The notes under the pieces: generated by a model
What the model saw: only the letters and a program-made list of their open reading frames with translations
What the model was told of the DNA's origin: nothing
The model's database searches: none
Program-made: the position numbers and the translations under genes
In this document: positions 1 through 64,000 of the stretch, piece after piece
Layout of the letters: each line of letters begins with the position of its first letter
How positions within the stretch are numbered: the stretch's first letter is position 1
NCBI GenBank assembly: GCA_965219265.1
Contig: OZ244730.1
Span: 2,833,834-2,897,833 of the forward strand
Length of the DNA: 64,000 bases
Reading direction: 5' to 3'
Source of the DNA: Arenicellales bacterium
GTDB lineage: Bacteria > Pseudomonadota > Gammaproteobacteria > Arenicellales > JAJDZL01

Positions 1-1320
1 AATTTGCACGGCTTGAGGAACAGTTTGCGGCACAATCCAGCGAGGTTCAGCAACTCAAGATGGCCAAAGCGGAACAGGGCGAGCAGATAGTGCAACTAGT
101 TGAATCGGGCAGTGAGAGCTCTCTGGTTGTTGAACAGCAGCGGCAGGAACTCAGTAACCTTCGAGCACTGTACAGCGAAAGAATCCAGGAACTGGAACGA
201 CTGCAGGCACAGCACATTGAACGAGAGCGCCAATTCGCGAGGCTTGAGGAACAGTTTGCAGCACAATCCAGCGAGGTTCAAGAACTTCAAACCAGTCAGA
301 CGGAACAAATCGAGCAAATAGCGCAATTGTCGGCAACCGGTGCACAGAGTTTGCGAACTGTCGAGCAGCAACAGCAGGAACTCAGTGCCCTTCGAGCACT
401 GTACAGCGAAAGAATCCAGGAATTGGAACAGTTGCAAGCGCAGTACATTGAACGAGAGCGCCAATTTGCGAGGCTTGAGGAACAGTTTGCGGCACAATCC
501 AGCGAGGTTCAGCAACTCAAGATGGCCAAAGCGGAACAGGGCGAGCAGATAGTGCAACTAGTTGAATCGGGCAGTGAGAGCTCTCTGGTTGTTGAACAGC
601 AGCGGCAGGAACTCAGTAACCTTCGAGCACTGTACAGCGAAAGAATCCAGGAATTGGAACAGTTGCAAGCGCAGTACATTGAACGAGAGCGTGAATTTGC
701 ACGGCTTGAGGAACAGTTTGCAGCAAAATCCAGCGAGGTTCAAGAACTTCAAACCAGTCAGACGGAACAAATCGAGCAAATAGCGCAATTGTCGGCAACC
801 GGTGCACAGAGTTCGCGAACTGTCGAGCAGCAACAGCAGAAACTCAGTGACCTTCGAGCACTGTACAGCGAAAGAATCCAGGAACTGGAACGACTGCAGG
901 CACAGCACATTGAACGAGAGCGCCAATTTGCGAGGCTTGAGGAACAGTTTGCGGCACAATCCAGCGAGGTTCAGGAACTTCAAACCAGTCAGACGGAACA
1001 GAGTGAACAAATAGCGCAACTAATTGAATCGGGCGGAGAGAGTTCTCTGGTTGTTGAACAGCAACGGCAGGAACTCAGTGACCTTCGAGCACTGTACAGA
1101 GAAAGAATCCAGGAACTGGAACGACTGCAGGCACAGTACATCGAACGAGAGCGCCAATTTGCGAGGCTAGAGGAACAGTTTGCGGCACAATCCAGCGAGG
1201 TTCAGGAACTTCAAACCAGTCAGACGGAACAAATCGAGCAAATAGCGCAATTGTCGGAAACCGGTGCACAGAGTTCGCGAACTGTCGAGCAGCAACAGCA
1301 GGAACTCAGCGAATTGCGCG
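1..1320 (+). repeat. Coding tandem repeat with a 231-bp unit (77 codons), alternating as a 462-bp super-period, continuing upstream of the window
   Basis: Shadow ORFs recur at an exact 462-nt offset: 96-557 vs 558-1019, 100-321 vs 562-783, and 151-345 vs 613-807 vs 1075-1269. Protein units start at about nt 60, 291, 522, 753, 984 and 1215 and differ by only a few substitutions. Confidence 0.9.
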
Positions 1321-2270
1321 CATTTCTGACTGAGACACTAGCGGAAGCCGAGAGTCTGCAGGCTCGAAATACTGAACGCGAAAAAGAGTTGCAAAGACTG
1401 CAACTGGAACTGACCGGCCGCGGTGAGGAAATCGCTGATCTTACCGCTTCTGAAGTAGAAAAACTTGAACAGATCAATGAGTTGACTGCACAACTTCAGA
1501 AATACGAGAGTCAGGTTGCGGAGTTGAGGCAGACACTTGGTAATATACAAAGCGTGGAAATAGTACTGCGGGAGCAATCTGAGCAGCAGGAAAAAGATGT
1601 TGAGGCACTACAATCCGAACGTGTAGCACTACTTGAAGATCGAGCTGGTTTGCAGAAACTGAATGATGATCTTAAGCGTGAAATTATATACCTCGAGCGA
1701 CAGCAGAGCGATCAGGCGAAACAACTGGATCGCTTGCTGGCTGTGACGGAACAGCTCGGAAAAGATATTGAGAATCGTCAGCAGACAATTGATAAACTTT
1801 CGATTGAGAAAGAAAGCATGCAATTTGCTGGCCGGCAAACCGATCAGGAACTGACCCAACTCAAGCAAGCCTATCAGTCTCGCTTGCTGGAACTGACGGA
1901 ACTTGGAACGGCATTCGCAAGTCGCAGTAGTGAAGCCCAACAACTACAGGCGGAACTAGTTGAATTGAAAGAAGAAACTCAGCTGATGCTTCGCCCCGCT
2001 AGAAGTCCGGCAAACCGTTTTGTCGTGGAAATACACTATTCCGAAGATCAAAGCGGCAGCAATTTGATCACCTATATACTGCCGGGCGAGGAAAGCTTTA
2101 CAAGAGTTGATCGAGTTGGGCTGGAGACGATGCTCGACAGATTGAAAGCGCAAAGGGCAGAAGGACTGTATACCAAGATCGTGTTTCCGGAAGAAGAACG
2201 CCTTACGTTTACTGAAGCGTGGAAGTTTACACAAGAAATTCTTTCCGAGTACGATTATTACCATCAATAA
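1..2270 (+). CDS. Large coiled-coil repeat protein, 5'-truncated by the window edge
   Basis: The frame is open from nt 3. FARLEEQFAAQSSEVQQLK precedes the first in-window Met at 60 and is itself a repeat copy. Q/E/R/L-rich 77-aa units repeat more than 5 times, followed by non-repetitive coiled coil. The C-terminus is a ~95-aa globular domain (RFVVEIHYSED...ILSEYDYYHQ) of unknown family, with a faint ExbD/TolR-like pattern only. Confidence 0.75.
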   Translation, partial: FARLEEQFAAQSSEVQQLKMAKAEQGEQIVQLVESGSESSLVVEQQRQELSNLRALYSERIQELERLQAQHIERERQFARLEEQFAAQSSEVQELQTSQTEQIEQIAQLSATGAQSLRTVEQQQQELSALRALYSERIQELEQLQAQYIERERQFARLEEQFAAQSSEVQQLKMAKAEQGEQIVQLVESGSESSLVVEQQRQELSNLRALYSERIQELEQLQAQYIEREREFARLEEQFAAKSSEVQELQTSQTEQIEQIAQLSATGAQSSRTVEQQQQKLSDLRALYSERIQELERLQAQHIERERQFARLEEQFAAQSSEVQELQTSQTEQSEQIAQLIESGGESSLVVEQQRQELSDLRALYRERIQELERLQAQYIERERQFARLEEQFAAQSSEVQELQTSQTEQIEQIAQLSETGAQSSRTVEQQQQELSELRAFLTETLAEAESLQARNTEREKELQRLQLELTGRGEEIADLTASEVEKLEQINELTAQLQKYESQVAELRQTLGNIQSVEIVLREQSEQQEKDVEALQSERVALLEDRAGLQKLNDDLKREIIYLERQQSDQAKQLDRLLAVTEQLGKDIENRQQTIDKLSIEKESMQFAGRQTDQELTQLKQAYQSRLLELTELGTAFASRSSEAQQLQAELVELKEETQLMLRPARSPANRFVVEIHYSEDQSGSNLITYILPGEESFTRVDRVGLETMLDRLKAQRAEGLYTKIVFPEEERLTFTEAWKFTQEILSEYDYYHQ

Positions 2271-2288
2271 AGTAAAAACCTGAATACA

Positions 2289-4190
2289 GTGAAACATTCA
2301 ATGGAATACGACGTGATCGTCGTCGGTGGCGGACACGCGGGCGCGGAAGCGGCCATGGCTTCGGCGCGCAGCGGAAGCAATACCCTGCTTTTAACGCAAA
2401 GCATGGAGACTATTGGTCAGATGTCGTGCAATCCGGCTATCGGTGGTATTGGCAAAGGCCACATCGTACGGGAAATTGATGCACTTGGCGGAATCATGGC
2501 GCGAGTTACGGATCAAAGCGGCATACAGTTTCGCCGACTCAATGTGAGAAAAGGCCCAGCGGTGCAGGCGACACGAGCTCAGGCCGATCGCATGCTGTAT
2601 CGGGCCAGTGTACGCCGAACTTTGGAAAATCAACCGAATTTGACGATATTTCAACAAGAAGTGGAAGATTTGCTGGTCGAGAATGGGACGGTAAGGGGAG
2701 TATTGACGCGATTTGGCATAAGAATTGGGGCAAAAGCCGTTATTCTGGCAACTGGTACCTTTTTAGGCGGCACCATTCACATCGGCTTAGAGAATCACAG
2801 TGGAGGACGTGCAGGAGACCCGCCGTCCAATCGCTTGGCAACGCGGCTTCGGGAGATGATGTTCCACGTGGAACGTCTGAAAACTGGAACACCTCCAAGA
2901 ATTGATGGGCGCACCATCAACTATTCGAAGTTGATTGAGCAGCCAGGCGACCAACCTGCCTTGGTGTTTTCCTTCATCGGTTCTGTCAATGAGCATCCAC
3001 GGCAGGTGTCCTGCCACATTGCCCGCACTAACGAACGTACGCATGACATCATCCGTGCCTCACTGGATCGTTCTGCAATGTATGGCGGTACAATTGATTC
3101 CATAGGACCGAGATACTGCCCGTCAGTCGAAGACAAGGTGGTGAGATTTGCAGATCGAACGTCTCATCAGATTTTTGTGGAGCCGGAGGGATTGGATTCG
3201 GTGGAAATTTATCCAAATGGTATTTCCACAAGTCTTCCGTTTGACGTTCAATGCGAGTTTGTGCGTTCCATCAGCGGCTTTGAAAATGCTGAATTGACTC
3301 GACCTGGTTACGCAATCGAGTACGATTTTCTCGACCCGCGTGAATTGAAGCCAAGTCTGGAAACAAAGCTACTGGACGGATTGTTTTTGGCAGGGCAGAT
3401 CAATGGAACTACCGGATATGAAGAAGCTGCCTGTCAGGGTCTCATTGCAGGGCTCAATGCTTCCTGTCATTCTCAATCAATCGAGCCTTGGTGGCCGCGT
3501 CGAGATGAAGCCTACATTGGTGTGCTGATAGATGATCTTGTTACCAAGGGTGCGGATGAGCCCTATCGTATGTTCACTTCGCGCGCCGAACACCGGCTGA
3601 TGCTGCGTGAAGATAATGCAGACCTCCGATTGACGGAAACAGGCCGTAATCTGGGACTGGTCTGCGATACGCGCTGGCGCCTGTTTTGCGAAAAGCGAGA
3701 TGTGATTGCCAAGGAACGTCGAAGGCTTGAAAGCAAAGTGATTAAACCATCCGCGTCAACGCAGGAGCGAGTCACTCAGGTGCTGGGCAGACCATTGCAA
3801 AACGATTCTACGCTGTTTGATTTGCTGCGAGATCCATCTGTGAGTTATGATTCGATATTGGCACTGCCGGAGGCGGGTATTGCAGTTAAAGATCCAGCGG
3901 TAAAGGAGCAGCTTGAGATTGAAGCTCGATACGAAGGATACATCAAACGGCAAAAGGCTTCAGTTAAGAAGTCTCTTCAGGCTGAAAACACAAAACTGCC
4001 GGAATCACTGGATTATAACCAGGTGCATGGGCTATCGAATGAAGTCAGACAGAAACTGGAGATTCGCAGGCCGCAAACTCTGGGCATGGCTTCGCGCATT
4101 CCTGGAGTGACCCCAGCTGCGATTACAGTTCTATCCGTTCATCTGAAAAAACAGTTGTTGATGCAACTGGCTGACAACCAGCCAGTCTGA
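2289..4190 (+). CDS. mnmG: tRNA uridine-5-carboxymethylaminomethyl(34) synthesis enzyme MnmG (GidA)
   Basis: FAD-binding motif [15 protein letters not shown], ~630 aa, followed by rsmG-parA-parB. The start is GTG 2289 or ATG 2301. Confidence 0.95.
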
Positions 4191-4205
4191 GTCGCACCGT
4201 TAGCC

Positions 4206-4898
4206 ATGGATGAAAAAACAATTGCCGAGCTAGCTGCAAAGGAGAAGACTAAGGCTGGATTGTTTTCCAGGCAACAGATGCGCTGCCAACTGGTGAAAGG
4301 ATTGAAGGAATTGCGCCTTGCTCTCAGTGATGATGTTGTTGATCGAGCCCTAGAGCATGCAGAACTTCTCATGCAATGGAATCGAGTCTACAGTCTCTCG
4401 GCAATTAGAAAAGCGAGTGATGTAGTGCCAAAGCACCTTCTGGACAGCTTTGCGATTTCCGAATATGTGCAGGGAGGCAAGGTGCTTGATCTGGGTAGCG
4501 GAGCAGGGTTTCCTGGAATTCCAATCGCTTTGGCGAACCCGCAATTGAAAATTACTCTGCTGGACTCAAATGGCAAGAAAATTCAGTTTGTCAGACATGT
4601 AGTTGCAATTCTTGGGCTAGAAAACGTAGAAGTATTGCAGCAGCGTGCTGAAAATATGGAGAAGCAGTCCCAATATGACACAATTCTTGTACGTGCATTG
4701 GGCTCGCTGAATGCGGTGGCTGCACTAGCGCTGCCTTTGTTGGACCCTAAAGGCTACATTCTTGCAATGAAGGGACGATATCCGAGCAAGGAATTGGAAG
4801 AAATGAGAGTTCGCTGTATTCTGTCGATTCGCGAGATCGCTGTTCCATGCTTAAGGAGCACTCGACATCTTGTGGTCATGAAGCATCCACGAAATTGA
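4206..4898 (+). CDS. rsmG: 16S rRNA (guanine527-N7)-methyltransferase RsmG (GidB)
   Basis: SAM motif VLDLGSGAGFPGIPIA and conserved position after mnmG. Confidence 0.9.
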   Translation: MDEKTIAELAAKEKTKAGLFSRQQMRCQLVKGLKELRLALSDDVVDRALEHAELLMQWNRVYSLSAIRKASDVVPKHLLDSFAISEYVQGGKVLDLGSGAGFPGIPIALANPQLKITLLDSNGKKIQFVRHVVAILGLENVEVLQQRAENMEKQSQYDTILVRALGSLNAVAALALPLLDPKGYILAMKGRYPSKELEEMRVRCILSIREIAVPCLRSTRHLVVMKHPRN

Positions 4899-4914
4899 AG
4901 GAAGTTATACAGCT

Positions 4915-5682
4915 ATGAGCCGTGTCCTAGCCCTAACCAACCAAAAAGGTGGCGTCGGAAAAACTACCACAGGGATCAATGTTGCCGCATCATTAGCCCG
5001 TGCTGGACGAAAAGTTCTTCTGATTGACCTGGATTCTCAAGCCAATGCCACCGCAGGCATCGGTTTCGTGCCATATAGCGCGGATTCGGGGATTTATGAA
5101 GTGTTGATTGGCAGAGTTTCGCTCGAAAGCGTCATTCAAAGCACTGAGTCTGGAATGGATGCGGTTATAGCAAGCAGGGACCTTGTCGGAGCGCAAGTGG
5201 AATTGCTGAATTTTGACCAACGTGAGTACCGATTAAAAAATGCAATCAAAGCGGTTCGGGACACTTATAATTATATTTTGATGGATTGTCCTCCGTCGCT
5301 AAATATTGTGACGCTGAATGCACTTGTTGCTGCTGACGGAGTAATTATTCCAACGCAATGCGAATATTTTGCGTTGCAGGGACTGGTTGAGTTGCTTGAC
5401 ACTATTGAAACAGTTCGACAATCATTAAACCCCCAATTGAAACTGGATGGCATTCTCCGGACTATGCATGATCGAAGAAACAAGTTGAATCGCGAGGTAT
5501 CGGCTCAGTTGATCAGTCATTTTCAAGATTTGGTCTATCGGACTATCATCCCCAGAAATATCAGGTTGGCAGAAGCTCCCAGTCACGGAAAAACGGCCTT
5601 AGATTATGACAATAAGTGTTTAGGAACAATGGCTTACATAGCATTCACTGGTGAATTGCTGAGTAAAGAAGAGCGCCTATGA
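4915..5682 (+). CDS. parA: Chromosome partitioning ATPase ParA/Soj
   Basis: Deviant Walker A NQKGGVGKTTT, 255 aa, overlaps parB by 4 nt. Confidence 0.93.
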   Translation: MSRVLALTNQKGGVGKTTTGINVAASLARAGRKVLLIDLDSQANATAGIGFVPYSADSGIYEVLIGRVSLESVIQSTESGMDAVIASRDLVGAQVELLNFDQREYRLKNAIKAVRDTYNYILMDCPPSLNIVTLNALVAADGVIIPTQCEYFALQGLVELLDTIETVRQSLNPQLKLDGILRTMHDRRNKLNREVSAQLISHFQDLVYRTIIPRNIRLAEAPSHGKTALDYDNKCLGTMAYIAFTGELLSKEERL

Positions 5683-6536
5683 GCAGCCAGGAGAAATTGG
5701 GACGAGGACTTGAGGCTCTACTAGGCGCATCAAGGTCCGCAACAATTCCATTGCAGTCGGACAATGTTCGCTTGATTGCGATTGAGAAGCTGCACTCCGG
5801 CCCCTATCAGCCAAGAATGGACATGGATGAAGAATCCATGAACGAGCTTGCCGACTCCATTCGTGCGCACGGCATCATTCAGCCCATTATTGCAAGGGAA
5901 TCGACAACAAGAGATGGTTACGAAATCATTGCAGGAGAACGCCGATGGCGCGCCGCGCAAAGGGTTTCAATTCATGAAGTGCCTGTCATCGTAAGAGCAA
6001 TTCCTGACAAGGCCGCCATGGCGATGGCATTGATCGAGAACATTCAGAGAGAAGATCTGAATCCTGTGGAAGAAGCAAATCTGTTGAAACGTCTGGCAGA
6101 TGAATTCATGATGTCGCATTCTGATATCGCAGAAAACGTTGGTAAGTCACGCGCCACCATCACGAATTTGTTGCGGCTCTTGACGTTGACCGAGCCGGTG
6201 TTGGAGATGTTGAAAAGCCGGCAACTCGAAGCCGGACATGCAAAAGTGTTGCTTGCACTAAAGGGAATTGATCAGATTTCTGCAGCCAAACTGGTTGTGA
6301 AGAATTCGTTGAATGTTCGTAGAACCGAAGCGCTTGTGAAAGGCTGGAACAGCGAATCAGGCAATAAAAAAACCTCAAAAACTGCTGCCGACGCAAATAT
6401 TACAAGGCTTGAATTAGAATTGTCAGAACGAGTCGAGGCGAAAGTTGCCATTCACGATCGAAACGGCAAAGGATTCATTAAAATCAATTACCAGAGTTTG
6501 GATGAACTTGATGGAATTCTCGACCGATTCAATTAA
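5679..6536 (+). CDS. parB: Chromosome partitioning protein ParB/Spo0J
   Basis: ParB box IIAGERRWRAA, an HTH region, 285 aa. Confidence 0.93.
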   Translation: MSSQEKLGRGLEALLGASRSATIPLQSDNVRLIAIEKLHSGPYQPRMDMDEESMNELADSIRAHGIIQPIIARESTTRDGYEIIAGERRWRAAQRVSIHEVPVIVRAIPDKAAMAMALIENIQREDLNPVEEANLLKRLADEFMMSHSDIAENVGKSRATITNLLRLLTLTEPVLEMLKSRQLEAGHAKVLLALKGIDQISAAKLVVKNSLNVRRTEALVKGWNSESGNKKTSKTAADANITRLELELSERVEAKVAIHDRNGKGFIKINYQSLDELDGILDRFN

Positions 6537-6551
6537 TCCAAAACTAGATGG

Positions 6552-7694
6552 TTGAATAATATGCATATGTTCAAGAGATTGAAAGGGGCTTCACTGTCCA
6601 TTCTGCTAATAGTCATTAGCGCCGGATTATCCATCGCGGGATGCGCCGAAGTAGGCGGCAGACAGTTGTCACTATTGACTTCGTCCGAAGTGCTGGACCC
6701 GCTGGAAGTGCCGCCGGGACTGAGTCCGCTGCCAGAGGCAGAGCAGTTTCAGATTCCTGAAGAACTGGATTCTGCAGACATCAAGGAGCTTCCTCCTGAA
6801 CAGTATCGCAATTACGAGAGCTGGGTTTCGTTCGAGAAGTTTCGACAATTTCAATTGGAAGAGCAGGGCGTTGGTTTGAGCGCGGAAGAGTATAGTACTG
6901 CGCTACAGCGTGGTGAAGGACGCTTCAGGGTCATCACCCGAAGAACTCCTGAAGATAAGGTGCGATTACGCGTTGTAGATCAGGTCGAACCTGTGTGGGA
7001 CCGTCTCAGACCGGTATTGGAAGACATGGGAATCGTGATAAATAGCGTCAACGTGCAGGAAAGAGTCTACTATGTTTCTAATGTTCCTTCAAAGAAGAAG
7101 CCGACCTTAGCCCAGAGATTCGGATTTAAGGAATTTGCCGGAGAAGTGTATTCGTTGCACGTAGTCGCAGCCAGTGGTAGTGAAACTGAAGTGATCGGGA
7201 AATCGGAACGAAATGTAGAAGTCAGTTATGAATCCGCGGCGGAATTTTTCACCAGAATGCGTTACTTTATGCTGACGTACTACCAGTTGGACGAGGGTGA
7301 CGTTGATGGACAGTTTTCAGTTGAAGTAAACAAGCGTTTCGAGCGTGATGGCAAGGGTTCGAGGATCATTGTAGTGTCTGAAAACTTTGATTCTGCCTGG
7401 GTTCGAGTCGGACGTACACTTGAAGCATCAGGCGTTAATATCGAAGATCTGAATCGAAGTGAGGGAGTGTACATCGTCAGCTACAGCGCTACTAAAAAGA
7501 AAAAGAAGAGGTTCAAACTTGCTTTTTGGCGTAAGGATGATAAACAGGAAGTCGTTCATGAGCAGTTCGATGTCGCCGTCAGCGGGTCAGGAGAACAATC
7601 GGTAATTCGTGTACTGCCATCCGGTAGCGAGGAATCTGACATTCATTCAGCAGAAAAGCTGCTGCAAATAATTTACGAACGTCTGTACACCTGA
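6552..7694 (+). CDS. bamC: Outer-membrane lipoprotein, BamC (NlpB)-like
   Basis: Signal peptide with lipobox LSIAGC. Two repeated helix-grip-like segments (VEPVWDRLRPVLEDMGIVI...VYYVS and FDSAWVRVGRTLEASGVNI...GVYIVSY) parallel the two BamC domains. The ATG at 6561 is the more likely start. Confidence 0.55.
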   Translation: MNNMHMFKRLKGASLSILLIVISAGLSIAGCAEVGGRQLSLLTSSEVLDPLEVPPGLSPLPEAEQFQIPEELDSADIKELPPEQYRNYESWVSFEKFRQFQLEEQGVGLSAEEYSTALQRGEGRFRVITRRTPEDKVRLRVVDQVEPVWDRLRPVLEDMGIVINSVNVQERVYYVSNVPSKKKPTLAQRFGFKEFAGEVYSLHVVAASGSETEVIGKSERNVEVSYESAAEFFTRMRYFMLTYYQLDEGDVDGQFSVEVNKRFERDGKGSRIIVVSENFDSAWVRVGRTLEASGVNIEDLNRSEGVYIVSYSATKKKKKRFKLAFWRKDDKQEVVHEQFDVAVSGSGEQSVIRVLPSGSEESDIHSAEKLLQIIYERLYT

Positions 7695-7745
7695 ACCTGG
7701 ACAAAAAGTGCTAGATACGGTTGCTAGAAAGTAAAACGAGATTTT

Positions 7746-7778
7746 GATTTCGCTACAAACATCATTTGTAGCGAAATC
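7746..7778. terminator. Perfect 14-bp stem hairpin between convergent genes (bidirectional terminator candidate)
   Basis: gatttcgctacaaa-catca-tttgtagcgaaatc. No clean T-run follows, so the terminator function is inferred. Confidence 0.5.
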
Positions 7779-7946
7779 ATATATCTTAAATGTAATTTAA
7801 AAACAAATACTTATGGCATGGATGTTGGTATTTCTAGCCCTGATGCAGATGTGTAGAAGTTGGATGCTAACGCAAGCAGAACTAGTTTCTGGATGGTCAG
7901 TCTGAAGCTTACTCCAGGCGATTGATTCAACAGAAAACCAAATCTG

Positions 7947-8279
7947 TTACTGGCTTTCGGATTCCTCTGACGGTGAATTGGCTTGGTCCCTAAGCCACTG
8001 CTTATATTTCAAATACTGTTGCCACTCTTTCCACAGCAGATATTCCTGATATTCTTCATCATCGGCTCCGGGTTCTCCGCGTCCTGCTCCTCCTCCGAAG
8101 AATAAAAGCGGTGTGCCGCCGCTTTGAATGTCTCTAGGCGAAGTTGGGGTGGGTGGAACCCTATCCACCGACCCGCCTGATTCACTGCTGTCGCCACCAC
8201 CACCGCATCCAGACAGGAATGCAAGAAAAAAACTCGTTAAAGCAATCAATACAAAATGTGAAATTTTAAATCTGCGCAT
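7947..8279 (-). CDS. Small hypothetical lipoprotein
   Basis: Signal peptide with lipobox FLSGCGGGG, a Gly/Ser/Pro-rich linker and a W/Y/K-rich tail. No recognisable family. Confidence 0.5.
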   Translation of the reverse strand: MRRFKISHFVLIALTSFFLAFLSGCGGGGDSSESGGSVDRVPPTPTSPRDIQSGGTPLLFFGGGAGRGEPGADDEEYQEYLLWKEWQQYLKYKQWLRDQANSPSEESESQ

Positions 8280-8372
8280 ATCTCAACGATTGGGGAAATC
8301 AAGTATTTGATGGTGGACTGAATAGCGAAATTATATATTTCTAACCAAATTAAGTGAGCTTAATTCACTTCG

Positions 8373-9044
8373 TTAGTTTCCACTGACTACACTATCCAGT
8401 TCAGCTTGAGAAATCAACTTTTCTACATAGGGCAGCATTTGAATCACGATCAACGATACTCCTGCTTTGTTTGGATGAATGCCATCTTGTTGGTTCAAGC
8501 TGTTGTCCGTTGCGACGCCCTCAAGAAAAAACGGATAAAAGAGGACATCAAAATGCCTCGCGATTTCCGGGTAGATTGCATCGAACGTTTCAGAGTATTC
8601 GGGACCAAGATTCCTGGGAGCCATGGCACCTGCTAGCAAAACCGGTAATTTTCTGGATTGAATTCTCACAAGTATGTCGATTAAGTTTTGTTTAACCAAA
8701 TCTACCGGAACCGCACGAAAGGCGTCGTTGCTGCCTAGGTTCAGAATGACTGCTGAGTATGGGTCTGAGAGTACCCAGTCGATGCGTGCCAGTCCGCCAC
8801 TGGTGGTGTCACCTGAAATTCCTGAGTTCACAATCTGAACCGTGTAGCCTTTGTCACTTAATGCATTCTCTAGCTGAGCAGTAAACCCTTCTTCGGGTTT
8901 CAGCCCGTAGCCAGCGATCAGGCTGTCGCCAATCGCTAAAATTCTGATCGGATCGCTCGCGTATGCGCTTGCAATCAACACCAGGGAGATGATGATGACA
9001 AAATGGATTTTACGGATCAATCTAATGTTGATATCTGTAATCAT
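8373..9044 (-). CDS. SGNH/GDSL hydrolase, TesA-like arylesterase / acyl-CoA thioesterase I
   Basis: Block I ILAIGDSLIAGYG, block III GSND, block V DGIHPN. The signal peptide begins at the Met at 9044. The ORF is open to 9143, but the 33-aa extension looks non-native. Confidence 0.8.
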   Translation of the reverse strand: MITDINIRLIRKIHFVIIISLVLIASAYASDPIRILAIGDSLIAGYGLKPEEGFTAQLENALSDKGYTVQIVNSGISGDTTSGGLARIDWVLSDPYSAVILNLGSNDAFRAVPVDLVKQNLIDILVRIQSRKLPVLLAGAMAPRNLGPEYSETFDAIYPEIARHFDVLFYPFFLEGVATDNSLNQQDGIHPNKAGVSLIVIQMLPYVEKLISQAELDSVVSGN

Positions 9045-9223
9045 ATCTGTGTTGACAGTTCGCTGATGCAATCTAGCGAGTTGGCACACACAAAATCTTA
9101 AGTCGCGATAAAGCCGACCGGATCCAGTCGCTCGTGACATCAATCCGGTCGGTTCTATACGATGTTCAGGTCAACAGCTTCAATCTTTGAAGGTTTGGAT
9201 TTCCTGAACTGTCAGCGAATTCC

Positions 9224-10783
9224 CTATTTGGATTCCGATTCGCCTACAACTATTGTTGTTTCTGATTCCGCCATGCTTCCATAGTCCTCTTCCAGCCAGT
9301 TCTTGAATGACCAGACCATGATGATCAGTACACCCATGAGCGGCAGTGCTACCACAACCGATGCGGTTTGCAGAGGTTTAAGACCGCCAAGATACATCAA
9401 GCTGAGTGACACAGCCGCCAACATGAACGCCCAGAACAGGCGATGCCATCTAGCTGGTTCCTGCATCTCGCCATGCTGTTCTTCAGTGGCAACCGCTGCG
9501 AGCGTGAAAGCCGACGAGTCCAGAGTGGTCGCTCCGAAAATAAACGCCAGTACCACGAACACAACCAGCACAACGGTTCCGATCGGCAAAGCCATAATGG
9601 TAGCCACAATCGCTTCCGGCGCGCCGACATTCGCTAGAATGTCAGAAATTGGAACGATGCCGTTCAGGTCGAAATACATGCTGGTGTTACCCAGAATGGC
9701 GAAGAAAATCCAGCATCCAAATGTTCCGCCGACAACTTCAGCCACAATCAGCTGTCGAATCGTCCGGCCTCGGGAAATGCGCGCTACGAACAATCCCATA
9801 AATGGGGCATACGCGATCCACCACGCCCAATAGAATATCGTCCAACCCTCGGGGAACCCGCCTTTTTCAATCGGGTCCATCCAAAAACTCATGTAGATGA
9901 AATTCTGAACCAGAAGTCCTACACTATTGGTAAACGTACTGATCATGAATACCGTCGGTCCAAACAGAAAAGTAAATCCTAGAACAACGATAATCAGGAT
10001 TAGATTCACATCGCTGAGTCGCTTGATGCCTTTCTCCAGTCCGGAGTAAACGCTCATTCCGAAAATAATTGCCCAAATAATGACCACGATTACATCAAGA
10101 ATGAAAGTTCGATCTACATTGAACAACTCTGCAATACCTGCCGACAGCATTGGGGTTCCAAGTCCCATGGAAGTACCGACGCCGCCGATCAGGCCGAACA
10201 TGAACAAGATATCGATCACTTTGCCGATTATTCCTTGTGCGGCTTTGGTTCCGATAACGCCCTCGCATGCTGCAGACAAACGCAGAACTGAACGCTTGCG
10301 ATTCCATAGCAAATAGGCGAGTGGAAGCGTGGGAATACAGTAGACTGCCCAGGCAGTGAAACCCCAATGGAACATTCCATACATTGCAGCATATTCTGCA
10401 GCCTTGGCTGTCTTCGGCTCAATTCCAAGCGGCGGACCGCCGTAGTAATACGCCCACTCAATCGTTCCCCAGTAAAGAACGGCTGCACCGATTCCAGCAC
10501 AGAAAAGCATGGCGATCCAGCTGGGTAGAGAGAATTCAGGTCTGGCGTCTTCGCCGCCGAACCTGATGTGTGCGAACTTGCCCATGGCAAAGTACACAAG
10601 AATGCCGAACGCGGCAATGGTAAACCATAGGTAGGTCCAGCCCAGTTTTCCTGTGGTAACACCCAGCAGTCCGCCGAGAAATTTCTGCCCTGCTTCGGGG
10701 GCAATGATTAAAGGTATGACTAGGCATCCGATAACTATCAAGGACACCCAGAAAATTGTTTTGTCAATTTTTGGACCATTCAT
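9224..10783 (-). CDS. BCCT-family (betaine/carnitine/choline) transporter
   Basis: 519 aa, polytopic, with BCCT signature WTIFYWAWWIAYAPFMGLFVARISRGRTIRQ. Confidence 0.9.
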   Translation of the reverse strand: MNGPKIDKTIFWVSLIVIGCLVIPLIIAPEAGQKFLGGLLGVTTGKLGWTYLWFTIAAFGILVYFAMGKFAHIRFGGEDARPEFSLPSWIAMLFCAGIGAAVLYWGTIEWAYYYGGPPLGIEPKTAKAAEYAAMYGMFHWGFTAWAVYCIPTLPLAYLLWNRKRSVLRLSAACEGVIGTKAAQGIIGKVIDILFMFGLIGGVGTSMGLGTPMLSAGIAELFNVDRTFILDVIVVIIWAIIFGMSVYSGLEKGIKRLSDVNLILIIVVLGFTFLFGPTVFMISTFTNSVGLLVQNFIYMSFWMDPIEKGGFPEGWTIFYWAWWIAYAPFMGLFVARISRGRTIRQLIVAEVVGGTFGCWIFFAILGNTSMYFDLNGIVPISDILANVGAPEAIVATIMALPIGTVVLVVFVVLAFIFGATTLDSSAFTLAAVATEEQHGEMQEPARWHRLFWAFMLAAVSLSLMYLGGLKPLQTASVVVALPLMGVLIIMVWSFKNWLEEDYGSMAESETTIVVGESESK

Positions 10784-10801
10784 CTGTTCTACCTCTCAGA
10801 A

Positions 10802-11953
10802 TTAGAATCGGACCGCTCGGTCGATTTCGCTTGTTTTCGGCTTCAGCCATTCTTCAAAACTGACGCTCAGATGCGCCATGTTTTCAGCCCACCAATGCGA
10901 ATCAACACGAACCGAATTGTCCAGATTCGATGTAGGAAGATACGGTTTGACAGTATCGCTGACTAGTGCTTGTGATGATTTGCGTACAGGTCCGTAGGAA
11001 ATGTAGTTTGACTGACTCGCCATGCTCTTGGTCTGTAGCGCGAATTGAATAAAACTCTTGGCGTTGTCAAGACGGGGAGATCCTTTCGGAATCGCCCAAT
11101 ACTCGACTTCCACCATCTGCCCGTCCCAGACGATGCTAATCGGCATGTTTTCTTCTACGATTGGGCCGAATAGCCGTCCATTCCAGGCGGCGGTCATGGT
11201 GACGGTGCCGTTAGAAAGCATATTCACGGGTTCACGGCCGGAACTCCACCACACGATATGTGGTTTCAAGACCGAAGCGATCTCGAATGCATGCGCTACA
11301 CCTTGCGGCGTTGACAGCACTGAATATACGTCACTCGGTGCGACTCCTTCGGCCATCAGTGCCCATTCAAGCAGTCCTCGGGGGTCGCGGCGAAGTCCAC
11401 GCTTGCCTGGATATTTCGTTACATCGAAAAAGTCAGCAACTGTGCTCGGTTTGTCATCTGGGAATGCAAGATTGCTGTATGCAAATACGGTCGACCAGAT
11501 GACGCTTGGATAGCCGCACTCGTGAAGATATTTCTCAGGAATATCTTCATTGGCCGGCGTACCATCGTCTCCATCCGCAATGAGTGAAACATCCGCTGTT
11601 TCAAGCAGGCCGTCTCTACACGCTGCAATTAGATCCGAGAACTCCATGTCGACTACGTCCCACTTGACATTTGCAGAACTGACCTGACTTCCAATTTCAG
11701 TCAAGCCGCCGCCGTAGTCAATCATGTTGACAAACTTTCCGGTTGCGGCCTCCCAAGGACGCACGTACGCGAGCATCTGGCTGCGCGTATAACTCCCTCC
11801 GAAACTAACTACATTGAGAGTCTGCTCATATAAATTAACTTGAGCCAGTGCCTGAGTTCCGAATCCACCGAAAAGCAGAAAGATTGCAAAAGGCAACAGG
11901 AATCGACACTTGGCAAGTCGTAATAGGCGAGGAACCATAAATTTCCCCCTCAC
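10802..11953 (-). CDS. Periplasmic ABC substrate-binding protein (PotD/PotF-like family 1), orphan
   Basis: Signal peptide, ~380 aa, family-1 SBP pattern (NVVSFGGSY..., W-rich C-terminal half). No cognate permease or ATPase is adjacent. Confidence 0.7.
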   Translation of the reverse strand: MRGKFMVPRLLRLAKCRFLLPFAIFLLFGGFGTQALAQVNLYEQTLNVVSFGGSYTRSQMLAYVRPWEAATGKFVNMIDYGGGLTEIGSQVSSANVKWDVVDMEFSDLIAACRDGLLETADVSLIADGDDGTPANEDIPEKYLHECGYPSVIWSTVFAYSNLAFPDDKPSTVADFFDVTKYPGKRGLRRDPRGLLEWALMAEGVAPSDVYSVLSTPQGVAHAFEIASVLKPHIVWWSSGREPVNMLSNGTVTMTAAWNGRLFGPIVEENMPISIVWDGQMVEVEYWAIPKGSPRLDNAKSFIQFALQTKSMASQSNYISYGPVRKSSQALVSDTVKPYLPTSNLDNSVRVDSHWWAENMAHLSVSFEEWLKPKTSEIDRAVRF

Positions 11954-12265
11954 ACAATTGCGTGTGAATAAATCAAAGGAAAGAAGTGCAGTGTTGTCAC
12001 AACACTACAGTATTTGCCGTAAATTCGGCACATCATAAAAATTGTTTAGTCTGCTATGATTTTTCATTGTCGCAAACGCTGTATCTAACAATAAGGTTTA
12101 TAACAAAATACTGGTTGTTGTTTTGTATTTCAGTCCTATATCAGCACAACGCCAGTACCCATTACGTATTTTTGTTGAAATAATTTCTGTTTCAAGTTGA
12201 TTGCGATCTTGTCGCAGGGTTCGCAACAGTGCTGAAACAACTCGACTAGAGGAGAGAGAACGACT

Positions 12266-12955
12266 TTGGACAGTAAGCCTGAACCCATCATATCCCTGCA
12301 CAACCTGTGGCTTGAGCTAGACAGCCAGGCGGGAAAAGTCCAAATTTTGCGCGGTATCGACCTTGAAGTTCCAAATGGAGAAAGCGTCAGTATTTCTGGA
12401 CCGTCCGGCGCCGGTAAAACGAGCTTGATGATGATAATCGGTGGAATCGAGAACGCAACTCGTGGAACCGTAACCGTTGCAGGTCAATCTCTGATCGATC
12501 TGGACGAAAAAAACTTGGCGAAATTTCGTGGAAATAGCGTGGGGATCGTTTTTCAGTCGTTTCACCTGATTCCTACTATGACAGCATTGGAGAACGCAGC
12601 CATGCCGCTAGAGTTGTCGGGTGCATCGGACGCATTTGCCCAGGCTGAGGAGGACCTCGTCAAAGTCGGTTTGGAGAGGCGGCTTGATCATTATCCAAGT
12701 CAGCTCTCCGGAGGAGAACAGCAGCGAGTGGCCATCGCGCGTGCTTTGATCACGCAGCCTGAGTTGATTCTTGCGGACGAACCGACCGGAAATCTGGACA
12801 ATTTGAATAGTGAGAACATCATTAATCTTCTATTTGAGCGATGCGCCGAGAAAAATGCCACACTGCTTCTGATTACCCATCAAGCTGAACTCGCAGAGCG
12901 ATGCAAACGGCATATTGAATTATCCGACGGCAAAATTGTGAGTAATCGCATCTGA
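12266..12955 (+). CDS. ABC transporter ATP-binding protein, YbbA/LolD-like
   Basis: Walker [10 protein letters not shown], signature [15 protein letters not shown], Walker [13 protein letters not shown]. Followed by an FtsX-type permease. Confidence 0.88.
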
Positions 12956-12962
12956 CCAGCGC

Positions 12963-15491
12963 TTGATGAACTCCACAGTCGTAAAATTTGCCTTACGCGA
13001 TTTGCGTCATGGATATCGCGGATTCTGGATATTCTTTGGTTGTCTGGCATTGGGTGTGGCTGCAATCATGGGAGTTACGACCATGTCGACGAGCCTGCTG
13101 AATGGCATTGAGCGAGATGGAAAACTCCTTCTTGGCGGTGATATTGCAATTGGGCAGCAATGGCAAGATCTGACCGATGAGCAGCGAATTGTGCTGGAGG
13201 AGAATGCAGGGCACATCACACGGTTTGTTGAAATGCGAACTCTGATGCGCACGCCGGATGCTCGTAACAGCATTTTGGTTTCTCTAAAAGCAGTAGATGA
13301 CGTATACCCTCTGTATGGCACCTTCGAGATAAATGAAGGCCTGAAGTTGTCAGACGCGATTGAGCGCGACGGAAAGGACTGGGGAGCGGTCGTTGATGCC
13401 GCCATTGTTGAGTCGGGCAGAGCTGAGATCGGAGAGCATGTCTCTATGGGCACTGCGAGCTTCAAGATTACCGGCATCATCAGGAACGAACCTGATCGAA
13501 TTGGCAGTTCTGGAAGTTTCGCATTTTGGCCGAGAGTGATCGTTCATCGTGACGCGATTGTGAATTCCAGACTGCTGGGAGAAGGCAGTCGCAGTTACTA
13601 CGAATATCGCCTGAAGCTGAACGAGAATGTCGATCTCGATCAGCTCTCAAGCGGACTTGCGGAACAATATCCGCTTTTGGATGTGCGCGATTATCACAAC
13701 GCATCACCAAATTTATCCGAAGTCGTTCAGCGTCTTGGTGTCCTGCTGTCGCTCGCCGGGCTCACGACTCTACTGATTGGAGGGGTTGGAGTAAGCAACG
13801 CGGTTCGAGCCTACATGGATACCCGTTTATCGACAATTGCTATTTTCAAGTGTGTCGGAGCTTCCAAAAATTTTGTATTTAACGTGTATCTGACTCAGAC
13901 ATTGCTGCTTTCGACTGTCGGAATAATTCTGGGCATTGCAGGAGGATTCGCGGCAACGTCTTTCAGTGCAGCGGCAATCGAACAAATGCTGTCGGTACCG
14001 ATTGCGCTATCATTCAACCTCTCGAATGTTTTGATTGTGTCAACGTACGGCATGTTGACAGCTTTGCTGTTTACGCTTTGGCCGCTGGCATGTGCACTGA
14101 ATACAACACCAGCTGCGCTATTTCGTAATGCGGTATCGAATGAAAGGCAAACTGCGTCGTGGAGATTTGCCGCGACTTCGATTGCGCTGGCAGCGTCTTT
14201 AGCGATTATCGTGATTACAACCGCGCATGAGCAACGGTTCGCAATCTGGTTCGTAATTGGCGTTACACTGGCCTGGATCGCATTTAGAGTCATCAGCGCG
14301 CTGATCGTGAAGGCGGCAAAAGGCATGGGCAGGCCACGTTCTTCCACAGCAAGGCTTGCAATCACGAATCTGCACAGACCTGGCTCCTCCACCTCGGATA
14401 TTGTGCTTGCAATCGGCCTTGGACTATCGGTCTTGATCGCTACTGCGATGGTTTCAGCAAATCTCGACAAACAAATGAACGGTCTGATTCCGGAAAAGGC
14501 TCCAGCATTTTTCTTCATGAGCATTCAGTCATCGCAACTTGATCAGTTCAAGGAGCTCGTACATAGTATTGATGGTGTAAGCGATCTCACTGTGCTGCCC
14601 TACATTCGAGGCAGGATCACTGCAATCAAGGGAATGCATCCACGCGACGCGCTGGTTGACGAAGGCGGTGAGTGGCTGATAGACGACAACGGAGAGAGAG
14701 CTTTTTCGTATACTGCCAACCCGCTCGACCAAGTCACAATGATAGAGGGCGACTGGTGGCCGAGCGACTACAGTGGCTTGCCAATGCTTTCGGTTCACAA
14801 AGATGTCGCTGACAGTTTCGCACTTGAAATCGGAGATAGTATTACGATGAATATCCTCGGTCGCGACATTACAGGTAAAGTACGTAATGTACGCGAACTG
14901 GAGTGGCGCTCCATGCAATTGAACTTTGCGATCATGCTGTCGCCGGAACCCTTGAGATCGATTCCGCATTCGAGCATTGGCACAGTACACGTGACGGAAG
15001 AAAATGAGTTCGTTCTTCAGGAGCGAGTTGCAAGTGCGTTCCCGAACATTACCGTCATTCGAATTAAAGACGCGTTGAATCGAGTGAATGATTTGATGAT
15101 TCGAGGAAAAAACGCCGCACGCGGAATCAGTGCCGTGACGATAATTGCAGGTGTACTGGTACTCACCGGGATCGTGATTTCAGAAAACCGTCGCCGTGCT
15201 TACGAAAGCGTGCTTCTAAAAACGATAGGCGCCTCGCGTCGCTACATTCTCACCGTATTTTCGCTCGAATATCTGCTTCAAGGAGGCATTACTGCGGTGG
15301 TTGCGGTACTGCTAGGTTCTCTCTCGTCCTGGGCCGTAATATCCGTACTGATGGGATGGGAGTGGTTCTTTATTCCTTTATCTGCCGTGAGCACGGCAAT
15401 ACTTGGTTTGTCGATCTCACTGTTTCTTGGCATGATGGGGATTTGGAGAGCGTTGAAAACCAGGCCTTTGTTTTATTTGCGGAACGAGTAA
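12963..15491 (+). CDS. FtsX-like ABC permease with duplicated FtsX domains, YbbP-like
   Basis: 842 aa with two 4-TM FtsX modules separated by a large soluble domain. ATG at 12966. Confidence 0.85.
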   Translation: MMNSTVVKFALRDLRHGYRGFWIFFGCLALGVAAIMGVTTMSTSLLNGIERDGKLLLGGDIAIGQQWQDLTDEQRIVLEENAGHITRFVEMRTLMRTPDARNSILVSLKAVDDVYPLYGTFEINEGLKLSDAIERDGKDWGAVVDAAIVESGRAEIGEHVSMGTASFKITGIIRNEPDRIGSSGSFAFWPRVIVHRDAIVNSRLLGEGSRSYYEYRLKLNENVDLDQLSSGLAEQYPLLDVRDYHNASPNLSEVVQRLGVLLSLAGLTTLLIGGVGVSNAVRAYMDTRLSTIAIFKCVGASKNFVFNVYLTQTLLLSTVGIILGIAGGFAATSFSAAAIEQMLSVPIALSFNLSNVLIVSTYGMLTALLFTLWPLACALNTTPAALFRNAVSNERQTASWRFAATSIALAASLAIIVITTAHEQRFAIWFVIGVTLAWIAFRVISALIVKAAKGMGRPRSSTARLAITNLHRPGSSTSDIVLAIGLGLSVLIATAMVSANLDKQMNGLIPEKAPAFFFMSIQSSQLDQFKELVHSIDGVSDLTVLPYIRGRITAIKGMHPRDALVDEGGEWLIDDNGERAFSYTANPLDQVTMIEGDWWPSDYSGLPMLSVHKDVADSFALEIGDSITMNILGRDITGKVRNVRELEWRSMQLNFAIMLSPEPLRSIPHSSIGTVHVTEENEFVLQERVASAFPNITVIRIKDALNRVNDLMIRGKNAARGISAVTIIAGVLVLTGIVISENRRRAYESVLLKTIGASRRYILTVFSLEYLLQGGITAVVAVLLGSLSSWAVISVLMGWEWFFIPLSAVSTAILGLSISLFLGMMGIWRALKTRPLFYLRNE

Positions 15492-15593
15492 GGTGTTGTG
15501 CGCGAATGATGCGAAAAGCGCGTTTGGTATAATAAACAGGGTTGCAAGCATAAATTGCAATTACCTTTACTCGGACAGGCGTTCCAGTTGACC

Positions 15594-16067
15594 ATGCATA
15601 CAAGTTCCAAAAAATCTTTTCTAGAATTGTGGGTAGGACTGTTTGTTCTAGGAGGCATTCTGGCGGTCGTACTGCTTACTTTCAGGGTAGGCGGCACCGG
15701 TGCATTCACTGTTGAGCGCAACTATCAGGTTTATGCCAATTTCGATAATATCGGCGGTTTGACGATCAAGGCACCGGTAACGATTGCCGGCGTGAACGTC
15801 GGCCGCGTGTCGGGCATCACTGTAAATCTGCAACAATTCAGTGCCAGGGTAGAAATGTCGATTTCGGAAGAGTTCGACAATATTCCGGTTGATTCAAGCG
15901 CCAGAATTTTGACTGCAGGTCTGCTGGGTGCGCAATACATCGGATTGGAACAGGGTGCGGAAGACATTTTTCTGAAGGATGGAGACACGCTTGACATTAC
16001 GCAGTCAGCATTCAGTTTGGAAGATATCATTGGCGAGTTCTTGTTCAGAGTGACGACGGGCAACTGA
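15594..16067 (+). CDS. mlaD: MCE-domain protein MlaD (outer-membrane lipid asymmetry maintenance)
   Basis: N-terminal TM segment (ELWVGLFVLGGILAVVLL) followed by an MCE domain (YANFDNIGGLTIKAPVTIAGVNVGRV). The ORF is open from 15555. Confidence 0.8.
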   Translation: MHTSSKKSFLELWVGLFVLGGILAVVLLTFRVGGTGAFTVERNYQVYANFDNIGGLTIKAPVTIAGVNVGRVSGITVNLQQFSARVEMSISEEFDNIPVDSSARILTAGLLGAQYIGLEQGAEDIFLKDGDTLDITQSAFSLEDIIGEFLFRVTTGN

Positions 16068-16072
16068 AGAAT

Positions 16073-16390
16073 ATGGCTGTGCAAGTGAATACGTCAATTA
16101 GCAGTGATTTCACTGCCGATGTTAGTGTTCAAGGTGCGCTTCGGTTTGACACAGTTAGCTCTATTTATAAAAATCTGAAGTTCGGTGAGAATGGATGCAA
16201 ACGGTTTCGGATCGACCTCAGTGGTGTCGAAGGAGCAGATAGTGCAGGAGTCGCACTTTGTCTCAGTTGGATAGAGAGTGCGCGCTGTAACGATGTCGAA
16301 ATCGAATTCGTTTGCGTGCCTGAAAACATGATGAGGCTCTTGCGTGTAAATCAGGTTGACGAACTGTTCAAAGTTGCGCATGCTATTTGA
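16073..16390 (+). CDS. mlaB: STAS-domain protein, MlaB-like
   Basis: 105 aa with pattern IDLSGVEGADSAGVALCLSW...VPENMMRLLRV, typical of MlaB/anti-sigma-antagonist STAS. Sits between mlaD and ibaG. Confidence 0.6.
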   Translation: MAVQVNTSISSDFTADVSVQGALRFDTVSSIYKNLKFGENGCKRFRIDLSGVEGADSAGVALCLSWIESARCNDVEIEFVCVPENMMRLLRVNQVDELFKVAHAI

Positions 16391-16461
16391 TTTTTTGATT
16401 GTGTTAAAATGTCAAAATCTTGTAAGCACCATGAATTGAATGAATCTGGATTGGCATTGAG

Positions 16462-16704
16462 ATGGTAACGCCCGAAGATGTGAAGCAATGGATTGAGGAA
16501 GCCCTGAGTGATTCATCAGCCGAAGTAGTTGGAGACGGCAGGCATTTTGAAGCCGTTGTTGTGTGCCCGCAATTCGATGGCAAGTCGATGCTAGAGCAGC
16601 ACAGGATGGTTTATGGTGGGCTAGGCAGTAGAATGGATGATGCGATTCATGCATTGTCCTTACGAACATTCACTCCCGAACAATGGAATTGCAATCCTGC
16701 CTGA
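16462..16704 (+). CDS. ibaG: BolA-family protein (IbaG/YrbA-like)
   Basis: 80 aa with GDGRHFEAVVVCPQFDGKSMLEQHRMVY. Conserved position upstream of murA. Confidence 0.8.
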   Translation: MVTPEDVKQWIEEALSDSSAEVVGDGRHFEAVVVCPQFDGKSMLEQHRMVYGGLGSRMDDAIHALSLRTFTPEQWNCNPA

Positions 16705-16752
16705 CTGTCCGAAACAGATGATTATCAAACACTGACAGGAGAAATCGAAATT

Positions 16753-17064
16753 ATGGATGTTGAAGACCGCATCAAAGAAACAGTAACCAACAACCGAGTT
16801 GTTCTATTCATGAAAGGAACGCCTCAGTTTCCACAGTGTGGATTTTCCAGCCGCGCGATACAAATCCTTGAAGCCTGCGGAACGGAGTACGAAACAGTGA
16901 ATGTATTAAGCGATATGGATGTCCGCGAAGGCATCAAGCGCTATTCGAACTGGCCTACAATCCCACAAGTTTATATCAATGGTGAATTCGTAGGTGGCAG
17001 TGATATCCTGCTGTCGATGTATCAGAATGGCGAACTTCAATCAAAGCTAAACCCTGTAAACTGA
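16753..17064 (+). CDS. grxD: Monothiol glutaredoxin, Grx4 family
   Basis: CGFS active site (PQCGFSSRA), [16 protein letters not shown], 103 aa. Confidence 0.92.
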
Positions 17065-18420
<1,356 letters not shown>

Positions 18421-18478
18421 AGTCGCGAGACCCAGCGAATTCCACTCTCCACCATCTGCATGGCGGATTGCGATAAAT

Positions 18479-19141
18479 ATGCCCAATAGTCGCATAACGA
18501 TTGCTATTTCAAAAGGTCGAATCACCAAAGCGGTGCAACCGCTATTGGAATCGGCAGGTATCGGGCCGCTTGAAGACTTGCACAATTCGAGAAAGTTGGT
18601 GTTCGAGACGAAGATGCCTGACGTTGACCTGATTGTTGTGCGTAGCACTGATGTCCCCACTTATGTCCAACTAGGCAGTGCTGACTTTGGAATTGTCGGC
18701 AAGGATGTACTGCTTGAGATTCAAAACGGCAGCTACTATGAACTGGTTGATCTCGGAATATCTCGATGTCAGCTGGTAGTCGCTGAAGTAGAGGAATTCG
18801 AGCCGGAACAAGGTTATAGCGGTCGCAAGAGCAGGGTGGCGACCAAGTATGTCAATACAACTAGAAGACACTTTGCTTCAAAAGGAATTTATGTTGACGT
18901 GATGCACCTGAGCGGTTCGATGGAACTTGCCCCATTGCGTGGTCTGGCAGATCGAATCGTAGATTTGTCGCAGACTGGCGAAACGCTTCGCAGCAACGGT
19001 TTAAAGAAAGTCGAAACTATTGCCGACATCAGTACGCGTCTGATTGCCAACAAGGCCTCCATGCGGCTCAAAGAGAAATCAATGAAATACATTGCAGGTA
19101 ATTTGGAAGCGGCTGCTCGAGAACATGCCGATGGAACTTGA
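18479..19141 (+). CDS. hisG: ATP phosphoribosyltransferase, short form (HisG-S)
   Basis: Starts MPNSRITIAISKGRI at ATG 18479; the ORF is open from 18344, inside murA. At ~220 aa it is the short form, which by established knowledge needs HisZ. No hisZ lies in this window. Confidence 0.9.
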   Translation: MPNSRITIAISKGRITKAVQPLLESAGIGPLEDLHNSRKLVFETKMPDVDLIVVRSTDVPTYVQLGSADFGIVGKDVLLEIQNGSYYELVDLGISRCQLVVAEVEEFEPEQGYSGRKSRVATKYVNTTRRHFASKGIYVDVMHLSGSMELAPLRGLADRIVDLSQTGETLRSNGLKKVETIADISTRLIANKASMRLKEKSMKYIAGNLEAAAREHADGT

Positions 19142-20432
19142 GATTCGTCAGCTTTCCACTTCCGAAAGTTCATTTGAGGATGAACTGAACGACATATTGT
19201 CCAGAGGTTCCGAATTCGACCCTGATGTCGATCGTACGGTTCGCAGAATCATAGAAAATGTCAGATGCCGGGGTGATGAAGCACTGCTGGAATGTACGCG
19301 GGAGTATGATCGAAATCACGCGAAATCCGCGAGTGACCTGGAAATTCATTCTCAAGAACTGCAGAATGCCGCCAACCGGATTCAGCCAGAAGTGCTTGAA
19401 GCCATTCAATTCGCTGCCAACAGAGTTCGTAGATTTCATGAACGGCAAATGGAAACTTCGTGGACCTACGAAGAGGACGATGGTTCTCAGTATGGCCAGC
19501 AGTTGACTCCAATAGAAAACGTCGGAGTTTATGTGCCAGGAGGGCGTGCTGCGTACCCGTCTTCAGTGCTGATGACTGCAGTGCCAGCGAAAGTCGCAGG
19601 CGTCAGTCAGATTGTCATGACGGTTCCGGCGCCAGAAGGGGAAATCAGAGACTCTGTTCTGGCTGCCGCACATGTAGCGGGAGTCGATCGTGTATTTGCC
19701 ATTGGAGGAGCACAGGCCATAGCGGCACTAGCGTTTGGCACGGAAACAGTCCCCAGGGTGGACAAAATTGTTGGTCCCGGCAATGCTTGGGTTTCTGCGG
19801 CAAAACGCCAAGTTTTCGGTCATGTGGGCATCGACCTCATTGCAGGTCCCTCTGAAGTGGTCGTAGTCTGTGATGACAGTGCTGATGCGAATTGGGCAGC
19901 CATGGATTTATTTGCTCAGGCCGAGCACGATCAAGATGCTCAGTCTATTCTGATTTGCACTAGCTGCGAGAAGATTGAAGAAGTGCGAAAGGCCATGCAG
20001 GAAGAGCTTCCGGGAATGGAAAGAAAGGATGTCATCGCTCGTGCATTGGCCAAACAAGGCGCTTTGATTCACGTCAGGAGTCAGGAAGAGCTGATTCAGC
20101 TGGTCAATCGGTTGGCTCCGGAACATCTTGAACTGATGGTGGAAAATCCGAGTGCTCTCGTGGGAAAGATTCGTAATGCAGGGGCAATCTTTGTCGGTCC
20201 TCACAGTGCTGAGGTGCTTGGCGACTACTGTGCCGGCCCCAATCATGTGCTGCCTACATCCGGTGCTGCGAGATTCAGTTCTCCGCTCGGTGTGTACGAC
20301 TACCTGAAACGAACCTCGTTGATCTCTTGCTCACCTGAAGGCTCAAGGCGCCTTGCTCGAACTGCGAGCATCCTGGCTCGTGAGGAGCAGCTTACGGCGC
20401 ATGCTCGCTCGGCTGAGTATCGGGAGCAGTGA
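19131..20432 (+). CDS. hisD: Histidinol dehydrogenase HisD
   Basis: ~433 aa from MELEIRQLS, with conserved QAEHD and GPNHVLPT motifs. Overlaps the hisG stop. Confidence 0.95.
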   Translation: MELEIRQLSTSESSFEDELNDILSRGSEFDPDVDRTVRRIIENVRCRGDEALLECTREYDRNHAKSASDLEIHSQELQNAANRIQPEVLEAIQFAANRVRRFHERQMETSWTYEEDDGSQYGQQLTPIENVGVYVPGGRAAYPSSVLMTAVPAKVAGVSQIVMTVPAPEGEIRDSVLAAAHVAGVDRVFAIGGAQAIAALAFGTETVPRVDKIVGPGNAWVSAAKRQVFGHVGIDLIAGPSEVVVVCDDSADANWAAMDLFAQAEHDQDAQSILICTSCEKIEEVRKAMQEELPGMERKDVIARALAKQGALIHVRSQEELIQLVNRLAPEHLELMVENPSALVGKIRNAGAIFVGPHSAEVLGDYCAGPNHVLPTSGAARFSSPLGVYDYLKRTSLISCSPEGSRRLARTASILAREEQLTAHARSAEYREQ

Positions 20433-21517
20433 TGACGAGTAAACCACCTAAAAAAGGCGCTGAACTTGTACATCCCCAGATTCGAGAACTAACTGCATAT
20501 CGAGTTCAGCCAAACGACTGCGAGATCAAGCTGGATGCAATGGAGAGTCCGTATGGACTCGGTGAACCCTTGTTGGACCGCTGGCATCAGCAACTTAGGC
20601 GTGTAGATGTAAATCGATATCCGGATGCCAGTGGAGAAGCTCTGAAAAAGGGGCTACGGAGTGTATTTGAGATTCCTGACAACGTTGATGTAACGCTGGG
20701 GAATGGCTCGGACGAGCTCCTTCAGCTGATTCAGCTTGCAGTCGGTGGTCACGGACGGTGCATTATGGCGCCTCAGCCGTCTTTCGTTATGTACGAAATC
20801 ATAGCCCGATATACGAGAGGAAATTTTATCGGCGTCGATTTGGATGAGCATTTCCAACTACCTGAGGATGAGTGGCTGTCGTCAGTAGAAAGCAATCGGC
20901 CGGATTGCGTATTTTTCTCCTATCCGAACAATCCAACCGGTAATTTGTTTCCACCGGATGTTATTGAGGAAACCGCACGCCTGACGGATGGATTGGTCGT
21001 AGTTGATGAGGCTTATCATGCGTATTCCAGCGAGAGCATGATGTCCGCAATGAATGATCACGAAAATCTAGTGGTTGTCAGAACTCTATCGAAAAGTGGA
21101 TTGGCTGGATTACGGGTTGGCTATCTTGTGAGTCACCCTGCATGGGGGCATGAGTTCGAAAAACTGCGTCTTCCATACAACATTGGCAGTCTGCATCAGG
21201 AAACTGCGGTGTTCGCGTTGAATCACTGGGACGAAATTCAAATGAGCGAGCACATTATTGCCGAAAGATCACGGGTTTCGTCAGTTCTTGAAAAAGAGGA
21301 AAGATTAAGGGTATACCCGTCCGATACCAATTTTATTACGATCAAAGTAAAGCAGGGGCGGGCTTCAGAACTATTTGAAGCCCTTAAGAGTGAAGGTATT
21401 TTAATTAAGTATCTAGACGGAACTCACCCGATTCTGTCAAACTGTCTACGCATCACAATCGGAACAAAGGCGGAGAATGATTTGATGTGTAGTGCCTTGA
21501 TTCGCAATATTAAATAA
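20429..21517 (+). CDS. hisC: Histidinol-phosphate aminotransferase HisC
   Basis: Class II aminotransferase. PLP-lysine region RTLSKSGLAGLRVGY. 4-nt overlap with hisD. Confidence 0.93.
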   Translation: MMTSKPPKKGAELVHPQIRELTAYRVQPNDCEIKLDAMESPYGLGEPLLDRWHQQLRRVDVNRYPDASGEALKKGLRSVFEIPDNVDVTLGNGSDELLQLIQLAVGGHGRCIMAPQPSFVMYEIIARYTRGNFIGVDLDEHFQLPEDEWLSSVESNRPDCVFFSYPNNPTGNLFPPDVIEETARLTDGLVVVDEAYHAYSSESMMSAMNDHENLVVVRTLSKSGLAGLRVGYLVSHPAWGHEFEKLRLPYNIGSLHQETAVFALNHWDEIQMSEHIIAERSRVSSVLEKEERLRVYPSDTNFITIKVKQGRASELFEALKSEGILIKYLDGTHPILSNCLRITIGTKAENDLMCSALIRNIK

Positions 21518-21546
21518 ACGGCTTCTCATTTTTCAAACAGGTAAGA

Positions 21547-23205
21547 ATGATCAATACCTCGCCCAACTCTCCGTATTATGGGGGAAGTCCCGGACAGAAT
21601 GTAGACGATATTGTTGAGCAGATGAATGAAAGCGACCTCCGTACTATTCTTGGAGAAGACGGCATATCAATTATCGCAGCAATTTCTGAGCCCAAGAACA
21701 AATTGGAAAGGATGCACCGGGTGGCTACAAATTTGCTGCGAAATTATGCCAACAACCTTCTAGTTCGTAGTGATATTCGAGAGATATTTTTAAACTACAT
21801 GTCAAGTGGAAAGCGTGTTGAGCTCGTACAAAGGTTAAATTTATCGAATATCGTCGCGCTAGCTAGCATTGATCCGATAAATGACGCTGTAACACGTCAA
21901 GCATACTTAGGATACTTCGGGATTGATGTTCAAGGAGCTGCTCCTTTCTTAAAGTCTCCAGACAAAACGGAAAGTTCGCCGAATTATGGATTATTCCCAT
22001 ATCAACGACGCACAATGAGACAAGTATGCACCGCAATTGGTGGAGGTCATGGCAGGGTTGTACTGCACATGCCTACAGGTTCGGGAAAGACACGAACGGC
22101 AATGCACATTGTTAGTCAAATTTTGTTGAATTCAGAACCATCTATAGTGGTTTGGTTAGCCGCAAGTGCAGAGTTGCTTGAGCAAGCGGCCGATGCGTTT
22201 CAGAATGCTTGGCCACATCTCGGAAATCGTGAAGTCCAAGTGTTGCGATTTTGGGGTGATCATACACCGGAACTGTCTGGTTTTTCAGATGGCATTGTGA
22301 TTGCGGGGCTTCAAAAAATGTGCGCACTAATGAAACGCGACCGACTTGGTTTACTTCGACTAGGGAAGTTGACTAGACTTGTCGTAGTCGATGAAGCTCA
22401 TCAAGCCATAGCACCTACTTACAAGGAAGTAATAACTACCTTGGCAGAGACAGGCATAAACAATGCACTCCTAGGTTTAACTGCAACACCGGGTCGAACA
22501 TGGTCAGATATAGAAATTGATGCACAACTGTCTGATTTTTTTGAAAATCGGAAAATTCCACTTCAAATTGAGGAAGATGTCAATCCCATTTCCTTTTTAG
22601 TAAATGAAGGATACTTAGCCAAGCCAACATTTCGTCGCCTAGAAGTGGAAACACCATTTAATTTCGATCAACACTCCATTCAAGTGTCAATAAACAGCGA
22701 CTACAATCCAGAAATTTTAGAAACTCTCTCAGAGGACTATAGTAGGAATGTAGTCATTTTGGATGAAATACGACGATTGGTTGACAAAGGGCACAAGCGA
22801 ATAATTTTTTTCGCATCCTCTGTGCGGCATGCCGAACTCATAGACGGGGCGTTGAATGCTTTGGATATCGATAGTCGAATTGTAACTGCTAATACCGGGT
22901 TGACGGAACGAAAGCGAATCATCACATTGTTCAGGGCAGAGAATTCGAAGCCGATGGTCTTAAGCAATTTTGGTGTATTAACGACAGGGTTTGACGCACC
23001 TAACACAAGTGCAGCCGTAATTGCCCGTCCAACAAAATCCCTGGTGTTGTTCAGTCAAATGGTTGGCCGAGCGATACGAGGGCCGAAAGCAGGTGGTAAC
23101 GAAAATTGCACAATATCTACTGTAGTTGACATAAACTTAACCGGCTTCGGAGATGTAGCTGAGGCATTCACTAATTGGGAGGATGTTTGGCATGAACCAA
23201 GTTGA
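21547..23205 (+). CDS. SF2 (DEAH) helicase, ResIII + Helicase_C type; first gene of the island; candidate PT-dependent restriction component
   Basis: Motif I HMPTGSGKTRTA, II VVVDEAHQA, III LGLTATPGR, V GFDAPNTSAAVIARPTKS, VI QMVGRAIRG. The N-terminal ~170 aa are unassigned. Confidence 0.85.
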   Translation: MINTSPNSPYYGGSPGQNVDDIVEQMNESDLRTILGEDGISIIAAISEPKNKLERMHRVATNLLRNYANNLLVRSDIREIFLNYMSSGKRVELVQRLNLSNIVALASIDPINDAVTRQAYLGYFGIDVQGAAPFLKSPDKTESSPNYGLFPYQRRTMRQVCTAIGGGHGRVVLHMPTGSGKTRTAMHIVSQILLNSEPSIVVWLAASAELLEQAADAFQNAWPHLGNREVQVLRFWGDHTPELSGFSDGIVIAGLQKMCALMKRDRLGLLRLGKLTRLVVVDEAHQAIAPTYKEVITTLAETGINNALLGLTATPGRTWSDIEIDAQLSDFFENRKIPLQIEEDVNPISFLVNEGYLAKPTFRRLEVETPFNFDQHSIQVSINSDYNPEILETLSEDYSRNVVILDEIRRLVDKGHKRIIFFASSVRHAELIDGALNALDIDSRIVTANTGLTERKRIITLFRAENSKPMVLSNFGVLTTGFDAPNTSAAVIARPTKSLVLFSQMVGRAIRGPKAGGNENCTISTVVDINLTGFGDVAEAFTNWEDVWHEPS

Positions 23206-25042
23206 AAATTACGAGCAGGGAGATTTATTTGACGCCCAAATTATTCCCCTAAAATTAGCCATTAAAGCGATGCGTGATTCTGGATATAAGAATACTGCGT
23301 ACGCACTCGCGGAGTTAATTGATAATTCGGTACAAGCAGCAGCCGATTGTATTGAAGTTATATGTATCGAAAAACGAGAAATCACAAGAATCCGCGAGGT
23401 TCGAAGACTCTGGAGTATTGGTGTACTTGATAACGGATCAGGCATGAATGAGCATACATTAAGAAAAGCGCTTCAATTCGGCAACGGAACCAGACTTGAT
23501 GATCGAACTGGAATTGGTCGTTTTGGTATGGGGCTTCCGAACTCATCTATTTCCCAAGCAGCACGAGTAGAAGTTTGGAGTTGGCAGAACGGCCCGGACA
23601 ATGCAATTTGGTCGTATATAGATCTCGAAGATATAGAAACTCAGAACATGAAGGAAGTGCCTAAACCTCAACATTCTCCAGTCCCCGATGATTGGCGAGA
23701 AATATCTGATTCTATTGAGCAACATGGAACACTAGTCTTTTGGTCAAAACTTGACGTCTCTAGGCTAACTTGGAAAAAAGCAGATCGGGCATTGCTCCGT
23801 ACAGAAGAGATTGTCGGACGAGTTTACAGAAAGTTCATTAAGGATGACAGTATCACAATTCGATTGTGTGCGATTGAGCAAGGTCAGAAATCTGCACATA
23901 TTGATTACAAAGCCAAATTGAATGACCCGCTATATCTCACTCCTTTGGAGTCACTACCTTCACCTTTCGATAAGAAGGCCATGTTTGAATCCGTGTTTGA
24001 TGAGGATCATTTGATCGAACATAGTGGAAAGAAGCATAAGGTAAAAGTTCGCTATTCTGTGGCTTCAGGAGACACAATTACCGAATCTAATCAAAGCGAT
24101 AGAGGACAAACAAAATATGGAAGACATGCAGCGAAAAATATCGGAGTTTCAGTGGTTCGAGCACATCGTGAAATTATGCTCGACTACGGGTGGTGTATTG
24201 GTTACGATCCGAGAGAACGTTGGTGGGGTGCTGAGGTTAAATTTGATCCGGCACTAGACGAGATTTTTGGTGTACCAAACAACAAGCAAGGCGCAACACA
24301 CTTTGCGGAACTAGCCACCACGGATTGGAAAGAACTCGCGGAAGAAGGCGAGGCATTTAGAGATGTGGTTAATCGCTTGAAGGAGGAAGGGGATCCTCGA
24401 GGTTGGTTGCTCGAACTAAGCGATAGCATTAAGCGGAATCTTCAGCAGTTACGTGAACATATAAGGGGGCAGAGTAAAGGAGTACGGTCTAGTAATAAAA
24501 AGCGCCATAACCAAGCCGACGAAGCTACCGAGACTGTTAATAAAGCGTGGAAAGAGCGATCAAAAACTGTTCCGCTTGGTGAATCCGAACAATCGCCGAC
24601 ACAAGATGACCTCAACGACATCCGTACCGACCTCACCCAGAACAAAGATTACAGTGAAGACTTTGCTGAAGAACTTGTTTCTCTGATTAAAGATGCGGAT
24701 TTGAGCGTAGTATTTCTTGAGGCAGATTTTCCTGATTCATTTCAACTATTCAATGTTGAATTGAAAGGAAATATTACAGAGATTGTATTCAATAGGAGAC
24801 ACCCCGCATTCGATGATATTTTTGGTACGGTAACTACCGTTGACGAGGACGTGAGTGAACTGTTGAAAGAAGAGTTAATTGAACGATTGACAAGGGCGTG
24901 CAACTCTGCAAAGGTAATTTTCGCAGCTTGGGCTCGCTATGAGCGAGAAGCAGGTCTTGAGCGTGCTAGTGCTCTTGAGAGAGTACGTTTTGATTGGGGA
25001 CAAATTGCGTCGAAATTCTTACGACCGGAATCAGATCTCTAG
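23183..25042 (+). CDS. GHKL (Bergerat-fold, HATPase_c-like) ATPase; candidate PT-dependent restriction component
   Basis: N-box ELIDNSVQA, G1 LDNGSGM, G2 GRFGMGLPNSS. The remaining ~400 aa are unassigned and end in an acidic helical tail. Overlaps the helicase gene by 23 nt, or 14 nt if the start is ATG 23192. Confidence 0.8.
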   Translation: MFGMNQVENYEQGDLFDAQIIPLKLAIKAMRDSGYKNTAYALAELIDNSVQAAADCIEVICIEKREITRIREVRRLWSIGVLDNGSGMNEHTLRKALQFGNGTRLDDRTGIGRFGMGLPNSSISQAARVEVWSWQNGPDNAIWSYIDLEDIETQNMKEVPKPQHSPVPDDWREISDSIEQHGTLVFWSKLDVSRLTWKKADRALLRTEEIVGRVYRKFIKDDSITIRLCAIEQGQKSAHIDYKAKLNDPLYLTPLESLPSPFDKKAMFESVFDEDHLIEHSGKKHKVKVRYSVASGDTITESNQSDRGQTKYGRHAAKNIGVSVVRAHREIMLDYGWCIGYDPRERWWGAEVKFDPALDEIFGVPNNKQGATHFAELATTDWKELAEEGEAFRDVVNRLKEEGDPRGWLLELSDSIKRNLQQLREHIRGQSKGVRSSNKKRHNQADEATETVNKAWKERSKTVPLGESEQSPTQDDLNDIRTDLTQNKDYSEDFAEELVSLIKDADLSVVFLEADFPDSFQLFNVELKGNITEIVFNRRHPAFDDIFGTVTTVDEDVSELLKEELIERLTRACNSAKVIFAAWARYEREAGLERASALERVRFDWGQIASKFLRPESDL

Positions 25043-25067
25043 CCATAGTTCTGATTAGTCAAAGTCA

Positions 25068-25982
25068 ATGATAGCTGACGGCGAACGTTTAAAATCTTTT
25101 CTGGAAAAAGCAAGAATTAAGGTTGTCCTATGCGCCCCTTTCATTAAGGAGAAGGTATTACAGACCATTCTTGAGGTTGTATCAGAATCAGTACAAGTCC
25201 AGATTGTCACGAGATGGAGAGCAAGAGAAGTAGCCGCGGGAATTAGTGATTTAGAAATATTCCACATAGCGAAGAAACGACCTAACACAAAGTTAGCACT
25301 ATTAGACGATTTACATGCCAAGCTCTATCTGGCAGACGAACAATGTCTCGTAGGTTCTGCCAATCTGACCGGTAGCGCCCTCGGATGGTCGAAACGTAGC
25401 AATATTGAACTTCTTATACATGCAAAACCGACAGATATTTATGTTGCTTTCCTTCTAGAACAGTTGAAAACAGCAGTACCGGCAACTATTGAAATACTGT
25501 CCGAAATAGAAGCGGCATCAACCGTTTTGAAATCAACGGTTCTTGATGAGGGACAAGACATGACAGGTGATATTGGTTTCCGTAAATTAGCTTGGTTACC
25601 GCGTTGTGCAGCACCGGATAAACTTTGGGAAATTTATAATGATCCGTTAACAACAGTAGTTGTCGAAAATACCAAGAAAGATGGGTGCTCCGATTTAAGG
25701 GATTTACAAATACACCACGGGCTTTCCAAAATTAAGTTTGAAGTCGCCGTACAAAATTCTCTCCTATTGATGCCAGCGTTTAATCAAATAATTGATGAGG
25801 TGCCCAAAGGTATAAAGGATAGTCGAGGCAAAGCACTTATCGCTAGATTTCGTCCAAATTTTGAGGAACAGAATTTGCAAAAACAGTGGTACATTGTTCG
25901 AGCATGGATTGGATACTTTTTTGTAGATAAATTTGAAGTAGCACCAGAATCGTTTATTACCCGCCTAAAGTCAAAACAGTAG
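25068..25982 (+). CDS. PLD-superfamily (single HKD) nuclease-like protein; candidate PT-dependent restriction component
   Basis: One HKD motif, HAKLYLADEQCLVGSANLTGSAL, in the N-terminal half, as in Nuc/NgoFVII/BfiI-type nucleases. C-terminal ~170 aa unassigned. Lies 25 nt after the GHKL gene. Confidence 0.75.
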   Translation: MIADGERLKSFLEKARIKVVLCAPFIKEKVLQTILEVVSESVQVQIVTRWRAREVAAGISDLEIFHIAKKRPNTKLALLDDLHAKLYLADEQCLVGSANLTGSALGWSKRSNIELLIHAKPTDIYVAFLLEQLKTAVPATIEILSEIEAASTVLKSTVLDEGQDMTGDIGFRKLAWLPRCAAPDKLWEIYNDPLTTVVVENTKKDGCSDLRDLQIHHGLSKIKFEVAVQNSLLLMPAFNQIIDEVPKGIKDSRGKALIARFRPNFEEQNLQKQWYIVRAWIGYFFVDKFEVAPESFITRLKSKQ

Positions 25983-26242
25983 AAAGTAAGTCTGTTGAGA
26001 ACGCCACTTATGTTATTCCGCGAATTCGAGGACACTAGTCTTTTGGACGTCATGAAAAGCAAAAATGATGGATATGCGTGATTAGAAATCTCTTGATATT
26101 ACTGGTTAGCTTAATGGTGTGAATTCACTAATTAGAATTTTCTGCTACTCAATACACATCATATTTATATAATAATGAATATCAAAATCGGGGACCGGCA
26201 ATGTATAAACGTCATAATATGACGTATTTATTCATTGCAGTC

Positions 26243-26304
26243 TTGACTTGAAGAGTGCATAAGAAAATAATGAACAAAACGAATTTAAAAAATTCGTTTT
26301 GTTC
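26243..26304 (+). promoter_or_regulatory. Candidate sigma70 promoter abutting a 33-bp palindrome (operator candidate) upstream of sspA
   Basis: TTGACT (26243-26248), 17-nt spacer, AATAAT (26266-26271). Immediately followed by gaacaaaacgaattt-aaa-aaattcgttttgttc (26272-26304), with perfect 15-bp arms. Confidence 0.35.
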
Positions 26305-26457
26305 AAATTCTCATCGGCAGTTCACAATTACCTTCCAGAAGAGGCAGCCACAAGAATTCTATATACATCTGCTCAAAATTATCAGGAAATTAGGAGAACT
26401 TCTACATACGATCAAACGTGTTCGTGTATCAACATATTACGACAAAGAGCGGTTGTA

Positions 26458-27618
26458 TTGAAAGAGATATACCTTGATTACAACGGTTCAACGCCAATAG
26501 ATCCTAGAGTCGCGGAAGTCATGGTGCCAGTTCTTGTTAAAGGCGTCGGAAATGCATCGTCAATGCATCGAATGGGGCAGCGTCAAGCGGCCGCAATTGA
26601 TGAGGCTCGTGAATATGTTGCCGCTTTGGTAGGCGGTCGTCCTTCAAATGTGGTGTTTACGGCGGGTGCGACCGAATCCAATAATTTGGCGCTGATTGGA
26701 ATTTTAAACAACGGGCCAAAATATAAGACAAAAATTCTTGTTTCTGCAGTTGAGCATGTTTCAGTACGGCAAACCGCGTGTTGGATTGGTGAGCAAAAGT
26801 TGGCAGAGATCGAATTTGTTCCTGTTACGAACGGAGGTTTTGTTGATCTTGATGCTTTAGAGGCTCTCGTTGACATTAATACTTTTTTAGTATCCGTAAT
26901 GGCTGCGAACAGCGAAACAGGTGTACTGAACCCCATAGAAAAAATCGCTGAGTTAGCGCATGCGAGCAATGCTCTGTTCCATTGTGATGCGACGCAGTTT
27001 GTGGGTCGATTGCCATTTGATCTAGAAAAGACTGGTGCCGATTTCGTGTCGGTAAGCGGACACAAAATTTGCGGCCCCAGTGGTGTAGGCGCACTTATCG
27101 GTACTCGACAGAGTATGCGAGTGTTGCAACCAATCATTCATGGCGGTGGTCACGAACAAGGACTACGTTCAGGGTCGTTGAATACATCTGGCATCGTTGG
27201 ATTGGGCGCTGCCGCCCAAATTGCAGCAGACGTGCGGGTTTCGGAATCTGAAAACATTGCGAAACTCCGCGACTATCTAACATCCGAGTTAAAGTCACGT
27301 ATTTCCGGAGTCTACGAGAACGGCGATGTTGCAAAAAGACTGCCGAATACTGTCAATGTCCGCTTTGAATCCGCCAACGCAGAAGCGGTATTGGTTAACA
27401 TGGACCCTGTAGCGATATCGACAGGAAGTGCTTGCAGTTCTGGTTCTGTTGAACCATCTAGAGTTTTGTTAGCCATGGGTATAAGCCGCGAAGCGGCCTT
27501 TGAATCCGTGCGATTCAGTTTAGGGCGCTTTACAACACGCGAAGAAATTGATCTTGCCATACAACAAACCACTTCAGCTGTCGGCTATGTTCGGTCTATG
27601 ACTCGAGAGGCGATTTGA
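26458..27618 (+). CDS. sspA: Cysteine desulfurase, class V aminotransferase (SspA/DndA/IscS-like)
   Basis: IYLDYNGSTPIDPRV N-terminus, SVSGHKICGPSGVGAL PLP-lysine motif, SACSSGS active-site Cys loop. A TTG at 26458 gives the canonical N-terminus. The ORF is open from ATG 26299, but that 53-aa extension is low-complexity. Confidence 0.85.
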   Translation: MKEIYLDYNGSTPIDPRVAEVMVPVLVKGVGNASSMHRMGQRQAAAIDEAREYVAALVGGRPSNVVFTAGATESNNLALIGILNNGPKYKTKILVSAVEHVSVRQTACWIGEQKLAEIEFVPVTNGGFVDLDALEALVDINTFLVSVMAANSETGVLNPIEKIAELAHASNALFHCDATQFVGRLPFDLEKTGADFVSVSGHKICGPSGVGALIGTRQSMRVLQPIIHGGGHEQGLRSGSLNTSGIVGLGAAAQIAADVRVSESENIAKLRDYLTSELKSRISGVYENGDVAKRLPNTVNVRFESANAEAVLVNMDPVAISTGSACSSGSVEPSRVLLAMGISREAAFESVRFSLGRFTTREEIDLAIQQTTSAVGYVRSMTREAI

Positions 27619-28592
27619 TGAGACTTGTTCAGGCGGCCGCTCCGGTGTTTGCTCGGCATGAAACATTCCATCCCAGATACGGGTGGTTTCGGAAAGCATA
27701 TTCATGCACAACCGCTGATCCAACAATATTCAGTCGAGACGATGCACCAGTGCGAATTGGAGTTGGCAAAAATATGGTTAGATCAATCCGCTTCTGGGGG
27801 CTAGCAGCAAAACTTATCGAGGAAAGCACTCAAACATATTGTCGCCGAACTTCCGAATTGATTACCACCGACATGGGTGAAGCAATGTTCGGCACTTTTG
27901 GATGGGATCAGTATATGGAAGATCCGGGAACCATGTGGTTGCTACATTGGCTATTGCTTGCTCCTAGGTCCCGGTTACCTGTTTGGTGGTTGGTATTCAA
28001 TGAATTTAACGCAATCGAATTTACTGACCATGACCTTGAATCTGTAGTGACAATGCAACTCGAAATGATTTCGGAGTGGAGAAAACCTTATACGTCATCA
28101 ATTAAAAAGGATGTGAGTACTTTGCTACGTTCTTATGCATCAACAGTACGGATTAAAAATATTGGTATTGATGACCTTCTGGATTGCCCTCTTCGCGAAT
28201 TGAAATTAATTCGTTATTCTGACGAGAGCAAAAAGTATCGGTTTACGTTTGGGATCAAACCAACACTGCCGCCAGAGATTTTAGTTTACGCAGCATTAGA
28301 TTTCATCGTGCGTGCTGATGCAAACGTAAAAACCGTAACACTAAGCCGACTTGCTCATGAATCTGGCGCTCCTGGCAAGATTTTCAAGCTGTCCGAGAGT
28401 GAGATGGTCGCTATACTTGAACCAATCGTAAATCGGTTCAGTTCACTTAATCTCATTTCTACCGCTGGGGCCACACAACTAACGTGTTCTGATGAACCAA
28501 GTAAAATCGCAATTGAAGTGCTAAAAAATTACTATTGTTCTTCAAATTACATTAGTAGTGATAGACTGGTTGCCGACGACTTTTACCACTGA
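27618..28592 (+). CDS. sspB: DUF4007-family protein (SspB, PT-system nickase component)
   Basis: N-terminal FARHETFHPRYGWFRKAY matches the DUF4007 hallmark as I recall it. The ATG shares 1 nt with the sspA stop (tgATG). Confidence 0.7.
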   Translation: MRLVQAAAPVFARHETFHPRYGWFRKAYSCTTADPTIFSRDDAPVRIGVGKNMVRSIRFWGLAAKLIEESTQTYCRRTSELITTDMGEAMFGTFGWDQYMEDPGTMWLLHWLLLAPRSRLPVWWLVFNEFNAIEFTDHDLESVVTMQLEMISEWRKPYTSSIKKDVSTLLRSYASTVRIKNIGIDDLLDCPLRELKLIRYSDESKKYRFTFGIKPTLPPEILVYAALDFIVRADANVKTVTLSRLAHESGAPGKIFKLSESEMVAILEPIVNRFSSLNLISTAGATQLTCSDEPSKIAIEVLKNYYCSSNYISSDRLVADDFYH

Positions 28593-28605
28593 TGAAAGTA
28601 AACTG

Positions 28606-31600
28606 ATGGCAACTCTAGCGAATTACGTATCAATTATCAGTCGCTTTGCGCAGTCTGTGAACCTTGATCGTGATTGTGACCAAGCAAGTTCGCTTAGTGG
28701 GTACATAGTTACAGACCGTACGCTCAGTGTCGTAGGACGGGTGGCTGAAACCGCGGCCATAGGGAAATCGGGGGGCGCATGGTCACTAACAGGCCCCTAT
28801 GGTTCCGGAAAGTCATCGCTTGCCATATTGCTTGATGCTATGTTCGGCCCATCGTCAAAAACCCGTGACAAAGCATTGAAACTGCTTGATGAAGCATCAC
28901 CGTCGGTTAGAAAGTTGATTCAAGAGTCACACTATCGGTATCGGACAAACACTAGAGGTTTTCATCGTGGTTTGGTAACCGCTTGTCGAGAACCTCTATG
29001 TTTGACGCTATTACGTGCATTGAACATAGCCGTCATCCGTAGTTACGGTAAGATTCCTCCTATTAGCAAATTCCAAGCTGCAAAATTGTTGCGGCAGGCA
29101 TTGAAAGATGCAGAGAATGACGATCCCACTACAGCGCCTTCACCAACTGCTGTAATTGAAATCGCTCGCTGTTTAGCAAAGGATGCACCATTGTTGTTAG
29201 TAATCGACGAATTTGGCAAAAATCTTGAAGCAATACGAGACGATAACAATACCGACCCATATCTACTACAACAGCTTGCTGAGGCAGGCCAAGGTTCAGG
29301 ACTGCCAATATTTATACTTACGCTTCAACATCAGTCTTTCGAAGATTATTTTGTTGGAACCAACGATTCACAACGACGAGAATGGAGTAAAGTTCAAGGC
29401 CGATTCGAAGACATTGCTTATGTTGAATCCACTGCGCAATCGCGAAAATTAATCGGATCAGTATTCGATATTGGAAACTCCGAATTGAAAGCTCGAATTG
29501 CTCGATGGGCAAATGACCGATATCGGGAATTGCAAACACTCGGTGAGAACGAACTTGCAGACCCGGATACAATTGCATCTTGCTACCCACTGCATCCGCT
29601 GACTGCGTTGGTTTTGCCGGAACTCTGCAATCGGTTTGGACAGCATGAACGCACGATGTTTTCTTTTCTAACGAGTGCCGACCCCGCAAGCGCTGTTGCA
29701 TTTATTACAAACACACCTCTTCCAAGAGGCAGGAACCTTCCATCCATCGGACTTGAGGCAATATACGATTTTTTTGTTTCAAATGGTACGCTAGCAAACA
29801 TATCTAATTGTCAATCGAGCCGATGGATAGAGATAGCTATCCGCCTTCGAGATGTATACGCCCTTTCTAGGGAACAAATTGAACTGGCAAAATCTATTGC
29901 TGTACTCAATTTAATATCCACATCTGGAACAATTCGGGCGTCACGCAAGATACTCGCTCTTACTAATAACGATGTAAGAAACAATCTAAAAAATCTTGAA
30001 TCTGCCAGCATTGTCACCTACAGGGACTATGTAGATGAATATCGTGTCTGGCAAGGAACAGATGTCGACATCAACCAACTATTAGAATTTGCTTATCAAC
30101 GAGTACAAAAGCAATCACTTGTTGAAATTCTCAAAGTTATAGACAGTCCAACACCAGTAGTAGCTGCACGCCATAGTGCACAACAGGAGACTCTTCGAGT
30201 GTTCACTAGGCGCTATACCGATGGTAACGAAATCATTGAACCCTTAGACCCGTTTTCGCCGTTTGATGGAGAGGTACTACTAGTAGTTGGAACCAAAGTA
30301 CCACGCTTGAAGCAGTGGAATGATTCTCATAAACCAGTGGTGGCTGTCGTTCCAGAAACGATTGACGTTATTGATCGCGTCGCCCGAGAGACTGTAGCAA
30401 TTCATGCTGTGTTGGATGAACCTGTCGTAACAAACGATTGGGTTGCACAATGTGAATTAAGGGAACGACTAGCACATAAACAATCCGTGCTTGAAAAAGT
30501 GTTCCATACCACATTTGGTGCGAACACAACTAAATGGACTCTGTTGGACTCCAAAGACGGAATCGTACTGCCTATTGGGCGAGGAAGTGCGGCGTTGTCG
30601 ACTGCTGCTGACAAAGCGTATCCATCAACGCCGATGATTCGCAACGAAATGGTAAACCGCACTACGCTCAGCACCCAAGGGGCGAAAGCACGACGCATGG
30701 TGCTCCAAGCAATGATCGAAAATGGTTCCAACTCAGATCTTGGGTTTGCAGGTTACGGTCCTGAAGTAGCAATTTATAGCGCAGTCTTGAAACAAACCGG
30801 TATTCATGGACGTGACCGCCGGAATGATTTCATGGTTTTTCGAAAACCTACTGAGAAAAACCTGTTTCCGGTTTGGGATGCTATTGAAGATGAATTTAGG
30901 CGTGCAAGATTCAGTCGTGTAAACGTAAGTAATATATTTGCAACGCTACTTGCACCTCCGATTGGCATGAAGGCAGGTGTTGTACCTATATTTGTGACCG
31001 CAGCATTGCTTGCTTTCCGCAATGAAGTAGCAATTTACGAGCATGGAACATTTAAACCGCTACTGACTGCAGACCTTTCAGAACGGATGGTTAAGAATCC
31101 TAGCCATTTCGATATCAAGCACTTTGCTAATAACACTGGTGCACGGCGGCAAGTGATCGATGCGCTTGTCGAATGTTTTAATCTAAAGCCAAGCTTTCGG
31201 AAACACAGAGTTGCAAATGTCCTTACGGTCGTTGGCTACTTGGTTACTACAATTCGTAAACTGGACAACTATACCATTCAGACATGTAATCTTTGTCCCG
31301 ATACGATCAAATTAAGAGACACTATATTAAGTGCTGTCGAACCTGATAAACTGCTGTTTGAAAGTCTTCCCGATGCGATTGGTCTTCAACAGATACCTGC
31401 CAGCACAAAAATTTATTTAAGTACTCGAAAATATGCAAAAAGAGTTAAGTCTGCACTTGAAGAACTCGTAGGTTGCTATGATCAACTTCTAACGGAACTA
31501 TTTGATTTTATTCTCGAAATCTGTATTGAATCGGATCGAATTTCAATTACTGGTCAGGCAGCTGCGCTAAAGAACGAAGTGCTCAATCCCCAAATTAAAA

Positions 31601-32067
31601 CTCTTGTTGGAATACTGGCTAACAATTATTTCAATAATGACGATTGGGCTAACGCCGTTGCAACCATCGTGGCTAAGAAAGCGCCGGCAGAATGGACGGA
31701 TGAAGACTTGCTTGTTTTTAGGAGTGAATTTTCGCAACAAGCTAATACCTTTCGACGTTTAGTCGCTCTTCATGCAGAACACCGAACTCATGGCGACGGC
31801 CCGTTCAATTCACTTCGAGTAGCAATTACTAAATCAGATGGTAGCGAATTCGTTGACTTGGTTGGCATTGATGAGAATTTTCGCTATGAGGCAACCAAAT
31901 TGCTCAATAGCAGTCTTGAAAAGCTAACGAAAACCACAGGGTATTCAGTGCGTCGAGCCCATAGTAATTTGTTGGCCTTGCTTTGTGAACAACTAATGTT
32001 AGAATCAGGCGATGATTTAGGCAAAAATCTGGTGGAATTTAAAAATAAGGAAGCTAAAAATGGCTAA
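28606..32067 (+). CDS. sspC: Large P-loop ATPase (SspC-like)
   Basis: Walker A LTGPYGSGKSSLA, Walker B LLLVIDEFGKNLE. The ~850 C-terminal residues have no motif I recognise. Alternative GTG start at 28558. Confidence 0.65.
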   Translation: MATLANYVSIISRFAQSVNLDRDCDQASSLSGYIVTDRTLSVVGRVAETAAIGKSGGAWSLTGPYGSGKSSLAILLDAMFGPSSKTRDKALKLLDEASPSVRKLIQESHYRYRTNTRGFHRGLVTACREPLCLTLLRALNIAVIRSYGKIPPISKFQAAKLLRQALKDAENDDPTTAPSPTAVIEIARCLAKDAPLLLVIDEFGKNLEAIRDDNNTDPYLLQQLAEAGQGSGLPIFILTLQHQSFEDYFVGTNDSQRREWSKVQGRFEDIAYVESTAQSRKLIGSVFDIGNSELKARIARWANDRYRELQTLGENELADPDTIASCYPLHPLTALVLPELCNRFGQHERTMFSFLTSADPASAVAFITNTPLPRGRNLPSIGLEAIYDFFVSNGTLANISNCQSSRWIEIAIRLRDVYALSREQIELAKSIAVLNLISTSGTIRASRKILALTNNDVRNNLKNLESASIVTYRDYVDEYRVWQGTDVDINQLLEFAYQRVQKQSLVEILKVIDSPTPVVAARHSAQQETLRVFTRRYTDGNEIIEPLDPFSPFDGEVLLVVGTKVPRLKQWNDSHKPVVAVVPETIDVIDRVARETVAIHAVLDEPVVTNDWVAQCELRERLAHKQSVLEKVFHTTFGANTTKWTLLDSKDGIVLPIGRGSAALSTAADKAYPSTPMIRNEMVNRTTLSTQGAKARRMVLQAMIENGSNSDLGFAGYGPEVAIYSAVLKQTGIHGRDRRNDFMVFRKPTEKNLFPVWDAIEDEFRRARFSRVNVSNIFATLLAPPIGMKAGVVPIFVTAALLAFRNEVAIYEHGTFKPLLTADLSERMVKNPSHFDIKHFANNTGARRQVIDALVECFNLKPSFRKHRVANVLTVVGYLVTTIRKLDNYTIQTCNLCPDTIKLRDTILSAVEPDKLLFESLPDAIGLQQIPASTKIYLSTRKYAKRVKSALEELVGCYDQLLTELFDFILEICIESDRISITGQAAALKNEVLNPQIKTLVGILANNYFNNDDWANAVATIVAKKAPAEWTDEDLLVFRSEFSQQANTFRRLVALHAEHRTHGDGPFNSLRVAITKSDGSEFVDLVGIDENFRYEATKLLNSSLEKLTKTTGYSVRRAHSNLLALLCEQLMLESGDDLGKNLVEFKNKEAKNG

Positions 32068-32908
32068 TGCACCCCGACATATTTGTGGAATATCAGGTGG
32101 CAAAGACTCAAGCGCACTCGCTGTTTATTTGAGGGGAAAAGTACCCGAAATGGAATATTTTTTTTGCGACACCGGAGCGGAATTGCCTGAAACTTACGAG
32201 TACCTCACTCGCCTTGAGGTAATTCTCGGCAAACAAATTACTCGGTTGAATTCACAACGCGGTTTCGACCACTGGTTCGAAATATTTCGCGGTACGCTCC
32301 CATCACCTCAAATGCGATGGTGCACTACAAACATGAAAATTAAACCCATTGAAGAGTGGGTTGGTGATGATCCAGTTTTCTCTTATGTTGGCATTCGTGC
32401 CGATGAAGCGAATCGCAAGGGATATATTTCAACCAAGCCTAATATTCAGACTAAATTTCCATTTATTGAAGATGAAATAAACCGCGATGGTGTTATGAAA
32501 ATTCTTTCTGATGCGGGCATTGGCCTGCCAAGATATTATGAATGGAGGACACGTTCGGGTTGTTATTTTTGCTTTTATCAACGCAAAGCAGAGTGGATTG
32601 GGCTTTCTGAGCGGCACCCTGAATTATTTGAACGCGCAATCGCAATTGAACAAAAAGTTTTACGTGATGCTGGAATTGATGGAGATGCAGATTTTACGAA
32701 TCAAGCAATGCGAGGTCGCCAATACACCTGGTCAGGTGGTGAAACCTTAGTAGAGCTCCTGTCTCGCAGGGACGAAATACTAGAGCGACACGAAGCGGCA
32801 GTATCAAATGCAAAAACAAATAGAAAAAATATTCCACTAATTGAGGCGCTAGCTGATGCCCTTGATGATGAGGACGATACAATACCATGTATGGTTTGTG
32901 CGCTTTGA
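32060..32908 (+). CDS. sspD: PAPS-reductase/PP-loop ATP pyrophosphatase family protein (SspD, DndC-like)
   Basis: PP-loop ISGGKDSSALAVYL, Cys motifs RSGCYFCFY and IPCMVCAL. 8-nt overlap with sspC (atggctaa). Confidence 0.8.
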   Translation: MANAPRHICGISGGKDSSALAVYLRGKVPEMEYFFCDTGAELPETYEYLTRLEVILGKQITRLNSQRGFDHWFEIFRGTLPSPQMRWCTTNMKIKPIEEWVGDDPVFSYVGIRADEANRKGYISTKPNIQTKFPFIEDEINRDGVMKILSDAGIGLPRYYEWRTRSGCYFCFYQRKAEWIGLSERHPELFERAIAIEQKVLRDAGIDGDADFTNQAMRGRQYTWSGGETLVELLSRRDEILERHEAAVSNAKTNRKNIPLIEALADALDDEDDTIPCMVCAL

Positions 32909-33177
32909 AGAAAATGGCCATATAAATTGTTCACTGACTATATATATTTCCGATTTGCACAACAGTCTGCAAGGGACAGTAGAAAACATCGTACATACTT
33001 GGTCAAATTTTAGGTTGACTGTATGTGAAGCATGAAGCCTTTTGTTCGAAACAGAACGAATATGACGGCTTTTCCAATTCTGATCATAACTCAATTTTGT
33101 ACATCTTTGACTGCCACTTTTTACGTCTAAGTTACTCCTGGAGTTATTGATTCTAATCCTAGCGATTTAATTGCACA

Positions 33178-35562
33178 ATGAATGACATTGAAACAAGATA
33201 CAAAACCGAAGCCACGACTTTCGGTCGCATGATGATTGAAACCCAAGGAGTAGGGTTTAAGGTTCCCGAATACCAACGAACCTATGATTGGGCAGAAGAA
33301 CATCTGAATAGACTAATTGATGATTGCTTGGATGGCTTGTACCAACTCTCCCAATCTAAAAATTATGTCCGAATTCCATACACATTCTTGGGAACAATTA
33401 TCTTAGTTAAAGAGGAGAACAAGAAAGAACCTTATTTCAATGGCAGGTCACTTGCCCTTGTTGATGGTCAACAGCGCGTGACTTCCCTAGTACTACTCTG
33501 TTGCGTGTTATATGAAAAATTGAACATTTTGAAAAATACGACCATTTACGGCGGCTTGCAAAATACTCCCGACTATATTAAAGAATGGCTTGAAGACGAA
33601 GTTGAGCATTTTTCAAGTCATCTTTTTAAATGCGCAATTGGAACACTGGAAAAGATGCACTCAGTGTTAACATACTTCCCTCGAATTATTCGCTCAGGTG
33701 ATTCAAGAGGCTACGGAACACATGCTGAATATCGCTCGAGTATCAGCATATTTCTAATGTTGTTTAATGATTACGTTAGAGATCAAAATTTTAATTTATT
33801 CTCACTTGGTCGTTCAAAAATAGGAAAGAGCAATTCAGCAGAATTCGAGAGCTTGCTGGACTCCTACGAAAAAATTAGAAAAAAACTAAATGTTCTAGAT
33901 GACGCTAATTCACAAGATTCTGAAGTTAATCTCGTAAACAAGAACAAATTCAAAGAAAAACAAACAAAAAACCTATTTCAAAAATTACACCTATTGGAAA
34001 CAAATGACAAATCTAATAAAGCGCAAACAGCCTTAAGCACGCTTTCGAAATGTAGCGAAACAGAGGGATTGGTAAGAACGATTCTGTTTTCTGCTTACAT
34101 GCTGGATTATGTCGTGTTAACGACAGTTCAAACTGATGATGAAGAATCTGCATTTGATATTTTCGATTCACTTAACACTACCGGAATTCCACTAACAGCT
34201 CTTGAGACATTAAAACCGCTTGTCGTAGATTACGAAGAAAATGTCGCAAAAATTGAATTTATTCGTTCGTATTCTTACTTGAGTTTCGATAGGATAAAAC
34301 GAAATTTGGATGATGTCGGAGCATTTAGGCTGAACAATGATAGGCGACAGAAAGCAACTAGAGATTTAATTATCTCGTTCGCACTGTACATGGATGGGGC
34401 TAAGCTAGCGCGTAATTTGAGAGATCAGCGGAAATACTTGCGGGATCATTTTCACAAATTCAATGAGGTTGAATCTAAAAGAAAGTATATAGAATCAATT
34501 GCCGATTTAGCTGAATTTCGCTATGAATTTTGGATGCGAGAAGGCAAACGTGGAAGCAATTTGAAGCTTGAAACGGTTAGTTCGCATGAGGATACGCAGT
34601 TGTGCCAATTGTGTATCACACTTATGAAAGATATGGGAATGACTTTGACTGTTCCTATTATTGCACGATATTGGCGGTGTATTATCAAACAAAACGGCCC
34701 AGATAATTCTAACCATGCTGAATTTTTAGCGGCTGTAAAAGCGATAACCGCTTACGTGGTATTACGAAGAACATATACAGGCGGTTCCGAGAGAATTGAT
34801 ACTGAACTTCGGAAGATTATGTCTAGCAATCCATATCTTGATCTTCCCCCTTTGCATTGCGGAGAAGAACTATCCGATCAAGTCTGGTCAGTTAAGCAAC
34901 TACAAGAAGTGCTTCGGCACAAACTTAGAAATTACATTTGTAGACAACCTGAACTAGAACTAGATTCCAGTATTTGGTTAGACCGTGCCAAAGAAATCAC
35001 TCTATACGAGAATAGTCAAAGTTTATGCCGCTTTTTATTGTTGGCAGCAGCCCATATGTCAATCCCAAAAAACGGAACATTAACTCGAAAAGGAGTAAGG
35101 GAAGATGACGACAAAAGTTACCTCACACTTACCGCTTGGAATGACTCCAAATTCAAGACAATTGAACATATTGCACCAAAGGAATCTACTGATGAATGGG
35201 ACGATAAGATATACAGCAAACAAAAGCAACACACGATAGGTAATCTAACTTTGCTTCCGTTGCCAGAAAATTCAAGTGTGAGTAACAAAAATTGGGAAAA
35301 GAAAAAACTGTTTTACAAAATCTGTTCTGCGGCAACAAATGAAGAACTTGACGAAATATTGGAGACTGCCAAACTACAGCAAATTTCAATAGGTGAAAAA
35401 ACAATCCAGTTCCTCAAAGAACCTAGTCGAAAGAGATTGTCAATGCTTGTTCCTATAGCTAACGCTGATCAATGGAATGCAGATTGGATTGAAAAAAGAT
35501 CGCTCAATATCCTTCAACTCGCTTGGGATATCATCGCTTCTTGGTTAGAAATAGAAAACTGA
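33178..35562 (+). CDS. sspE: DUF262 (N-terminal) + DUF1524 His-Me/HNH-like (C-terminal) nuclease, SspE / GmrSD-like
   Basis: DUF262 motifs FKVPEYQRTYDW and LVDGQQRVTSL. C-terminal IEHIAPKE...HTIGNLTLLP...NSSVSNKNWEKK. A 269-nt gap after sspD suggests its own promoter. Confidence 0.75.
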   Translation: MNDIETRYKTEATTFGRMMIETQGVGFKVPEYQRTYDWAEEHLNRLIDDCLDGLYQLSQSKNYVRIPYTFLGTIILVKEENKKEPYFNGRSLALVDGQQRVTSLVLLCCVLYEKLNILKNTTIYGGLQNTPDYIKEWLEDEVEHFSSHLFKCAIGTLEKMHSVLTYFPRIIRSGDSRGYGTHAEYRSSISIFLMLFNDYVRDQNFNLFSLGRSKIGKSNSAEFESLLDSYEKIRKKLNVLDDANSQDSEVNLVNKNKFKEKQTKNLFQKLHLLETNDKSNKAQTALSTLSKCSETEGLVRTILFSAYMLDYVVLTTVQTDDEESAFDIFDSLNTTGIPLTALETLKPLVVDYEENVAKIEFIRSYSYLSFDRIKRNLDDVGAFRLNNDRRQKATRDLIISFALYMDGAKLARNLRDQRKYLRDHFHKFNEVESKRKYIESIADLAEFRYEFWMREGKRGSNLKLETVSSHEDTQLCQLCITLMKDMGMTLTVPIIARYWRCIIKQNGPDNSNHAEFLAAVKAITAYVVLRRTYTGGSERIDTELRKIMSSNPYLDLPPLHCGEELSDQVWSVKQLQEVLRHKLRNYICRQPELELDSSIWLDRAKEITLYENSQSLCRFLLLAAAHMSIPKNGTLTRKGVREDDDKSYLTLTAWNDSKFKTIEHIAPKESTDEWDDKIYSKQKQHTIGNLTLLPLPENSSVSNKNWEKKKLFYKICSAATNEELDEILETAKLQQISIGEKTIQFLKEPSRKRLSMLVPIANADQWNADWIEKRSLNILQLAWDIIASWLEIEN

Positions 35563-35625
35563 AAGAAGTTTAGTGTCTAGCTGTCAAACAAGTGCCTCAC
35601 GGGATGAGCAAATTCTTCACCACCG

Positions 35626-36006
35626 CTACCTTGTTCTGATTGTCACTATACAGACTACTATTGGTCCCCACAACAAGCATCCGAGAGCGTAATCCTTTTC
35701 GATCAAATGTGGATAAATGTCTAAAGCCTCTGCAAGGTAGAGAATCTCTTTTTTATCAATCATGTGCAATGCCTGTAGCCATGTATTCTGGTACCCAGAG
35801 ACGCATTTTGAAATTAAGCGAGGGCAATTCAGTAGAGGGTCGATTTTTGCGTTGCCTTTTGTCATATAGGCTCGACATGCGTCTACTATAGTTTCTGTGC
35901 CATCAAGCTTTTCAGTTAGAAATCCAAGACGTTTGAAAATTGCGCCGTTGCTAAACTCTACGGCATAACTGATTAGTCGTCCCTGAATAATCAATAAATA
36001 GTACAT
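35626..36006 (-). pseudogene. Remnant of an AbiEi antitoxin C-terminus fused to an AbiEii (nucleotidyltransferase toxin) N-terminus, truncated at both ends
   Basis: FKRLGFLTEKL resembles the AbiEi C-terminal RLGYLLE block. MIDKKEILYLAEALDIYPHLIEKDYALGCLLWG resembles the AbiEii N-terminus. Only ~80 aa and ~45 aa survive of proteins that are normally ~200-300 aa each. Confidence 0.5.
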
Positions 36007-36094
36007 AACATGCTGTTTATATTAATATAATATTCCATAATCACTGTTCTGATATTGCAAGTAATGTTATAATTCATAGTTAATTCCTTGCAAT

Positions 36095-37546
36095 TTCGGA
36101 GTGAAAAATGGTCCCCGAAAAACCTTCAAATCAAACCCAGTTCGACCTGTTCTGACTGCAACTGGACAACATCATCAACCGCAATCACGAACTCTACCGC
36201 CTGGCCGAGATGATCGACTGGTCGGTGTTCGACGAAAGCTTCGGCCCCCTGTATTGCCCGAATAAGGGGTGCCCCGGCAAACCCACTCGCCTGATGGTGG
36301 GCCTGCAAATGCTGAAGCATTTGTACGGCATGTCTGACGAGGAAGTGGTCGACAGATGGGTGGAGAATCCTTACTGGCAGAAGTTTTGCGGCGAGGTCTA
36401 TTTCCAGCATCAACCTCCGATTGACCCGAGCAGTATGACCCGATATCGAAAGCGCATTGGCGAAAGTGGCTGTGAGTTGATTCTGCAGCTCACAGTGACT
36501 GTTGGAGTGACCAGTAAAGCGGTGAAACCCTCGGATCTTAAAAGAGTGACGGTGGATACCACGGTGCAGGAGAAGGCGGTGAGTTATCCGACCGACAGCA
36601 GGTTATTGAACCGCTCGCGTGAGCGGCTGGTTCGTTTATGCCGAAAACATGCCGTGGTGCTTCGCCAGAGTTATGCTCGAAAAGGACCGAAAGCCTTACT
36701 GAAAGCGAACAGATATGCCCATGCCCGGCAATATCGTCGAATGCGTCGCGAAGTCAAAACACTGCGAACCTATTTGGGACGTGTGGTTCGCGATATCGAA
36801 CGCAAGATTGCGTCAGACCCCACACGACAAGGGCAGTTTGCTGAGGAACTGTGGTTAGCGCAACGGTTGTTGAAGCAGCGACAACACGACCGGAACAAAC
36901 TCTACAGCCTGCATGCTCCGGAAGTGGAATGCCTTGCCAAGGGCAAAGCTCATAAGCAGTATGAGTTTGGAGTGAAGGTGAGTATCGCGGCGACCAACAA
37001 GAGTAACTTCGTGGTCGGCGCGATGGCTTTATCAGGTAACCCTTATGATGGACATACGTTGAGTGGAGCACTGCAGCAGGTACGTCGGATGAGCGGGCAG
37101 CGGATAGATGAGGTTTTTGTGGATCGTGGTTACCGGGGGCATGGCGAGAGTCTAAGCGAAGTGTATATTTCCGGTCAGAAGCGAGGCATCACCACGCAAC
37201 GCTTAAAGCGAAGCCTGAAACGTCGACAGGCGATTGAACCGATTATTGGTCACCTGAAGAGCGATGGATTGCTGGGTCGCAATTATCTCAAAGGCACACT
37301 CGGTGACCAGATGAACGTGCTGCTGTGCTGTGCAGGACATAATTTACGCTTGATATTGAAGCGCCTGAGGTTTTTTTGTCTCGATTTTTGGGGACGGTTT
37401 TGGGCGCCGATACGCTGTTGGGAGGGGGCAAATCGTCTCATCACGGAAATCAATTCCGGTGCACGATGGTTACAGAGTCGATCAACAAATTCGTTCGCGA
37501 CTCAATTGCTTCCAACCACGGGATAAATGGATTTTTCAGGGTCGAC
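36095..37546 (+). mobile_element. IS5-family insertion sequence (boundaries approximate)
   Basis: DDE transposase ORF. Visibly more GC-rich than the flanks. Imperfect terminal inverted repeat candidates with core TGAAAAAT (36102-36109) and ATTTTTCA (37531-37538), extended by tcg on each outer side. Confidence 0.7.
36108..37526 (+). pseudogene. IS5-family DDE transposase with an in-frame TGA at codon 16
   Basis: ATG 36108 encodes MVPEKPSNQTQFDLF, then TGA (36153-36155), then LQLDNIINRNHELYRLAEMIDW in the same frame as ORF 36210-37526. Family motifs: NPYWQKFCG, VDRGYRGH, IEPIIGHLKSDGLLGRNYLKG. A shorter product from Met 36210 remains possible. Confidence 0.7.
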
Positions 37547-37561
37547 TGATTAGCTTGTCGT

Positions 37562-37693
37562 CATTCCTTTGGGGAATGGCCGACGGTGTTTGGTGACAAG
37601 AAGATGACCGCTGCGCTGTTGGATCGGTTGACGCATCACTGCGAAATTATTGAGACCGGCAATGAGAGCTGGCGCTTCAGGAATCGAAGTTGA
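37562..37693 (+). pseudogene. C-terminal fragment of an IS21-family IstB helper ATPase
   Basis: Translates [42 protein letters not shown], the conserved IstB tail. Everything upstream is missing and is replaced by the IS5 element. Confidence 0.8.
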
Positions 37694-37729
37694 TGAAAGG
37701 TAGAAAGGAGGGTGTTTTTTCGGAAATTT

Positions 37730-37761
37730 TACTGAGCCCGAGCCTCGGTTCGGGCTCAGTA
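37730..37761. repeat. Perfect 12-bp inverted repeat (hairpin) in the IS21-remnant 3' flank
   Basis: tactgagcccga-gcctcggt-tcgggctcagta. Confidence 0.6.
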
Positions 37762-37797
37762 AAGGGGGGTCAATTTTCAATGACATTTGACACCTGT

Positions 37798-38058
37798 ACG
37801 CCGCATTGTGCCAACTTGAGCTTGGTTACTTGTTTCACAATGCATTTATTGCGAGCCATTCCAAATGCGGGCAAGTACCTGGAATTTTCGATTGAAGGTG
37901 CGGACTACTATCCATGGCAGCAGAACCTGTTCCGTGAATATCCGTATCACATCTCAGACGGTCATGCTACTTTGACGGATGCGCCAGGCTGGGGAGTTGA
38001 GAATAATTGGAGTTGGCTGGCCGATTCAATCCATCAAATCAGCGCGCTCGAAAGCTGA
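37798..38058 (+). pseudogene. C-terminal fragment of an enolase-superfamily (mandelate racemase/muconate lactonizing type) enzyme
   Basis: TPHCANLSLVTCFTMHLLRAIPNAGKYLEFS...ISDGHATLTDAPGWGVE matches the C-terminal barrel end of MR/MLE proteins. The first ~300 aa are absent. Confidence 0.55.
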
Positions 38059-38207
38059 CTGAGTTGGTCAACGTTTCTATGCTTATTCCATGCAGATTCG
38101 CGGCCTGTTTCCGTTTGAATCCGTAATTACCTATAATTCAAACACAAATTGAAACATATACTGAAGTTGCCGATTGCGCAATTTCAAATTCGACCCTGCA
38201 GACCGCC

Positions 38208-38807
38208 GTGAATCAGACCAACCGAACCGCCGAAGTTCATAGAAAAACGAAAGAAACTGATATTTCCGTTTCTTTGAATCTGGATGGGAGTGGCTCGTCC
38301 ACACTGGATGTTGGCGTTCCTTTCTTTGAGCACATGCTGGATCAGATTGCACGTCACGGAATGTTGGATTTGAACATAAAAGCTGTCGGCGACCTGCAAA
38401 TTGACGCACATCACACCGTCGAAGATGTAGGAATCACATTTGGGCAGGCAGTGAGCGAATCAATCGGCAACAAGTCCGGTATCGTTCGTTATGGACACGC
38501 TTATGTACCACTTGACGAGGCGCTGTCAAGAGTGGTGATTGATTTTTCCGGGCGTCCGTCGCTGGAGTATGATGTCAACTATACAAGGGCGCGAGTTGGC
38601 GACTTTGATATCGATCTTGTTCGCGAGTTTTTTCAGGCCTTTTGCAATCACGCGAAAGTTACATTGCACATCACCAATTTGAGTGGTAGAAACACGCATC
38701 ACATCGCCGAATCGATATTCAAGGCTTTTGGGCGGGCGTTTCGCATGGCCGCTTCCTTTGATGTGAAATCCGAAGGATCCATTCCTTCAACAAAGGGAAG
38801 CCTGTAA
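38208..38807 (+). CDS. hisB: Imidazoleglycerol-phosphate dehydratase HisB (monofunctional)
   Basis: [24 protein letters not shown] and [15 protein letters not shown] motifs. GTG start. Confidence 0.95.
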
Positions 38808-38849
38808 ACCTCTATCTTCAGCGGCAAACGCTGTTGGAATTTCCCTGAA

Positions 38850-39491
38850 ATGTCTAAAATCTCGATTGCCGATTTCGGCACCGGAAATCTTCACTCTGTA
38901 ATTCACGCTATCGAAGCGGTTGCACACAACTCTCAAGTGGTGTCGACACGTCTTGCGTCGGAAATTCGAAACGCCGATCGACTGGTTTTACCGGGGCAAG
39001 GCGCAATCGGCACCTGGATGAAAGAACTACAGAATGATGAAGTACGTCAGGCAGTTGAAGATGCTTTGACAAATAAACCGGTGCTGGGAATCTGTCTTGG
39101 AATGCAAGCCCTGTACTCGCACAGTGAAGAAGATGGTGGTGTTGAAGGTCTCAGCACATTGTCTGGACGCGTCAAGCGGTTCGATAATAAACTGCAGGAC
39201 GCCGGTCGCCAGATCAAGATTCCTCACATGGGATGGAGCAAGGTTCACCAAACGAAGGAACATCCTCTATGGCAGGGAATTTCGCAAGATACAAGATTCT
39301 ATTTCGTTCATAGCTACCATGCGGATGCCGATGAACAATCGGAAGTCGCGGCCACAGCTTGCTATGGGCTGGATTTTGCTTGTGCAGCGGTCCGCGAAAA
39401 CCTGTTTGCGGTCCAGTTTCACCCAGAAAAAAGTCGCCAGCATGGGTTGCGGTTGCTGACTAATTTCATCGGTTGGAACGGGAACGACTGA
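38850..39491 (+). CDS. hisH: Imidazole glycerol phosphate synthase, glutamine amidotransferase subunit HisH
   Basis: Class I GATase: GICLGMQ nucleophile elbow and QFHPEKS. Confidence 0.95.
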   Translation: MSKISIADFGTGNLHSVIHAIEAVAHNSQVVSTRLASEIRNADRLVLPGQGAIGTWMKELQNDEVRQAVEDALTNKPVLGICLGMQALYSHSEEDGGVEGLSTLSGRVKRFDNKLQDAGRQIKIPHMGWSKVHQTKEHPLWQGISQDTRFYFVHSYHADADEQSEVAATACYGLDFACAAVRENLFAVQFHPEKSRQHGLRLLTNFIGWNGND

Positions 39492-39577
39492 ACACTGGCT
39501 TGTGGCTGCCCCAAATGCAGTCAATATTCGTCGGTCGTATAATTGAAACTACTTCCTGCCCCCAATAATTCATATTC

Positions 39578-40336
39578 ATGCTTTTAATTCCGGCAATAGA
39601 CATCAAGGACGGGCGATGTGTGCGCCTTGTCCAGGGAAGAATGCTCGATGCAACTGTTTACTCAGAAGATCCGGTCAGCCAGGCAGACCGTTGGGTTGAA
39701 GCAGGTGCAGAAAGGATACATATCGTGGATCTGAATGGAGCAGTGCAAGGCATCCCAGTGAATGCGGACATCATTGGAAAAATTGCCGGCCGGCATTCGA
39801 ACATTGAGGTTCAGGTAGGCGGCGGCATACGCAATCTCGAAACAGTTGCAAGATATTTTGATGCAGGCGTGACATTTGTGATTTTGGGCACGCAAGCTGT
39901 AAATGATCCCTCATTTATCGGTCAGATAAATGCACACTATCCCGCAAGTGTCATTGCAGGAATTGACGTACGGGGTGGGGTTGCGGCAACGGAAGGATGG
40001 TCAGGCAGCGGTCGAAGCGATATCGTCAGTCTTGCCAAAGAACTGGAACAATATGGTGCTTGCGCAATTGTGTACACCGATATAGAGCGAGATGGAATGC
40101 TGAGTGGCGTTAATGTTCGGGCGACAGCCTTTCTTGCATCGCAGATTTCGATTCCCGTCATTGCTTCCGGAGGTATTCGGGATATTGAGGACATTCACAA
40201 TCTGCTGGAATCAGGAAGCAAGGGCATTATGGGAGCTATCGCCGGCAAGTCACTGTATGAAGGCACCTTGGATTACGCTCAAGGACTTAATTTGATTTCC
40301 GACTTCAAGCAGCATGCAACACAGGTGAACAACTGA
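39578..40336 (+). CDS. hisA: ProFAR isomerase HisA
   Basis: [17 protein letters not shown] and GGGIRN, SGG motifs. Confidence 0.95.
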
Positions 40337-40337
40337 A

Positions 40338-41138
40338 ATGCCGTTAGCCAAACGAATCATTCCCTGCCTGGATGTTGATGAAGGAAGAGTGGTTAAGGGC
40401 GTTCGATTTGTCGATATTCGAGACGCGGGAGATCCGGTTGAAGTCGCGAGAATATACGACCAGCAAGGTGCTGATGAATTGACATTTCTGGATATAACGG
40501 CAAGTTCAAGCGGCCGGGATACCATTTTGCACATAGTCGAAGCCGTTGCCAAACAGGTGTTCATACCGCTGACAGTTGGGGGCGGCGTACGCAGTGTAGA
40601 AAATATACGTAGTCTTCTCAATGTTGGAGCGGACAAGATATCAATCAACACATCCGCGGTGGAACGCCCCGAATTTATTTCTGAAGCAGCAGGTCGTTTT
40701 GGTTCGCAGTGCATTGTCGTGGCAATTGACGCACGTAGGATTCCAGATGCTGACCCGGCAGCCTGGGAAGTGTATACTCATGGCGGCCGAACGCCGCGCG
40801 GACTCGATGCGGTGGAGTGGGCATGCCGTATGTGCGATTCAGGCGCAGGTGAAATATTACTTACCAGCATGGACCGGGATGGCACCAAAATTGGATTCGA
40901 TCTGGAACTTACACGAACGATTTCGCAGGCGGTGCCAGTTCCAGTGATCGCTTCCGGTGGAGTTGGCGAACTGTCACATCTCGCCGACGGCATCAAGTAT
41001 GGATATGCGGATGCGGTGCTTGCAGCAAGCATTTTCCACTTCGGTGAGTATACAATCGCACAGGCGAAGGATCACATGCGTAGCCGCGGAATTGAAGTTT
41101 GCGAAATAAATCAGGAGCAGTTGGTTCATGTCGAATGA
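40338..41138 (+). CDS. hisF: Imidazole glycerol phosphate synthase cyclase subunit HisF
   Basis: [31 protein letters not shown]. Confidence 0.96.
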
Positions 41139-41517
41139 TTGGTGTGATGAATTGACCTGGTCGGAGGAAGGACTGCTTCCAGCGATAGCGCAGGATGTCG
41201 AGAGCGGGAAAGTGCTAATGGTCGCCTGGATGACGCCTGAAGCACTGAAAACTACGGTTGCGGAAGGCAGGGCTGTATACTGGTCGAGATCTCGACAAAA
41301 ACTCTGGCGCAAGGGCGAGGAATCGGGACACATGCAGATTGTTCGGGAGATTCGTGTCGATTGCGATTCGGATACGATCCTGCTTCAGGTGGAACAGCAA
41401 GGTGGAATTGCCTGCCATACAGGGCGGCAAACTTGTTTTTTTCGCAGACTGGAGGGCGAGGTCTGGGTGAATGTTGATCCAGTTCTAAAATCTCCGGAAG
41501 AGATTTACACAAAGTAG
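41128..41517 (+). CDS. hisI: Phosphoribosyl-AMP cyclohydrolase HisI
   Basis: 129 aa with [20 protein letters not shown] and [10 protein letters not shown]. 11-nt overlap with hisF. Confidence 0.93.
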
Positions 41518-41530
41518 GAATCGCAGGATA

Positions 41531-41848
41531 ATGCAGACAGATGTTCTAACGGCTCTATCAAAAGTAATCGAGTCGAGAAAAAAAGCGGATGCGAATCAGT
41601 CGTATGTCGCTTCGCTGCATGCGAAGGGGCTGGATGCCATCGCAGGAAAGGTGATTGAAGAAGCGGATGAAACGGTCGAAGCTGCAATAAGCGGCGATGC
41701 AGACCAAGTGGTTTATGAAACGGCGGATTTATGGTTCCACAGCCTGGTTCTGCTTTCACATTTCAACTTAACGCATGAAGAAGTTTTGAATGAGCTGGAT
41801 AGACGATTTGGTGTATCCGGGCTGGAAGAGAAGAATTTACGTAGATAA
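41531..41848 (+). CDS. hisE: Phosphoribosyl-ATP pyrophosphatase HisE
   Basis: 105 aa with [24 protein letters not shown]...[13 protein letters not shown]. Confidence 0.92.
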
Positions 41849-41925
41849 TGATTGATGGGTAATTGTGAGTGACAATTACGTAAAAATTTTATTTCTAAGG
41901 TTTTAACTACTAACTGGGAGGAAGA

Positions 41926-42189
41926 ATGTTTGGTCCAGGAGGAATAAGTATCTGGCAGTTGCTGATCATACTCGTTATTGTGGTGCTTTTATTCGGCACA
42001 AAAAAACTGCGGGGAATGGGCGGCGATCTTGGTACGGCAATCAAGAGTTTTAAAAAATCCGTAAAAGAAGAAGGTACCGAAGAAGGAAAAGAAGAAGAAG
42101 AAAGTACTGACGACAAAGAGGCTTTGGCAGGCACTAGCGAGACTTCAGTACAGGATGCTACTGCAGAGGTAGAGAAAGAAAAAGCCTAG
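41926..42189 (+). CDS. tatA: Twin-arginine translocase subunit TatA
   Basis: [29 protein letters not shown]. Confidence 0.93.
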
Positions 42190-42222
42190 TTCTGGTACAC
42201 CAGATCATAACGGAGATCCATC

Positions 42223-42633
42223 GTGTTTGATGTTGGATTTTGGGAAATTGCAATCATAGCGTTGATTGCCTTGATTATTCTCGGCCCGGAACGTCTGCCG
42301 CGAGCAGCTCGAACGATTGGTTTGTGGGTCGGCAAAGCACGCCGAACCCTATCAGAGGTGAAGCGGGATATCGACCGAGAACTTGATGCAAGCGAGCTCA
42401 AGAACATCAAAAATATCAAAGATGATTTCAAAGACACGAAAAATATATTTGAGGACGCAGCATCCACATTGAACGAAACAGCATCCACATTAAACGAAAC
42501 AGCATCCACATTAAACGAAAAAGTGCTTGACGAATATGAAACGGTCGCCGTTAAACCTGAAATCAACAAATCTGAGCCAGTAGTAAAAGAGCAAGAGGAA
42601 CCTACTGTGAGTGAAACCAAAACAGCTACATAA
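42223..42633 (+). CDS. tatB: Twin-arginine translocase subunit TatB
   Basis: MFDVGFWEIAIIALIALIILGPERLP. Contains an internal 3 x 7-aa repeat. Confidence 0.9.
   Translation: MFDVGFWEIAIIALIALIILGPERLPRAARTIGLWVGKARRTLSEVKRDIDRELDASELKNIKNIKDDFKDTKNIFEDAASTLNETASTLNETASTLNEKVLDEYETVAVKPEINKSEPVVKEQEEPTVSETKTAT
42460..42522 (+). repeat. 3 x 21-bp in-frame tandem repeat inside tatB (ASTLNET)x3
   Basis: gcatccacattgaacgaaaca / gcatccacattaaacgaaaca / gcatccacattaaacgaaaaa. Confidence 0.9.
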
Positions 42634-42636
42634 TTG

Positions 42637-43425
42637 ATGGCGAAACTCGACCAAAACTCCCCTTTCATCGGCACAACTTTCATATCGCATTTAGTCGAGC
42701 TTCGTCAGCGCTTGATGCGCGGGGTGATTGCAATACTGGTAGTGTTTGTTGCGTGCGCTCCATTTGCCAACACGCTGTATGAGTATCTGGCAGCACCTCT
42801 GATGTCGGTATTGCCTGAGGGCAATACCATGATTTCGACTGAACCGCACGGCCCGTTTTTTGTGCCGTTCAAATTTGCCTTTGCCTTTGCAGTCGCAGTG
42901 GCAATGCCATATCTGCTCTATCAGCTTTGGGCGTTTGTTGCACCGGGGCTATATAAACGTGAAAAGAGAGCAGTCGTTCCTTTGATTGTGTCCAGTAGCG
43001 TTCTATTCTATCTGGGCATTCTTTTTGCCTACTTCATTGTCTTCCCGCTTGTCTTTGCTTTTTTTACCAGCACCGCTCCCGAAGGCGTTGCGGTGATGAC
43101 CGACATCAATTCCTATCTCAGCTTTGTATTGAAGCTGTTTTTCGCTTTTGGTATTGCATTTGAGGTTCCGATTGCGACTGTACTGCTGGTTAAGGTAGGG
43201 GTGACTACACCGGAAAGTCTATCTGCAAAACGACCTTACATTATTGTCTCGGCCTTTGTCGTCGGCATGTTTCTGACGCCGCCAGACGTTATCTCGCAGA
43301 CGATGCTTGCCATTCCGGTTTGGGTGCTGTTTGAAATCGGATTGTATTTTTCCAAACTGACGCGCCCCAAGAAATTCGACGAGGAGGACGAAGAAGACGA
43401 AGTTGAACTAGATCCAACCGGATAA
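42637..43425 (+). CDS. tatC: Twin-arginine translocase subunit TatC
   Basis: 6-TM protein with HLVELRQRL N-terminus and TPPDVISQ motif. TTG 42634 is an alternative start. Confidence 0.93.
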   Translation: MAKLDQNSPFIGTTFISHLVELRQRLMRGVIAILVVFVACAPFANTLYEYLAAPLMSVLPEGNTMISTEPHGPFFVPFKFAFAFAVAVAMPYLLYQLWAFVAPGLYKREKRAVVPLIVSSSVLFYLGILFAYFIVFPLVFAFFTSTAPEGVAVMTDINSYLSFVLKLFFAFGIAFEVPIATVLLVKVGVTTPESLSAKRPYIIVSAFVVGMFLTPPDVISQTMLAIPVWVLFEIGLYFSKLTRPKKFDEEDEEDEVELDPTG

Positions 43426-43582
43426 ATTCAAACAAACCAAGAGCTGAAACAGACGCCCCAGGACAAAAATACAACTGATTCCTGCTCACATCACGCGAAA
43501 GTTCAGTTCCACCAATTCTTAATCCAATTTTACCGACTAATTTCCAACTGTTCCACAACCCCAGGGCAGCATCAGTTAAAGT

Positions 43583-44665
43583 ATGAATACGCGCAAGACC
43601 AGTTCCACTGAAACACCACCAACCGTAGAAATTTCTCATGTCTGGAAGATTTTCGGTGCGCAGGCAACGGCCGCTATGCGGGCAATTCAGCTCGAAAACA
43701 TCTCAAAAAATGAAGTTCTCACTCGATTTAATTGTGTCGTAGGCGTTCAGGACGCAACCTTTTCAGTTGGCGAAGGAGAAGTGTTTTGCATTATGGGGCT
43801 ATCGGGTAGCGGAAAGTCTACTTTAGTGCGCCACATCAATCGGCTTCTTGAGCCCACTGCCGGAAAGATCATCATTCAAGGAGAGGATGTGATGAGAAAA
43901 GATGCAAAGCAGTTACGACTGATGCGAGCTGAGAAAATCGGTATGGTGTTCCAGAATATTGCGCTGCTGCCGCATCGCACAATCATTGACAATGTCGCAT
44001 TACCGTTAGACGTAAAGGGTATGAGTCGACGACAGCGTAGAGAGATTGCAGGGAGAGTATTGTCCATGGTTGAGTTGTCCGGTTGGGACCATTACTATGC
44101 ACATGAACTATCCGGTGGCATGCAGCAGCGAGTCGGTCTTGCCCGGGCAATGGCGGCCGATCCGGATATTTTGTTGATGGACGAGCCGTTTAGCGCACTG
44201 GATCCGCTCATTCGCCGTCAACTGCAGGATGAGTTTATCAAATTGTCAAATTTGACCAACAAGACGACCGTATTCATTACACATGATCTTGATGAAGCTA
44301 TTCGAATCGGTCATCGAATTGCAATCATGAAAGATGGCGTTCTAGTTCAGATTGGAACAGCCGAAGAAATTGTCTCGAATCCAGCTGACGAATATGTCGC
44401 AGATTTTGTAGCGGGAATTTCACGCTTGAAACTGATCAGTGCGCACCGAATCATGACTCCATTGTCGGAATATCGCAATGAGGGAGAAAATCTAGACACA
44501 GCACCCAGAGTAAGTGAAAATTCGGATCTTGATCACTTGATCGACGTATCGTTAAAAAATCCGGGACCGATGGTTATTACGAACAACGACGGTGCAGATG
44601 TAGGAGTGGTAGACCGTGAGCATCTGCTACGTGGAATTCAGGGGAGAAAGGAGGGAGTAGAATGA
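43583..44665 (+). CDS. proV: Glycine betaine/proline-type ABC transporter ATP-binding protein (ProV/OpuAA-like)
   Basis: Walker A GLSGSGKST, signature LSGGMQQRVGLARA, Walker B LLMDEPFSALD, and a C-terminal regulatory extension. Confidence 0.85.
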   Translation: MNTRKTSSTETPPTVEISHVWKIFGAQATAAMRAIQLENISKNEVLTRFNCVVGVQDATFSVGEGEVFCIMGLSGSGKSTLVRHINRLLEPTAGKIIIQGEDVMRKDAKQLRLMRAEKIGMVFQNIALLPHRTIIDNVALPLDVKGMSRRQRREIAGRVLSMVELSGWDHYYAHELSGGMQQRVGLARAMAADPDILLMDEPFSALDPLIRRQLQDEFIKLSNLTNKTTVFITHDLDEAIRIGHRIAIMKDGVLVQIGTAEEIVSNPADEYVADFVAGISRLKLISAHRIMTPLSEYRNEGENLDTAPRVSENSDLDHLIDVSLKNPGPMVITNNDGADVGVVDREHLLRGIQGRKEGVE

Positions 44666-46194
44666 GTATTTCTGAACAGCCGGAGCCGGAAATTCACGAT
44701 TCTCGTGATCAGGCAATCGCAGAATTTGTTGAATATGGTGCGGAATATTACAAGAAACAATTTGACAGACTGGATGATTCGTCGGGCTTTGTGCTGTCTT
44801 TCAATGCTGCAGCTGCACTATTGGGTTCGATTTGGTGGTGTGCCAGACATTTGTGGTCTTATTTCTGGATTTTTCTGACGCTGGAAACAATTGCACTGGT
44901 ACAAGTCTGCCGTGGACTGTTTGCAAATCTCGGTATCGAAGAATTTGCCCGTGCCGAGCGTCTGTCAAAAATGGCAAAGTTGCGACATCAGGAAGCCGTC
45001 GAAGCGGTTTCCAATGAAGCGGGCAACGCCAGCACACTAGCGGAGTCAGCATCTGCACTGGAAAACGCAAGTGCGAGTGCACTGCAACAAGCCGAGCAGA
45101 TTGCAGCCCAAGGTCCGTATCTGGTTGCTTTAGGCATCTGCATGATTGTCGCATTGAAATTGACGCAAGGTTTGTATGCCAACAAAGCACTGAAGTCAAG
45201 ATTTCAGCAATGGCGCGCCGAACCGAGTATTCCCAGGGGTGTGTTTTTGGTTCAGGTAAGCCTGATGAGTGCGTTTTCTGTTCTTGCGATGAGCATTACT
45301 GTCTATCGATTCACATCCAGTCGGGTGCCCGAGTGGTTGACGTCCGTACCTGTAGATTCCCAATGGCGCCGTAATGCTGAAACTTTGGTAGACAACTGTT
45401 TTCAGTGGCTGACTGAATCGTTTGCTGAATTGTTCAGCGGAATTACTCGCACCATACGACTACTGTTGGATTTTCTGGAGATTATGATGATTGGCACGCC
45501 GTGGCCAATCATCATGATCGCCATTACTTTACTCGCGCTCAAGGTTGCTGGACCGCGTGTTGCAATATTTACGGCAGCAGCTCTTGCTTACTTGGGCATA
45601 CTAGGATTTTGGGAGAAGAGCATGCTGACCATTGCGTTGCTAGGGTCAGCTAGCCTAATTTGTCTGATTATCGGCATTCCGCTTGGGATTCTTTGTGCGC
45701 GCAAGGAAAAACTACGCTCAATGGTGTGGCCAGTGCTGGACTTGATGCAAACCATGCCATCTTTTGTTTATTTGATTCCGGTCATCGCATTTTTCGGCAT
45801 CGGCAAGCCGCCCGGAATCATTGCAACAATCGTTTTTGGAATGCCTCCGGTGATTCGCCTCACAGTACTTGGACTGAAAGGAGTGCCAAATTCTGTGCGG
45901 GAGGCGGCGGAAGCTTTTGGTGCATCGAAATCCTATCTGCTTTTTCGCGTTGATCTGCCTCTGGCCAAGCCATCCATCATGACTGGCGTGAATCAGACAA
46001 TTCTGATGTGCTTGTCAATGGTAGTCATCGCGTCTTTGATTGGAGCCAAAGGACTCGGAGAAGATGTTCTGGATGCATTGAGCTACGCAAATGAAGGTAA
46101 AGGATTACTTGCAGGCATGGCGATCTTGTTTTGTGCTATGATTCTTGATCGAATCGTTCAAGGTAAACAGATTATTGTTAATAGTAAACAATGA
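44662..46194 (+). CDS. proW: Glycine betaine/proline-type ABC permease (ProW-like) with a long N-terminal extension
   Basis: The C-terminal ~230 aa form a BPD-type permease core (EAAEAFGASK loop). The N-terminal ~270 aa contain extra TM segments and an Ala/Glu-rich helix. Confidence 0.8.
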   Translation: MSISEQPEPEIHDSRDQAIAEFVEYGAEYYKKQFDRLDDSSGFVLSFNAAAALLGSIWWCARHLWSYFWIFLTLETIALVQVCRGLFANLGIEEFARAERLSKMAKLRHQEAVEAVSNEAGNASTLAESASALENASASALQQAEQIAAQGPYLVALGICMIVALKLTQGLYANKALKSRFQQWRAEPSIPRGVFLVQVSLMSAFSVLAMSITVYRFTSSRVPEWLTSVPVDSQWRRNAETLVDNCFQWLTESFAELFSGITRTIRLLLDFLEIMMIGTPWPIIMIAITLLALKVAGPRVAIFTAAALAYLGILGFWEKSMLTIALLGSASLICLIIGIPLGILCARKEKLRSMVWPVLDLMQTMPSFVYLIPVIAFFGIGKPPGIIATIVFGMPPVIRLTVLGLKGVPNSVREAAEAFGASKSYLLFRVDLPLAKPSIMTGVNQTILMCLSMVVIASLIGAKGLGEDVLDALSYANEGKGLLAGMAILFCAMILDRIVQGKQIIVNSKQ

Positions 46195-46232
46195 TTTTTT
46201 GTTTGTTGAGTATTAAGAAATAGGAGAATTAA

Positions 46233-47198
46233 GTGAAAATTGTAAAAAAATGCGTTATCGCAGCAGTAATAAGCATTTTTAGCTTCTGCACTGCTAGCGC
46301 TGCCGAAACAGTAGTCATTGGGCAGCCAAACTGGGGATATGCAAAAGTTATGACTAATGTGATCAAAATTGTTGCCGAAGATAATTATGGTATACAAGTA
46401 GAGATGGTACCTGGCAATCATGCCGTGTTTTTTAAGGGAATGGATCAGGGTAAGGGCGAAGTTGACATGCATCCAGATTTGTGGCTGCCCAACAACCAGG
46501 GTCTGGTTGACAAGTATGTTAACGAAAGAGGCACAGTGGCATTGACCGATCAGACCTTCTCGGCGATAGATGCTTTCTGCACTACGGCATATGCAAAGAA
46601 CAAATACGGACTGAAGTCAGTTTACGATCTGACCCGACCGGAAATTGCCGCGCTCACGGATCGAGATGGCGACGGCAGAGGAGAAATCTGGATGGGAGCG
46701 CCGAGCTGGAAGTCCACAAAGATCCATCAAATCAGAGCTCGTGATTATGGTTTTGCTGACCTGTATGATCTAACCGTTAGCGAAGAATCCGTTATTCTGG
46801 CACAGATAGATGCAGATGCTAAAGCCGACCGCGTAGTGGTTTGGGCATGTTATCTCCCGCATCATATTTTCGGCATGCATGAGCTGGTAATTCTGGAAGA
46901 GCCAGAGCATGACCCTGAAAAGTGGAAAGTAGCGGATTTGGCTGATGATGCGAATTGGTTGGAAAATTCCCACGTTTCAACATCTTTTCCGCCGATTAGT
47001 TCGCAAATTGCATACTCTCGCAGATTGGAGACAGACGCACCAGAAATGGTGAAGTTGCTGAACGGCATCAAGTTTTCAGAACAACTGATTAACGATTGGT
47101 CGTTTGCAATTGGCGTAGATGAGCGTGACCCAGTTGAATATTCTCGCGAATGGGTGGATGCGAACAAGGAAATGGTTCAATCCTGGATGAACAACTGA
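46233..47198 (+). CDS. proX: Glycine betaine-type ABC substrate-binding protein (ProX/OpuAC-like)
   Basis: Signal peptide, 321 aa, W/Y-rich, directly after the ProW-like permease. GTG start. Confidence 0.7.
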   Translation: MKIVKKCVIAAVISIFSFCTASAAETVVIGQPNWGYAKVMTNVIKIVAEDNYGIQVEMVPGNHAVFFKGMDQGKGEVDMHPDLWLPNNQGLVDKYVNERGTVALTDQTFSAIDAFCTTAYAKNKYGLKSVYDLTRPEIAALTDRDGDGRGEIWMGAPSWKSTKIHQIRARDYGFADLYDLTVSEESVILAQIDADAKADRVVVWACYLPHHIFGMHELVILEEPEHDPEKWKVADLADDANWLENSHVSTSFPPISSQIAYSRRLETDAPEMVKLLNGIKFSEQLINDWSFAIGVDERDPVEYSREWVDANKEMVQSWMNN

Positions 47199-47222
47199 GG
47201 CACTTCGTCTGATAGAAATAAA

Positions 47223-47254
47223 AGCAGCGCTGGATCTATTCAGTGCTGCTTTTT
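47223..47254 (+). terminator. Rho-independent terminator after the proX-like gene
   Basis: agcagcgctg-gatctatt-cagtgctgct (10-bp stem, one G-U) followed by ttttt. Confidence 0.7.
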
Positions 47255-47415
47255 CACAATCAATATTTTCAATTGGCAGATTTACAAGATTGAAATTCTG
47301 ATCGCACCTTTCTTGCAGAACAGTGCAGTTGTCTACCCACAGTAAGTCGTCGTATTCCGATTGATTGTGACACCGACATTCCAGCAACAGAACAGGAAAA
47401 TTTCGGGTACGCTCT

Positions 47416-48789
47416 ATGAGTAACTCATCACGTCACTATAGCCATCTCGATCATGCCTATCACCTGCATTCGTTTACCGATCTGCGTAAATACGAAGAAC
47501 AACAATCCGTCGTCATACAGAAAGGAGAAGGAATTTATCTCGTTGATTCTGATGGAAAACGGTACCTTGATGCCATGTCAAGCCTGTGGTGTGCGACTCT
47601 AGGATATAGTGAAGATAGGCTTGTCAAAGCGGCACAAAACCAGTTATCGATTCTTCCATACAGCCACACTTTCCGCGGCAGGAGCAGCAGTATACTCGTC
47701 GATCTTGCGGAAAAAATCATTGAAATTTCTCCTAACCATCTAGTCAAAGTGTATTTTGCCGGATCGGGTTCCGAAGCGAATGAATCCGCAATCAAAATCG
47801 CTTGGTCTTATCACAAGTTCAACGGGAATCCTGAAAAGCGCAGAATCATATCCAGAACCAATGGCTATCATGGCTCAACGATATTTGCGACGCGGTTATC
47901 AGGCATGCCTCCAATGCATCAATATCTGAATACGGATTTACCTGATGTCATTTATGCCGACTTCCCGCATTATTCGACTGAAGCGTTGGAAAATGAGAGT
48001 GAATCCGAGTTTGCCTCTCGGTTAGCCAATCAGCTGGAAGATCAAATATTAGAATATGGCCCTGAAACGATTGCGGCGTTTATTGCAGAGCCGGTGATGG
48101 GTGTCGGTGGCGTCATTGTTCCACCTGATACTTACTTCGAAAATATCCAGTCAATATTAGATCGATACAATATTTTGCTGATCGCTGATGAGGTGGTTTG
48201 TGGATTTGGACGAACTGGAGACATGTTTGGATCAACCACATTCAATATTAAACCTGACATATTGACTGCTGCAAAAGGCATCTCTTCGGCATATTTCCCG
48301 ATTTCTGCGGTTTTGTTCACTGAAGAAATTCATGATGTACTGATTCAATCCAGCGTTCAGAAAGGCGTATTCAGTCATGGGTTTACTTACTCCGGGCATC
48401 CGGTCGGTGCTGCAGTTGCTTTAGAGACAATTGCGATATTAGAGGAAAGGGACATTCTCAATCATGTACGAACGGTCGGGCGAAAATTTCAGTCTGAAAT
48501 TCAAAATCTATACCAGATGGATTTTGTTTCCAATGTTCGCGGAATAGGCTTGATGGCTGGTTTCGACCTGATAGCCGACAAAAAAAACAATCTCAGTTTT
48601 GATCCCCATCTGAGTGTGGGTACAAAACTGATGGACATTGCCGAGCATCACGGGCTGTTTGTTCGTGCAGTTGGCGATACGATTGTTATGGCCCCGCCAC
48701 TGATTATCACTGAAGACGAAATTGACGAACTAGTTCGACGATTGACTGTGTCGTTGTTGGAAACCGATATCGCTGTTCGTGATTTGTGA
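47416..48789 (+). CDS. Class III (omega-) aminotransferase
   Basis: 457 aa with GSGSEANE, DEVVCGFGRTGDMFG and TAAKGISS (PLP lysine). Confidence 0.88.
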   Translation: MSNSSRHYSHLDHAYHLHSFTDLRKYEEQQSVVIQKGEGIYLVDSDGKRYLDAMSSLWCATLGYSEDRLVKAAQNQLSILPYSHTFRGRSSSILVDLAEKIIEISPNHLVKVYFAGSGSEANESAIKIAWSYHKFNGNPEKRRIISRTNGYHGSTIFATRLSGMPPMHQYLNTDLPDVIYADFPHYSTEALENESESEFASRLANQLEDQILEYGPETIAAFIAEPVMGVGGVIVPPDTYFENIQSILDRYNILLIADEVVCGFGRTGDMFGSTTFNIKPDILTAAKGISSAYFPISAVLFTEEIHDVLIQSSVQKGVFSHGFTYSGHPVGAAVALETIAILEERDILNHVRTVGRKFQSEIQNLYQMDFVSNVRGIGLMAGFDLIADKKNNLSFDPHLSVGTKLMDIAEHHGLFVRAVGDTIVMAPPLIITEDEIDELVRRLTVSLLETDIAVRDL

Positions 48790-48919
48790 CAATAAGATGT
48801 GGAACGGTCGGCCTGCTTGCCGCAATGCATCAAAATAAAAAAGTCACATTCAGTTACGGATTCTTAAGCTAGCTGCAAGAGTCTCATTGCCTAGCAACTC
48901 TGCTGAACTCGCTTATTCG

Positions 48920-49957
48920 TCAAGAGTTGATAAGGTCAAATGCTTCACCCCAACAATCCGAAACAAGATAGCCTTCTGGATATGGGTCGGAAGGGTCGAT
49001 TCCAATTTGGTGCATCCCGTGAATCCACCCTCTTCCGGTTATCGAAGGCACGACTGCGAGATGTCCGTAAATTTCAGTCGTTCTAAGCAATTTCACTTGA
49101 AACTGACTGTCTATGATCGAAAGCGCGGTAAAAGAATCACCTACTCGAACTTGATTTTTCGCATGCATCAACGCCAAACGCGCAGAATTTCCTGTTCCGC
49201 ACGGTGAGCGATCAACGCGACCTGGCGGCATGATAGTCGCTCCTTTCAGTTTCCCATCATTGGTGTTACTGATGAACATGACGTAGGACAGGCCGTTTAG
49301 CGCCTCAAATTCAGGGTGAATGATTTCAAGCTGCTGGTTGGCAGCTCTTTGAATCCTCGATCCAGCGTCAACCAGAGAACGAGCAAAATCCGGTTCAATG
49401 GACAAGCCGAGTATCGATGGATCAACGAGCGCATAATAAATTCCACCGAATACGATGCTGATCTCTACCTTCCCGTAGCCTTGGACTTCTAATTCCACGT
49501 CCATATTGTCGACATAACAGGGAGTCATTTCCAATTCAACATGTTCGCATTTACCGCGTGCACAGTGCGCCTGAGCTGAAACCAATCCTGCAGGAGTGTC
49601 AAGTACTACCTCGGTTAATGGCTCTTTCATCTCAATAATTCCGGTTTCCAGTAGCACTGTAACTGTACAAATGGCATTGGACCCTGACATTGCATGTGCT
49701 TTGTCACCTTGGAGGACAATCATTCCAGCATCCGCTTCAGGTGTTGTTGACGGAAGCAGTAGAACAGTACTCATCTGTGCACATCCGCGCGGCTCATAAA
49801 CCAAGAATCTTCTTAGTGTGTCGCCATCACTGTTCATGTAATGGAGCTTCTCAACCATTGTTGATCCGGGGATGTTTATGACACCAGCGGTCACGACGCG
49901 GCCGACTTCGCCTTCCGCGTGTGCTTCAACCATGGTTACGGATTTCGACCAGCGCAT
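48920..49957 (-). CDS. Proline racemase / hydroxyproline epimerase family protein with a Ser/Cys catalytic pair
   Basis: MVEAHAEGEVGRVV N-terminus. The first catalytic position reads AMSGSNAI (Ser where racemases have Cys). The second is DRSPCGTGNSARLA (Cys retained). The ORF is open to 50020, but Met 49957 fits the family N-terminus. Confidence 0.8.
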   Translation of the reverse strand: MRWSKSVTMVEAHAEGEVGRVVTAGVINIPGSTMVEKLHYMNSDGDTLRRFLVYEPRGCAQMSTVLLLPSTTPEADAGMIVLQGDKAHAMSGSNAICTVTVLLETGIIEMKEPLTEVVLDTPAGLVSAQAHCARGKCEHVELEMTPCYVDNMDVELEVQGYGKVEISIVFGGIYYALVDPSILGLSIEPDFARSLVDAGSRIQRAANQQLEIIHPEFEALNGLSYVMFISNTNDGKLKGATIMPPGRVDRSPCGTGNSARLALMHAKNQVRVGDSFTALSIIDSQFQVKLLRTTEIYGHLAVVPSITGRGWIHGMHQIGIDPSDPYPEGYLVSDCWGEAFDLINS

Positions 49958-50096
49958 ATCTGATAAAGAGAAAATGATTCCGAATAGTATGTAATCAGTT
50001 TGAAATTGTAGCAGATGCAAACCATTTCAAATTTCGCCGAATGTACGCTAAATTGTGTCAGTTACAAACTCACAATTTTTCAGCACTAGGATTCAA

Positions 50097-50837
50097 ATGA
50101 ACCGATTGGAACAGAAAACAGTATTTATGACAGCTGCCGGAATGGGTATCGGTCGGGCTTGTGCAATCGCAATGGCGCATGAAGGCGCGATTGTTTATGC
50201 GTCAGACATCGACAAACCCTCCTTGGACAGTTTAAGTAAGGAGGGTGAAAACATTCGATGCCTTGAGCTTGATGTGACTGATTCGCAGGCCATTGCCAGA
50301 TTGCCTGAATCAGTACCGACACCGAATATTCTATTTAACTGCGCTGGTTATGTTCATGATGGAACATTGCTGGATGCTGATGACGAAGTTTGGCTGAAAT
50401 CATTCGAGATCAATGTCCGAAGCCATGCGCGGGTAATTGAGACATTTATTCATGCCATGATTGAAAATGGTGGCGGTTCCATCATCAACATGGCGAGCGT
50501 CGCTTCAGCAATTACAGGAACGGCCAGTCGATGTGTCTACAGTGCAACCAAAGGCGCAGTGCTCGGTCTGACTAAATCAATTGCGCGAGATTTTGTCGAC
50601 AAAGGTATCCGGTGCAATGCTGTTTGTCCGGGCACTGTACTGACGCCATCGCTGAAGGCACGGTTGCGTGCGCGCGGAGACTATGAAAAAGCCTTTCAGG
50701 AAGTGTTGAATCGTCAGCCGAATCGGGAAATGGCGCAACCGGAAGATATCGCGCCGATTGTTGTTTATCTAGCCTCTGATGAGTCAAAGGTAGCGACGGG
50801 ACAATTCTTTGTCATAGATGGCGGCTGGACAATCTAG
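50097..50837 (+). CDS. Short-chain dehydrogenase/reductase (SDR)
   Basis: TAAGMGIGRA cofactor motif, NMASV and YSATKGAV catalytic motif. ORF open from 50055. Confidence 0.88.
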   Translation: MNRLEQKTVFMTAAGMGIGRACAIAMAHEGAIVYASDIDKPSLDSLSKEGENIRCLELDVTDSQAIARLPESVPTPNILFNCAGYVHDGTLLDADDEVWLKSFEINVRSHARVIETFIHAMIENGGGSIINMASVASAITGTASRCVYSATKGAVLGLTKSIARDFVDKGIRCNAVCPGTVLTPSLKARLRARGDYEKAFQEVLNRQPNREMAQPEDIAPIVVYLASDESKVATGQFFVIDGGWTI

Positions 50838-50840
50838 CGC

Positions 50841-51755
50841 ATGGGCAAGGTCGAGAAAATCGCCGTGTTCGGATTGGGTGCAATGGGATTCGGTATGGCT
50901 TCAAATCTGCTCAAAGCGGGATATCCAGTCTCTGTGACTGTGCATCGCAACATTCGGACAGTCGAATTGCTCGAAGAGCAAGGAGCCCTTGAATGCGAAT
51001 CAAAGCGGGAGGCGGTTGACTCAAGTGACATCATTCTTCTTTGTTTACCAAATTCTGCTGATGTGAAGAGTGTAATTGATGAGGTATTGCCTTCACTGAA
51101 TCCGAGGCACCTGGTAGTGGATACGGGAACCTCGTCAGTTGTGCAAACGAGGAATCTTGCGGAACGTCTGGAATTGCAGGGGATCAAGTTTGCCGAATCA
51201 CCGGTAGCAGGTGGAAAATTGCAGGCGGAAGCGGCTGAGCTTGGCGCATTCGTAGGTAGCAGCAGTGAAACTTTTCACAGGGTTGAGCCCGTTCTTGAGT
51301 CGTTCTGTAGTTCAATCATGCATTTTGGTGAGGTCGGGGCTGGCGGCCGTGCCAAGTTAATCAGCAATTATCTTGTACTCGGCATGGTACGGTTGATTAT
51401 CGAAACTTTCCATGCGGCGAATGAGTTGGAAATAGACTGGGAGAAGTTCTATCGCATCATCTGTTTGGGATCAGGCAACTCAGTAGCGCTTCAGCGAATG
51501 ATTGGCAGCATCATGGACAGCCACAACCATAAGGGTTATGTCTTCAGTGTACAGAATGCTTGGAAAGATCTTCAATATATCGCTGAATTGAGTAAGGAGT
51601 ACGGACTGGAATCAACGTTGAGCGATTCGCCTCGGAAGCTGTTTCGGAATGCGACTAAAGCAGGGTTTGGTGATCTGATGGTTTCAGAACTGCTTCAAGA
51701 CGATATTGGTAGGATGCTAACTGAGCTACTGGCGATAGACGCGGAGTTTGATTAA
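50841..51755 (+). CDS. NAD(P)-dependent beta-hydroxyacid dehydrogenase (3-hydroxyisobutyrate/6-phosphogluconate dehydrogenase-like)
   Basis: IAVFGLGAMGFGMASNL Rossmann motif, 304 aa. Confidence 0.8.
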   Translation: MGKVEKIAVFGLGAMGFGMASNLLKAGYPVSVTVHRNIRTVELLEEQGALECESKREAVDSSDIILLCLPNSADVKSVIDEVLPSLNPRHLVVDTGTSSVVQTRNLAERLELQGIKFAESPVAGGKLQAEAAELGAFVGSSSETFHRVEPVLESFCSSIMHFGEVGAGGRAKLISNYLVLGMVRLIIETFHAANELEIDWEKFYRIICLGSGNSVALQRMIGSIMDSHNHKGYVFSVQNAWKDLQYIAELSKEYGLESTLSDSPRKLFRNATKAGFGDLMVSELLQDDIGRMLTELLAIDAEFD

Positions 51756-51780
51756 AAAATGAAAATGCTTGGTAGAAAAT

Positions 51781-53322
51781 TCATTTGCTTCTTTCACGGA
51801 CAGGCAGCGTAGATTTTTTAGGCGGTTGACAACCGGTATCACAACATTGCCCCGGCTGGGCTGTTTGACTAGTAGAGTTTTCGTGAACTCCCCTTTCCAT
51901 CAGTCGCTGCACGAATTCCGATTTCTCGGCTACTGGGTATTTTCTGTAAATTTCTCGTTTCAATGCTTCCGGCGATCCGCCTCCATGAACGCTGATAACT
52001 GAATACCACGCCCCGGAATGGGATGCCGTCAAATCCTCGATTAATCTGGCAACAGACGCGCGGCGGTGAGGAGGGATATCCGGGCTGGCCGACATGAGAG
52101 TATCTAGCTTGTCCATAGTATCCGGATTATGGTCGTCGTCTGGATGCGGCAATGTCACAATCAATCCTCCGGATACAGTATTGGCAATCCTGTGCATGTC
52201 ATAGATCGAACTCGCCAACATCAGTTTTCCGATATTGGAGTAAACAGAATCCGGTTCGCAGTTGCCAGCATCGGTCGTAGTGCTGTAAACCGATGCGGAA
52301 ACTCCGCAGGCATAGAAACTCTCGACAGTTTTGATCAGGTCGACCATTGAATCCCGAAGGTGTGGTTCCGCATCTACATCAAGCCCGTTGGTCTCGATCA
52401 TCATTCCGGATGCACCGATCAGTAAGTCGCCAAAGCCTGCTCTCGCACCGATGCAGGTATGTCGGTGATGGTTTGCGTAGGATTTGGTCAAGTGTTCGGC
52501 ATATTGCCATTCTCCGCACATGTATACCCGGTCATAAGGAACAAATACGTTCTCGAAAATGCAAACGCCTGTTGACTGACCAAATCGGTTGCTGAATTCT
52601 GCTGACGCATCCCCCGGCCTGCCGGCAGGTCTTGCTATCACTGTCAGACCCTGAGCATCAATCGGTACCTGGCAAGCTACCGCGAAATCCTTGTCTTCCA
52701 GGGTCATGTTACGTCCAGGTAAAACAAAAAGCTCATGAACGTAGGGCGCCGCAGTGACGATTGCCTTGACGCCGGAAATTTCAATGCCGTCTGGCCGTCT
52801 CCTTACCACTCGTACATGGCTGTCGAGTTTAGGCTGTTCGCTTGGTCTCAGGGAACGGTCACCTTTGGCGTCGGTCATGGCAATGCCGACTGTCAAATCC
52901 AGGTCTTGTATTCTATGCATCTGCTCCACAAGGCGGGAACTGTATTCCGTTCCAAGTTCCGCATCCATGCGGAAAGTTGATTGAAACAAAGCGTTTAGCC
53001 CGTCCATGGAAAGATAGCGCATCGCGCAACCGGTTAGTTGACACAGCGCACGAACATATTCGAGTTTGGAAAGCAGGTCATCTGCACTTCGATTGATGTG
53101 TACAAATCGGTTGACAGTTTTGCCGGATGTGTGCTGTTCGGCAAGGGCATACTCTTGGTGCTCCGATAGCCTGGCAAAATCATATGTCATGCCGATTGCG
53201 TTCACTCCGGGCACTAGCATGGGATGATTGACGACACTATCGACTTTAGCTCCCCGAACGTAAACGTTAGGGTTGTATTCGCGTAATGAATCACAGTAGT
53301 CCTGCGATGACATCAGGTTCAT
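51781..53322 (-). CDS. HpaB/AbfD-family protein (4-hydroxyphenylacetate 3-hydroxylase / 4-hydroxybutyryl-CoA dehydratase family)
   Basis: 513 aa, family-typical length and SVHGGGSPEA motif near the C-terminus, plus a Cys-rich tail (QPGQCCDTGCQPP). Confidence 0.65.
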   Translation of the reverse strand: MNLMSSQDYCDSLREYNPNVYVRGAKVDSVVNHPMLVPGVNAIGMTYDFARLSEHQEYALAEQHTSGKTVNRFVHINRSADDLLSKLEYVRALCQLTGCAMRYLSMDGLNALFQSTFRMDAELGTEYSSRLVEQMHRIQDLDLTVGIAMTDAKGDRSLRPSEQPKLDSHVRVVRRRPDGIEISGVKAIVTAAPYVHELFVLPGRNMTLEDKDFAVACQVPIDAQGLTVIARPAGRPGDASAEFSNRFGQSTGVCIFENVFVPYDRVYMCGEWQYAEHLTKSYANHHRHTCIGARAGFGDLLIGASGMMIETNGLDVDAEPHLRDSMVDLIKTVESFYACGVSASVYSTTTDAGNCEPDSVYSNIGKLMLASSIYDMHRIANTVSGGLIVTLPHPDDDHNPDTMDKLDTLMSASPDIPPHRRASVARLIEDLTASHSGAWYSVISVHGGGSPEALKREIYRKYPVAEKSEFVQRLMERGVHENSTSQTAQPGQCCDTGCQPPKKSTLPVRERSK

Positions 53323-53376
53323 TTGAACAATCCTTCTATTGTTGCGGTTTGACTACGCTAATTGGTACTTGACATA

Positions 53377-54201
53377 TCAGTCCGGGTGAAATTCCACACT
53401 TGCGCTTCCTTTGCGCAGCTCTTTCTTCCAAGAAAACCCATAGACGTATTCAATACTGAGCCCAAGTTCACCACTATCTAGGGAAGAACGCCGATATGCT
53501 TTTTCCAAACTTGATTGTACTCTTTTCGACGAAAGTTCTTGAGTGTTACTCAAAAGTGCGGAATGAATCCCACAGTAGCGCAGGTTCTCAATCAGCGAGC
53601 TGATGTCGTTAAAGCGGTATTTGATTGTCTCGACATCGACTACCGGATTCGTGTATCCGGTCGCTAGAAGAAGGTCGCCTATGTCATGCATGTCATGGAA
53701 TTCGAATTGAAAACCTGATTGTTTGAGCGCTGAATATGCATCTCTTAACTCGCGAAAAGAGTTCTGCCCAAATATCGAAAACATCAACACTCCTTCATGA
53801 CGAAGAATGCGATGACACTCGGAAAAGAAACGCTGCGGGTCAAAAAATGAAGATGCCAGATTCGAAACTGTGAGATCAACCGAATTGGATTGTAGCGGCA
53901 CCGCATCAATTTCTGAAACAATGACGGATGCGTTTTTGTCCTTCAGTCTCGATTTGGCGAGCTCGGCCATTCTTTGCGATTCATCGAAACTGTAAATCGT
54001 CGCTTCATTTTTCTGTGACAGCAGCAGTTCGCTGACTCGTCCGCTACGACACCCCAGTTCAACGATTCGAGATGGAGAAAACTGAATATCTTGGAGGCGC
54101 TCAGACAATTCAATCGCCGATGCGTCAAAGAAGTTGGAACACTGATCGTAATGCGATGCGGCGCTATCAAGATCAATCCGATATTGACAGCGATCAATCA
54201 T
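53377..54201 (-). CDS. Class I SAM-dependent methyltransferase, BioC-like
   Basis: IVELGCRSGRVSE SAM motif, VDLTVSNLA, MFSIFGQNSFRELRDAY and HDIGDLLLATGYTNPVVD blocks resembling malonyl-ACP O-methyltransferase. ATGA overlap with coaE. Confidence 0.55.
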   Translation of the reverse strand: MIDRCQYRIDLDSAASHYDQCSNFFDASAIELSERLQDIQFSPSRIVELGCRSGRVSELLLSQKNEATIYSFDESQRMAELAKSRLKDKNASVIVSEIDAVPLQSNSVDLTVSNLASSFFDPQRFFSECHRILRHEGVLMFSIFGQNSFRELRDAYSALKQSGFQFEFHDMHDIGDLLLATGYTNPVVDVETIKYRFNDISSLIENLRYCGIHSALLSNTQELSSKRVQSSLEKAYRRSSLDSGELGLSIEYVYGFSWKKELRKGSASVEFHPD

Positions 54202-54812
54202 GTCACGGTTTGGTTCGATTTGTGAGCGTGCTCAAGGTAGGTTAAATGCATGGCGTTGACCCGCTCGTACAAATCATCTTTTGAGCCGATGTTCTCAATG
54301 ACATCGTCGGCAATCGTCAGCCGAGAGTGCCGCGATGCCTGGGAACTGATGATCCGCTCGACTTCCTCCGTTGATTGATCATCTCGAGTTGTAACTCGGC
54401 TGATTTGAACATCACTCGGTACATCAATTACCAATATGCGGTCGAGTGGATATTCACGATTGCTCTCCGCTAGCAAGGGAATGACAACAATGGCATAGGA
54501 GGTTGACAATTCAGACAGCAATCGAAGGATTTCAGCGTAAATTCTTGGATGCAGAATAGCTTCCAGCTGAGATTTGCGGTTTGAATCTGAAAATATTATT
54601 TTCCGAAGCTCTGCCCGATCCAGTTCTCCCCGGTCGTTGGCAACGCTTTCTCCGAATGCATTGATGATTTCCTGAAGAGCCGGCATTCCAGGTTCAACAA
54701 TCTGCCGTGCAACCACATCAGCATCAATAACTGGAACTCCCAGTTGCCTGAATCGATCTGCTGCCGTGGATTTGCCGCTGCCGATTCCTCCGGTAACGCC
54801 AACTGTAAACAT
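54198..54812 (-). CDS. coaE: Dephospho-CoA kinase CoaE
   Basis: VGVTGGIGSGKST P-loop, 204 aa. Confidence 0.92.
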   Translation of the reverse strand: MFTVGVTGGIGSGKSTAADRFRQLGVPVIDADVVARQIVEPGMPALQEIINAFGESVANDRGELDRAELRKIIFSDSNRKSQLEAILHPRIYAEILRLLSELSTSYAIVVIPLLAESNREYPLDRILVIDVPSDVQISRVTTRDDQSTEEVERIISSQASRHSRLTIADDVIENIGSKDDLYERVNAMHLTYLEHAHKSNQTVT

Positions 54813-54831
54813 CAGTCAGTTCTTCTTAAGC

Positions 54832-55917
54832 TCATGTAGTCACACTGTCGATGACTGCACCACCGAGACAGCAGTCGTTGTCATAGAACACAATTGACTG
54901 CCCAGGAGTTGCTGCACGAACAGGTTCAGCGAACTCAACGTAGGCACCAGACTCATTCGAATGACTGACTAAGCACCCATTCTCGTTCCCTTGATAACGT
55001 ATTTTTGCCTGCACTTCAATCGGTAAGTCGACATTCTGTGATATCCAGTTTACATCGGAGATATTTAAAACTCGGCTATATAGCATAGGATGGTCATGTC
55101 CCTGCACCGCAACGACAGTATTGGTGCGGATGTCTTTTCTTGCGACATACCAAGCATCGCCGGGACCGCCGATTCCGAGACCAGTTCGTTGACCGATTGT
55201 GTATAGAAATGCGCCATTGTGCTTGCCAAGAACCGTTCCCGAGGAATTTGTAATGACGCCGTCATTGGATGGCAGATACTGGCTGATGAAAGTGCCAAAA
55301 TTTCTTCGTCCAATAAAGCAGATTCCAGTACTGCCCTTTTTGTCGTGATTTCCGAAACCCAACTGTTGCGCCTTCACGCGCACTTGATCTTTGGTCATCT
55401 CGCCAATCGGAAAGATGGCTTTCTGCAGAGCACTCGAATTCAGTCCATAGAGAAAATAGGTCTGATCCTTGTCTTTGTCACTGCCCTTCAGGAGATGAAG
55501 TTGGTTACTGCTACGCGATATGCGTGCGTAGTGTCCGGTCGCGATGAAATCGGCGCCCAGTTTCATTGCCCACTTGGGGAATTCTCGAAATTTGATTTCC
55601 ACATTGCAAATGATGTCTGGATTGGGTGTGCGACCTGACTTCAGGTCTTCCAGAAAGCCGACAAACACTCGTTCCCAGTATTCGTAAGAGAAGTTGACGG
55701 TTTTCAGGGGAATTCCCAGTGTTTCGCATACGACTTCAGCGTCCGCCAAATCCTGAGCTGAATTGCACTCGCCATCATCATCGTCGTCCTCCCAATTCTT
55801 CATGAAGAGCCCGGTCACTTGATATCCCTGCTCCAAGAGCAATGCAGCCGAAACGGAGGAGTCGACCCCTCCAGACATGCCGACGACTACGTTCTTTGAA
55901 TTTTTGGAAAGCATCAC
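54832..55917 (-). CDS. mnmA: tRNA 2-thiouridine(34) synthase MnmA
   Basis: PP-loop VVGMSGGVDSSVSA, NPDIICN, GHYAR. Confidence 0.95.
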   Translation of the reverse strand: MMLSKNSKNVVVGMSGGVDSSVSAALLLEQGYQVTGLFMKNWEDDDDDGECNSAQDLADAEVVCETLGIPLKTVNFSYEYWERVFVGFLEDLKSGRTPNPDIICNVEIKFREFPKWAMKLGADFIATGHYARISRSSNQLHLLKGSDKDKDQTYFLYGLNSSALQKAIFPIGEMTKDQVRVKAQQLGFGNHDKKGSTGICFIGRRNFGTFISQYLPSNDGVITNSSGTVLGKHNGAFLYTIGQRTGLGIGGPGDAWYVARKDIRTNTVVAVQGHDHPMLYSRVLNISDVNWISQNVDLPIEVQAKIRYQGNENGCLVSHSNESGAYVEFAEPVRAATPGQSIVFYDNDCCLGGAVIDSVTT

Positions 55918-56026
55918 TGCTGTGCCTTTCTGAAAGGAAATTAGTATTGGTTATAGAGTAGCAAGCATCTGCCAGTCGATTCGAGTCTGGTGTTGCTTGT
56001 GTTGCACCGTAAATTCTCAATCGCTA

Positions 56027-56638
<612 letters not shown>

Positions 56639-56681
56639 TCACATTAAGATAAGCGAGGCAAATTTAGTCTCGTTATAACTG

Positions 56682-58619
56682 TTATTTGCTTCTATTGAGC
56701 TGTCGGAAGCCGCATGCATTCAAAAACTCCCATGTTTCGTCGAGTATCTCATAAGGTGGAACAAATACTACGTGCGCATCACGTCCTCTAGTCAGCAGTA
56801 CACGGTAAGCATTGGCACGCAACTGAAACGGATTATGCACCTTTGTTCCCTTTCTGTAATTTCTTGATTTTTCGATAGACCATTGGCCGGATTTCAAAAA
56901 GAAATCGGTTCCCCAAGCAAGCAGTACGGCATCTAGTTCCAAACCTTGCGCCGCGAATTCCGTTATGCAAATTTCAAGATGACGACAGGACAATCTGCCA
57001 GTGGAATCTTCGCTGTCGTAATACCAGGGACCAACTCTCACGCTCTTTGTATTTTGGAAATCGTTTTGAATCCCCAATTCCTCCAGGTCCTTGTCACGGC
57101 TGGACGCGATCAATCCGTATCGTGCTTTATGAAATGATCCATATCGATCGGCAAGGTATTTCTTGGCTACACCAAGATCGCGCGTAATCCAAAGATCGTG
57201 GCGGTCCTCGAATTCCTTTGCAATGGCTGTCAGCTCTTTGGAATTCGGGTTTTTCTGCACCAGTTTGGACACGAACTCATGGAGATGAGATGCAAAATGC
57301 GATCTGATTGTCTGATTTAGACTCAGCTCTGGAGATTCAATAAAACTGAGCTGCTGAAAGTGTTCACTCGTTTCCTTTGCTCCGTAAACAGTCCAATCCT
57401 GCGTGCGTGGGCTGTTTGCAATTGCATCTGCCCAAAGTCCCAATCCACCCTCTTCGCCAGTATTTATTTCCTGACCACTGCCGATCAGACCAACAATGAC
57501 TGACCAATCCGGAATGCGCTCTGCAAATTCGACCAGGTAATCCGGTTCAGTGTGCGCTTTTTCAAGGTTTACCTTGTGAACGTTTGCTACTTGATCTCGG
57601 TCATGAGCACGTTGGGCTTCATCAAACACCAAAACCCGTTCACTTGGCACCAGAGATTTTGACTTGCTATATCTTTTTACATACTGTTTGATTGCCCGTA
57701 CAAAGACTTTGCCAGAACCGTTTTCTGTCCTTAGTACATACTGAAGTACTTCAACCAGCGGGCCATTGCCAGACAAAAATATGGATTGTACACCTTGGTC
57801 TACTCCAGCCAGACTTTCAAGTTCTGGCATGTGAACGAGCCGAAGCCCGACCAAAGTTTTTCCCGAACCCGGAACTCCAGTGAGTAATACGAGCTTGCGA
57901 GTTTTTGTCTCATAAGCCTCTGCAATGATGTTTCTGATAAAAGTAACCGCACTGTCGGTATTGGCCACTGATTTCCAAATCTGCGGGACAGTTCTGTTTT
58001 TGAAAAGTTCAATCGCTGCACGTACCAGAGACGGAAGCGGCTGATAAGCTTGGGCACTAAGAAATTGCTCAGGATTTATCGGATCAGGATATTTTCGCGT
58101 CTCAAGATCTGCCACCAGTGAATCCAGTCGATCGGGACTGCATACATAGACATCCCGTTCTTTTTTACATTGACTGGGCATTCGTTCGGGCACAAGAACT
58201 GGGTACACTTCCCTTTGGTGGCAGTGTTTATGGTAAAAACGAAGATCGCGAGCATAGGCTCGTGCTTGATCAACATCAGCGTCTGTGGAGTCAGTTTTAC
58301 CTTTCAGTTCGATTACTACGACACCGTCGTGAAGCAGGAGTACAGCGTCTGCGCGACGCGATTCCATGGGAAGTTCATATTCCAGCACTGCAGTGAAGGA
58401 ATTGAATCCGGCGTCTACTTCAACAATTTCCCCAATTTCACGTTGAAGTTTCGGGACAGTTCTGTTCCACGAGCTGACTTCCGAATCGGATGAATCTGGA
58501 TAATTGTCGCGCAGGCATTTAAGAATTAACGACTTGGATGCACTTTGGAATTCTTGAAAATCAGAGTCCCACCCATGGTGTGCTTGCCTGCTGCGGTCTT
58601 GCGATTGTTCCAATTTCAA
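56682..58619 (-). CDS. DUF2075-type protein: N-terminal PD-(D/E)xK-like nuclease module fused to a P-loop NTPase/helicase-like core
   Basis: ESRRADAVLLLHDGVVVIELKGK (D...E-x-K pattern), Walker A LLTGVPGSGKT, Walker B VLVFDEAQRA, C-terminal RVLLTRGRDAHVVF (UvrD-C-like). Confidence 0.7.
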   Translation of the reverse strand: MKLEQSQDRSRQAHHGWDSDFQEFQSASKSLILKCLRDNYPDSSDSEVSSWNRTVPKLQREIGEIVEVDAGFNSFTAVLEYELPMESRRADAVLLLHDGVVVIELKGKTDSTDADVDQARAYARDLRFYHKHCHQREVYPVLVPERMPSQCKKERDVYVCSPDRLDSLVADLETRKYPDPINPEQFLSAQAYQPLPSLVRAAIELFKNRTVPQIWKSVANTDSAVTFIRNIIAEAYETKTRKLVLLTGVPGSGKTLVGLRLVHMPELESLAGVDQGVQSIFLSGNGPLVEVLQYVLRTENGSGKVFVRAIKQYVKRYSKSKSLVPSERVLVFDEAQRAHDRDQVANVHKVNLEKAHTEPDYLVEFAERIPDWSVIVGLIGSGQEINTGEEGGLGLWADAIANSPRTQDWTVYGAKETSEHFQQLSFIESPELSLNQTIRSHFASHLHEFVSKLVQKNPNSKELTAIAKEFEDRHDLWITRDLGVAKKYLADRYGSFHKARYGLIASSRDKDLEELGIQNDFQNTKSVRVGPWYYDSEDSTGRLSCRHLEICITEFAAQGLELDAVLLAWGTDFFLKSGQWSIEKSRNYRKGTKVHNPFQLRANAYRVLLTRGRDAHVVFVPPYEILDETWEFLNACGFRQLNRSK

Positions 58620-58833
58620 TGTTCCTTTTCAATATAAGTACAAATCAATACAGTGCATGACCACATGAAGTGAAAATGTAGGATTCACACTGATTCAGTG
58701 CAATTATAGTAATCCGATCACAATTGGTGACATTGCTGCTTCAATCGGGAATAGTCCTGTACATATAATGTTGACACTCGATATACGAAAGAATTACCTG
58801 TCGAACTGTAAGATCACAAATGAGGAGATGTAA

Positions 58834-60192
58834 ATGGACACCATAAAGTATCAATTGAGTGAAGCCGAAATTCCAAAATCTTGGTACAACATCACTGCCG
58901 ACCTTCCACAGCCACCTCCGCCGGTAATCCATCCAGGCACAGGTCAGCCTGTGGGTCCTGATGATCTTGCTCCACTGTTTCCGATGGAGATTATCCTGCA
59001 GGAAGTCAGCGCCGAACGTTATATTCAAATTCCAGAACCGGTAAGGGATATTCTCAAACAATGGCGCCCGAGTCCACTGTTTCGAGCTCGACGACTGGAG
59101 AAAGCACTCGACACCCCTGCACGAATCTACTACAAGTACGAAGGTGTAAGCCCTGCCGGCTCACACAAACCCAACACTGCGGTAGCCCAGGCATTCTATT
59201 CAAAGAATGAGGGCGTGAAACGCATCGCCACCGAAACCGGAGCAGGTCAATGGGGTTCGGCACTGGCACTGGCCGGATCGTTGTTCGATCTTGAAATCGA
59301 AGTATTCATGGTAAGAATCAGTTACGACCAAAAACCCTACCGCCGCGCCTTCATGGAGAGCTTCGGTGCCAGTTGTACTGCCAGTCCAAGCGACACGACG
59401 AATTCCGGACGGGCGATTCTGGAACAAGATCCTGACAGTACCGGGAGTCTCGGAATTGCCATAAGCGAGGCGGTTGAAACTGCTGCTCAGCGAGAGGACA
59501 CAAAATATGCACTCGGCAGCGTTTTGAATCACGTCCTGCTGCACCAGACGGTGATTGGCCAAGAGGCGATCAAGCAGTTCGAAATGGCTGATGACTATCC
59601 GGATGTCGTTGTCGGATGTACCGGCGGCGGCAGCAACTTCTCAGGTTTGGCGTTTCCGTTTTTGGGTGAACAGTTTCGAGGCGGAAAGCGAGTGGACTTC
59701 ATCGCTGTTGAACCGTCAAATTGCCCATCTCTGACCAAAGGTAAATATGCTTATGATTTTGGAGATACTGCCAATCTGACACCCCTTGTGAAAATGCATA
59801 CGCTCGGTTCAAAATTCGTCCCCCCAGGATTTCATGCAGGCGGACTTCGCTATCACGGCATGGCGCCACTGGTGAGTCTGGTTACGGACCTCGGCTTTGT
59901 TCGCCCGCGATCTTATACGCAGCTCAAGTGTTTTGATTCGGGGATTCAGTTCGCCCGCAGCGAAGGAATTCTACCGGCGCCGGAAGCCAATCACGCAGTA
60001 GCCGCAGTGATTGAGGAAGCAAACCGATGCAAGGCAGAAGGCACACCGCGGTCGATTCTGTTCAATCTATGCGGCCACGGGTATTTTGACATGCAAGCTT
60101 ATACGGACTATTTCTCCGGCAACATGCATGAACAGAATTATTCCGAAGAAGAAGTTGCAATGGCGTTGGCTGGACTGCCATCCGTTGCCTAG
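58834..60192 (+). CDS. TrpB-like PLP-dependent enzyme (tryptophan synthase beta, type 2), stand-alone
   Basis: 452 aa with YKYEGVSPAGSHKPNTA (PLP lysine) and GCTGGGSNFSG. No trpA is adjacent. Confidence 0.85.
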   Translation: MDTIKYQLSEAEIPKSWYNITADLPQPPPPVIHPGTGQPVGPDDLAPLFPMEIILQEVSAERYIQIPEPVRDILKQWRPSPLFRARRLEKALDTPARIYYKYEGVSPAGSHKPNTAVAQAFYSKNEGVKRIATETGAGQWGSALALAGSLFDLEIEVFMVRISYDQKPYRRAFMESFGASCTASPSDTTNSGRAILEQDPDSTGSLGIAISEAVETAAQREDTKYALGSVLNHVLLHQTVIGQEAIKQFEMADDYPDVVVGCTGGGSNFSGLAFPFLGEQFRGGKRVDFIAVEPSNCPSLTKGKYAYDFGDTANLTPLVKMHTLGSKFVPPGFHAGGLRYHGMAPLVSLVTDLGFVRPRSYTQLKCFDSGIQFARSEGILPAPEANHAVAAVIEEANRCKAEGTPRSILFNLCGHGYFDMQAYTDYFSGNMHEQNYSEEEVAMALAGLPSVA

Positions 60193-60307
60193 CATTTCGA
60201 CACAGGCATGTTGATGTGAATAGCTTCGATTTGGTGGAGCTGGCTGACTCCCGCAATTTGAACAAACAATTCTGAATATCGCATTGATAATTATTTAATT
60301 GTCGGTG

Positions 60308-60335
60308 TTGACATCAACATTTTTGTCCTTATAAT
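60308..60335 (+). promoter_or_regulatory. Near-consensus sigma70 promoter for groESL
   Basis: TTGACA (60308-60313), 16-nt spacer, TATAAT (60330-60335). Confidence 0.7.
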
Positions 60336-60338
60336 TTA

Positions 60339-60365
60339 CTAGCACTCAATCAAGGTGAGTGCTAA
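60339..60365 (+). promoter_or_regulatory. CIRCE element (HrcA operator)
   Basis: ctAGCACTC-aatcaaggt-GAGTGCTAA vs the consensus TTAGCACTC-N9-GAGTGCTAA (17/18 match, exact N9 spacing), 3 nt downstream of the -10 box. Confidence 0.85.
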
Positions 60366-60531
60366 CAATCCTTGATTCGAGTGTGGTCAGGGTTCGTATT
60401 CTTCTGTATTCTTGGCAATATGTCAAAGCGGTTGCAATTGATGCCTGATTCAAGTAAGGCAATTTGTGCAAATTTGATTATGAAATTGTCTCTTAACTTA
60501 TTTTTTATTCAATCCAAAACTGGAGGTATGC

Positions 60532-62488
<1,957 letters not shown>

Positions 62489-62511
62489 TCAGCCGTTTTT
62501 CGGAATGAAAA

Positions 62512-62538
62512 AGCCCTGCTTCGGCAGGGCTTTTTTTT
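62512..62538 (+). terminator. Rho-independent terminator of groESL
   Basis: agccctgc-ttcg-gcagggct followed by tttttttt. Confidence 0.9.
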
Positions 62539-62582
62539 GGAACACAAATAGAAGTTAGCTGCAGTGAAATGAAAAACTTTCC

Positions 62583-62891
62583 TCAAGAAAACGACATCCT
62601 AGCTATAAATTTGAAATGTTCCAGTTTATTGAAACTCAAAATAAAGCATTCAATGAAGGACGATTTGGCGTCGCGTGACTGAAATGGAAGCTGCCACTGC
62701 CGATTGGAATTCCAGTACCCATCATCTTGCTTTATTAAGCACAATGGTGCTAAACAAAGCGGGGCTAATGTCTGGGAGCAACCATTGAAATTCCCGGATT
62801 CGGGGGAATTTGATACTGTTTCGCACGAATGTCCGGCGGCATCGTCAATCGTCAAAGCTACTCTGGCGGATTGATCAGCTGAATCTTCCAC
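62583..62891 (-). CDS. Hypothetical ORF downstream of ccoS (doubtful)
   Basis: GTG start 8 nt after the ccoS stop. No recognisable motif and unremarkable composition. Confidence 0.25.
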   Translation of the reverse strand: MEDSADQSARVALTIDDAAGHSCETVSNSPESGNFNGCSQTLAPLCLAPLCLIKQDDGYWNSNRQWQLPFQSRDAKSSFIECFILSFNKLEHFKFIARMSFS

Positions 62892-62899
62892 ACCATCGC

Positions 62900-63082
62900 T
62901 CAGCTGTGGCGCTCCCGTGCATCATCCTCTGCCGAGTCCGGATCATCTTCGTCCATCAGTATGCGATGCGCTGGACCTTCAAGATCATCGTATTGCCCGC
63001 TTCGCACCGACCAAATAAAAAAAACCGCCAGCACGATTGCAACGAGAACTGCGATTGGCAGCATAAAATACAGAATTTCCAT
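62900..63082 (-). CDS. ccoS: cbb3-type cytochrome oxidase maturation protein CcoS/FixS
   Basis: 60 aa: MEILYFMLPIAVLVAIVLAVFFIWSVRSGQYDDLEGPAHRIL. Confidence 0.88.
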   Translation of the reverse strand: MEILYFMLPIAVLVAIVLAVFFIWSVRSGQYDDLEGPAHRILMDEDDPDSAEDDARERHS

Positions 63083-63162
63083 CGTTCAGTCCACCACACA
63101 TCCCTTTGCTTTGTGTGGGTTGTGTTTTTGCTTGATCAATGGTTCAGCGGATAAAGACAATG

Positions 63163-64000
63163 CTAGCGACATGCTCTTGCAATTCTAAGAGAATTACAGA
63201 CAACCAAAAGCGAACTGATGGACATTCCAACGGCAGCGACAATCGGTGGAACATAACCCGCAGCCGCAAGTGAAATTCCTGCCAGATTATAGACGACTGC
63301 CCAAAACGCATTTTGACGCATAATTCGTGTGGCGACCTCGGCGCCTTTGCGAGCCAAAATCAGTATATCCAACCGATCCGGCAGCAACACCACATCGGAA
63401 CTGATTTTCACAGCCTGCAAAGCCCCTGCAGGTGCAATCGACACATCTGCCGCCGCTAGAACCGGTCCGTCATTGATTCCATCACCCATCATCGCCACAC
63501 ACCGTCCCTGTTTCTGATAACCGCGGATAATTTCAAGTTTGTCTTTCGGCGAACATCCCCACATCACATTCGATATGCCAACACATGATGCGATGCGCTT
63601 GGCTTCTGATTCGCGGTCTCCAGTAACCAAAGTCACTTGCGCGTCGATTTGGGTGAGTTCTTTGATGACTTCCTCGGCGTTTTCGCGCACCGCATCCTCG
63701 AAGTGAAATTTCGCCAGCACCCCTTGTTCATCGGCCAGGTAAGCGACGAGCCCCGACTGCTCCGGTCCGCTGTCAATGTCGGACCGCTGAATTTCGTTTT
63801 CGATGAATTGTCTGGAACCAAGAAAATATTCTATTTCATTGACCTCTCCGCGAATGCCACCACCCGGCACGTTGACTGGTTGATGGGCGGTAAATGCGCT
63901 GTCAGATGATTTCGATTGAACAAGCGCACGTGCCACCGGATGCTCCGAAGCGTGTGCAAGAGCGACGGCGATCTTCAGCGTAAACTCACGCATATTGGAA
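63163..64000 (-). CDS. ccoI: Heavy-metal/copper-translocating P-type ATPase (CcoI/FixI-like), C-terminal part only; continues past the window end
   Basis: VTGDRESEAKRIA and MMGDGINDGPVLAAADVSIA hinge motif, final two TM segments, upstream of ccoS. The frame is open to nt 64000. Confidence 0.85.
   Translation of the reverse strand, partial: SNMREFTLKIAVALAHASEHPVARALVQSKSSDSAFTAHQPVNVPGGGIRGEVNEIEYFLGSRQFIENEIQRSDIDSGPEQSGLVAYLADEQGVLAKFHFEDAVRENAEEVIKELTQIDAQVTLVTGDRESEAKRIASCVGISNVMWGCSPKDKLEIIRGYQKQGRCVAMMGDGINDGPVLAAADVSIAPAGALQAVKISSDVVLLPDRLDILILARKGAEVATRIMRQNAFWAVVYNLAGISLAAAGYVPPIVAAVGMSISSLLVVCNSLRIARACR

Follow-up and report, generated by a model that had tools for sequence, protein, structure and literature searches.

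Comparison with related genomes indicates that the hisC–hisB junction in the 64-kb stretch of DNA analysed here (the window), from an uncultured gammaproteobacterial lineage, behaves as a long-lived, integrase-less variable hotspot flanked by core genes, with turnover of its cargo, and not as the site of a one-off hit. The explanation as a whole, which combines this hotspot with its recombination history, a seam between two transcription units, a hisB promoter and an Ssp cargo, appears to us likely to be correct. Gene order in the window was taken from Pfam scans, which delimit the core flanks as follows:

17113–18420, murA (Pfam)
20429–21517, plus strand, hisC, histidinol-phosphate aminotransferase, left core flank (Pfam Aminotran_1_2, 2.3e-42)
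38208–38807, hisB (Pfam)
41531–41848, hisE (Pfam)
38208–41848, plus strand, hisB-hisH-hisA-hisF-hisI-hisE, right core flank, all intact (Pfam)

Every gene of murA-hisGDC on the left and of hisBHAFIE on the right is full-length, and the scans confirmed the original prediction that hisGDC ends at 21517 and hisBHAFIE resumes at 38208. Of the 16.7 kb separating hisC from hisB, about 16 kb are foreign DNA. From 21547 to 37526 the interval is almost wholly occupied by nine ORFs, all co-directional on the his strand as had been stated for the intact island genes, and there is therefore no room for an integrase gene. Neither an integrase gene nor a remnant of one was found in the hisC–hisB interval by ORF analysis and profile scans, no tRNA genes, tmRNA genes or Rfam matches were found across the whole 64 kb, and the longest direct repeat common to both junctions measured 8 nt, no more than in shuffled sequence (mean 8.3), in agreement with the earlier reading of an interval lacking integrase, tRNA and flanking direct repeats. 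GC content is 0.423 over 21518–35562 compared to 0.486 in the left and 0.477 in the right flank, GC3 is 0.33–0.40 in island genes and 0.44–0.53 in his genes, and the tetranucleotide distance to the flanks is 19–29 in the island and 9–14 elsewhere. By these three measures the cargo is foreign. The IS5 part is GC-rich (GC 0.517; transposase GC3 0.59), and the earlier impression of an island more A+T-rich than the his genes, IS5 excepted, is thus matched by the computed values.

The cargo up to 35562 comprises a trio of genes followed by a complete ssp gene set:

21518–21557, plus strand, left junction: 29-nt spacer with the helicase RBS, ATG and first codons (blastn end points, alignment)
21547–23205, plus strand, SF2 helicase (ResIII/DEAD and Helicase_C), first gene of the trio (Pfam)
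23183–25042, plus strand, MORC-like GHKL (Bergerat-fold) ATPase (Pfam HATPase_c_3, 6e-21)
25068–25982, plus strand, single-HKD phospholipase-D-family (PLD) nuclease (Pfam PLDc_2, 2e-08)
25983–26457, AT-rich spacer between trio and sspA, 475 nt
26458–27618, plus strand, sspA, cysteine desulfurase (PADLOC SspA, 5.3e-131; Pfam Aminotran_5)
27615–28592, plus strand, sspB, DUF4007 (PADLOC SspB, 8.6e-104; Pfam DUF4007, 3.7e-86)
28558–32067, plus strand, sspC, large ATPase related to BrxC (PADLOC SspC, E = 0, 1018 bits, full length)
32060–32908, plus strand, sspD, PAPS-reductase-like (PADLOC SspD, 2.5e-108; Pfam PAPS_reduct)
33178–35562, plus strand, sspE, GmrSD-like with DUF262 N-domain and DUF1524 C-domain (PADLOC SspE, 1.6e-214, full length)

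Homology with congeners of the TauE/MR_MLE type stops at the left junction, where the window reads CAGGTAAGAATGATCAA and L082 reads CAGGGAAGAATGGTCAA. The spacer between hisC and the helicase gene measures 29 nt, correcting the 30 nt given before. The catalytic motifs are intact in all three trio proteins: motifs I, II (DEAH), III and VI in the helicase, the N box ELIDNSVQA, G1 LDNGSGM and G2 GRFGMGL in the GHKL ATPase, whose gene overlaps that of the helicase by 23 nt, and HAKLYLAD...GSANLT in the HKD nuclease. Against the PDB, the helicase matched RadD (8.5e-20) and the GHKL ATPase had MORC2 as its sole match; weak matches additionally connect the helicase to PbeA, RadD and TIGR04095 and the nuclease to DrmC and ZacB, and no trio protein matched the PADLOC Ssp profiles. 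The trio adjoins sspB/C/D in all 12 other loci examined with enough flank, which belong to Alphaproteobacteria, Cyanobacteria, Bacteroidota and Spirochaetota, that is, four phyla. On account of this gene neighbourhood, the trio can be considered a candidate Ssp restriction partner, a role for which we found no description in the literature searched. The sspA ORF opens at 26299, PADLOC SspA aligns from ORF residue 58, and translation probably starts from the TTG at 26458 (MKEIYLDYN...); SspE is also matched by Pfam GmrSD_N and GmrSD_C.

Judged by gene content, the trio, SspABCD and SspE constitute one coherent defence locus, an anti-phage system of the phosphorothioate type spanning ~14 kb. SspABCD would place phosphorothioate marks on host DNA, and SspE, probably together with the trio, would attack DNA according to this mark. 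Since the trio starts 29 nt past hisC without a promoter-like site, it is probably transcribed as the tail of the hisGDC unit. Transcription of sspA–E is probably driven by a promoter inside the 475-nt spacer, which contains the region's best promoter-like site (26243–26271, TTGACT-17-AATAAT) and a 16-bp perfect palindromic hairpin at 26271–26305.

The right end of the interval is made up of gene fragments and resident DNA:

35626–36006, minus strand, remnant of an AbiE toxin–antitoxin pair, without a Pfam match of its own
36100–37526, plus strand, IS5-family transposase pseudogene (NCBIfam transpos_IS5_1, 4e-157; Pfam DUF772 and DDE_Tnp_1)
37586–37792, plus strand, IS21-family remnant (Pfam IstB_IS21, 2.4e-11, profile positions 202–236 of 238)
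37793–38058, plus strand, 3′ 266-nt remnant of the resident MR_MLE (enolase-superfamily) gene (Pfam MR_MLE_C)
38059–38207, plus strand, resident hisB upstream spacer, 149 nt, with TATAAT at 38132–38137 (congener alignment)

Positions 35665–35976 match, at 70.6% identity, the AbiEii/AbiEi boundary of L085, a congener in which both genes are annotated. The IS5 pseudogene contains an in-frame TGA at 36153–36155, its family homology ends at ~37365 while the ORF runs on without a stop of its own, and a repeat search found no inverted-repeat ends. The IS21 remnant retains the last 35 IstB codons together with ~100 nt of the right terminus, and its final nucleotides, ...TTTGACA, reach 37792. Homology with the congeners resumes at 37793, where the MR_MLE remnant aligns to the end of an intact 368-aa gene in L082 (13958–14223), and because these 3′ 266 nt are retained, the replaced DNA in fact ends on the right at 37792/37793. 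The stretch 37793–38207 (~415 nt) is common to every congener and, by this alignment, is resident DNA outside the island, consisting of the MR_MLE remnant and the hisB upstream spacer. The original description of the interval as defence genes, IS debris and gene fragments consequently stands, except for these last ~415 nt. We infer that the AbiE remnant, the IS5 pseudogene, the IS21 end and the truncated MR_MLE gene are wreckage of earlier occupants.

Among 12 related genomes, comprising congeners and more distant syntenic relatives, ten different hisC–hisB arrangements were observed, and the congener flanks are ~94–96% identical despite the differing cargo. Three congeners (L082–84) carry TauE and MR_MLE, L086 a frameshifted MR_MLE alone, L081 a truncated helicase and HipAB with hipBA on the minus strand, and L085 DruA/AbiE plus a stacked second allele; in L085, MR_MLE 5′ DNA is illegitimately joined to a second hisC 3′ copy. 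In the distant syntenic relatives, the junction is empty in L087 and L089 (197 and 171 nt from hisC to hisB), holds a 10-kb cbb3 oxidase cluster with fixI/fixS on the opposite strand in L090 and L105, and holds other accessory genes in L088. In 32 more distant genomes with hisC directly upstream the gap is only 3–109 nt, and in 45 of 80 loci hisB has no hisC in its upstream flank (up to 10 kb, shorter for some loci). Relatives with an empty junction thus exist, and rather than all sharing the same genes with backbone-like composition, the relatives differ in cargo. The prediction of foreign DNA inserted at hisC–hisB is upheld, but not that of one insertion event in a closely packed operon, since the cargo differs in nearly every relative; in the closest ones hisC and hisB are already apart, with TauE and MR_MLE between them. 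The TauE/MR_MLE state retains 15 of 17 nt of the helicase start, and this simple arrangement may therefore be derived and not ancestral.

We propose that cargo would be exchanged and eroded via homologous recombination in the conserved his flanks, being placed without a site-specific integrase, and that illegitimate joins and IS-associated deletions would also reshape it. Recombination in the flanks is suggested by the illegitimate join in L085 and by nearest neighbours that change along the left flank, where L081 and L082 are 96.8% identical and then 90.0% over the last 520 nt of hisC, in which L081 is closest to L086; this signal comes from seven sequences, and conservation is anyway lower in hisC than in hisD. 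The last ~500 nt of hisC are the most divergent part of the left flank among congeners (flank identity matrices), HisC is ~90% identical to HisC of congeners P0001–P0004, and the right flank hisBHAFIE shows 92–98% identity. The window and L081 share one MR_MLE break point to within 2 nt, with different DNA to the left of it, a coincidence that the proposed scenario leaves unexplained and that counts against it.

Alternatively, a single mobile element, be it a composite transposon bounded by IS copies or an island whose integrase was later lost, could have inserted once and decayed since. The foreign composition, the coherent co-directional block of trio and ssp genes and the IS5 and IS21 fragments at the right end, where the truncated resident gene follows directly on the IS21 terminus (…GACA), are in line with such an event. 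However, IS material is found at this end only, the left end is devoid of IS, inverted repeat and direct repeat, integrase remnants are missing from the interval, neither IS element recurs elsewhere in the window or in any compared locus, no near-identical DNA was found in plasmid or phage collections, and relatives show nine or more other arrangements at this junction whose cargo is unrelated, the housekeeping cbb3 oxidase cluster among them. We regard this event as unlikely. An assembly chimera, joining a defence island from elsewhere to two halves of the his cluster, might account for the abrupt composition changes at both ends and the repeated-element debris at the right end, but its probability is negligible: the junctions appear real because L081, assembled independently, has the same left junction with 760 nt of helicase as well as the same right MR_MLE breakpoint, L085 also has the hisC-3′/helicase junction, and the divergence of the first 760 nt of the helicase from the truncated L081 copy (95–97% identity) equals that of the core flanks. 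An assembly artefact at the junctions can thus be taken as effectively refuted by these comparisons, and since the L081 fragment has diverged like the core flanks, the insertion is, by the same measure, not recent.

For expression of hisBHAFIE, the site would be tolerated as a seam between two transcription units, with murA-hisGDC read from upstream and hisBHAFIE started from the resident promoter region in the 149-nt spacer. The perfect TATAAT at 38132–38137 was found as predicted, with a poor -35 (TTTCCG, 18-nt spacer); it is not a new promoter brought about by the insertion, as the spacer is conserved across congeners whatever the cargo, and a -10-like box lies 53–70 nt ahead of hisB in four genomes, empty ones included. 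This conservation, together with opposite-strand cargo in relatives, suggests that hisB probably has its own, older promoter. The contrary reading, that hisBHAFIE expression relies for the most part on the murA-hisGDC promoter and read-through across the insert, and that selection kept the genes co-oriented, could draw on the nine his-strand ORFs, the helicase beginning 29 nt past hisC, the weak -35 and terminator-like sites not above chance expectation (17 found, 16.9 expected, none convincing). The hisB promoter, for its part, is called by consensus matching, and such sites are no commoner than chance in the region (26 found, 34 expected). We nevertheless consider the read-through reading unlikely, given minus-strand hipBA in L081 and fixI and fixS in L090 and L105 with hisB–E intact, the conservation of the hisB spacer independently of cargo, the 45 of 80 genomes without hisC within the flank covered, and the hairpin and 475-nt AT-rich gap that break the block at 25983–26457. 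With reliance on 16 kb of read-through unlikely and the junction variable in relatives, the insertion cost, originally thought potentially high, is probably small.

The ssp genes resemble the SspABCD-SspE system (Xiong et al. 2020, cited after PMC8092258) in being five intact genes in canonical order with full-length PADLOC matches, and differ in the co-oriented helicase/GHKL/HKD trio immediately upstream; the system is known here from its genes. SspFGH (PMC8092258) is likewise a three-gene module beside sspBCD that can coexist with SspE, but SspF carries no more than a Walker A motif and the C-terminus of SspH is FtsK/SpoIIIE-like, whereas the trio consists of SF2 helicase, GHKL ATPase and HKD nuclease. 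On Agrobacterium plasmid L104, a helicase/GHKL pair is closely followed downstream by a gene with an FtsK/SpoIIIE domain, and SspFGH and the trio are therefore distinct modules. Prokaryotic MORC/paraMORC GHKL ATPases have been described alongside SF2 helicases and nucleases as members of predicted restriction-modification operons (Iyer, Abhiman and Aravind 2008, PMC2292703), and restriction components with HKD and SF2-helicase domains are neighbours of dnd genes (PbeA, TIGR04095; Rakesh et al. 2024, PMC10853773); a search of both papers' text, so far as it reached, gave no mention of the trio together with ssp genes. Common to these systems and the locus here are GHKL ATPase, SF2 helicase and HKD nuclease in one predicted operon beside a DNA-modification module. 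Here, however, the modification partner is SspABCD instead of a methylase or DndCDE, helicase and HKD nuclease are separate proteins and not fused as in PbeA, and CxC ABC ATPase and DndE are absent from the locus.

Integrase-less, core-gene-flanked hotspots of horizontal transfer have been described (Oliveira et al. 2017, PMC5635113), as have core defence hotspots in Pseudomonas aeruginosa (Johnson et al. 2023, PMC10250203) and defence-island hotspots in E. coli, e.g. #37 (Hochhauser et al. 2023, PMC10121019), and new genes seldom integrate within operons (Oliveira et al. 2017, PMC5635113). The junction shares with them the same conserved gene pair around differing accessory or defence cargo in related genomes, the lack of a recognizable mobile element or integrase, signs of recombination in flanking core genes and gene fragments left by turnover. 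It differs in that its flanks are genes of one pathway, directly adjacent in many other Proteobacteria, and that its cargo extends beyond defence to the cbb3 oxidase cluster of sister lineages; the present case is a comparison of 12 genomes without a formal hotspot statistic.

Split his clusters offer a further parallel, the hisC/hisB boundary being a break point in many Gammaproteobacteria (45 of 80 loci without hisC in the upstream flank covered). In Pseudomonas aeruginosa, murA-hisGDC, hisBHAF and hisIE-tatABC lie apart, and the C. glutamicum his operons are reportedly an example of split clusters or of non-his genes inside them. Here, in contrast, the sub-clusters are still neighbours, and the seam between them has been repeatedly refilled with different foreign DNA.

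As the original prediction had it, the his genes are split between hisC and hisB by defence genes and debris, and ORF lists together with Pfam scans placed the his flanks and the interval in one co-directional run. Nine ORFs of non-his type lie between hisC and hisB.

Features of the co-directional run from murA to tatABC (window coordinates)
17113-18420, murA, followed by hisG and hisD
20429-21517, hisC
21547-23205, SF2 helicase
23183-25042, GHKL ATPase, overlapped by the helicase gene
25068-25982, single-HKD PLD-family protein
AT-rich gap of 475 nt between the HKD gene and sspA
26458, probable start of sspA, followed by sspB, sspC and sspD, ending at 32908
33178-35562, sspE
AT-rich DNA of about 540 nt downstream of sspE, with an AbiE-like remnant
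36100-37526, IS5-family transposase pseudogene, in-frame TGA at 36153-36155, family homology stopping at about 37365
37586-37792, IS21 remnant (last 35 codons of IstB and right terminus)
37793-38058, 3' remnant (266 nt) of an MR_MLE (enolase-superfamily) gene
Spacer of 149 nt before hisB
38208-38807, hisB, followed by hisH, hisA, hisF, hisI and hisE (to 41848), then tatABC

The IS5-family transposase ORF has lost its own stop codon and remains open as far as 37526. SspABCD were found by PADLOC to be encoded together and near full length (SspA, 5.3e-131; SspB (DUF4007), 8.6e-104; SspC ATPase, E = 0; PAPS-reductase-like SspD, 2.5e-108), with concordant Pfam assignments for SspA-D. SspE, encoded near sspBCD, was matched by PADLOC over residues 4-790 (1.6e-214) and carries the Pfam domains GmrSD_N and GmrSD_C (DUF262 N- and DUF1524 C-domain). 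By gene content, these genes would qualify as an SspABCD-SspE system.

The earlier impression of an A+T-rich island with a GC-rich IS5 part was borne out by computed composition, with a GC content of 0.423 across 21518-35562 against 0.486 and 0.477 in the flanks, GC3 values of 0.33-0.40 in island genes against 0.44-0.53 in his genes, and a tetranucleotide distance of about twice the background. A separate tetranucleotide outlier was observed at 1-4000 of the window (distance 20.5 against 9-14 for the backbone, GC normal at 0.50), a stretch with two large plus-strand ORFs (60-2270 and 2289-4190). A classical genomic island or integrative element was rejected, since there is no integrase, no tRNA and no att-like direct repeat. 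The absence of all three had been claimed before and held up: large ORFs fill the interval and leave no space for an integrase gene, IS fragments being the only mobile material, no tRNA or tmRNA gene occurs in the 64-kb window, and the longest repeat common to both junctions is 8 nt, the level of shuffled sequence. A composite transposon was likewise rejected, since IS material lies at the right end only, has no second copy and is accompanied by no target-site duplication. The IS5-family element is a dead fragment, because neither convincing terminal inverted repeats nor a second copy were found. Near-identical DNA that might mark a donor element was not found in plasmid and phage collections.

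A HisC search returned four clusters of about 90% identity and a second tier of about 60%, and contigs of both were compared with the window. HisC of an Acidiferrobacterales MAG, at 60% identity, is the closest among named organisms, and the best match in a HisB scan of the genome collection reached 74%; no identical protein was found for HisB, HisC or the helicase of the window. At the DNA level, congener flanks share about 94-96% identity with the window, and interval contents differ among arrangement types. More distant relatives keep the mlaD-to-tatC synteny with his DNA of about 68-70% identity. Empty hisC-hisB junctions, for which a search in related genomes had been suggested, were found in two of these more distant relatives (197 nt in L087, 171 nt in L089). 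In total, ten arrangements were observed in the 12 genomes.

Occupied hisC-hisB junctions in relatives
L082, L083 and L084 (congeners): hisC, TauE, intact 368-aa MR_MLE, hisB; 3.3 kb
L086 (congener): hisC, about 1 kb, frameshifted MR_MLE, hisB
L081 (congener): hisC, first 760 nt of the helicase gene, opposite-strand hipBA, AbiEi-like fragment, truncated MR_MLE remnant, hisB
L085 (congener): hisC, DruA/transposase-like gene, AbiE, gene fragments, MR_MLE 5' part; further downstream a second copy of the hisC 3' end, a helicase fragment and hipBA
L090 and L105 (more distant): cbb3 oxidase cluster of about 10 kb, with fixI and fixS on the opposite strand
L088 (more distant): at least 8 kb of other accessory genes; no hisB within 8 kb of hisC, the right side lying beyond view

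The cbb3 cluster is complete in both genomes (fixS, fixI, ccoNO(Q)P, fixG, fixH and a dsbD-like gene; L090 11124-20391, L105 11442-20713), and the seam between hisC and hisB therefore takes housekeeping clusters in addition to defence genes. Among still more distant genomes, those in which hisC precedes hisB in the same orientation have a gap of 3-109 nt (n = 32), and 45 others show no hisC in the upstream flank (up to 10 kb, some shorter). Related genomes thus carry different accessory content between the same pair of conserved flanks. The junction is an integrase-less, core-flanked hotspot carrying a known defence system, and its turnover is very high across the whole lineage. Since the nearest relatives hold older occupants, an empty site must be sought beyond them, which is a lesson for annotation.

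Compared with the TauE-type congeners, homology on the left persists 40 nt beyond the hisC stop, to 21557, and these genomes keep the helicase ribosome-binding site, its ATG and three codons (15/17 nt); compared with L081, homology extends to 22307. On the right, every congener rejoins at 37793, within MR_MLE, and the IS21 remnant ends in ...GACA at 37792. From these alignments, the DNA special to this genome comprises 21558-37792; compared with the empty relatives, the extra DNA is all of 21518 to about 38207. MR_MLE is cut in L081 (14376-14378) within 2 nt of the 37793 break of the window, and the DNA to the left of this common break is the IS21 terminus in the window and an AbiEi-like fragment in L081. 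The helicase fragment common to the window and L081 is 95-97% identical and thus as diverged as the core flanks, suggesting that the Ssp island has been in this lineage for about as long as these strains have diverged and that L081 probably lost the island interior since. As the TauE-type genomes retain the helicase start, their simple state may go back to an ancestor that bore the island. IS fragments would account for local deletions.

L081 and L082 are 96.8% identical in mid-hisC and 90.0% identical in the last 520 nt, where L081 is nearest to L086, and nearest-neighbour relations shift along the left flank (seven sequences compared). In the last approximately 500 nt of hisC (window 21000-21517), divergence among congeners is about 10% against 3-6% upstream, a pattern which fits recombination tracts ending beside a hotspot. 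Two different interval alleles are stacked in L085 (10001-21083). The first ends in the MR_MLE 5' part. There, at a join without homology (...GCGTGACA to GAATAAAAG...), the final approximately 220 nt of hisC occur a second time, and L081-type cargo comes after them; the structure resembles a product of homology-facilitated illegitimate recombination or unequal exchange. In the model of Oliveira et al. 2017 (PMC5635113), many hotspots contain no mobile element, and recombination in the flanking core genes renews them. The changing neighbours, the L085 join and the absent integrase fit this model and are suggestive of recombination.

With regard to transcription, the TATAAT at 38132-38137 with its poor -35 is present as noted. 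Its proposed origin as a new promoter made by the insertion did not survive the comparison, since the 149-nt spacer holding it is conserved in congeners regardless of upstream cargo, so that this insertion did not create it. The window shares a -10-like box 53-70 nt ahead of the hisB start with L090 and with both empty relatives, and in L090 this box is accompanied by a good -35. The other proposal, dependence of hisB on read-through, fails as a general rule, as L081, L090 and L105 carry opposite-strand genes between hisC and hisB, so that a hisC-to-hisB transcript cannot be the rule in this lineage. We infer a separate hisBHAFIE unit and, at the junction, a seam rather than a mid-operon position. 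The original prediction was right about a foreign, integrase-less insert, but probably not about its location in the middle of an essential operon. In this genome, some read-through across the insert is possible, since all inserted ORFs share one direction and no terminator is evident; promoter and terminator consensus scans of the region were not above chance.

The helicase gene starts 29 nt past hisC with no promoter-like site, so that the trio of helicase, GHKL ATPase and HKD protein is probably transcribed with murA-hisGDC. The murA-hisG gap (18421-18478) measures about 59 nt by the congeners' gene calls and shows no leader, attenuator or Rfam match; hisGDC therefore belongs to a longer bolA-grx-murA-his transcription unit and does not form a classically attenuated his operon. 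No Rfam family was found anywhere in the window, a his leader, T-box or other RNA element being absent. In the spacer between the PLD-family gene and sspA, a perfect 16-bp palindromic hairpin (TGAACAAAACGAATTT...AAATTCGTTTTGTTCA, 26271-26305) lies directly against the best promoter-like sequence in the region (26243-26271) and might act either as an operator or as a bidirectional terminator. The seam might even serve the whole lineage as a cassette site, with expression of the first cargo gene as the tail of the his transcript; we hold this reading to be weaker than that of the trio as a third Ssp partner.

The trio encodes a helicase with intact motifs I, II, III and VI, a GHKL ATPase with intact N, G1 and G2 boxes, whose sole PDB sequence match is MORC2, and a protein with one HxKx4D...GSxN motif (Pfam ResIII/DEAD and Helicase_C, HATPase_c_3, and PLDc_2, respectively). 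Described partners of related systems were rejected as identities. In SspFGH (PMC8092258), SspF has a Walker A motif only and the SspH C-terminus is FtsK/SpoIIIE-like; the trio has no FtsK domain and consists of helicase, GHKL and PLD domains. PbeABCD (PMC10853773) fuses HKD to an SF2 helicase (PbeA) and adds a CxC ABC ATPase (PbeC) and a DndE cognate (PbeD). Here, the helicase part alone matches PbeA (8.1e-23), HKD is separate, and no ABC ATPase or DndE gene was found in 21518-38207 by Pfam and PADLOC, which speaks against PbeABCD or CxC-ABC-DndE. Matches to PbeABCD, DISARM, Mza, Mokosh and Azaca were at the domain level only and far under family cut-offs.

Searching plasmids by tblastn with the GHKL protein, together with a metagenome scan that yielded 5 loci only, gave 12 further trio loci with sufficient flank. 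They come from Pannonibacter, Roseobacter, Aminobacter, Mesorhizobium, Agrobacterium, Trichormus, Planktothrix, Geminocystis, Hymenobacter and Treponema and from two metagenome contigs, L094 and L095, the latter with the layout and identities of the Pannonibacter locus; L096, which starts inside the GHKL gene and has only a weak (23%) SspB-like match, was left out of the count. DUF4007/SspB, SspC-like or PAPS-reductase/SspD-like genes lie within about 11 kb in 12/12 loci, mostly directly adjoining, and these ssp-linked loci span Alphaproteobacteria, Cyanobacteria, Bacteroidota and Spirochaetota. The gene order of the trio recurs at 11 loci spanning four phyla. Around two remote GHKL homologues (23-26% identity), there are no helicase/PLD partners and no ssp genes. 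We tentatively propose, as a possibility falling somewhat short of probable, that SspABCD has in the trio a third restriction partner, one not yet described, which would work beside SspE in this island. It would then act as a second restriction arm reading the SspABCD phosphorothioate mark for self/non-self discrimination.

Two points deserve attention, namely the location of the hisC/hisB seam with its turnover and the conserved Ssp-associated trio. What looked like foreign DNA in an essential operon becomes an example of the known rule that accessory DNA gathers at few permissive seams between conserved genes, where it is exchanged without dedicated integrases. Such a seam can sit inside a conserved biosynthetic gene cluster, and its cargo can consist of defence genes in one strain while a sister lineage has a respiratory oxidase cluster there. 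Within the limited literature searched, nothing specific on an island within the his operon and no mention of the trio-ssp pairing was found. If the trio is an Ssp partner, it would explain part of the approximately 84% of sspBCD loci without SspE or SspFGH (PMC8092258), and its pairing with sspBCD across four phyla offers a concrete, clonable candidate for one missing restriction partner, among several, of orphan Ssp modification systems. By its GHKL Bergerat motifs, SF2 helicase and nuclease, the trio resembles the MORC/paraMORC restriction-like operons of Iyer et al. 2008 (PMC2292703), in which a MORC/paraMORC-helicase-nuclease theme was predicted for restriction systems, and on these shared domains it belongs to this theme. 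Judged from neighbourhood and domains, its proposed role would resemble that of SspFGH and SspE acting together.

Follow-up and report, generated by a model that had tools for sequence, protein, structure and literature searches.

A helicase, GHKL and HKD nuclease trio next to SspABCD-SspE: a probable second restriction module on one PT writer in a genomic island

Can a single phosphorothioate (PT) writer serve two different restriction modules encoded side by side? This question is raised by a locus within a stretch of 64,000 nucleotides from an Arenicellales bacterium (the window). An earlier note had placed one effector candidate (helicase/GHKL/PLD) upstream and another (DUF262-DUF1524) downstream of sspABCD, all on the + strand, and both the ORF list and the domain calls agreed with this layout. 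The region 21547-35562 consists of eight intact ORFs on the + strand in the order SF2 helicase, GHKL ATPase, PLD/HKD nuclease, SspA, SspB, SspC, SspD and SspE (Table 1), whose domain and PADLOC matches are far beyond chance. The helicase and GHKL ORFs overlap by 23 nt and the PLD gene follows the GHKL gene after 25 nt, and on the basis of the overlapping ORFs the three genes, hereafter the trio, are apparently translationally coupled. Overlaps of 4, 35 and 8 nt connect SspA/B, SspB/C and SspC/D, respectively. Only two sizeable non-coding gaps occur (25983-26457, 475 nt; 32909-33177, 269 nt), exactly as noted before.

Table 1. Genes and candidate regulatory region of the array (positions refer to the window).
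Feature	Position	Strand	Length (aa)	Description	Matches
SF2 helicase	21547..23205	+	552		Pfam ResIII (2.6e-23), DEAD, Helicase_C
MORC-like GHKL ATPase	23183..25042	+	619		HATPase_c_3 (6e-21)
PLD-family nuclease	25068..25982	+	304	Single HKD	PLDc_2 (2e-8)
Candidate sspABCD regulatory region	26209..26305	+		Palindromes and promoter-like site in the PLD-sspA gap	
SspA	26458..27618	+	386	Cysteine desulfurase; TTG start	PADLOC SspA (5.3e-131), Aminotran_5 (3e-77)
SspB	27615..28592	+	325	DUF4007 protein	PADLOC SspB (8.6e-104), Pfam DUF4007 (3.7e-86)
SspC	28558..32067	+	1169	BrxC/PglY-like ATPase	PADLOC SspC PDLC02781 (E=0, 1018 bits)
SspD	32060..32908	+	282	PAPS-reductase-like sulfur transferase	PADLOC SspD (2.5e-108), PAPS_reduct (1.7e-10)
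SspE	33178..35562	+	794	GmrSD-type protein	PADLOC SspE PDLC02786 (1.6e-214, residues 4-790), Pfam GmrSD_N, GmrSD_C

The array forms an island of 14 kb inserted within the histidine operon, where it separates hisC from hisB. Its GC content of 38-44% differs from that of the flanks (48-50%). The locus is probably a horizontally acquired chromosomal defence island around one single-strand PT writer, SspABCD. Its place inside the his operon was absent from the earlier note. None of the eight genes is truncated, their catalytic motifs are intact, and comparison with two relatives (dS up to 0.46) gave dN/dS values of 0.10-0.31. Therefore, neither effector is a pseudogene; the earlier note had named pseudogene status of either one as evidence against stacking.

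The SspB, SspC and SspD genes are contiguous and overlapping and are accompanied by the cysteine desulfurase SspA. SspE, matched over its full length, carries both an N-terminal DUF262/GmrSD_N NTPase domain with the DGQQR96 motif and a C-terminal DUF1524/GmrSD_C nuclease domain. Judged by the PADLOC matches (E 1e-104 to 0), SspABCD-SspE is a canonical set. Ssp systems are characterised by single-strand PT at a defined motif (for example CpsCA) and by phage restriction that depends on PT. In published work, SspE is a PT-stimulated NTPase/nickase. It is the fastest-evolving gene in the array (dN/dS 0.30), yet constrained. The SspA gene call of 386 aa recurs in relatives, and a longer ORF from 26299 received no support from family models. 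The true start of SspC may lie a few codons downstream of 28558; the gene call in one relative is 16 codons shorter.

All proteins of the upstream trio bear the motifs of their respective enzyme families. The helicase contains a RadD/XPB/type-III-res-like core (residues 148-523) with the motifs GSGKT178, DEAH282, TAT312 and QMVGR504, and its nearest solved structure is RadD. Its N-terminal ~145 aa had no match in the family search, and their fold is unassigned. The GHKL protein has a Bergerat fold and an S5-like transducer, followed by a helical/beta C-terminal part for which no fold was assigned; 31 homologues share the motifs E44xxxN48, D83xGxG and G110-G117 without exception. A PDB profile search matched MORC2, and the best Foldseek matches of the AF2 model (pLDDT 67.7) were MORC3/MORC4/SMCHD1/MORC2 with E values of ~1e-12, so that the protein is predicted to fold like MORC ATPases. 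In the PLD protein, the motifs H83-x-K-x4-D and GSANLT are invariant across 35 homologues. The N-terminal half of its AF2 model (pLDDT 84) resembles NucT, Zucchini and BfiI, which predicts a NucT/Zucchini-like nuclease fold, while the C-terminal helical domain (approximately residues 175-304) had no family or fold assignment. The dN/dS values were 0.10-0.14 for the helicase, 0.10-0.19 for the GHKL ATPase and 0.11-0.16 for the PLD nuclease. No PT reader was identified among the trio proteins.

The two gaps had suggested three transcription units. This view is partly supported, as the PLD-sspA gap contains both palindromes and a promoter-like site. A palindrome with a 7-bp stem (26209-26225) precedes the sequence TTGACT-17-AATAAT (26243-26271), the best + strand site of the region with 10/12 positions. 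A perfect 16-bp palindrome (26271-26305) shares its first base with the end of the -10 hexamer and extends downstream. The gap is 92% conserved in relatives, in which the coding regions diverge more, and its DNA fold has a z of -8.2. These features make it a candidate regulatory region of sspABCD. In contrast, neither a promoter-like nor a terminator-like site was found in the 29-nt spacer between the hisC stop and the helicase ATG, which has an AGGT Shine-Dalgarno-like site, and the sspD-sspE gap lacks a consensus promoter. With the short distance to hisC and the missing signals between both genes, transcription of the his operon may continue into the trio, which would then not form a unit of its own.

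Is the trio more than a chance neighbour of the writer? Using the GHKL protein as query, we surveyed 97 fetched loci from several phyla (identity 33-98%), which derive mostly from metagenomes and do not represent an unbiased census. SspB, SspC or SspD genes were encoded on the trio's own fragment in 63 of 91 loci, and in 31 of 32 when at least ~5 kb of flank were available on both sides. After removal of redundancy, sspBCD lay beside the trio in 22 of the 23 loci with enough flank, and the linkage spans at least six phyla. One well-flanked locus (L001) has a trio and no sspBCD within 10 kb. The trio is usually located directly after sspD, in the normal sspE slot, mostly at a distance of 88-400 bp, and sometimes inside the ssp operon. 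SspA/B/C/D adjoin the three genes in seven of eight genome loci (Latescibacterota, Gammaproteobacteria, Entotheonella, Rhodothermales). Plasmids display various arrangements: SspBCD-Hel-GHKL-PLD in Pannonibacter, a trio between sspD and sspA in Trichormus, a trio convergent with SspABCD in Roseobacter and SspB-SspC-SspA-Hel-GHKL-PLD in Treponema, the GHKL identity of the latter being only 33%. About 12 of 97 SspB-bearing plasmids (~12%) carry the trio, in a few cases at 8-17 kb from sspB. Conversely, each of the 12 plasmids that encode a trio-type GHKL protein came from an organism found in the SspB search, 11 of them among the matches listed and Hymenobacter sp. GOD-10R by genus count only.

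The partnership is not restricted to one type of writer, since SspC proteins linked to trios belong to at least four PADLOC subfamilies (02780, 02781, 02779, 02778). Trios with 60-71% identity to that of the window are linked to SspC proteins that share only 23-26% identity with the SspC of the window; across the same loci, conservation amounts to 40-71% for the trio versus 23-47% for SspBCD. Many trio loci also contain a DndB-like regulator. GHKL relatives with 27% identity or less reside in unrelated gene contexts. Altogether, the trio is a conserved unit under purifying selection that is tied to Ssp and not a chance neighbour. From gene linkage alone, restriction and maintenance or repair are indistinguishable as roles of the trio.

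The earlier note had proposed a natural case of stacking and a survey of double-effector loci. Comparative genomics bears out the stacking of a canonical SspE and an Ssp-linked trio on one SspABCD, and the second effector is not SspFGH. SspE accompanies the trio in only ~8% of trio loci, which differ in SspE subfamily and in gene order, so that the window represents a genuine but minority instance. SspE of other subfamilies adjoins the trio in four loci (L025, L073, L082, L091), again in different gene orders, and a truncated SspE fragment was detected in L020. Relatives with 87-98% GHKL identity retain the eight-gene array after hisC, and lineages with 76-98% protein identity preserve the complete array. 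The closest SspE homologues outside this group belong to plain SspBCD-SspE cassettes.

Taken together, the island probably combines one SspABCD writer with two independent mark-dependent restriction modules. The first would be the canonical SspE acting as PT-stimulated NTPase/nickase. The second would comprise the SF2 translocase/helicase, a dimerising MORC/MutL-like GHKL clamp and the single-HKD Nuc/Zucchini-type nuclease, which is expected to work as a dimer. By analogy with R subunits of type I/III systems, with the HKD-helicase fusion PbeA and with MutL-UvrD-MutH, we infer that these proteins form an ATP-dependent restriction complex: the clamp would load onto DNA, the helicase would translocate along it, and the nuclease would cleave DNA without the SspABCD mark, while SspE would work in parallel. 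The arrangement in the window probably originated when a Gammaproteobacteria/Latescibacterota-type trio was joined with an SspABCD-SspE cassette that belongs to a different subtype. More tentatively, and with some doubt on our side, the trio might represent an unrecognised, widespread third Ssp-coupled restriction machine that reads PT in a strand-aware, MutL-MutH-like manner and attacks unmarked DNA beside the mark-activated SspE. If so, one epigenetic signal would feed two sensors of opposite logic. That both effectors act on different stages, as suggested previously, is speculation.

A PT-independent ATP-dependent nuclease of the MORC/paraMORC type, which merely shares islands with Ssp as one of two unrelated systems, would be in line with the sspBCD-free locus L001, the foreign contexts of distant GHKL relatives, the free combination with different SspBCD subtypes and the many different partners of operons encoding GHKL ATPases, SFII helicases and nucleases (PMC2292703). 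However, this autonomy is quite improbable in view of the nearly constant sspBCD neighbourhood across phyla, the operon-like intergenic distances and the position between ssp genes in cyanobacteria and Treponema. Moreover, the trio has neither a methyltransferase gene nor another self-marking gene at its side, and an autonomous DNA cutter would therefore be without evident self-protection. Instead of combating phages, the trio might also serve the writer as a maintenance or repair accessory resembling MutL-UvrD-MutH. It might, for example, act on nicks made by SspB, eliminate PT that is mis-placed or oxidised, or regulate how densely DNA is modified. As a set, the MutL/MORC-like GHKL protein, the helicase and the small nuclease have their counterparts in methyl-directed mismatch repair; strand discrimination is conceivable with single-stranded Ssp marks; and both the DndB-like regulators and a conservation exceeding that of SspBCD, unlike typical fast-evolving effectors, fit this role. 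We nevertheless regard it as unlikely. In most trio loci, a further nuclease partner is absent, and with the trio in the sspE slot and SspE mostly missing, an accessory function would leave these writers without a restriction arm. Furthermore, the locus is part of a low-GC mobile island, and HKD and SF2 helicase proteins next to PT writers have been interpreted as restriction components (PMC10853773).

It is most improbable that only one module is functional here and the other a silent or decaying passenger. The lack of consensus promoters before the helicase and in the sspD-sspE gap, the dN/dS of SspE, the highest in the array, and the SspE remnant beside the trio in L020 would agree with such decay, but the full-length ORFs with intact catalytic motifs, the constraint on every gene and the retention of the entire array do not.

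A restriction trio coupled to Ssp would have consequences beyond this island. The majority of sspBCD clusters lack both SspE and SspFGH as neighbours (PMC8092258), and the PT restriction branches named in a review of 2025 are confined to dndFGH/sspFGH, sspE and pbeABCD. The trio, given its share of SspB-bearing plasmids and its spread over several phyla, would explain part of these 'orphan' writers. A bacterial MORC-type ATPase would thereby join the PT field and offer a tractable system for studying how a GHKL clamp links an epigenetic mark on the DNA backbone with helicase and nuclease. In addition, the window and its relatives provide a natural, intact double-effector locus for questions of additivity and division of labour.

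Compared with the described SspABCD-SspE systems (Xiong et al. 2020; PMC8092258, PMC9646914), the window likewise has all five genes at full length in the order sspA-B-C-D-E. It differs by the helicase/GHKL/HKD module directly upstream on the same strand and by its embedding in the his operon. The principle of stacking is already known. As the earlier note had correctly stated, SspE and SspFGH can share a single SspABCD; they co-occur naturally in 36 genomes and protect additively (Wang et al. 2021, PMC8092258). The window similarly has two different restriction modules per writer, but its second module has no family in common with SspF (Walker A), SspG or SspH, which has an FtsK/SpoIIIE-like C-terminus (PMC8092258). 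No trio protein matched PADLOC SspF, SspG or SspH, and the domain content is unlike the published description. The partner stacked with SspE here thus differs from SspFGH and is apparently unnamed; our search of open-access text and preprints found no work naming the trio as a PT partner, and its function is our inference.

An HKD nuclease and an SF2 helicase beside a PT writer are shared with PbeABCD and related HKD-SF2 helicase systems (PMC10853773; NCBIfam TIGR04095). In the window, however, two separate genes encode them, the gene of the MORC-like GHKL ATPase lies in between, and their partner is Ssp, not Dnd. The helicase matched PbeA (8e-23; model positions 243-618 of 672, the helicase core) and TIGR04095 dnd_restrict_1 (1.7e-13) only partially and far under the family cutoffs, and PbeB (a small protein), PbeC (CxC ABC ATPase) and PbeD (DndE-like) are absent; for contrast, a true Pbe set adjoins SspBCD in L098. 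DISARM was rejected as well, because the PLD protein is only weakly DrmC-like (4.5e-7; NCBIfam 31.9 bits versus a cutoff of 133) and the island contains no DrmA helicase, DrmB (DUF1998) or methylase. The same holds for Mza: MzaB covers only GHKL residues 27-224 (60.8 bits versus a cutoff of 850), and MzaA/C/D/E partners are missing.

The gene arrangement also resembles the prokaryotic MORC/paraMORC operons, in which the gene of a GHKL + S5 ATPase adjoins those of a Rad25-like SFII helicase and of a nuclease that is sometimes of the HKD type. For these laterally mobile operons, a role as R-M systems that loop and cleave DNA upon an epigenetic mark has been predicted (Iyer, Abhiman & Aravind 2008, PMC2292703). 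In the window, the GHKL + S5 ATPase gene is indeed flanked by helicase and HKD nuclease genes. The self-mark of those operons is DNA methylation, and a link to PT writers is not described in PMC2292703, whereas the island has no DNA methyltransferase gene and the constant neighbour of the trio is SspBCD. In MutL-UvrD-MutH, finally, a clamp of the GHKL type acts together with a helicase and a small nuclease on a strand-specific mark. The trio has no MutS-like sensor and no sequence relation to that system beyond the GHKL fold, and it lies in a defence island; its likeness to the mismatch repair machinery is a structural analogy only.

Eight contiguous genes on the + strand fill the island at 21547-35562, and every detail of this array described in the earlier note was borne out by the ORF list and by family scans. 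A trio composed of an SF2 helicase (Hel), a MORC-like GHKL ATPase (GHKL) and a PLD/HKD nuclease (PLD) is located upstream of the single-strand phosphorothioate (PT) writer SspABCD, and SspE is located downstream. SspA to SspE matched their PADLOC models with E-values of 1e-104 to 0, SspE being aligned end to end. The two gaps pointed out in that note, between PLD and sspA and between sspD and sspE, are the sole exceptions to a compact arrangement in which all other junctions overlap or measure ≤25 nt. The GC content is 38-44% inside the island versus 48-50% outside, and a megablast search with the island among 5,426 E. coli genomes was negative.

Features of the island and its surroundings in window coordinates, with dN/dS measured against two relatives
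Feature	Position	Strand	Family match or remark	dN/dS
murA-hisG-hisD-hisC	18344-21517	+	5′ flank
hisC	20429-21517	+	last gene before the island
Hel, SF2 helicase, 552 aa	21547-23205	+	ResIII/DEAD + Helicase_C	0.10-0.14
GHKL ATPase, 619 aa	23183-25042	+	HATPase_c_3	0.10-0.19
PLD/HKD protein, 304 aa	25068-25982	+	PLDc_2	0.11-0.16
PLD-sspA gap	25983-26457
Second palindrome	26209-26225		7-bp stem
Promoter-like site	26243-26271		TTGACT-17-AATAAT
Perfect inverted repeat	26271-26305		16 bp
SspA, 386 aa	26458-27618	+	family scans	0.10-0.27 (range for SspA-D)
SspB, 325 aa	27615-28592	+	DUF4007	0.10-0.27 (range for SspA-D)
SspC, 1169 aa	28558-32067	+	family scans	0.10-0.27 (range for SspA-D)
SspD, 282 aa	32060-32908	+	family scans	0.10-0.27 (range for SspA-D)
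sspD-sspE gap	32909-33177
SspE, 794 aa	33178-35562	+	GmrSD_N + GmrSD_C	0.30
IS5-family transposase	36210-37526		downstream of SspE; NCBIfam match from model position 25 only
Enolase-superfamily C-terminal fragment, 122 aa	37690-38058		after IS5 transposase; MR_MLE_C
hisB-hisH-hisA-hisF	38208-41138	+	3′ flank

The genes mlaD, grxD, murA, hisG, hisD and hisC precede the island, and SspE is followed by an IS5-family transposase, an enolase-superfamily fragment, hisB, hisH, hisA and hisF. His genes in the same orientation flank the island on both sides, so that it interrupts a his operon. In an otherwise contiguous cluster, hisC and hisB lie about 16.7 kb apart, the intervening foreign DNA comprising the defence island, the transposase and the gene fragment. 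The transposase ORF may be 5′-truncated or use an alternative start; neither terminal inverted repeats in its surroundings nor similar DNA in plasmids were found. The MR_MLE_C fragment is probably what insertions left of a gene. Scanning of the entire window for Rfam families and tRNAs returned nothing, and thus neither an integration tRNA nor an ncRNA in the gaps was detected. The order hisC-Hel-GHKL-PLD-SspA-B-C-D-SspE is shared by metagenome contigs L009-L011 from relatives (GHKL 87-98% identical), and relatives at 87% GHKL identity share the hisC junction. In L011 (7173-11477; contig coverage 1.49x) SspC and SspD are each broken into two ORFs, probably by sequencing errors, since both genes are intact in the 99%-similar L010; true pseudogenes are less likely.

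The three transcription units proposed in the earlier note are possible; read-through from the his operon into the trio and from sspD into sspE is also compatible with the sequence. The Hel ATG lies 29 nt 3′ of the hisC stop and is served by an AGGT ribosome-binding site. This interval leaves no space for a separate trio promoter, and no promoter-like or terminator-like site was detected in it. Of the promoter-like sites in the region, the best one lies in the PLD-sspA gap. A perfect 16-bp inverted repeat, TGAACAAAACGAATTT-aaa-AAATTCGTTTTGTTCA, starts at the last base of its -10 hexamer and runs downstream, and the second palindrome is positioned 46 nt upstream of this repeat. The gap is 92% conserved among relatives with its core elements kept unchanged and both palindromes conserved, and its DNA fold scored z = -8.2. 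It looks like a regulated promoter with putative operator sites, and the palindromes at 26209-26305 are probably operators of some regulator. Conservation is lower in the sspD-sspE gap (85%), where a promoter scan revealed no consensus promoter.

All three trio proteins carry recognizable catalytic signatures. Hel contains a complete motif set (GSGKT178, DEAH282, TAT312 and QMVGR504), and its nearest solved structure is RadD. In GHKL the Bergerat motifs E44xxxN48, D83xGxG and the G110-G117 loop are kept and are invariant in 31 homologues of 62-88% identity. A profile search of the PDB matched MORC2 alone. The AlphaFold model of GHKL (mean pLDDT 67.7; good across approximately residues 20-300) was most similar to the ATPase modules of MORC3, MORC4, SMCHD1 and MORC2 (E ~1e-12), with MutL, Hsp90 and GyrB ranking below; for the C-terminal region, modelled with lower confidence, the whole-chain fold search gave no assignment. 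The PLD protein possesses a single HxK(x)4D motif (H83) with GSANLT after it, and neither element varies among 35 homologues. In its model (pLDDT 84), the N-terminal half is similar to nucleases of the single-HKD type (NucT, Zucchini and BfiI), and the C-terminal helical domain with its terminal beta-hairpin had no match in the whole-chain fold search. One 396-aa protein, P0189, is 65% identical to PLD over 86% of the query yet bears the Pfam label DUF4007; either a fusion of PLD with SspB or an erroneous gene call could account for this. The Hel and GHKL genes overlap by 23 nt in the window and by similar lengths at other loci, which suggests translational coupling.

To define the genomic context of the trio, loci were collected from species-representative genomes (8 loci), complete plasmids (19 GHKL matches, 6 inspected) and metagenomes (80 loci, GHKL 40-68% identity), and were searched with the window's own proteins. 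SspB/C/D were encoded on the same fragment at 63 of the 91 loci outside the window's own lineage, and at 31 of the 32 loci with at least about 5 kb on both sides of the trio. Collapsing of GHKL proteins ≥90% identical gave 48/67 overall and 22/23 for well-flanked loci. The hosts comprise Gammaproteobacteria, Latescibacterota, Entotheonella, Spirochaetota (Treponema), Alphaproteobacteria (Pannonibacter, Roseobacter, Mesorhizobium, Aminobacter, Agrobacterium), Cyanobacteria (Trichormus, Planktothrix, Geminocystis) and Bacteroidota/Rhodothermota (Hymenobacter, Rhodothermales). Two gene orders predominate: sspB-C-D and then Hel-GHKL-PLD, all on one strand (31 loci; sspD-Hel spacing mostly 88-400 bp), and the trio convergent with sspBCD (26 loci). 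The trio is also located between sspD and sspA on a Trichormus variabilis plasmid and directly 3′ of sspA on a Treponema plasmid. Each of the 12 plasmids encoding a trio-type GHKL belongs to an organism found in a 97-record SspB search, 11 among the matches listed and Hymenobacter sp. GOD-10R in the genus count only. A full HMMER scan gave 557 clusters of GHKL relatives at 50% identity with E ≤ 1e-30, and most of the 150 matches listed are full-length proteins of ~600 aa. GHKL proteins of ≤27% identity reside in unrelated contexts where helicase and PLD genes are absent, which sets the limit of the Ssp-linked family near 30% identity. This survey of loci, plasmids and gene orders leads us to conclude, on sequence grounds, that the Ssp writer has a dedicated partner in the trio.

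Two individual loci deserve description. A Latescibacterota chromosome (L001, 8392-12787) carries the sole well-flanked trio without sspB/C/D within 10 kb on either side. On the Treponema saccharophilum plasmid pTS1 (L095, 1528-11696), SspB, a 1201-aa SspC-like protein and SspA precede the trio, and a separate PAPS-reductase (SspD) gene is absent from the annotation; SspD may be part of a fusion, lacking, or located elsewhere.

The SspC proteins beside the trio belong to at least four PADLOC subfamilies, mostly 02780, with 02781 in the window and Trichormus and 02779 or 02778 at others. The window trio is 52-71% identical to those of loci L001-L008, where SspC is just 23-27% identical to that of the window. 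Conversely, the Trichormus trio is only 33-43% identical although the SspC subfamily is the same. These mismatched identities point to separate histories of trio and writer and thus to module exchange. The SspE proteins closest to that of the window outside its lineage (41-46% identity; L099, L100) belong to plain SspA/SspBCD-SspE cassettes without a trio, and the window SspE matched four plasmids, none with a trio, which is a lower bound because the query is insensitive. A full-length SspE-type gene was present at trio loci L025, L067, L073, L082 and L091 and a partial one in L020 and L081, amounting to ~8% of loci. PADLOC confirmed subfamilies 02792 (L025) and 02789 (L073, L082), compared with 02786 in the window; the L091 gene encodes a more distant GmrSD-type protein. 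The SspE-type genes occupy differing positions relative to the trio. Given this recurrence, the sharing of one writer by two effector modules, as the earlier note had proposed for the window, is a genuine instance of a recurrent but minority arrangement.

Other neighbouring genes were encountered. Directly 3′ of PLD in L020 (5554-6300), a 248-aa ORF is 42% identical to the N-terminal third of the window SspE and looks like a truncated SspE remnant adjoining the trio. At about ten trio loci a ~173-aa protein without family match and a ~420-aa DndB-family (DGQHR) protein form a gene pair that adjoins or separates sspD and Hel (L004 6554-8328, L006, L007, L013, L039, L047, L005/L015); the window has no such pair. 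A long DndB-domain protein occurs at three trio loci, and the cyanobacterial L014 and L069 have one of 774-783 aa instead of the pair. The 774-aa Trichormus protein, in the position of SspE, was considered as a divergent SspE and rejected, as it had no PADLOC SspE match and no significant BLASTP similarity to SspE beyond the DGQ(Q/H)R motif. The idea that the window is a circular permutation of the Trichormus locus fell with it. A metagenomic contig (L098, 444-12334) encodes SspB-SspC-SspD, a complete PbeA-PbeB-PbeC-PbeD-like set (PbeA 5.7e-190, PbeC 3.8e-48) and SspE; here the writer that accompanies Pbe is Ssp instead of Dnd, and Pbe is stacked with SspE.

Published work describes SspE as a PT-stimulated NTPase/nickase. 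The trio is proposed to operate as an ATP-dependent restriction complex, in which a MORC/MutL-like GHKL dimer would serve as DNA clamp and matchmaker, the SF2 helicase would translocate or unwind, and a dimer of the HKD nuclease would cleave DNA without the mark. Type I/III R subunits, PbeA and MutL-UvrD-MutH are analogues of such a complex. A role of the trio as maintenance or repair accessory is unlikely, and an autonomous system, for which SspB/C/D would be dispensable neighbours, we regard as quite improbable. Very little weight is given to the explanation that one of the two modules is dead: the catalytic motifs are all intact in both, and dN/dS values of 0.10-0.30, determined against L009 and L010 at dS up to 0.46, are low throughout, so that neither effector looks like a pseudogene.

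Two effectors on one Ssp writer have already been published for SspE and SspFGH (PMC8092258); the link between trio and Ssp may be new. Open-access papers and preprints yielded no description of this link, neither of two large comparative studies, on PT and BREX systems, names a GHKL partner for Ssp, and the trio is not modelled in PADLOC v2. A 2025 review lists dndFGH/sspFGH, sspE and pbeABCD as the only PT restriction branches. The trio is not SspFGH, which combines a Walker-A protein with an FtsK-like protein and a third, uncharacterised one (PMC8092258); this published domain description and the absence of PADLOC SspF/G/H matches ruled it out. The Streptomyces 'SspH' HATPase regulator is a coincidence of name. 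PbeABCD, DISARM, Mza, Azaca and Mokosh were ruled out likewise, the matches being partial and at the domain level only. The Hel core is similar to the helicase portion of PbeA (8e-23) and, far under cutoff, to NCBIfam TIGR04095 'DNA phosphorothioation system restriction enzyme' (1.7e-13). The N-terminal part of GHKL is similar to MzaB (60.8 bits versus a cutoff of 850), and the PLD domain weakly resembles DrmC, ZacB and MkoB. PADLOC and NCBIfam scans of the island detected no other components of the PbeABCD, TIGR04095, Mza, DISARM, Azaca or Mokosh systems. Operons combining GHKL, SFII-helicase and nuclease genes were predicted to be restriction-modification systems by Iyer, Abhiman and Aravind in 2008 (PMC2292703), and the parts list of the trio is consistent with these operons.
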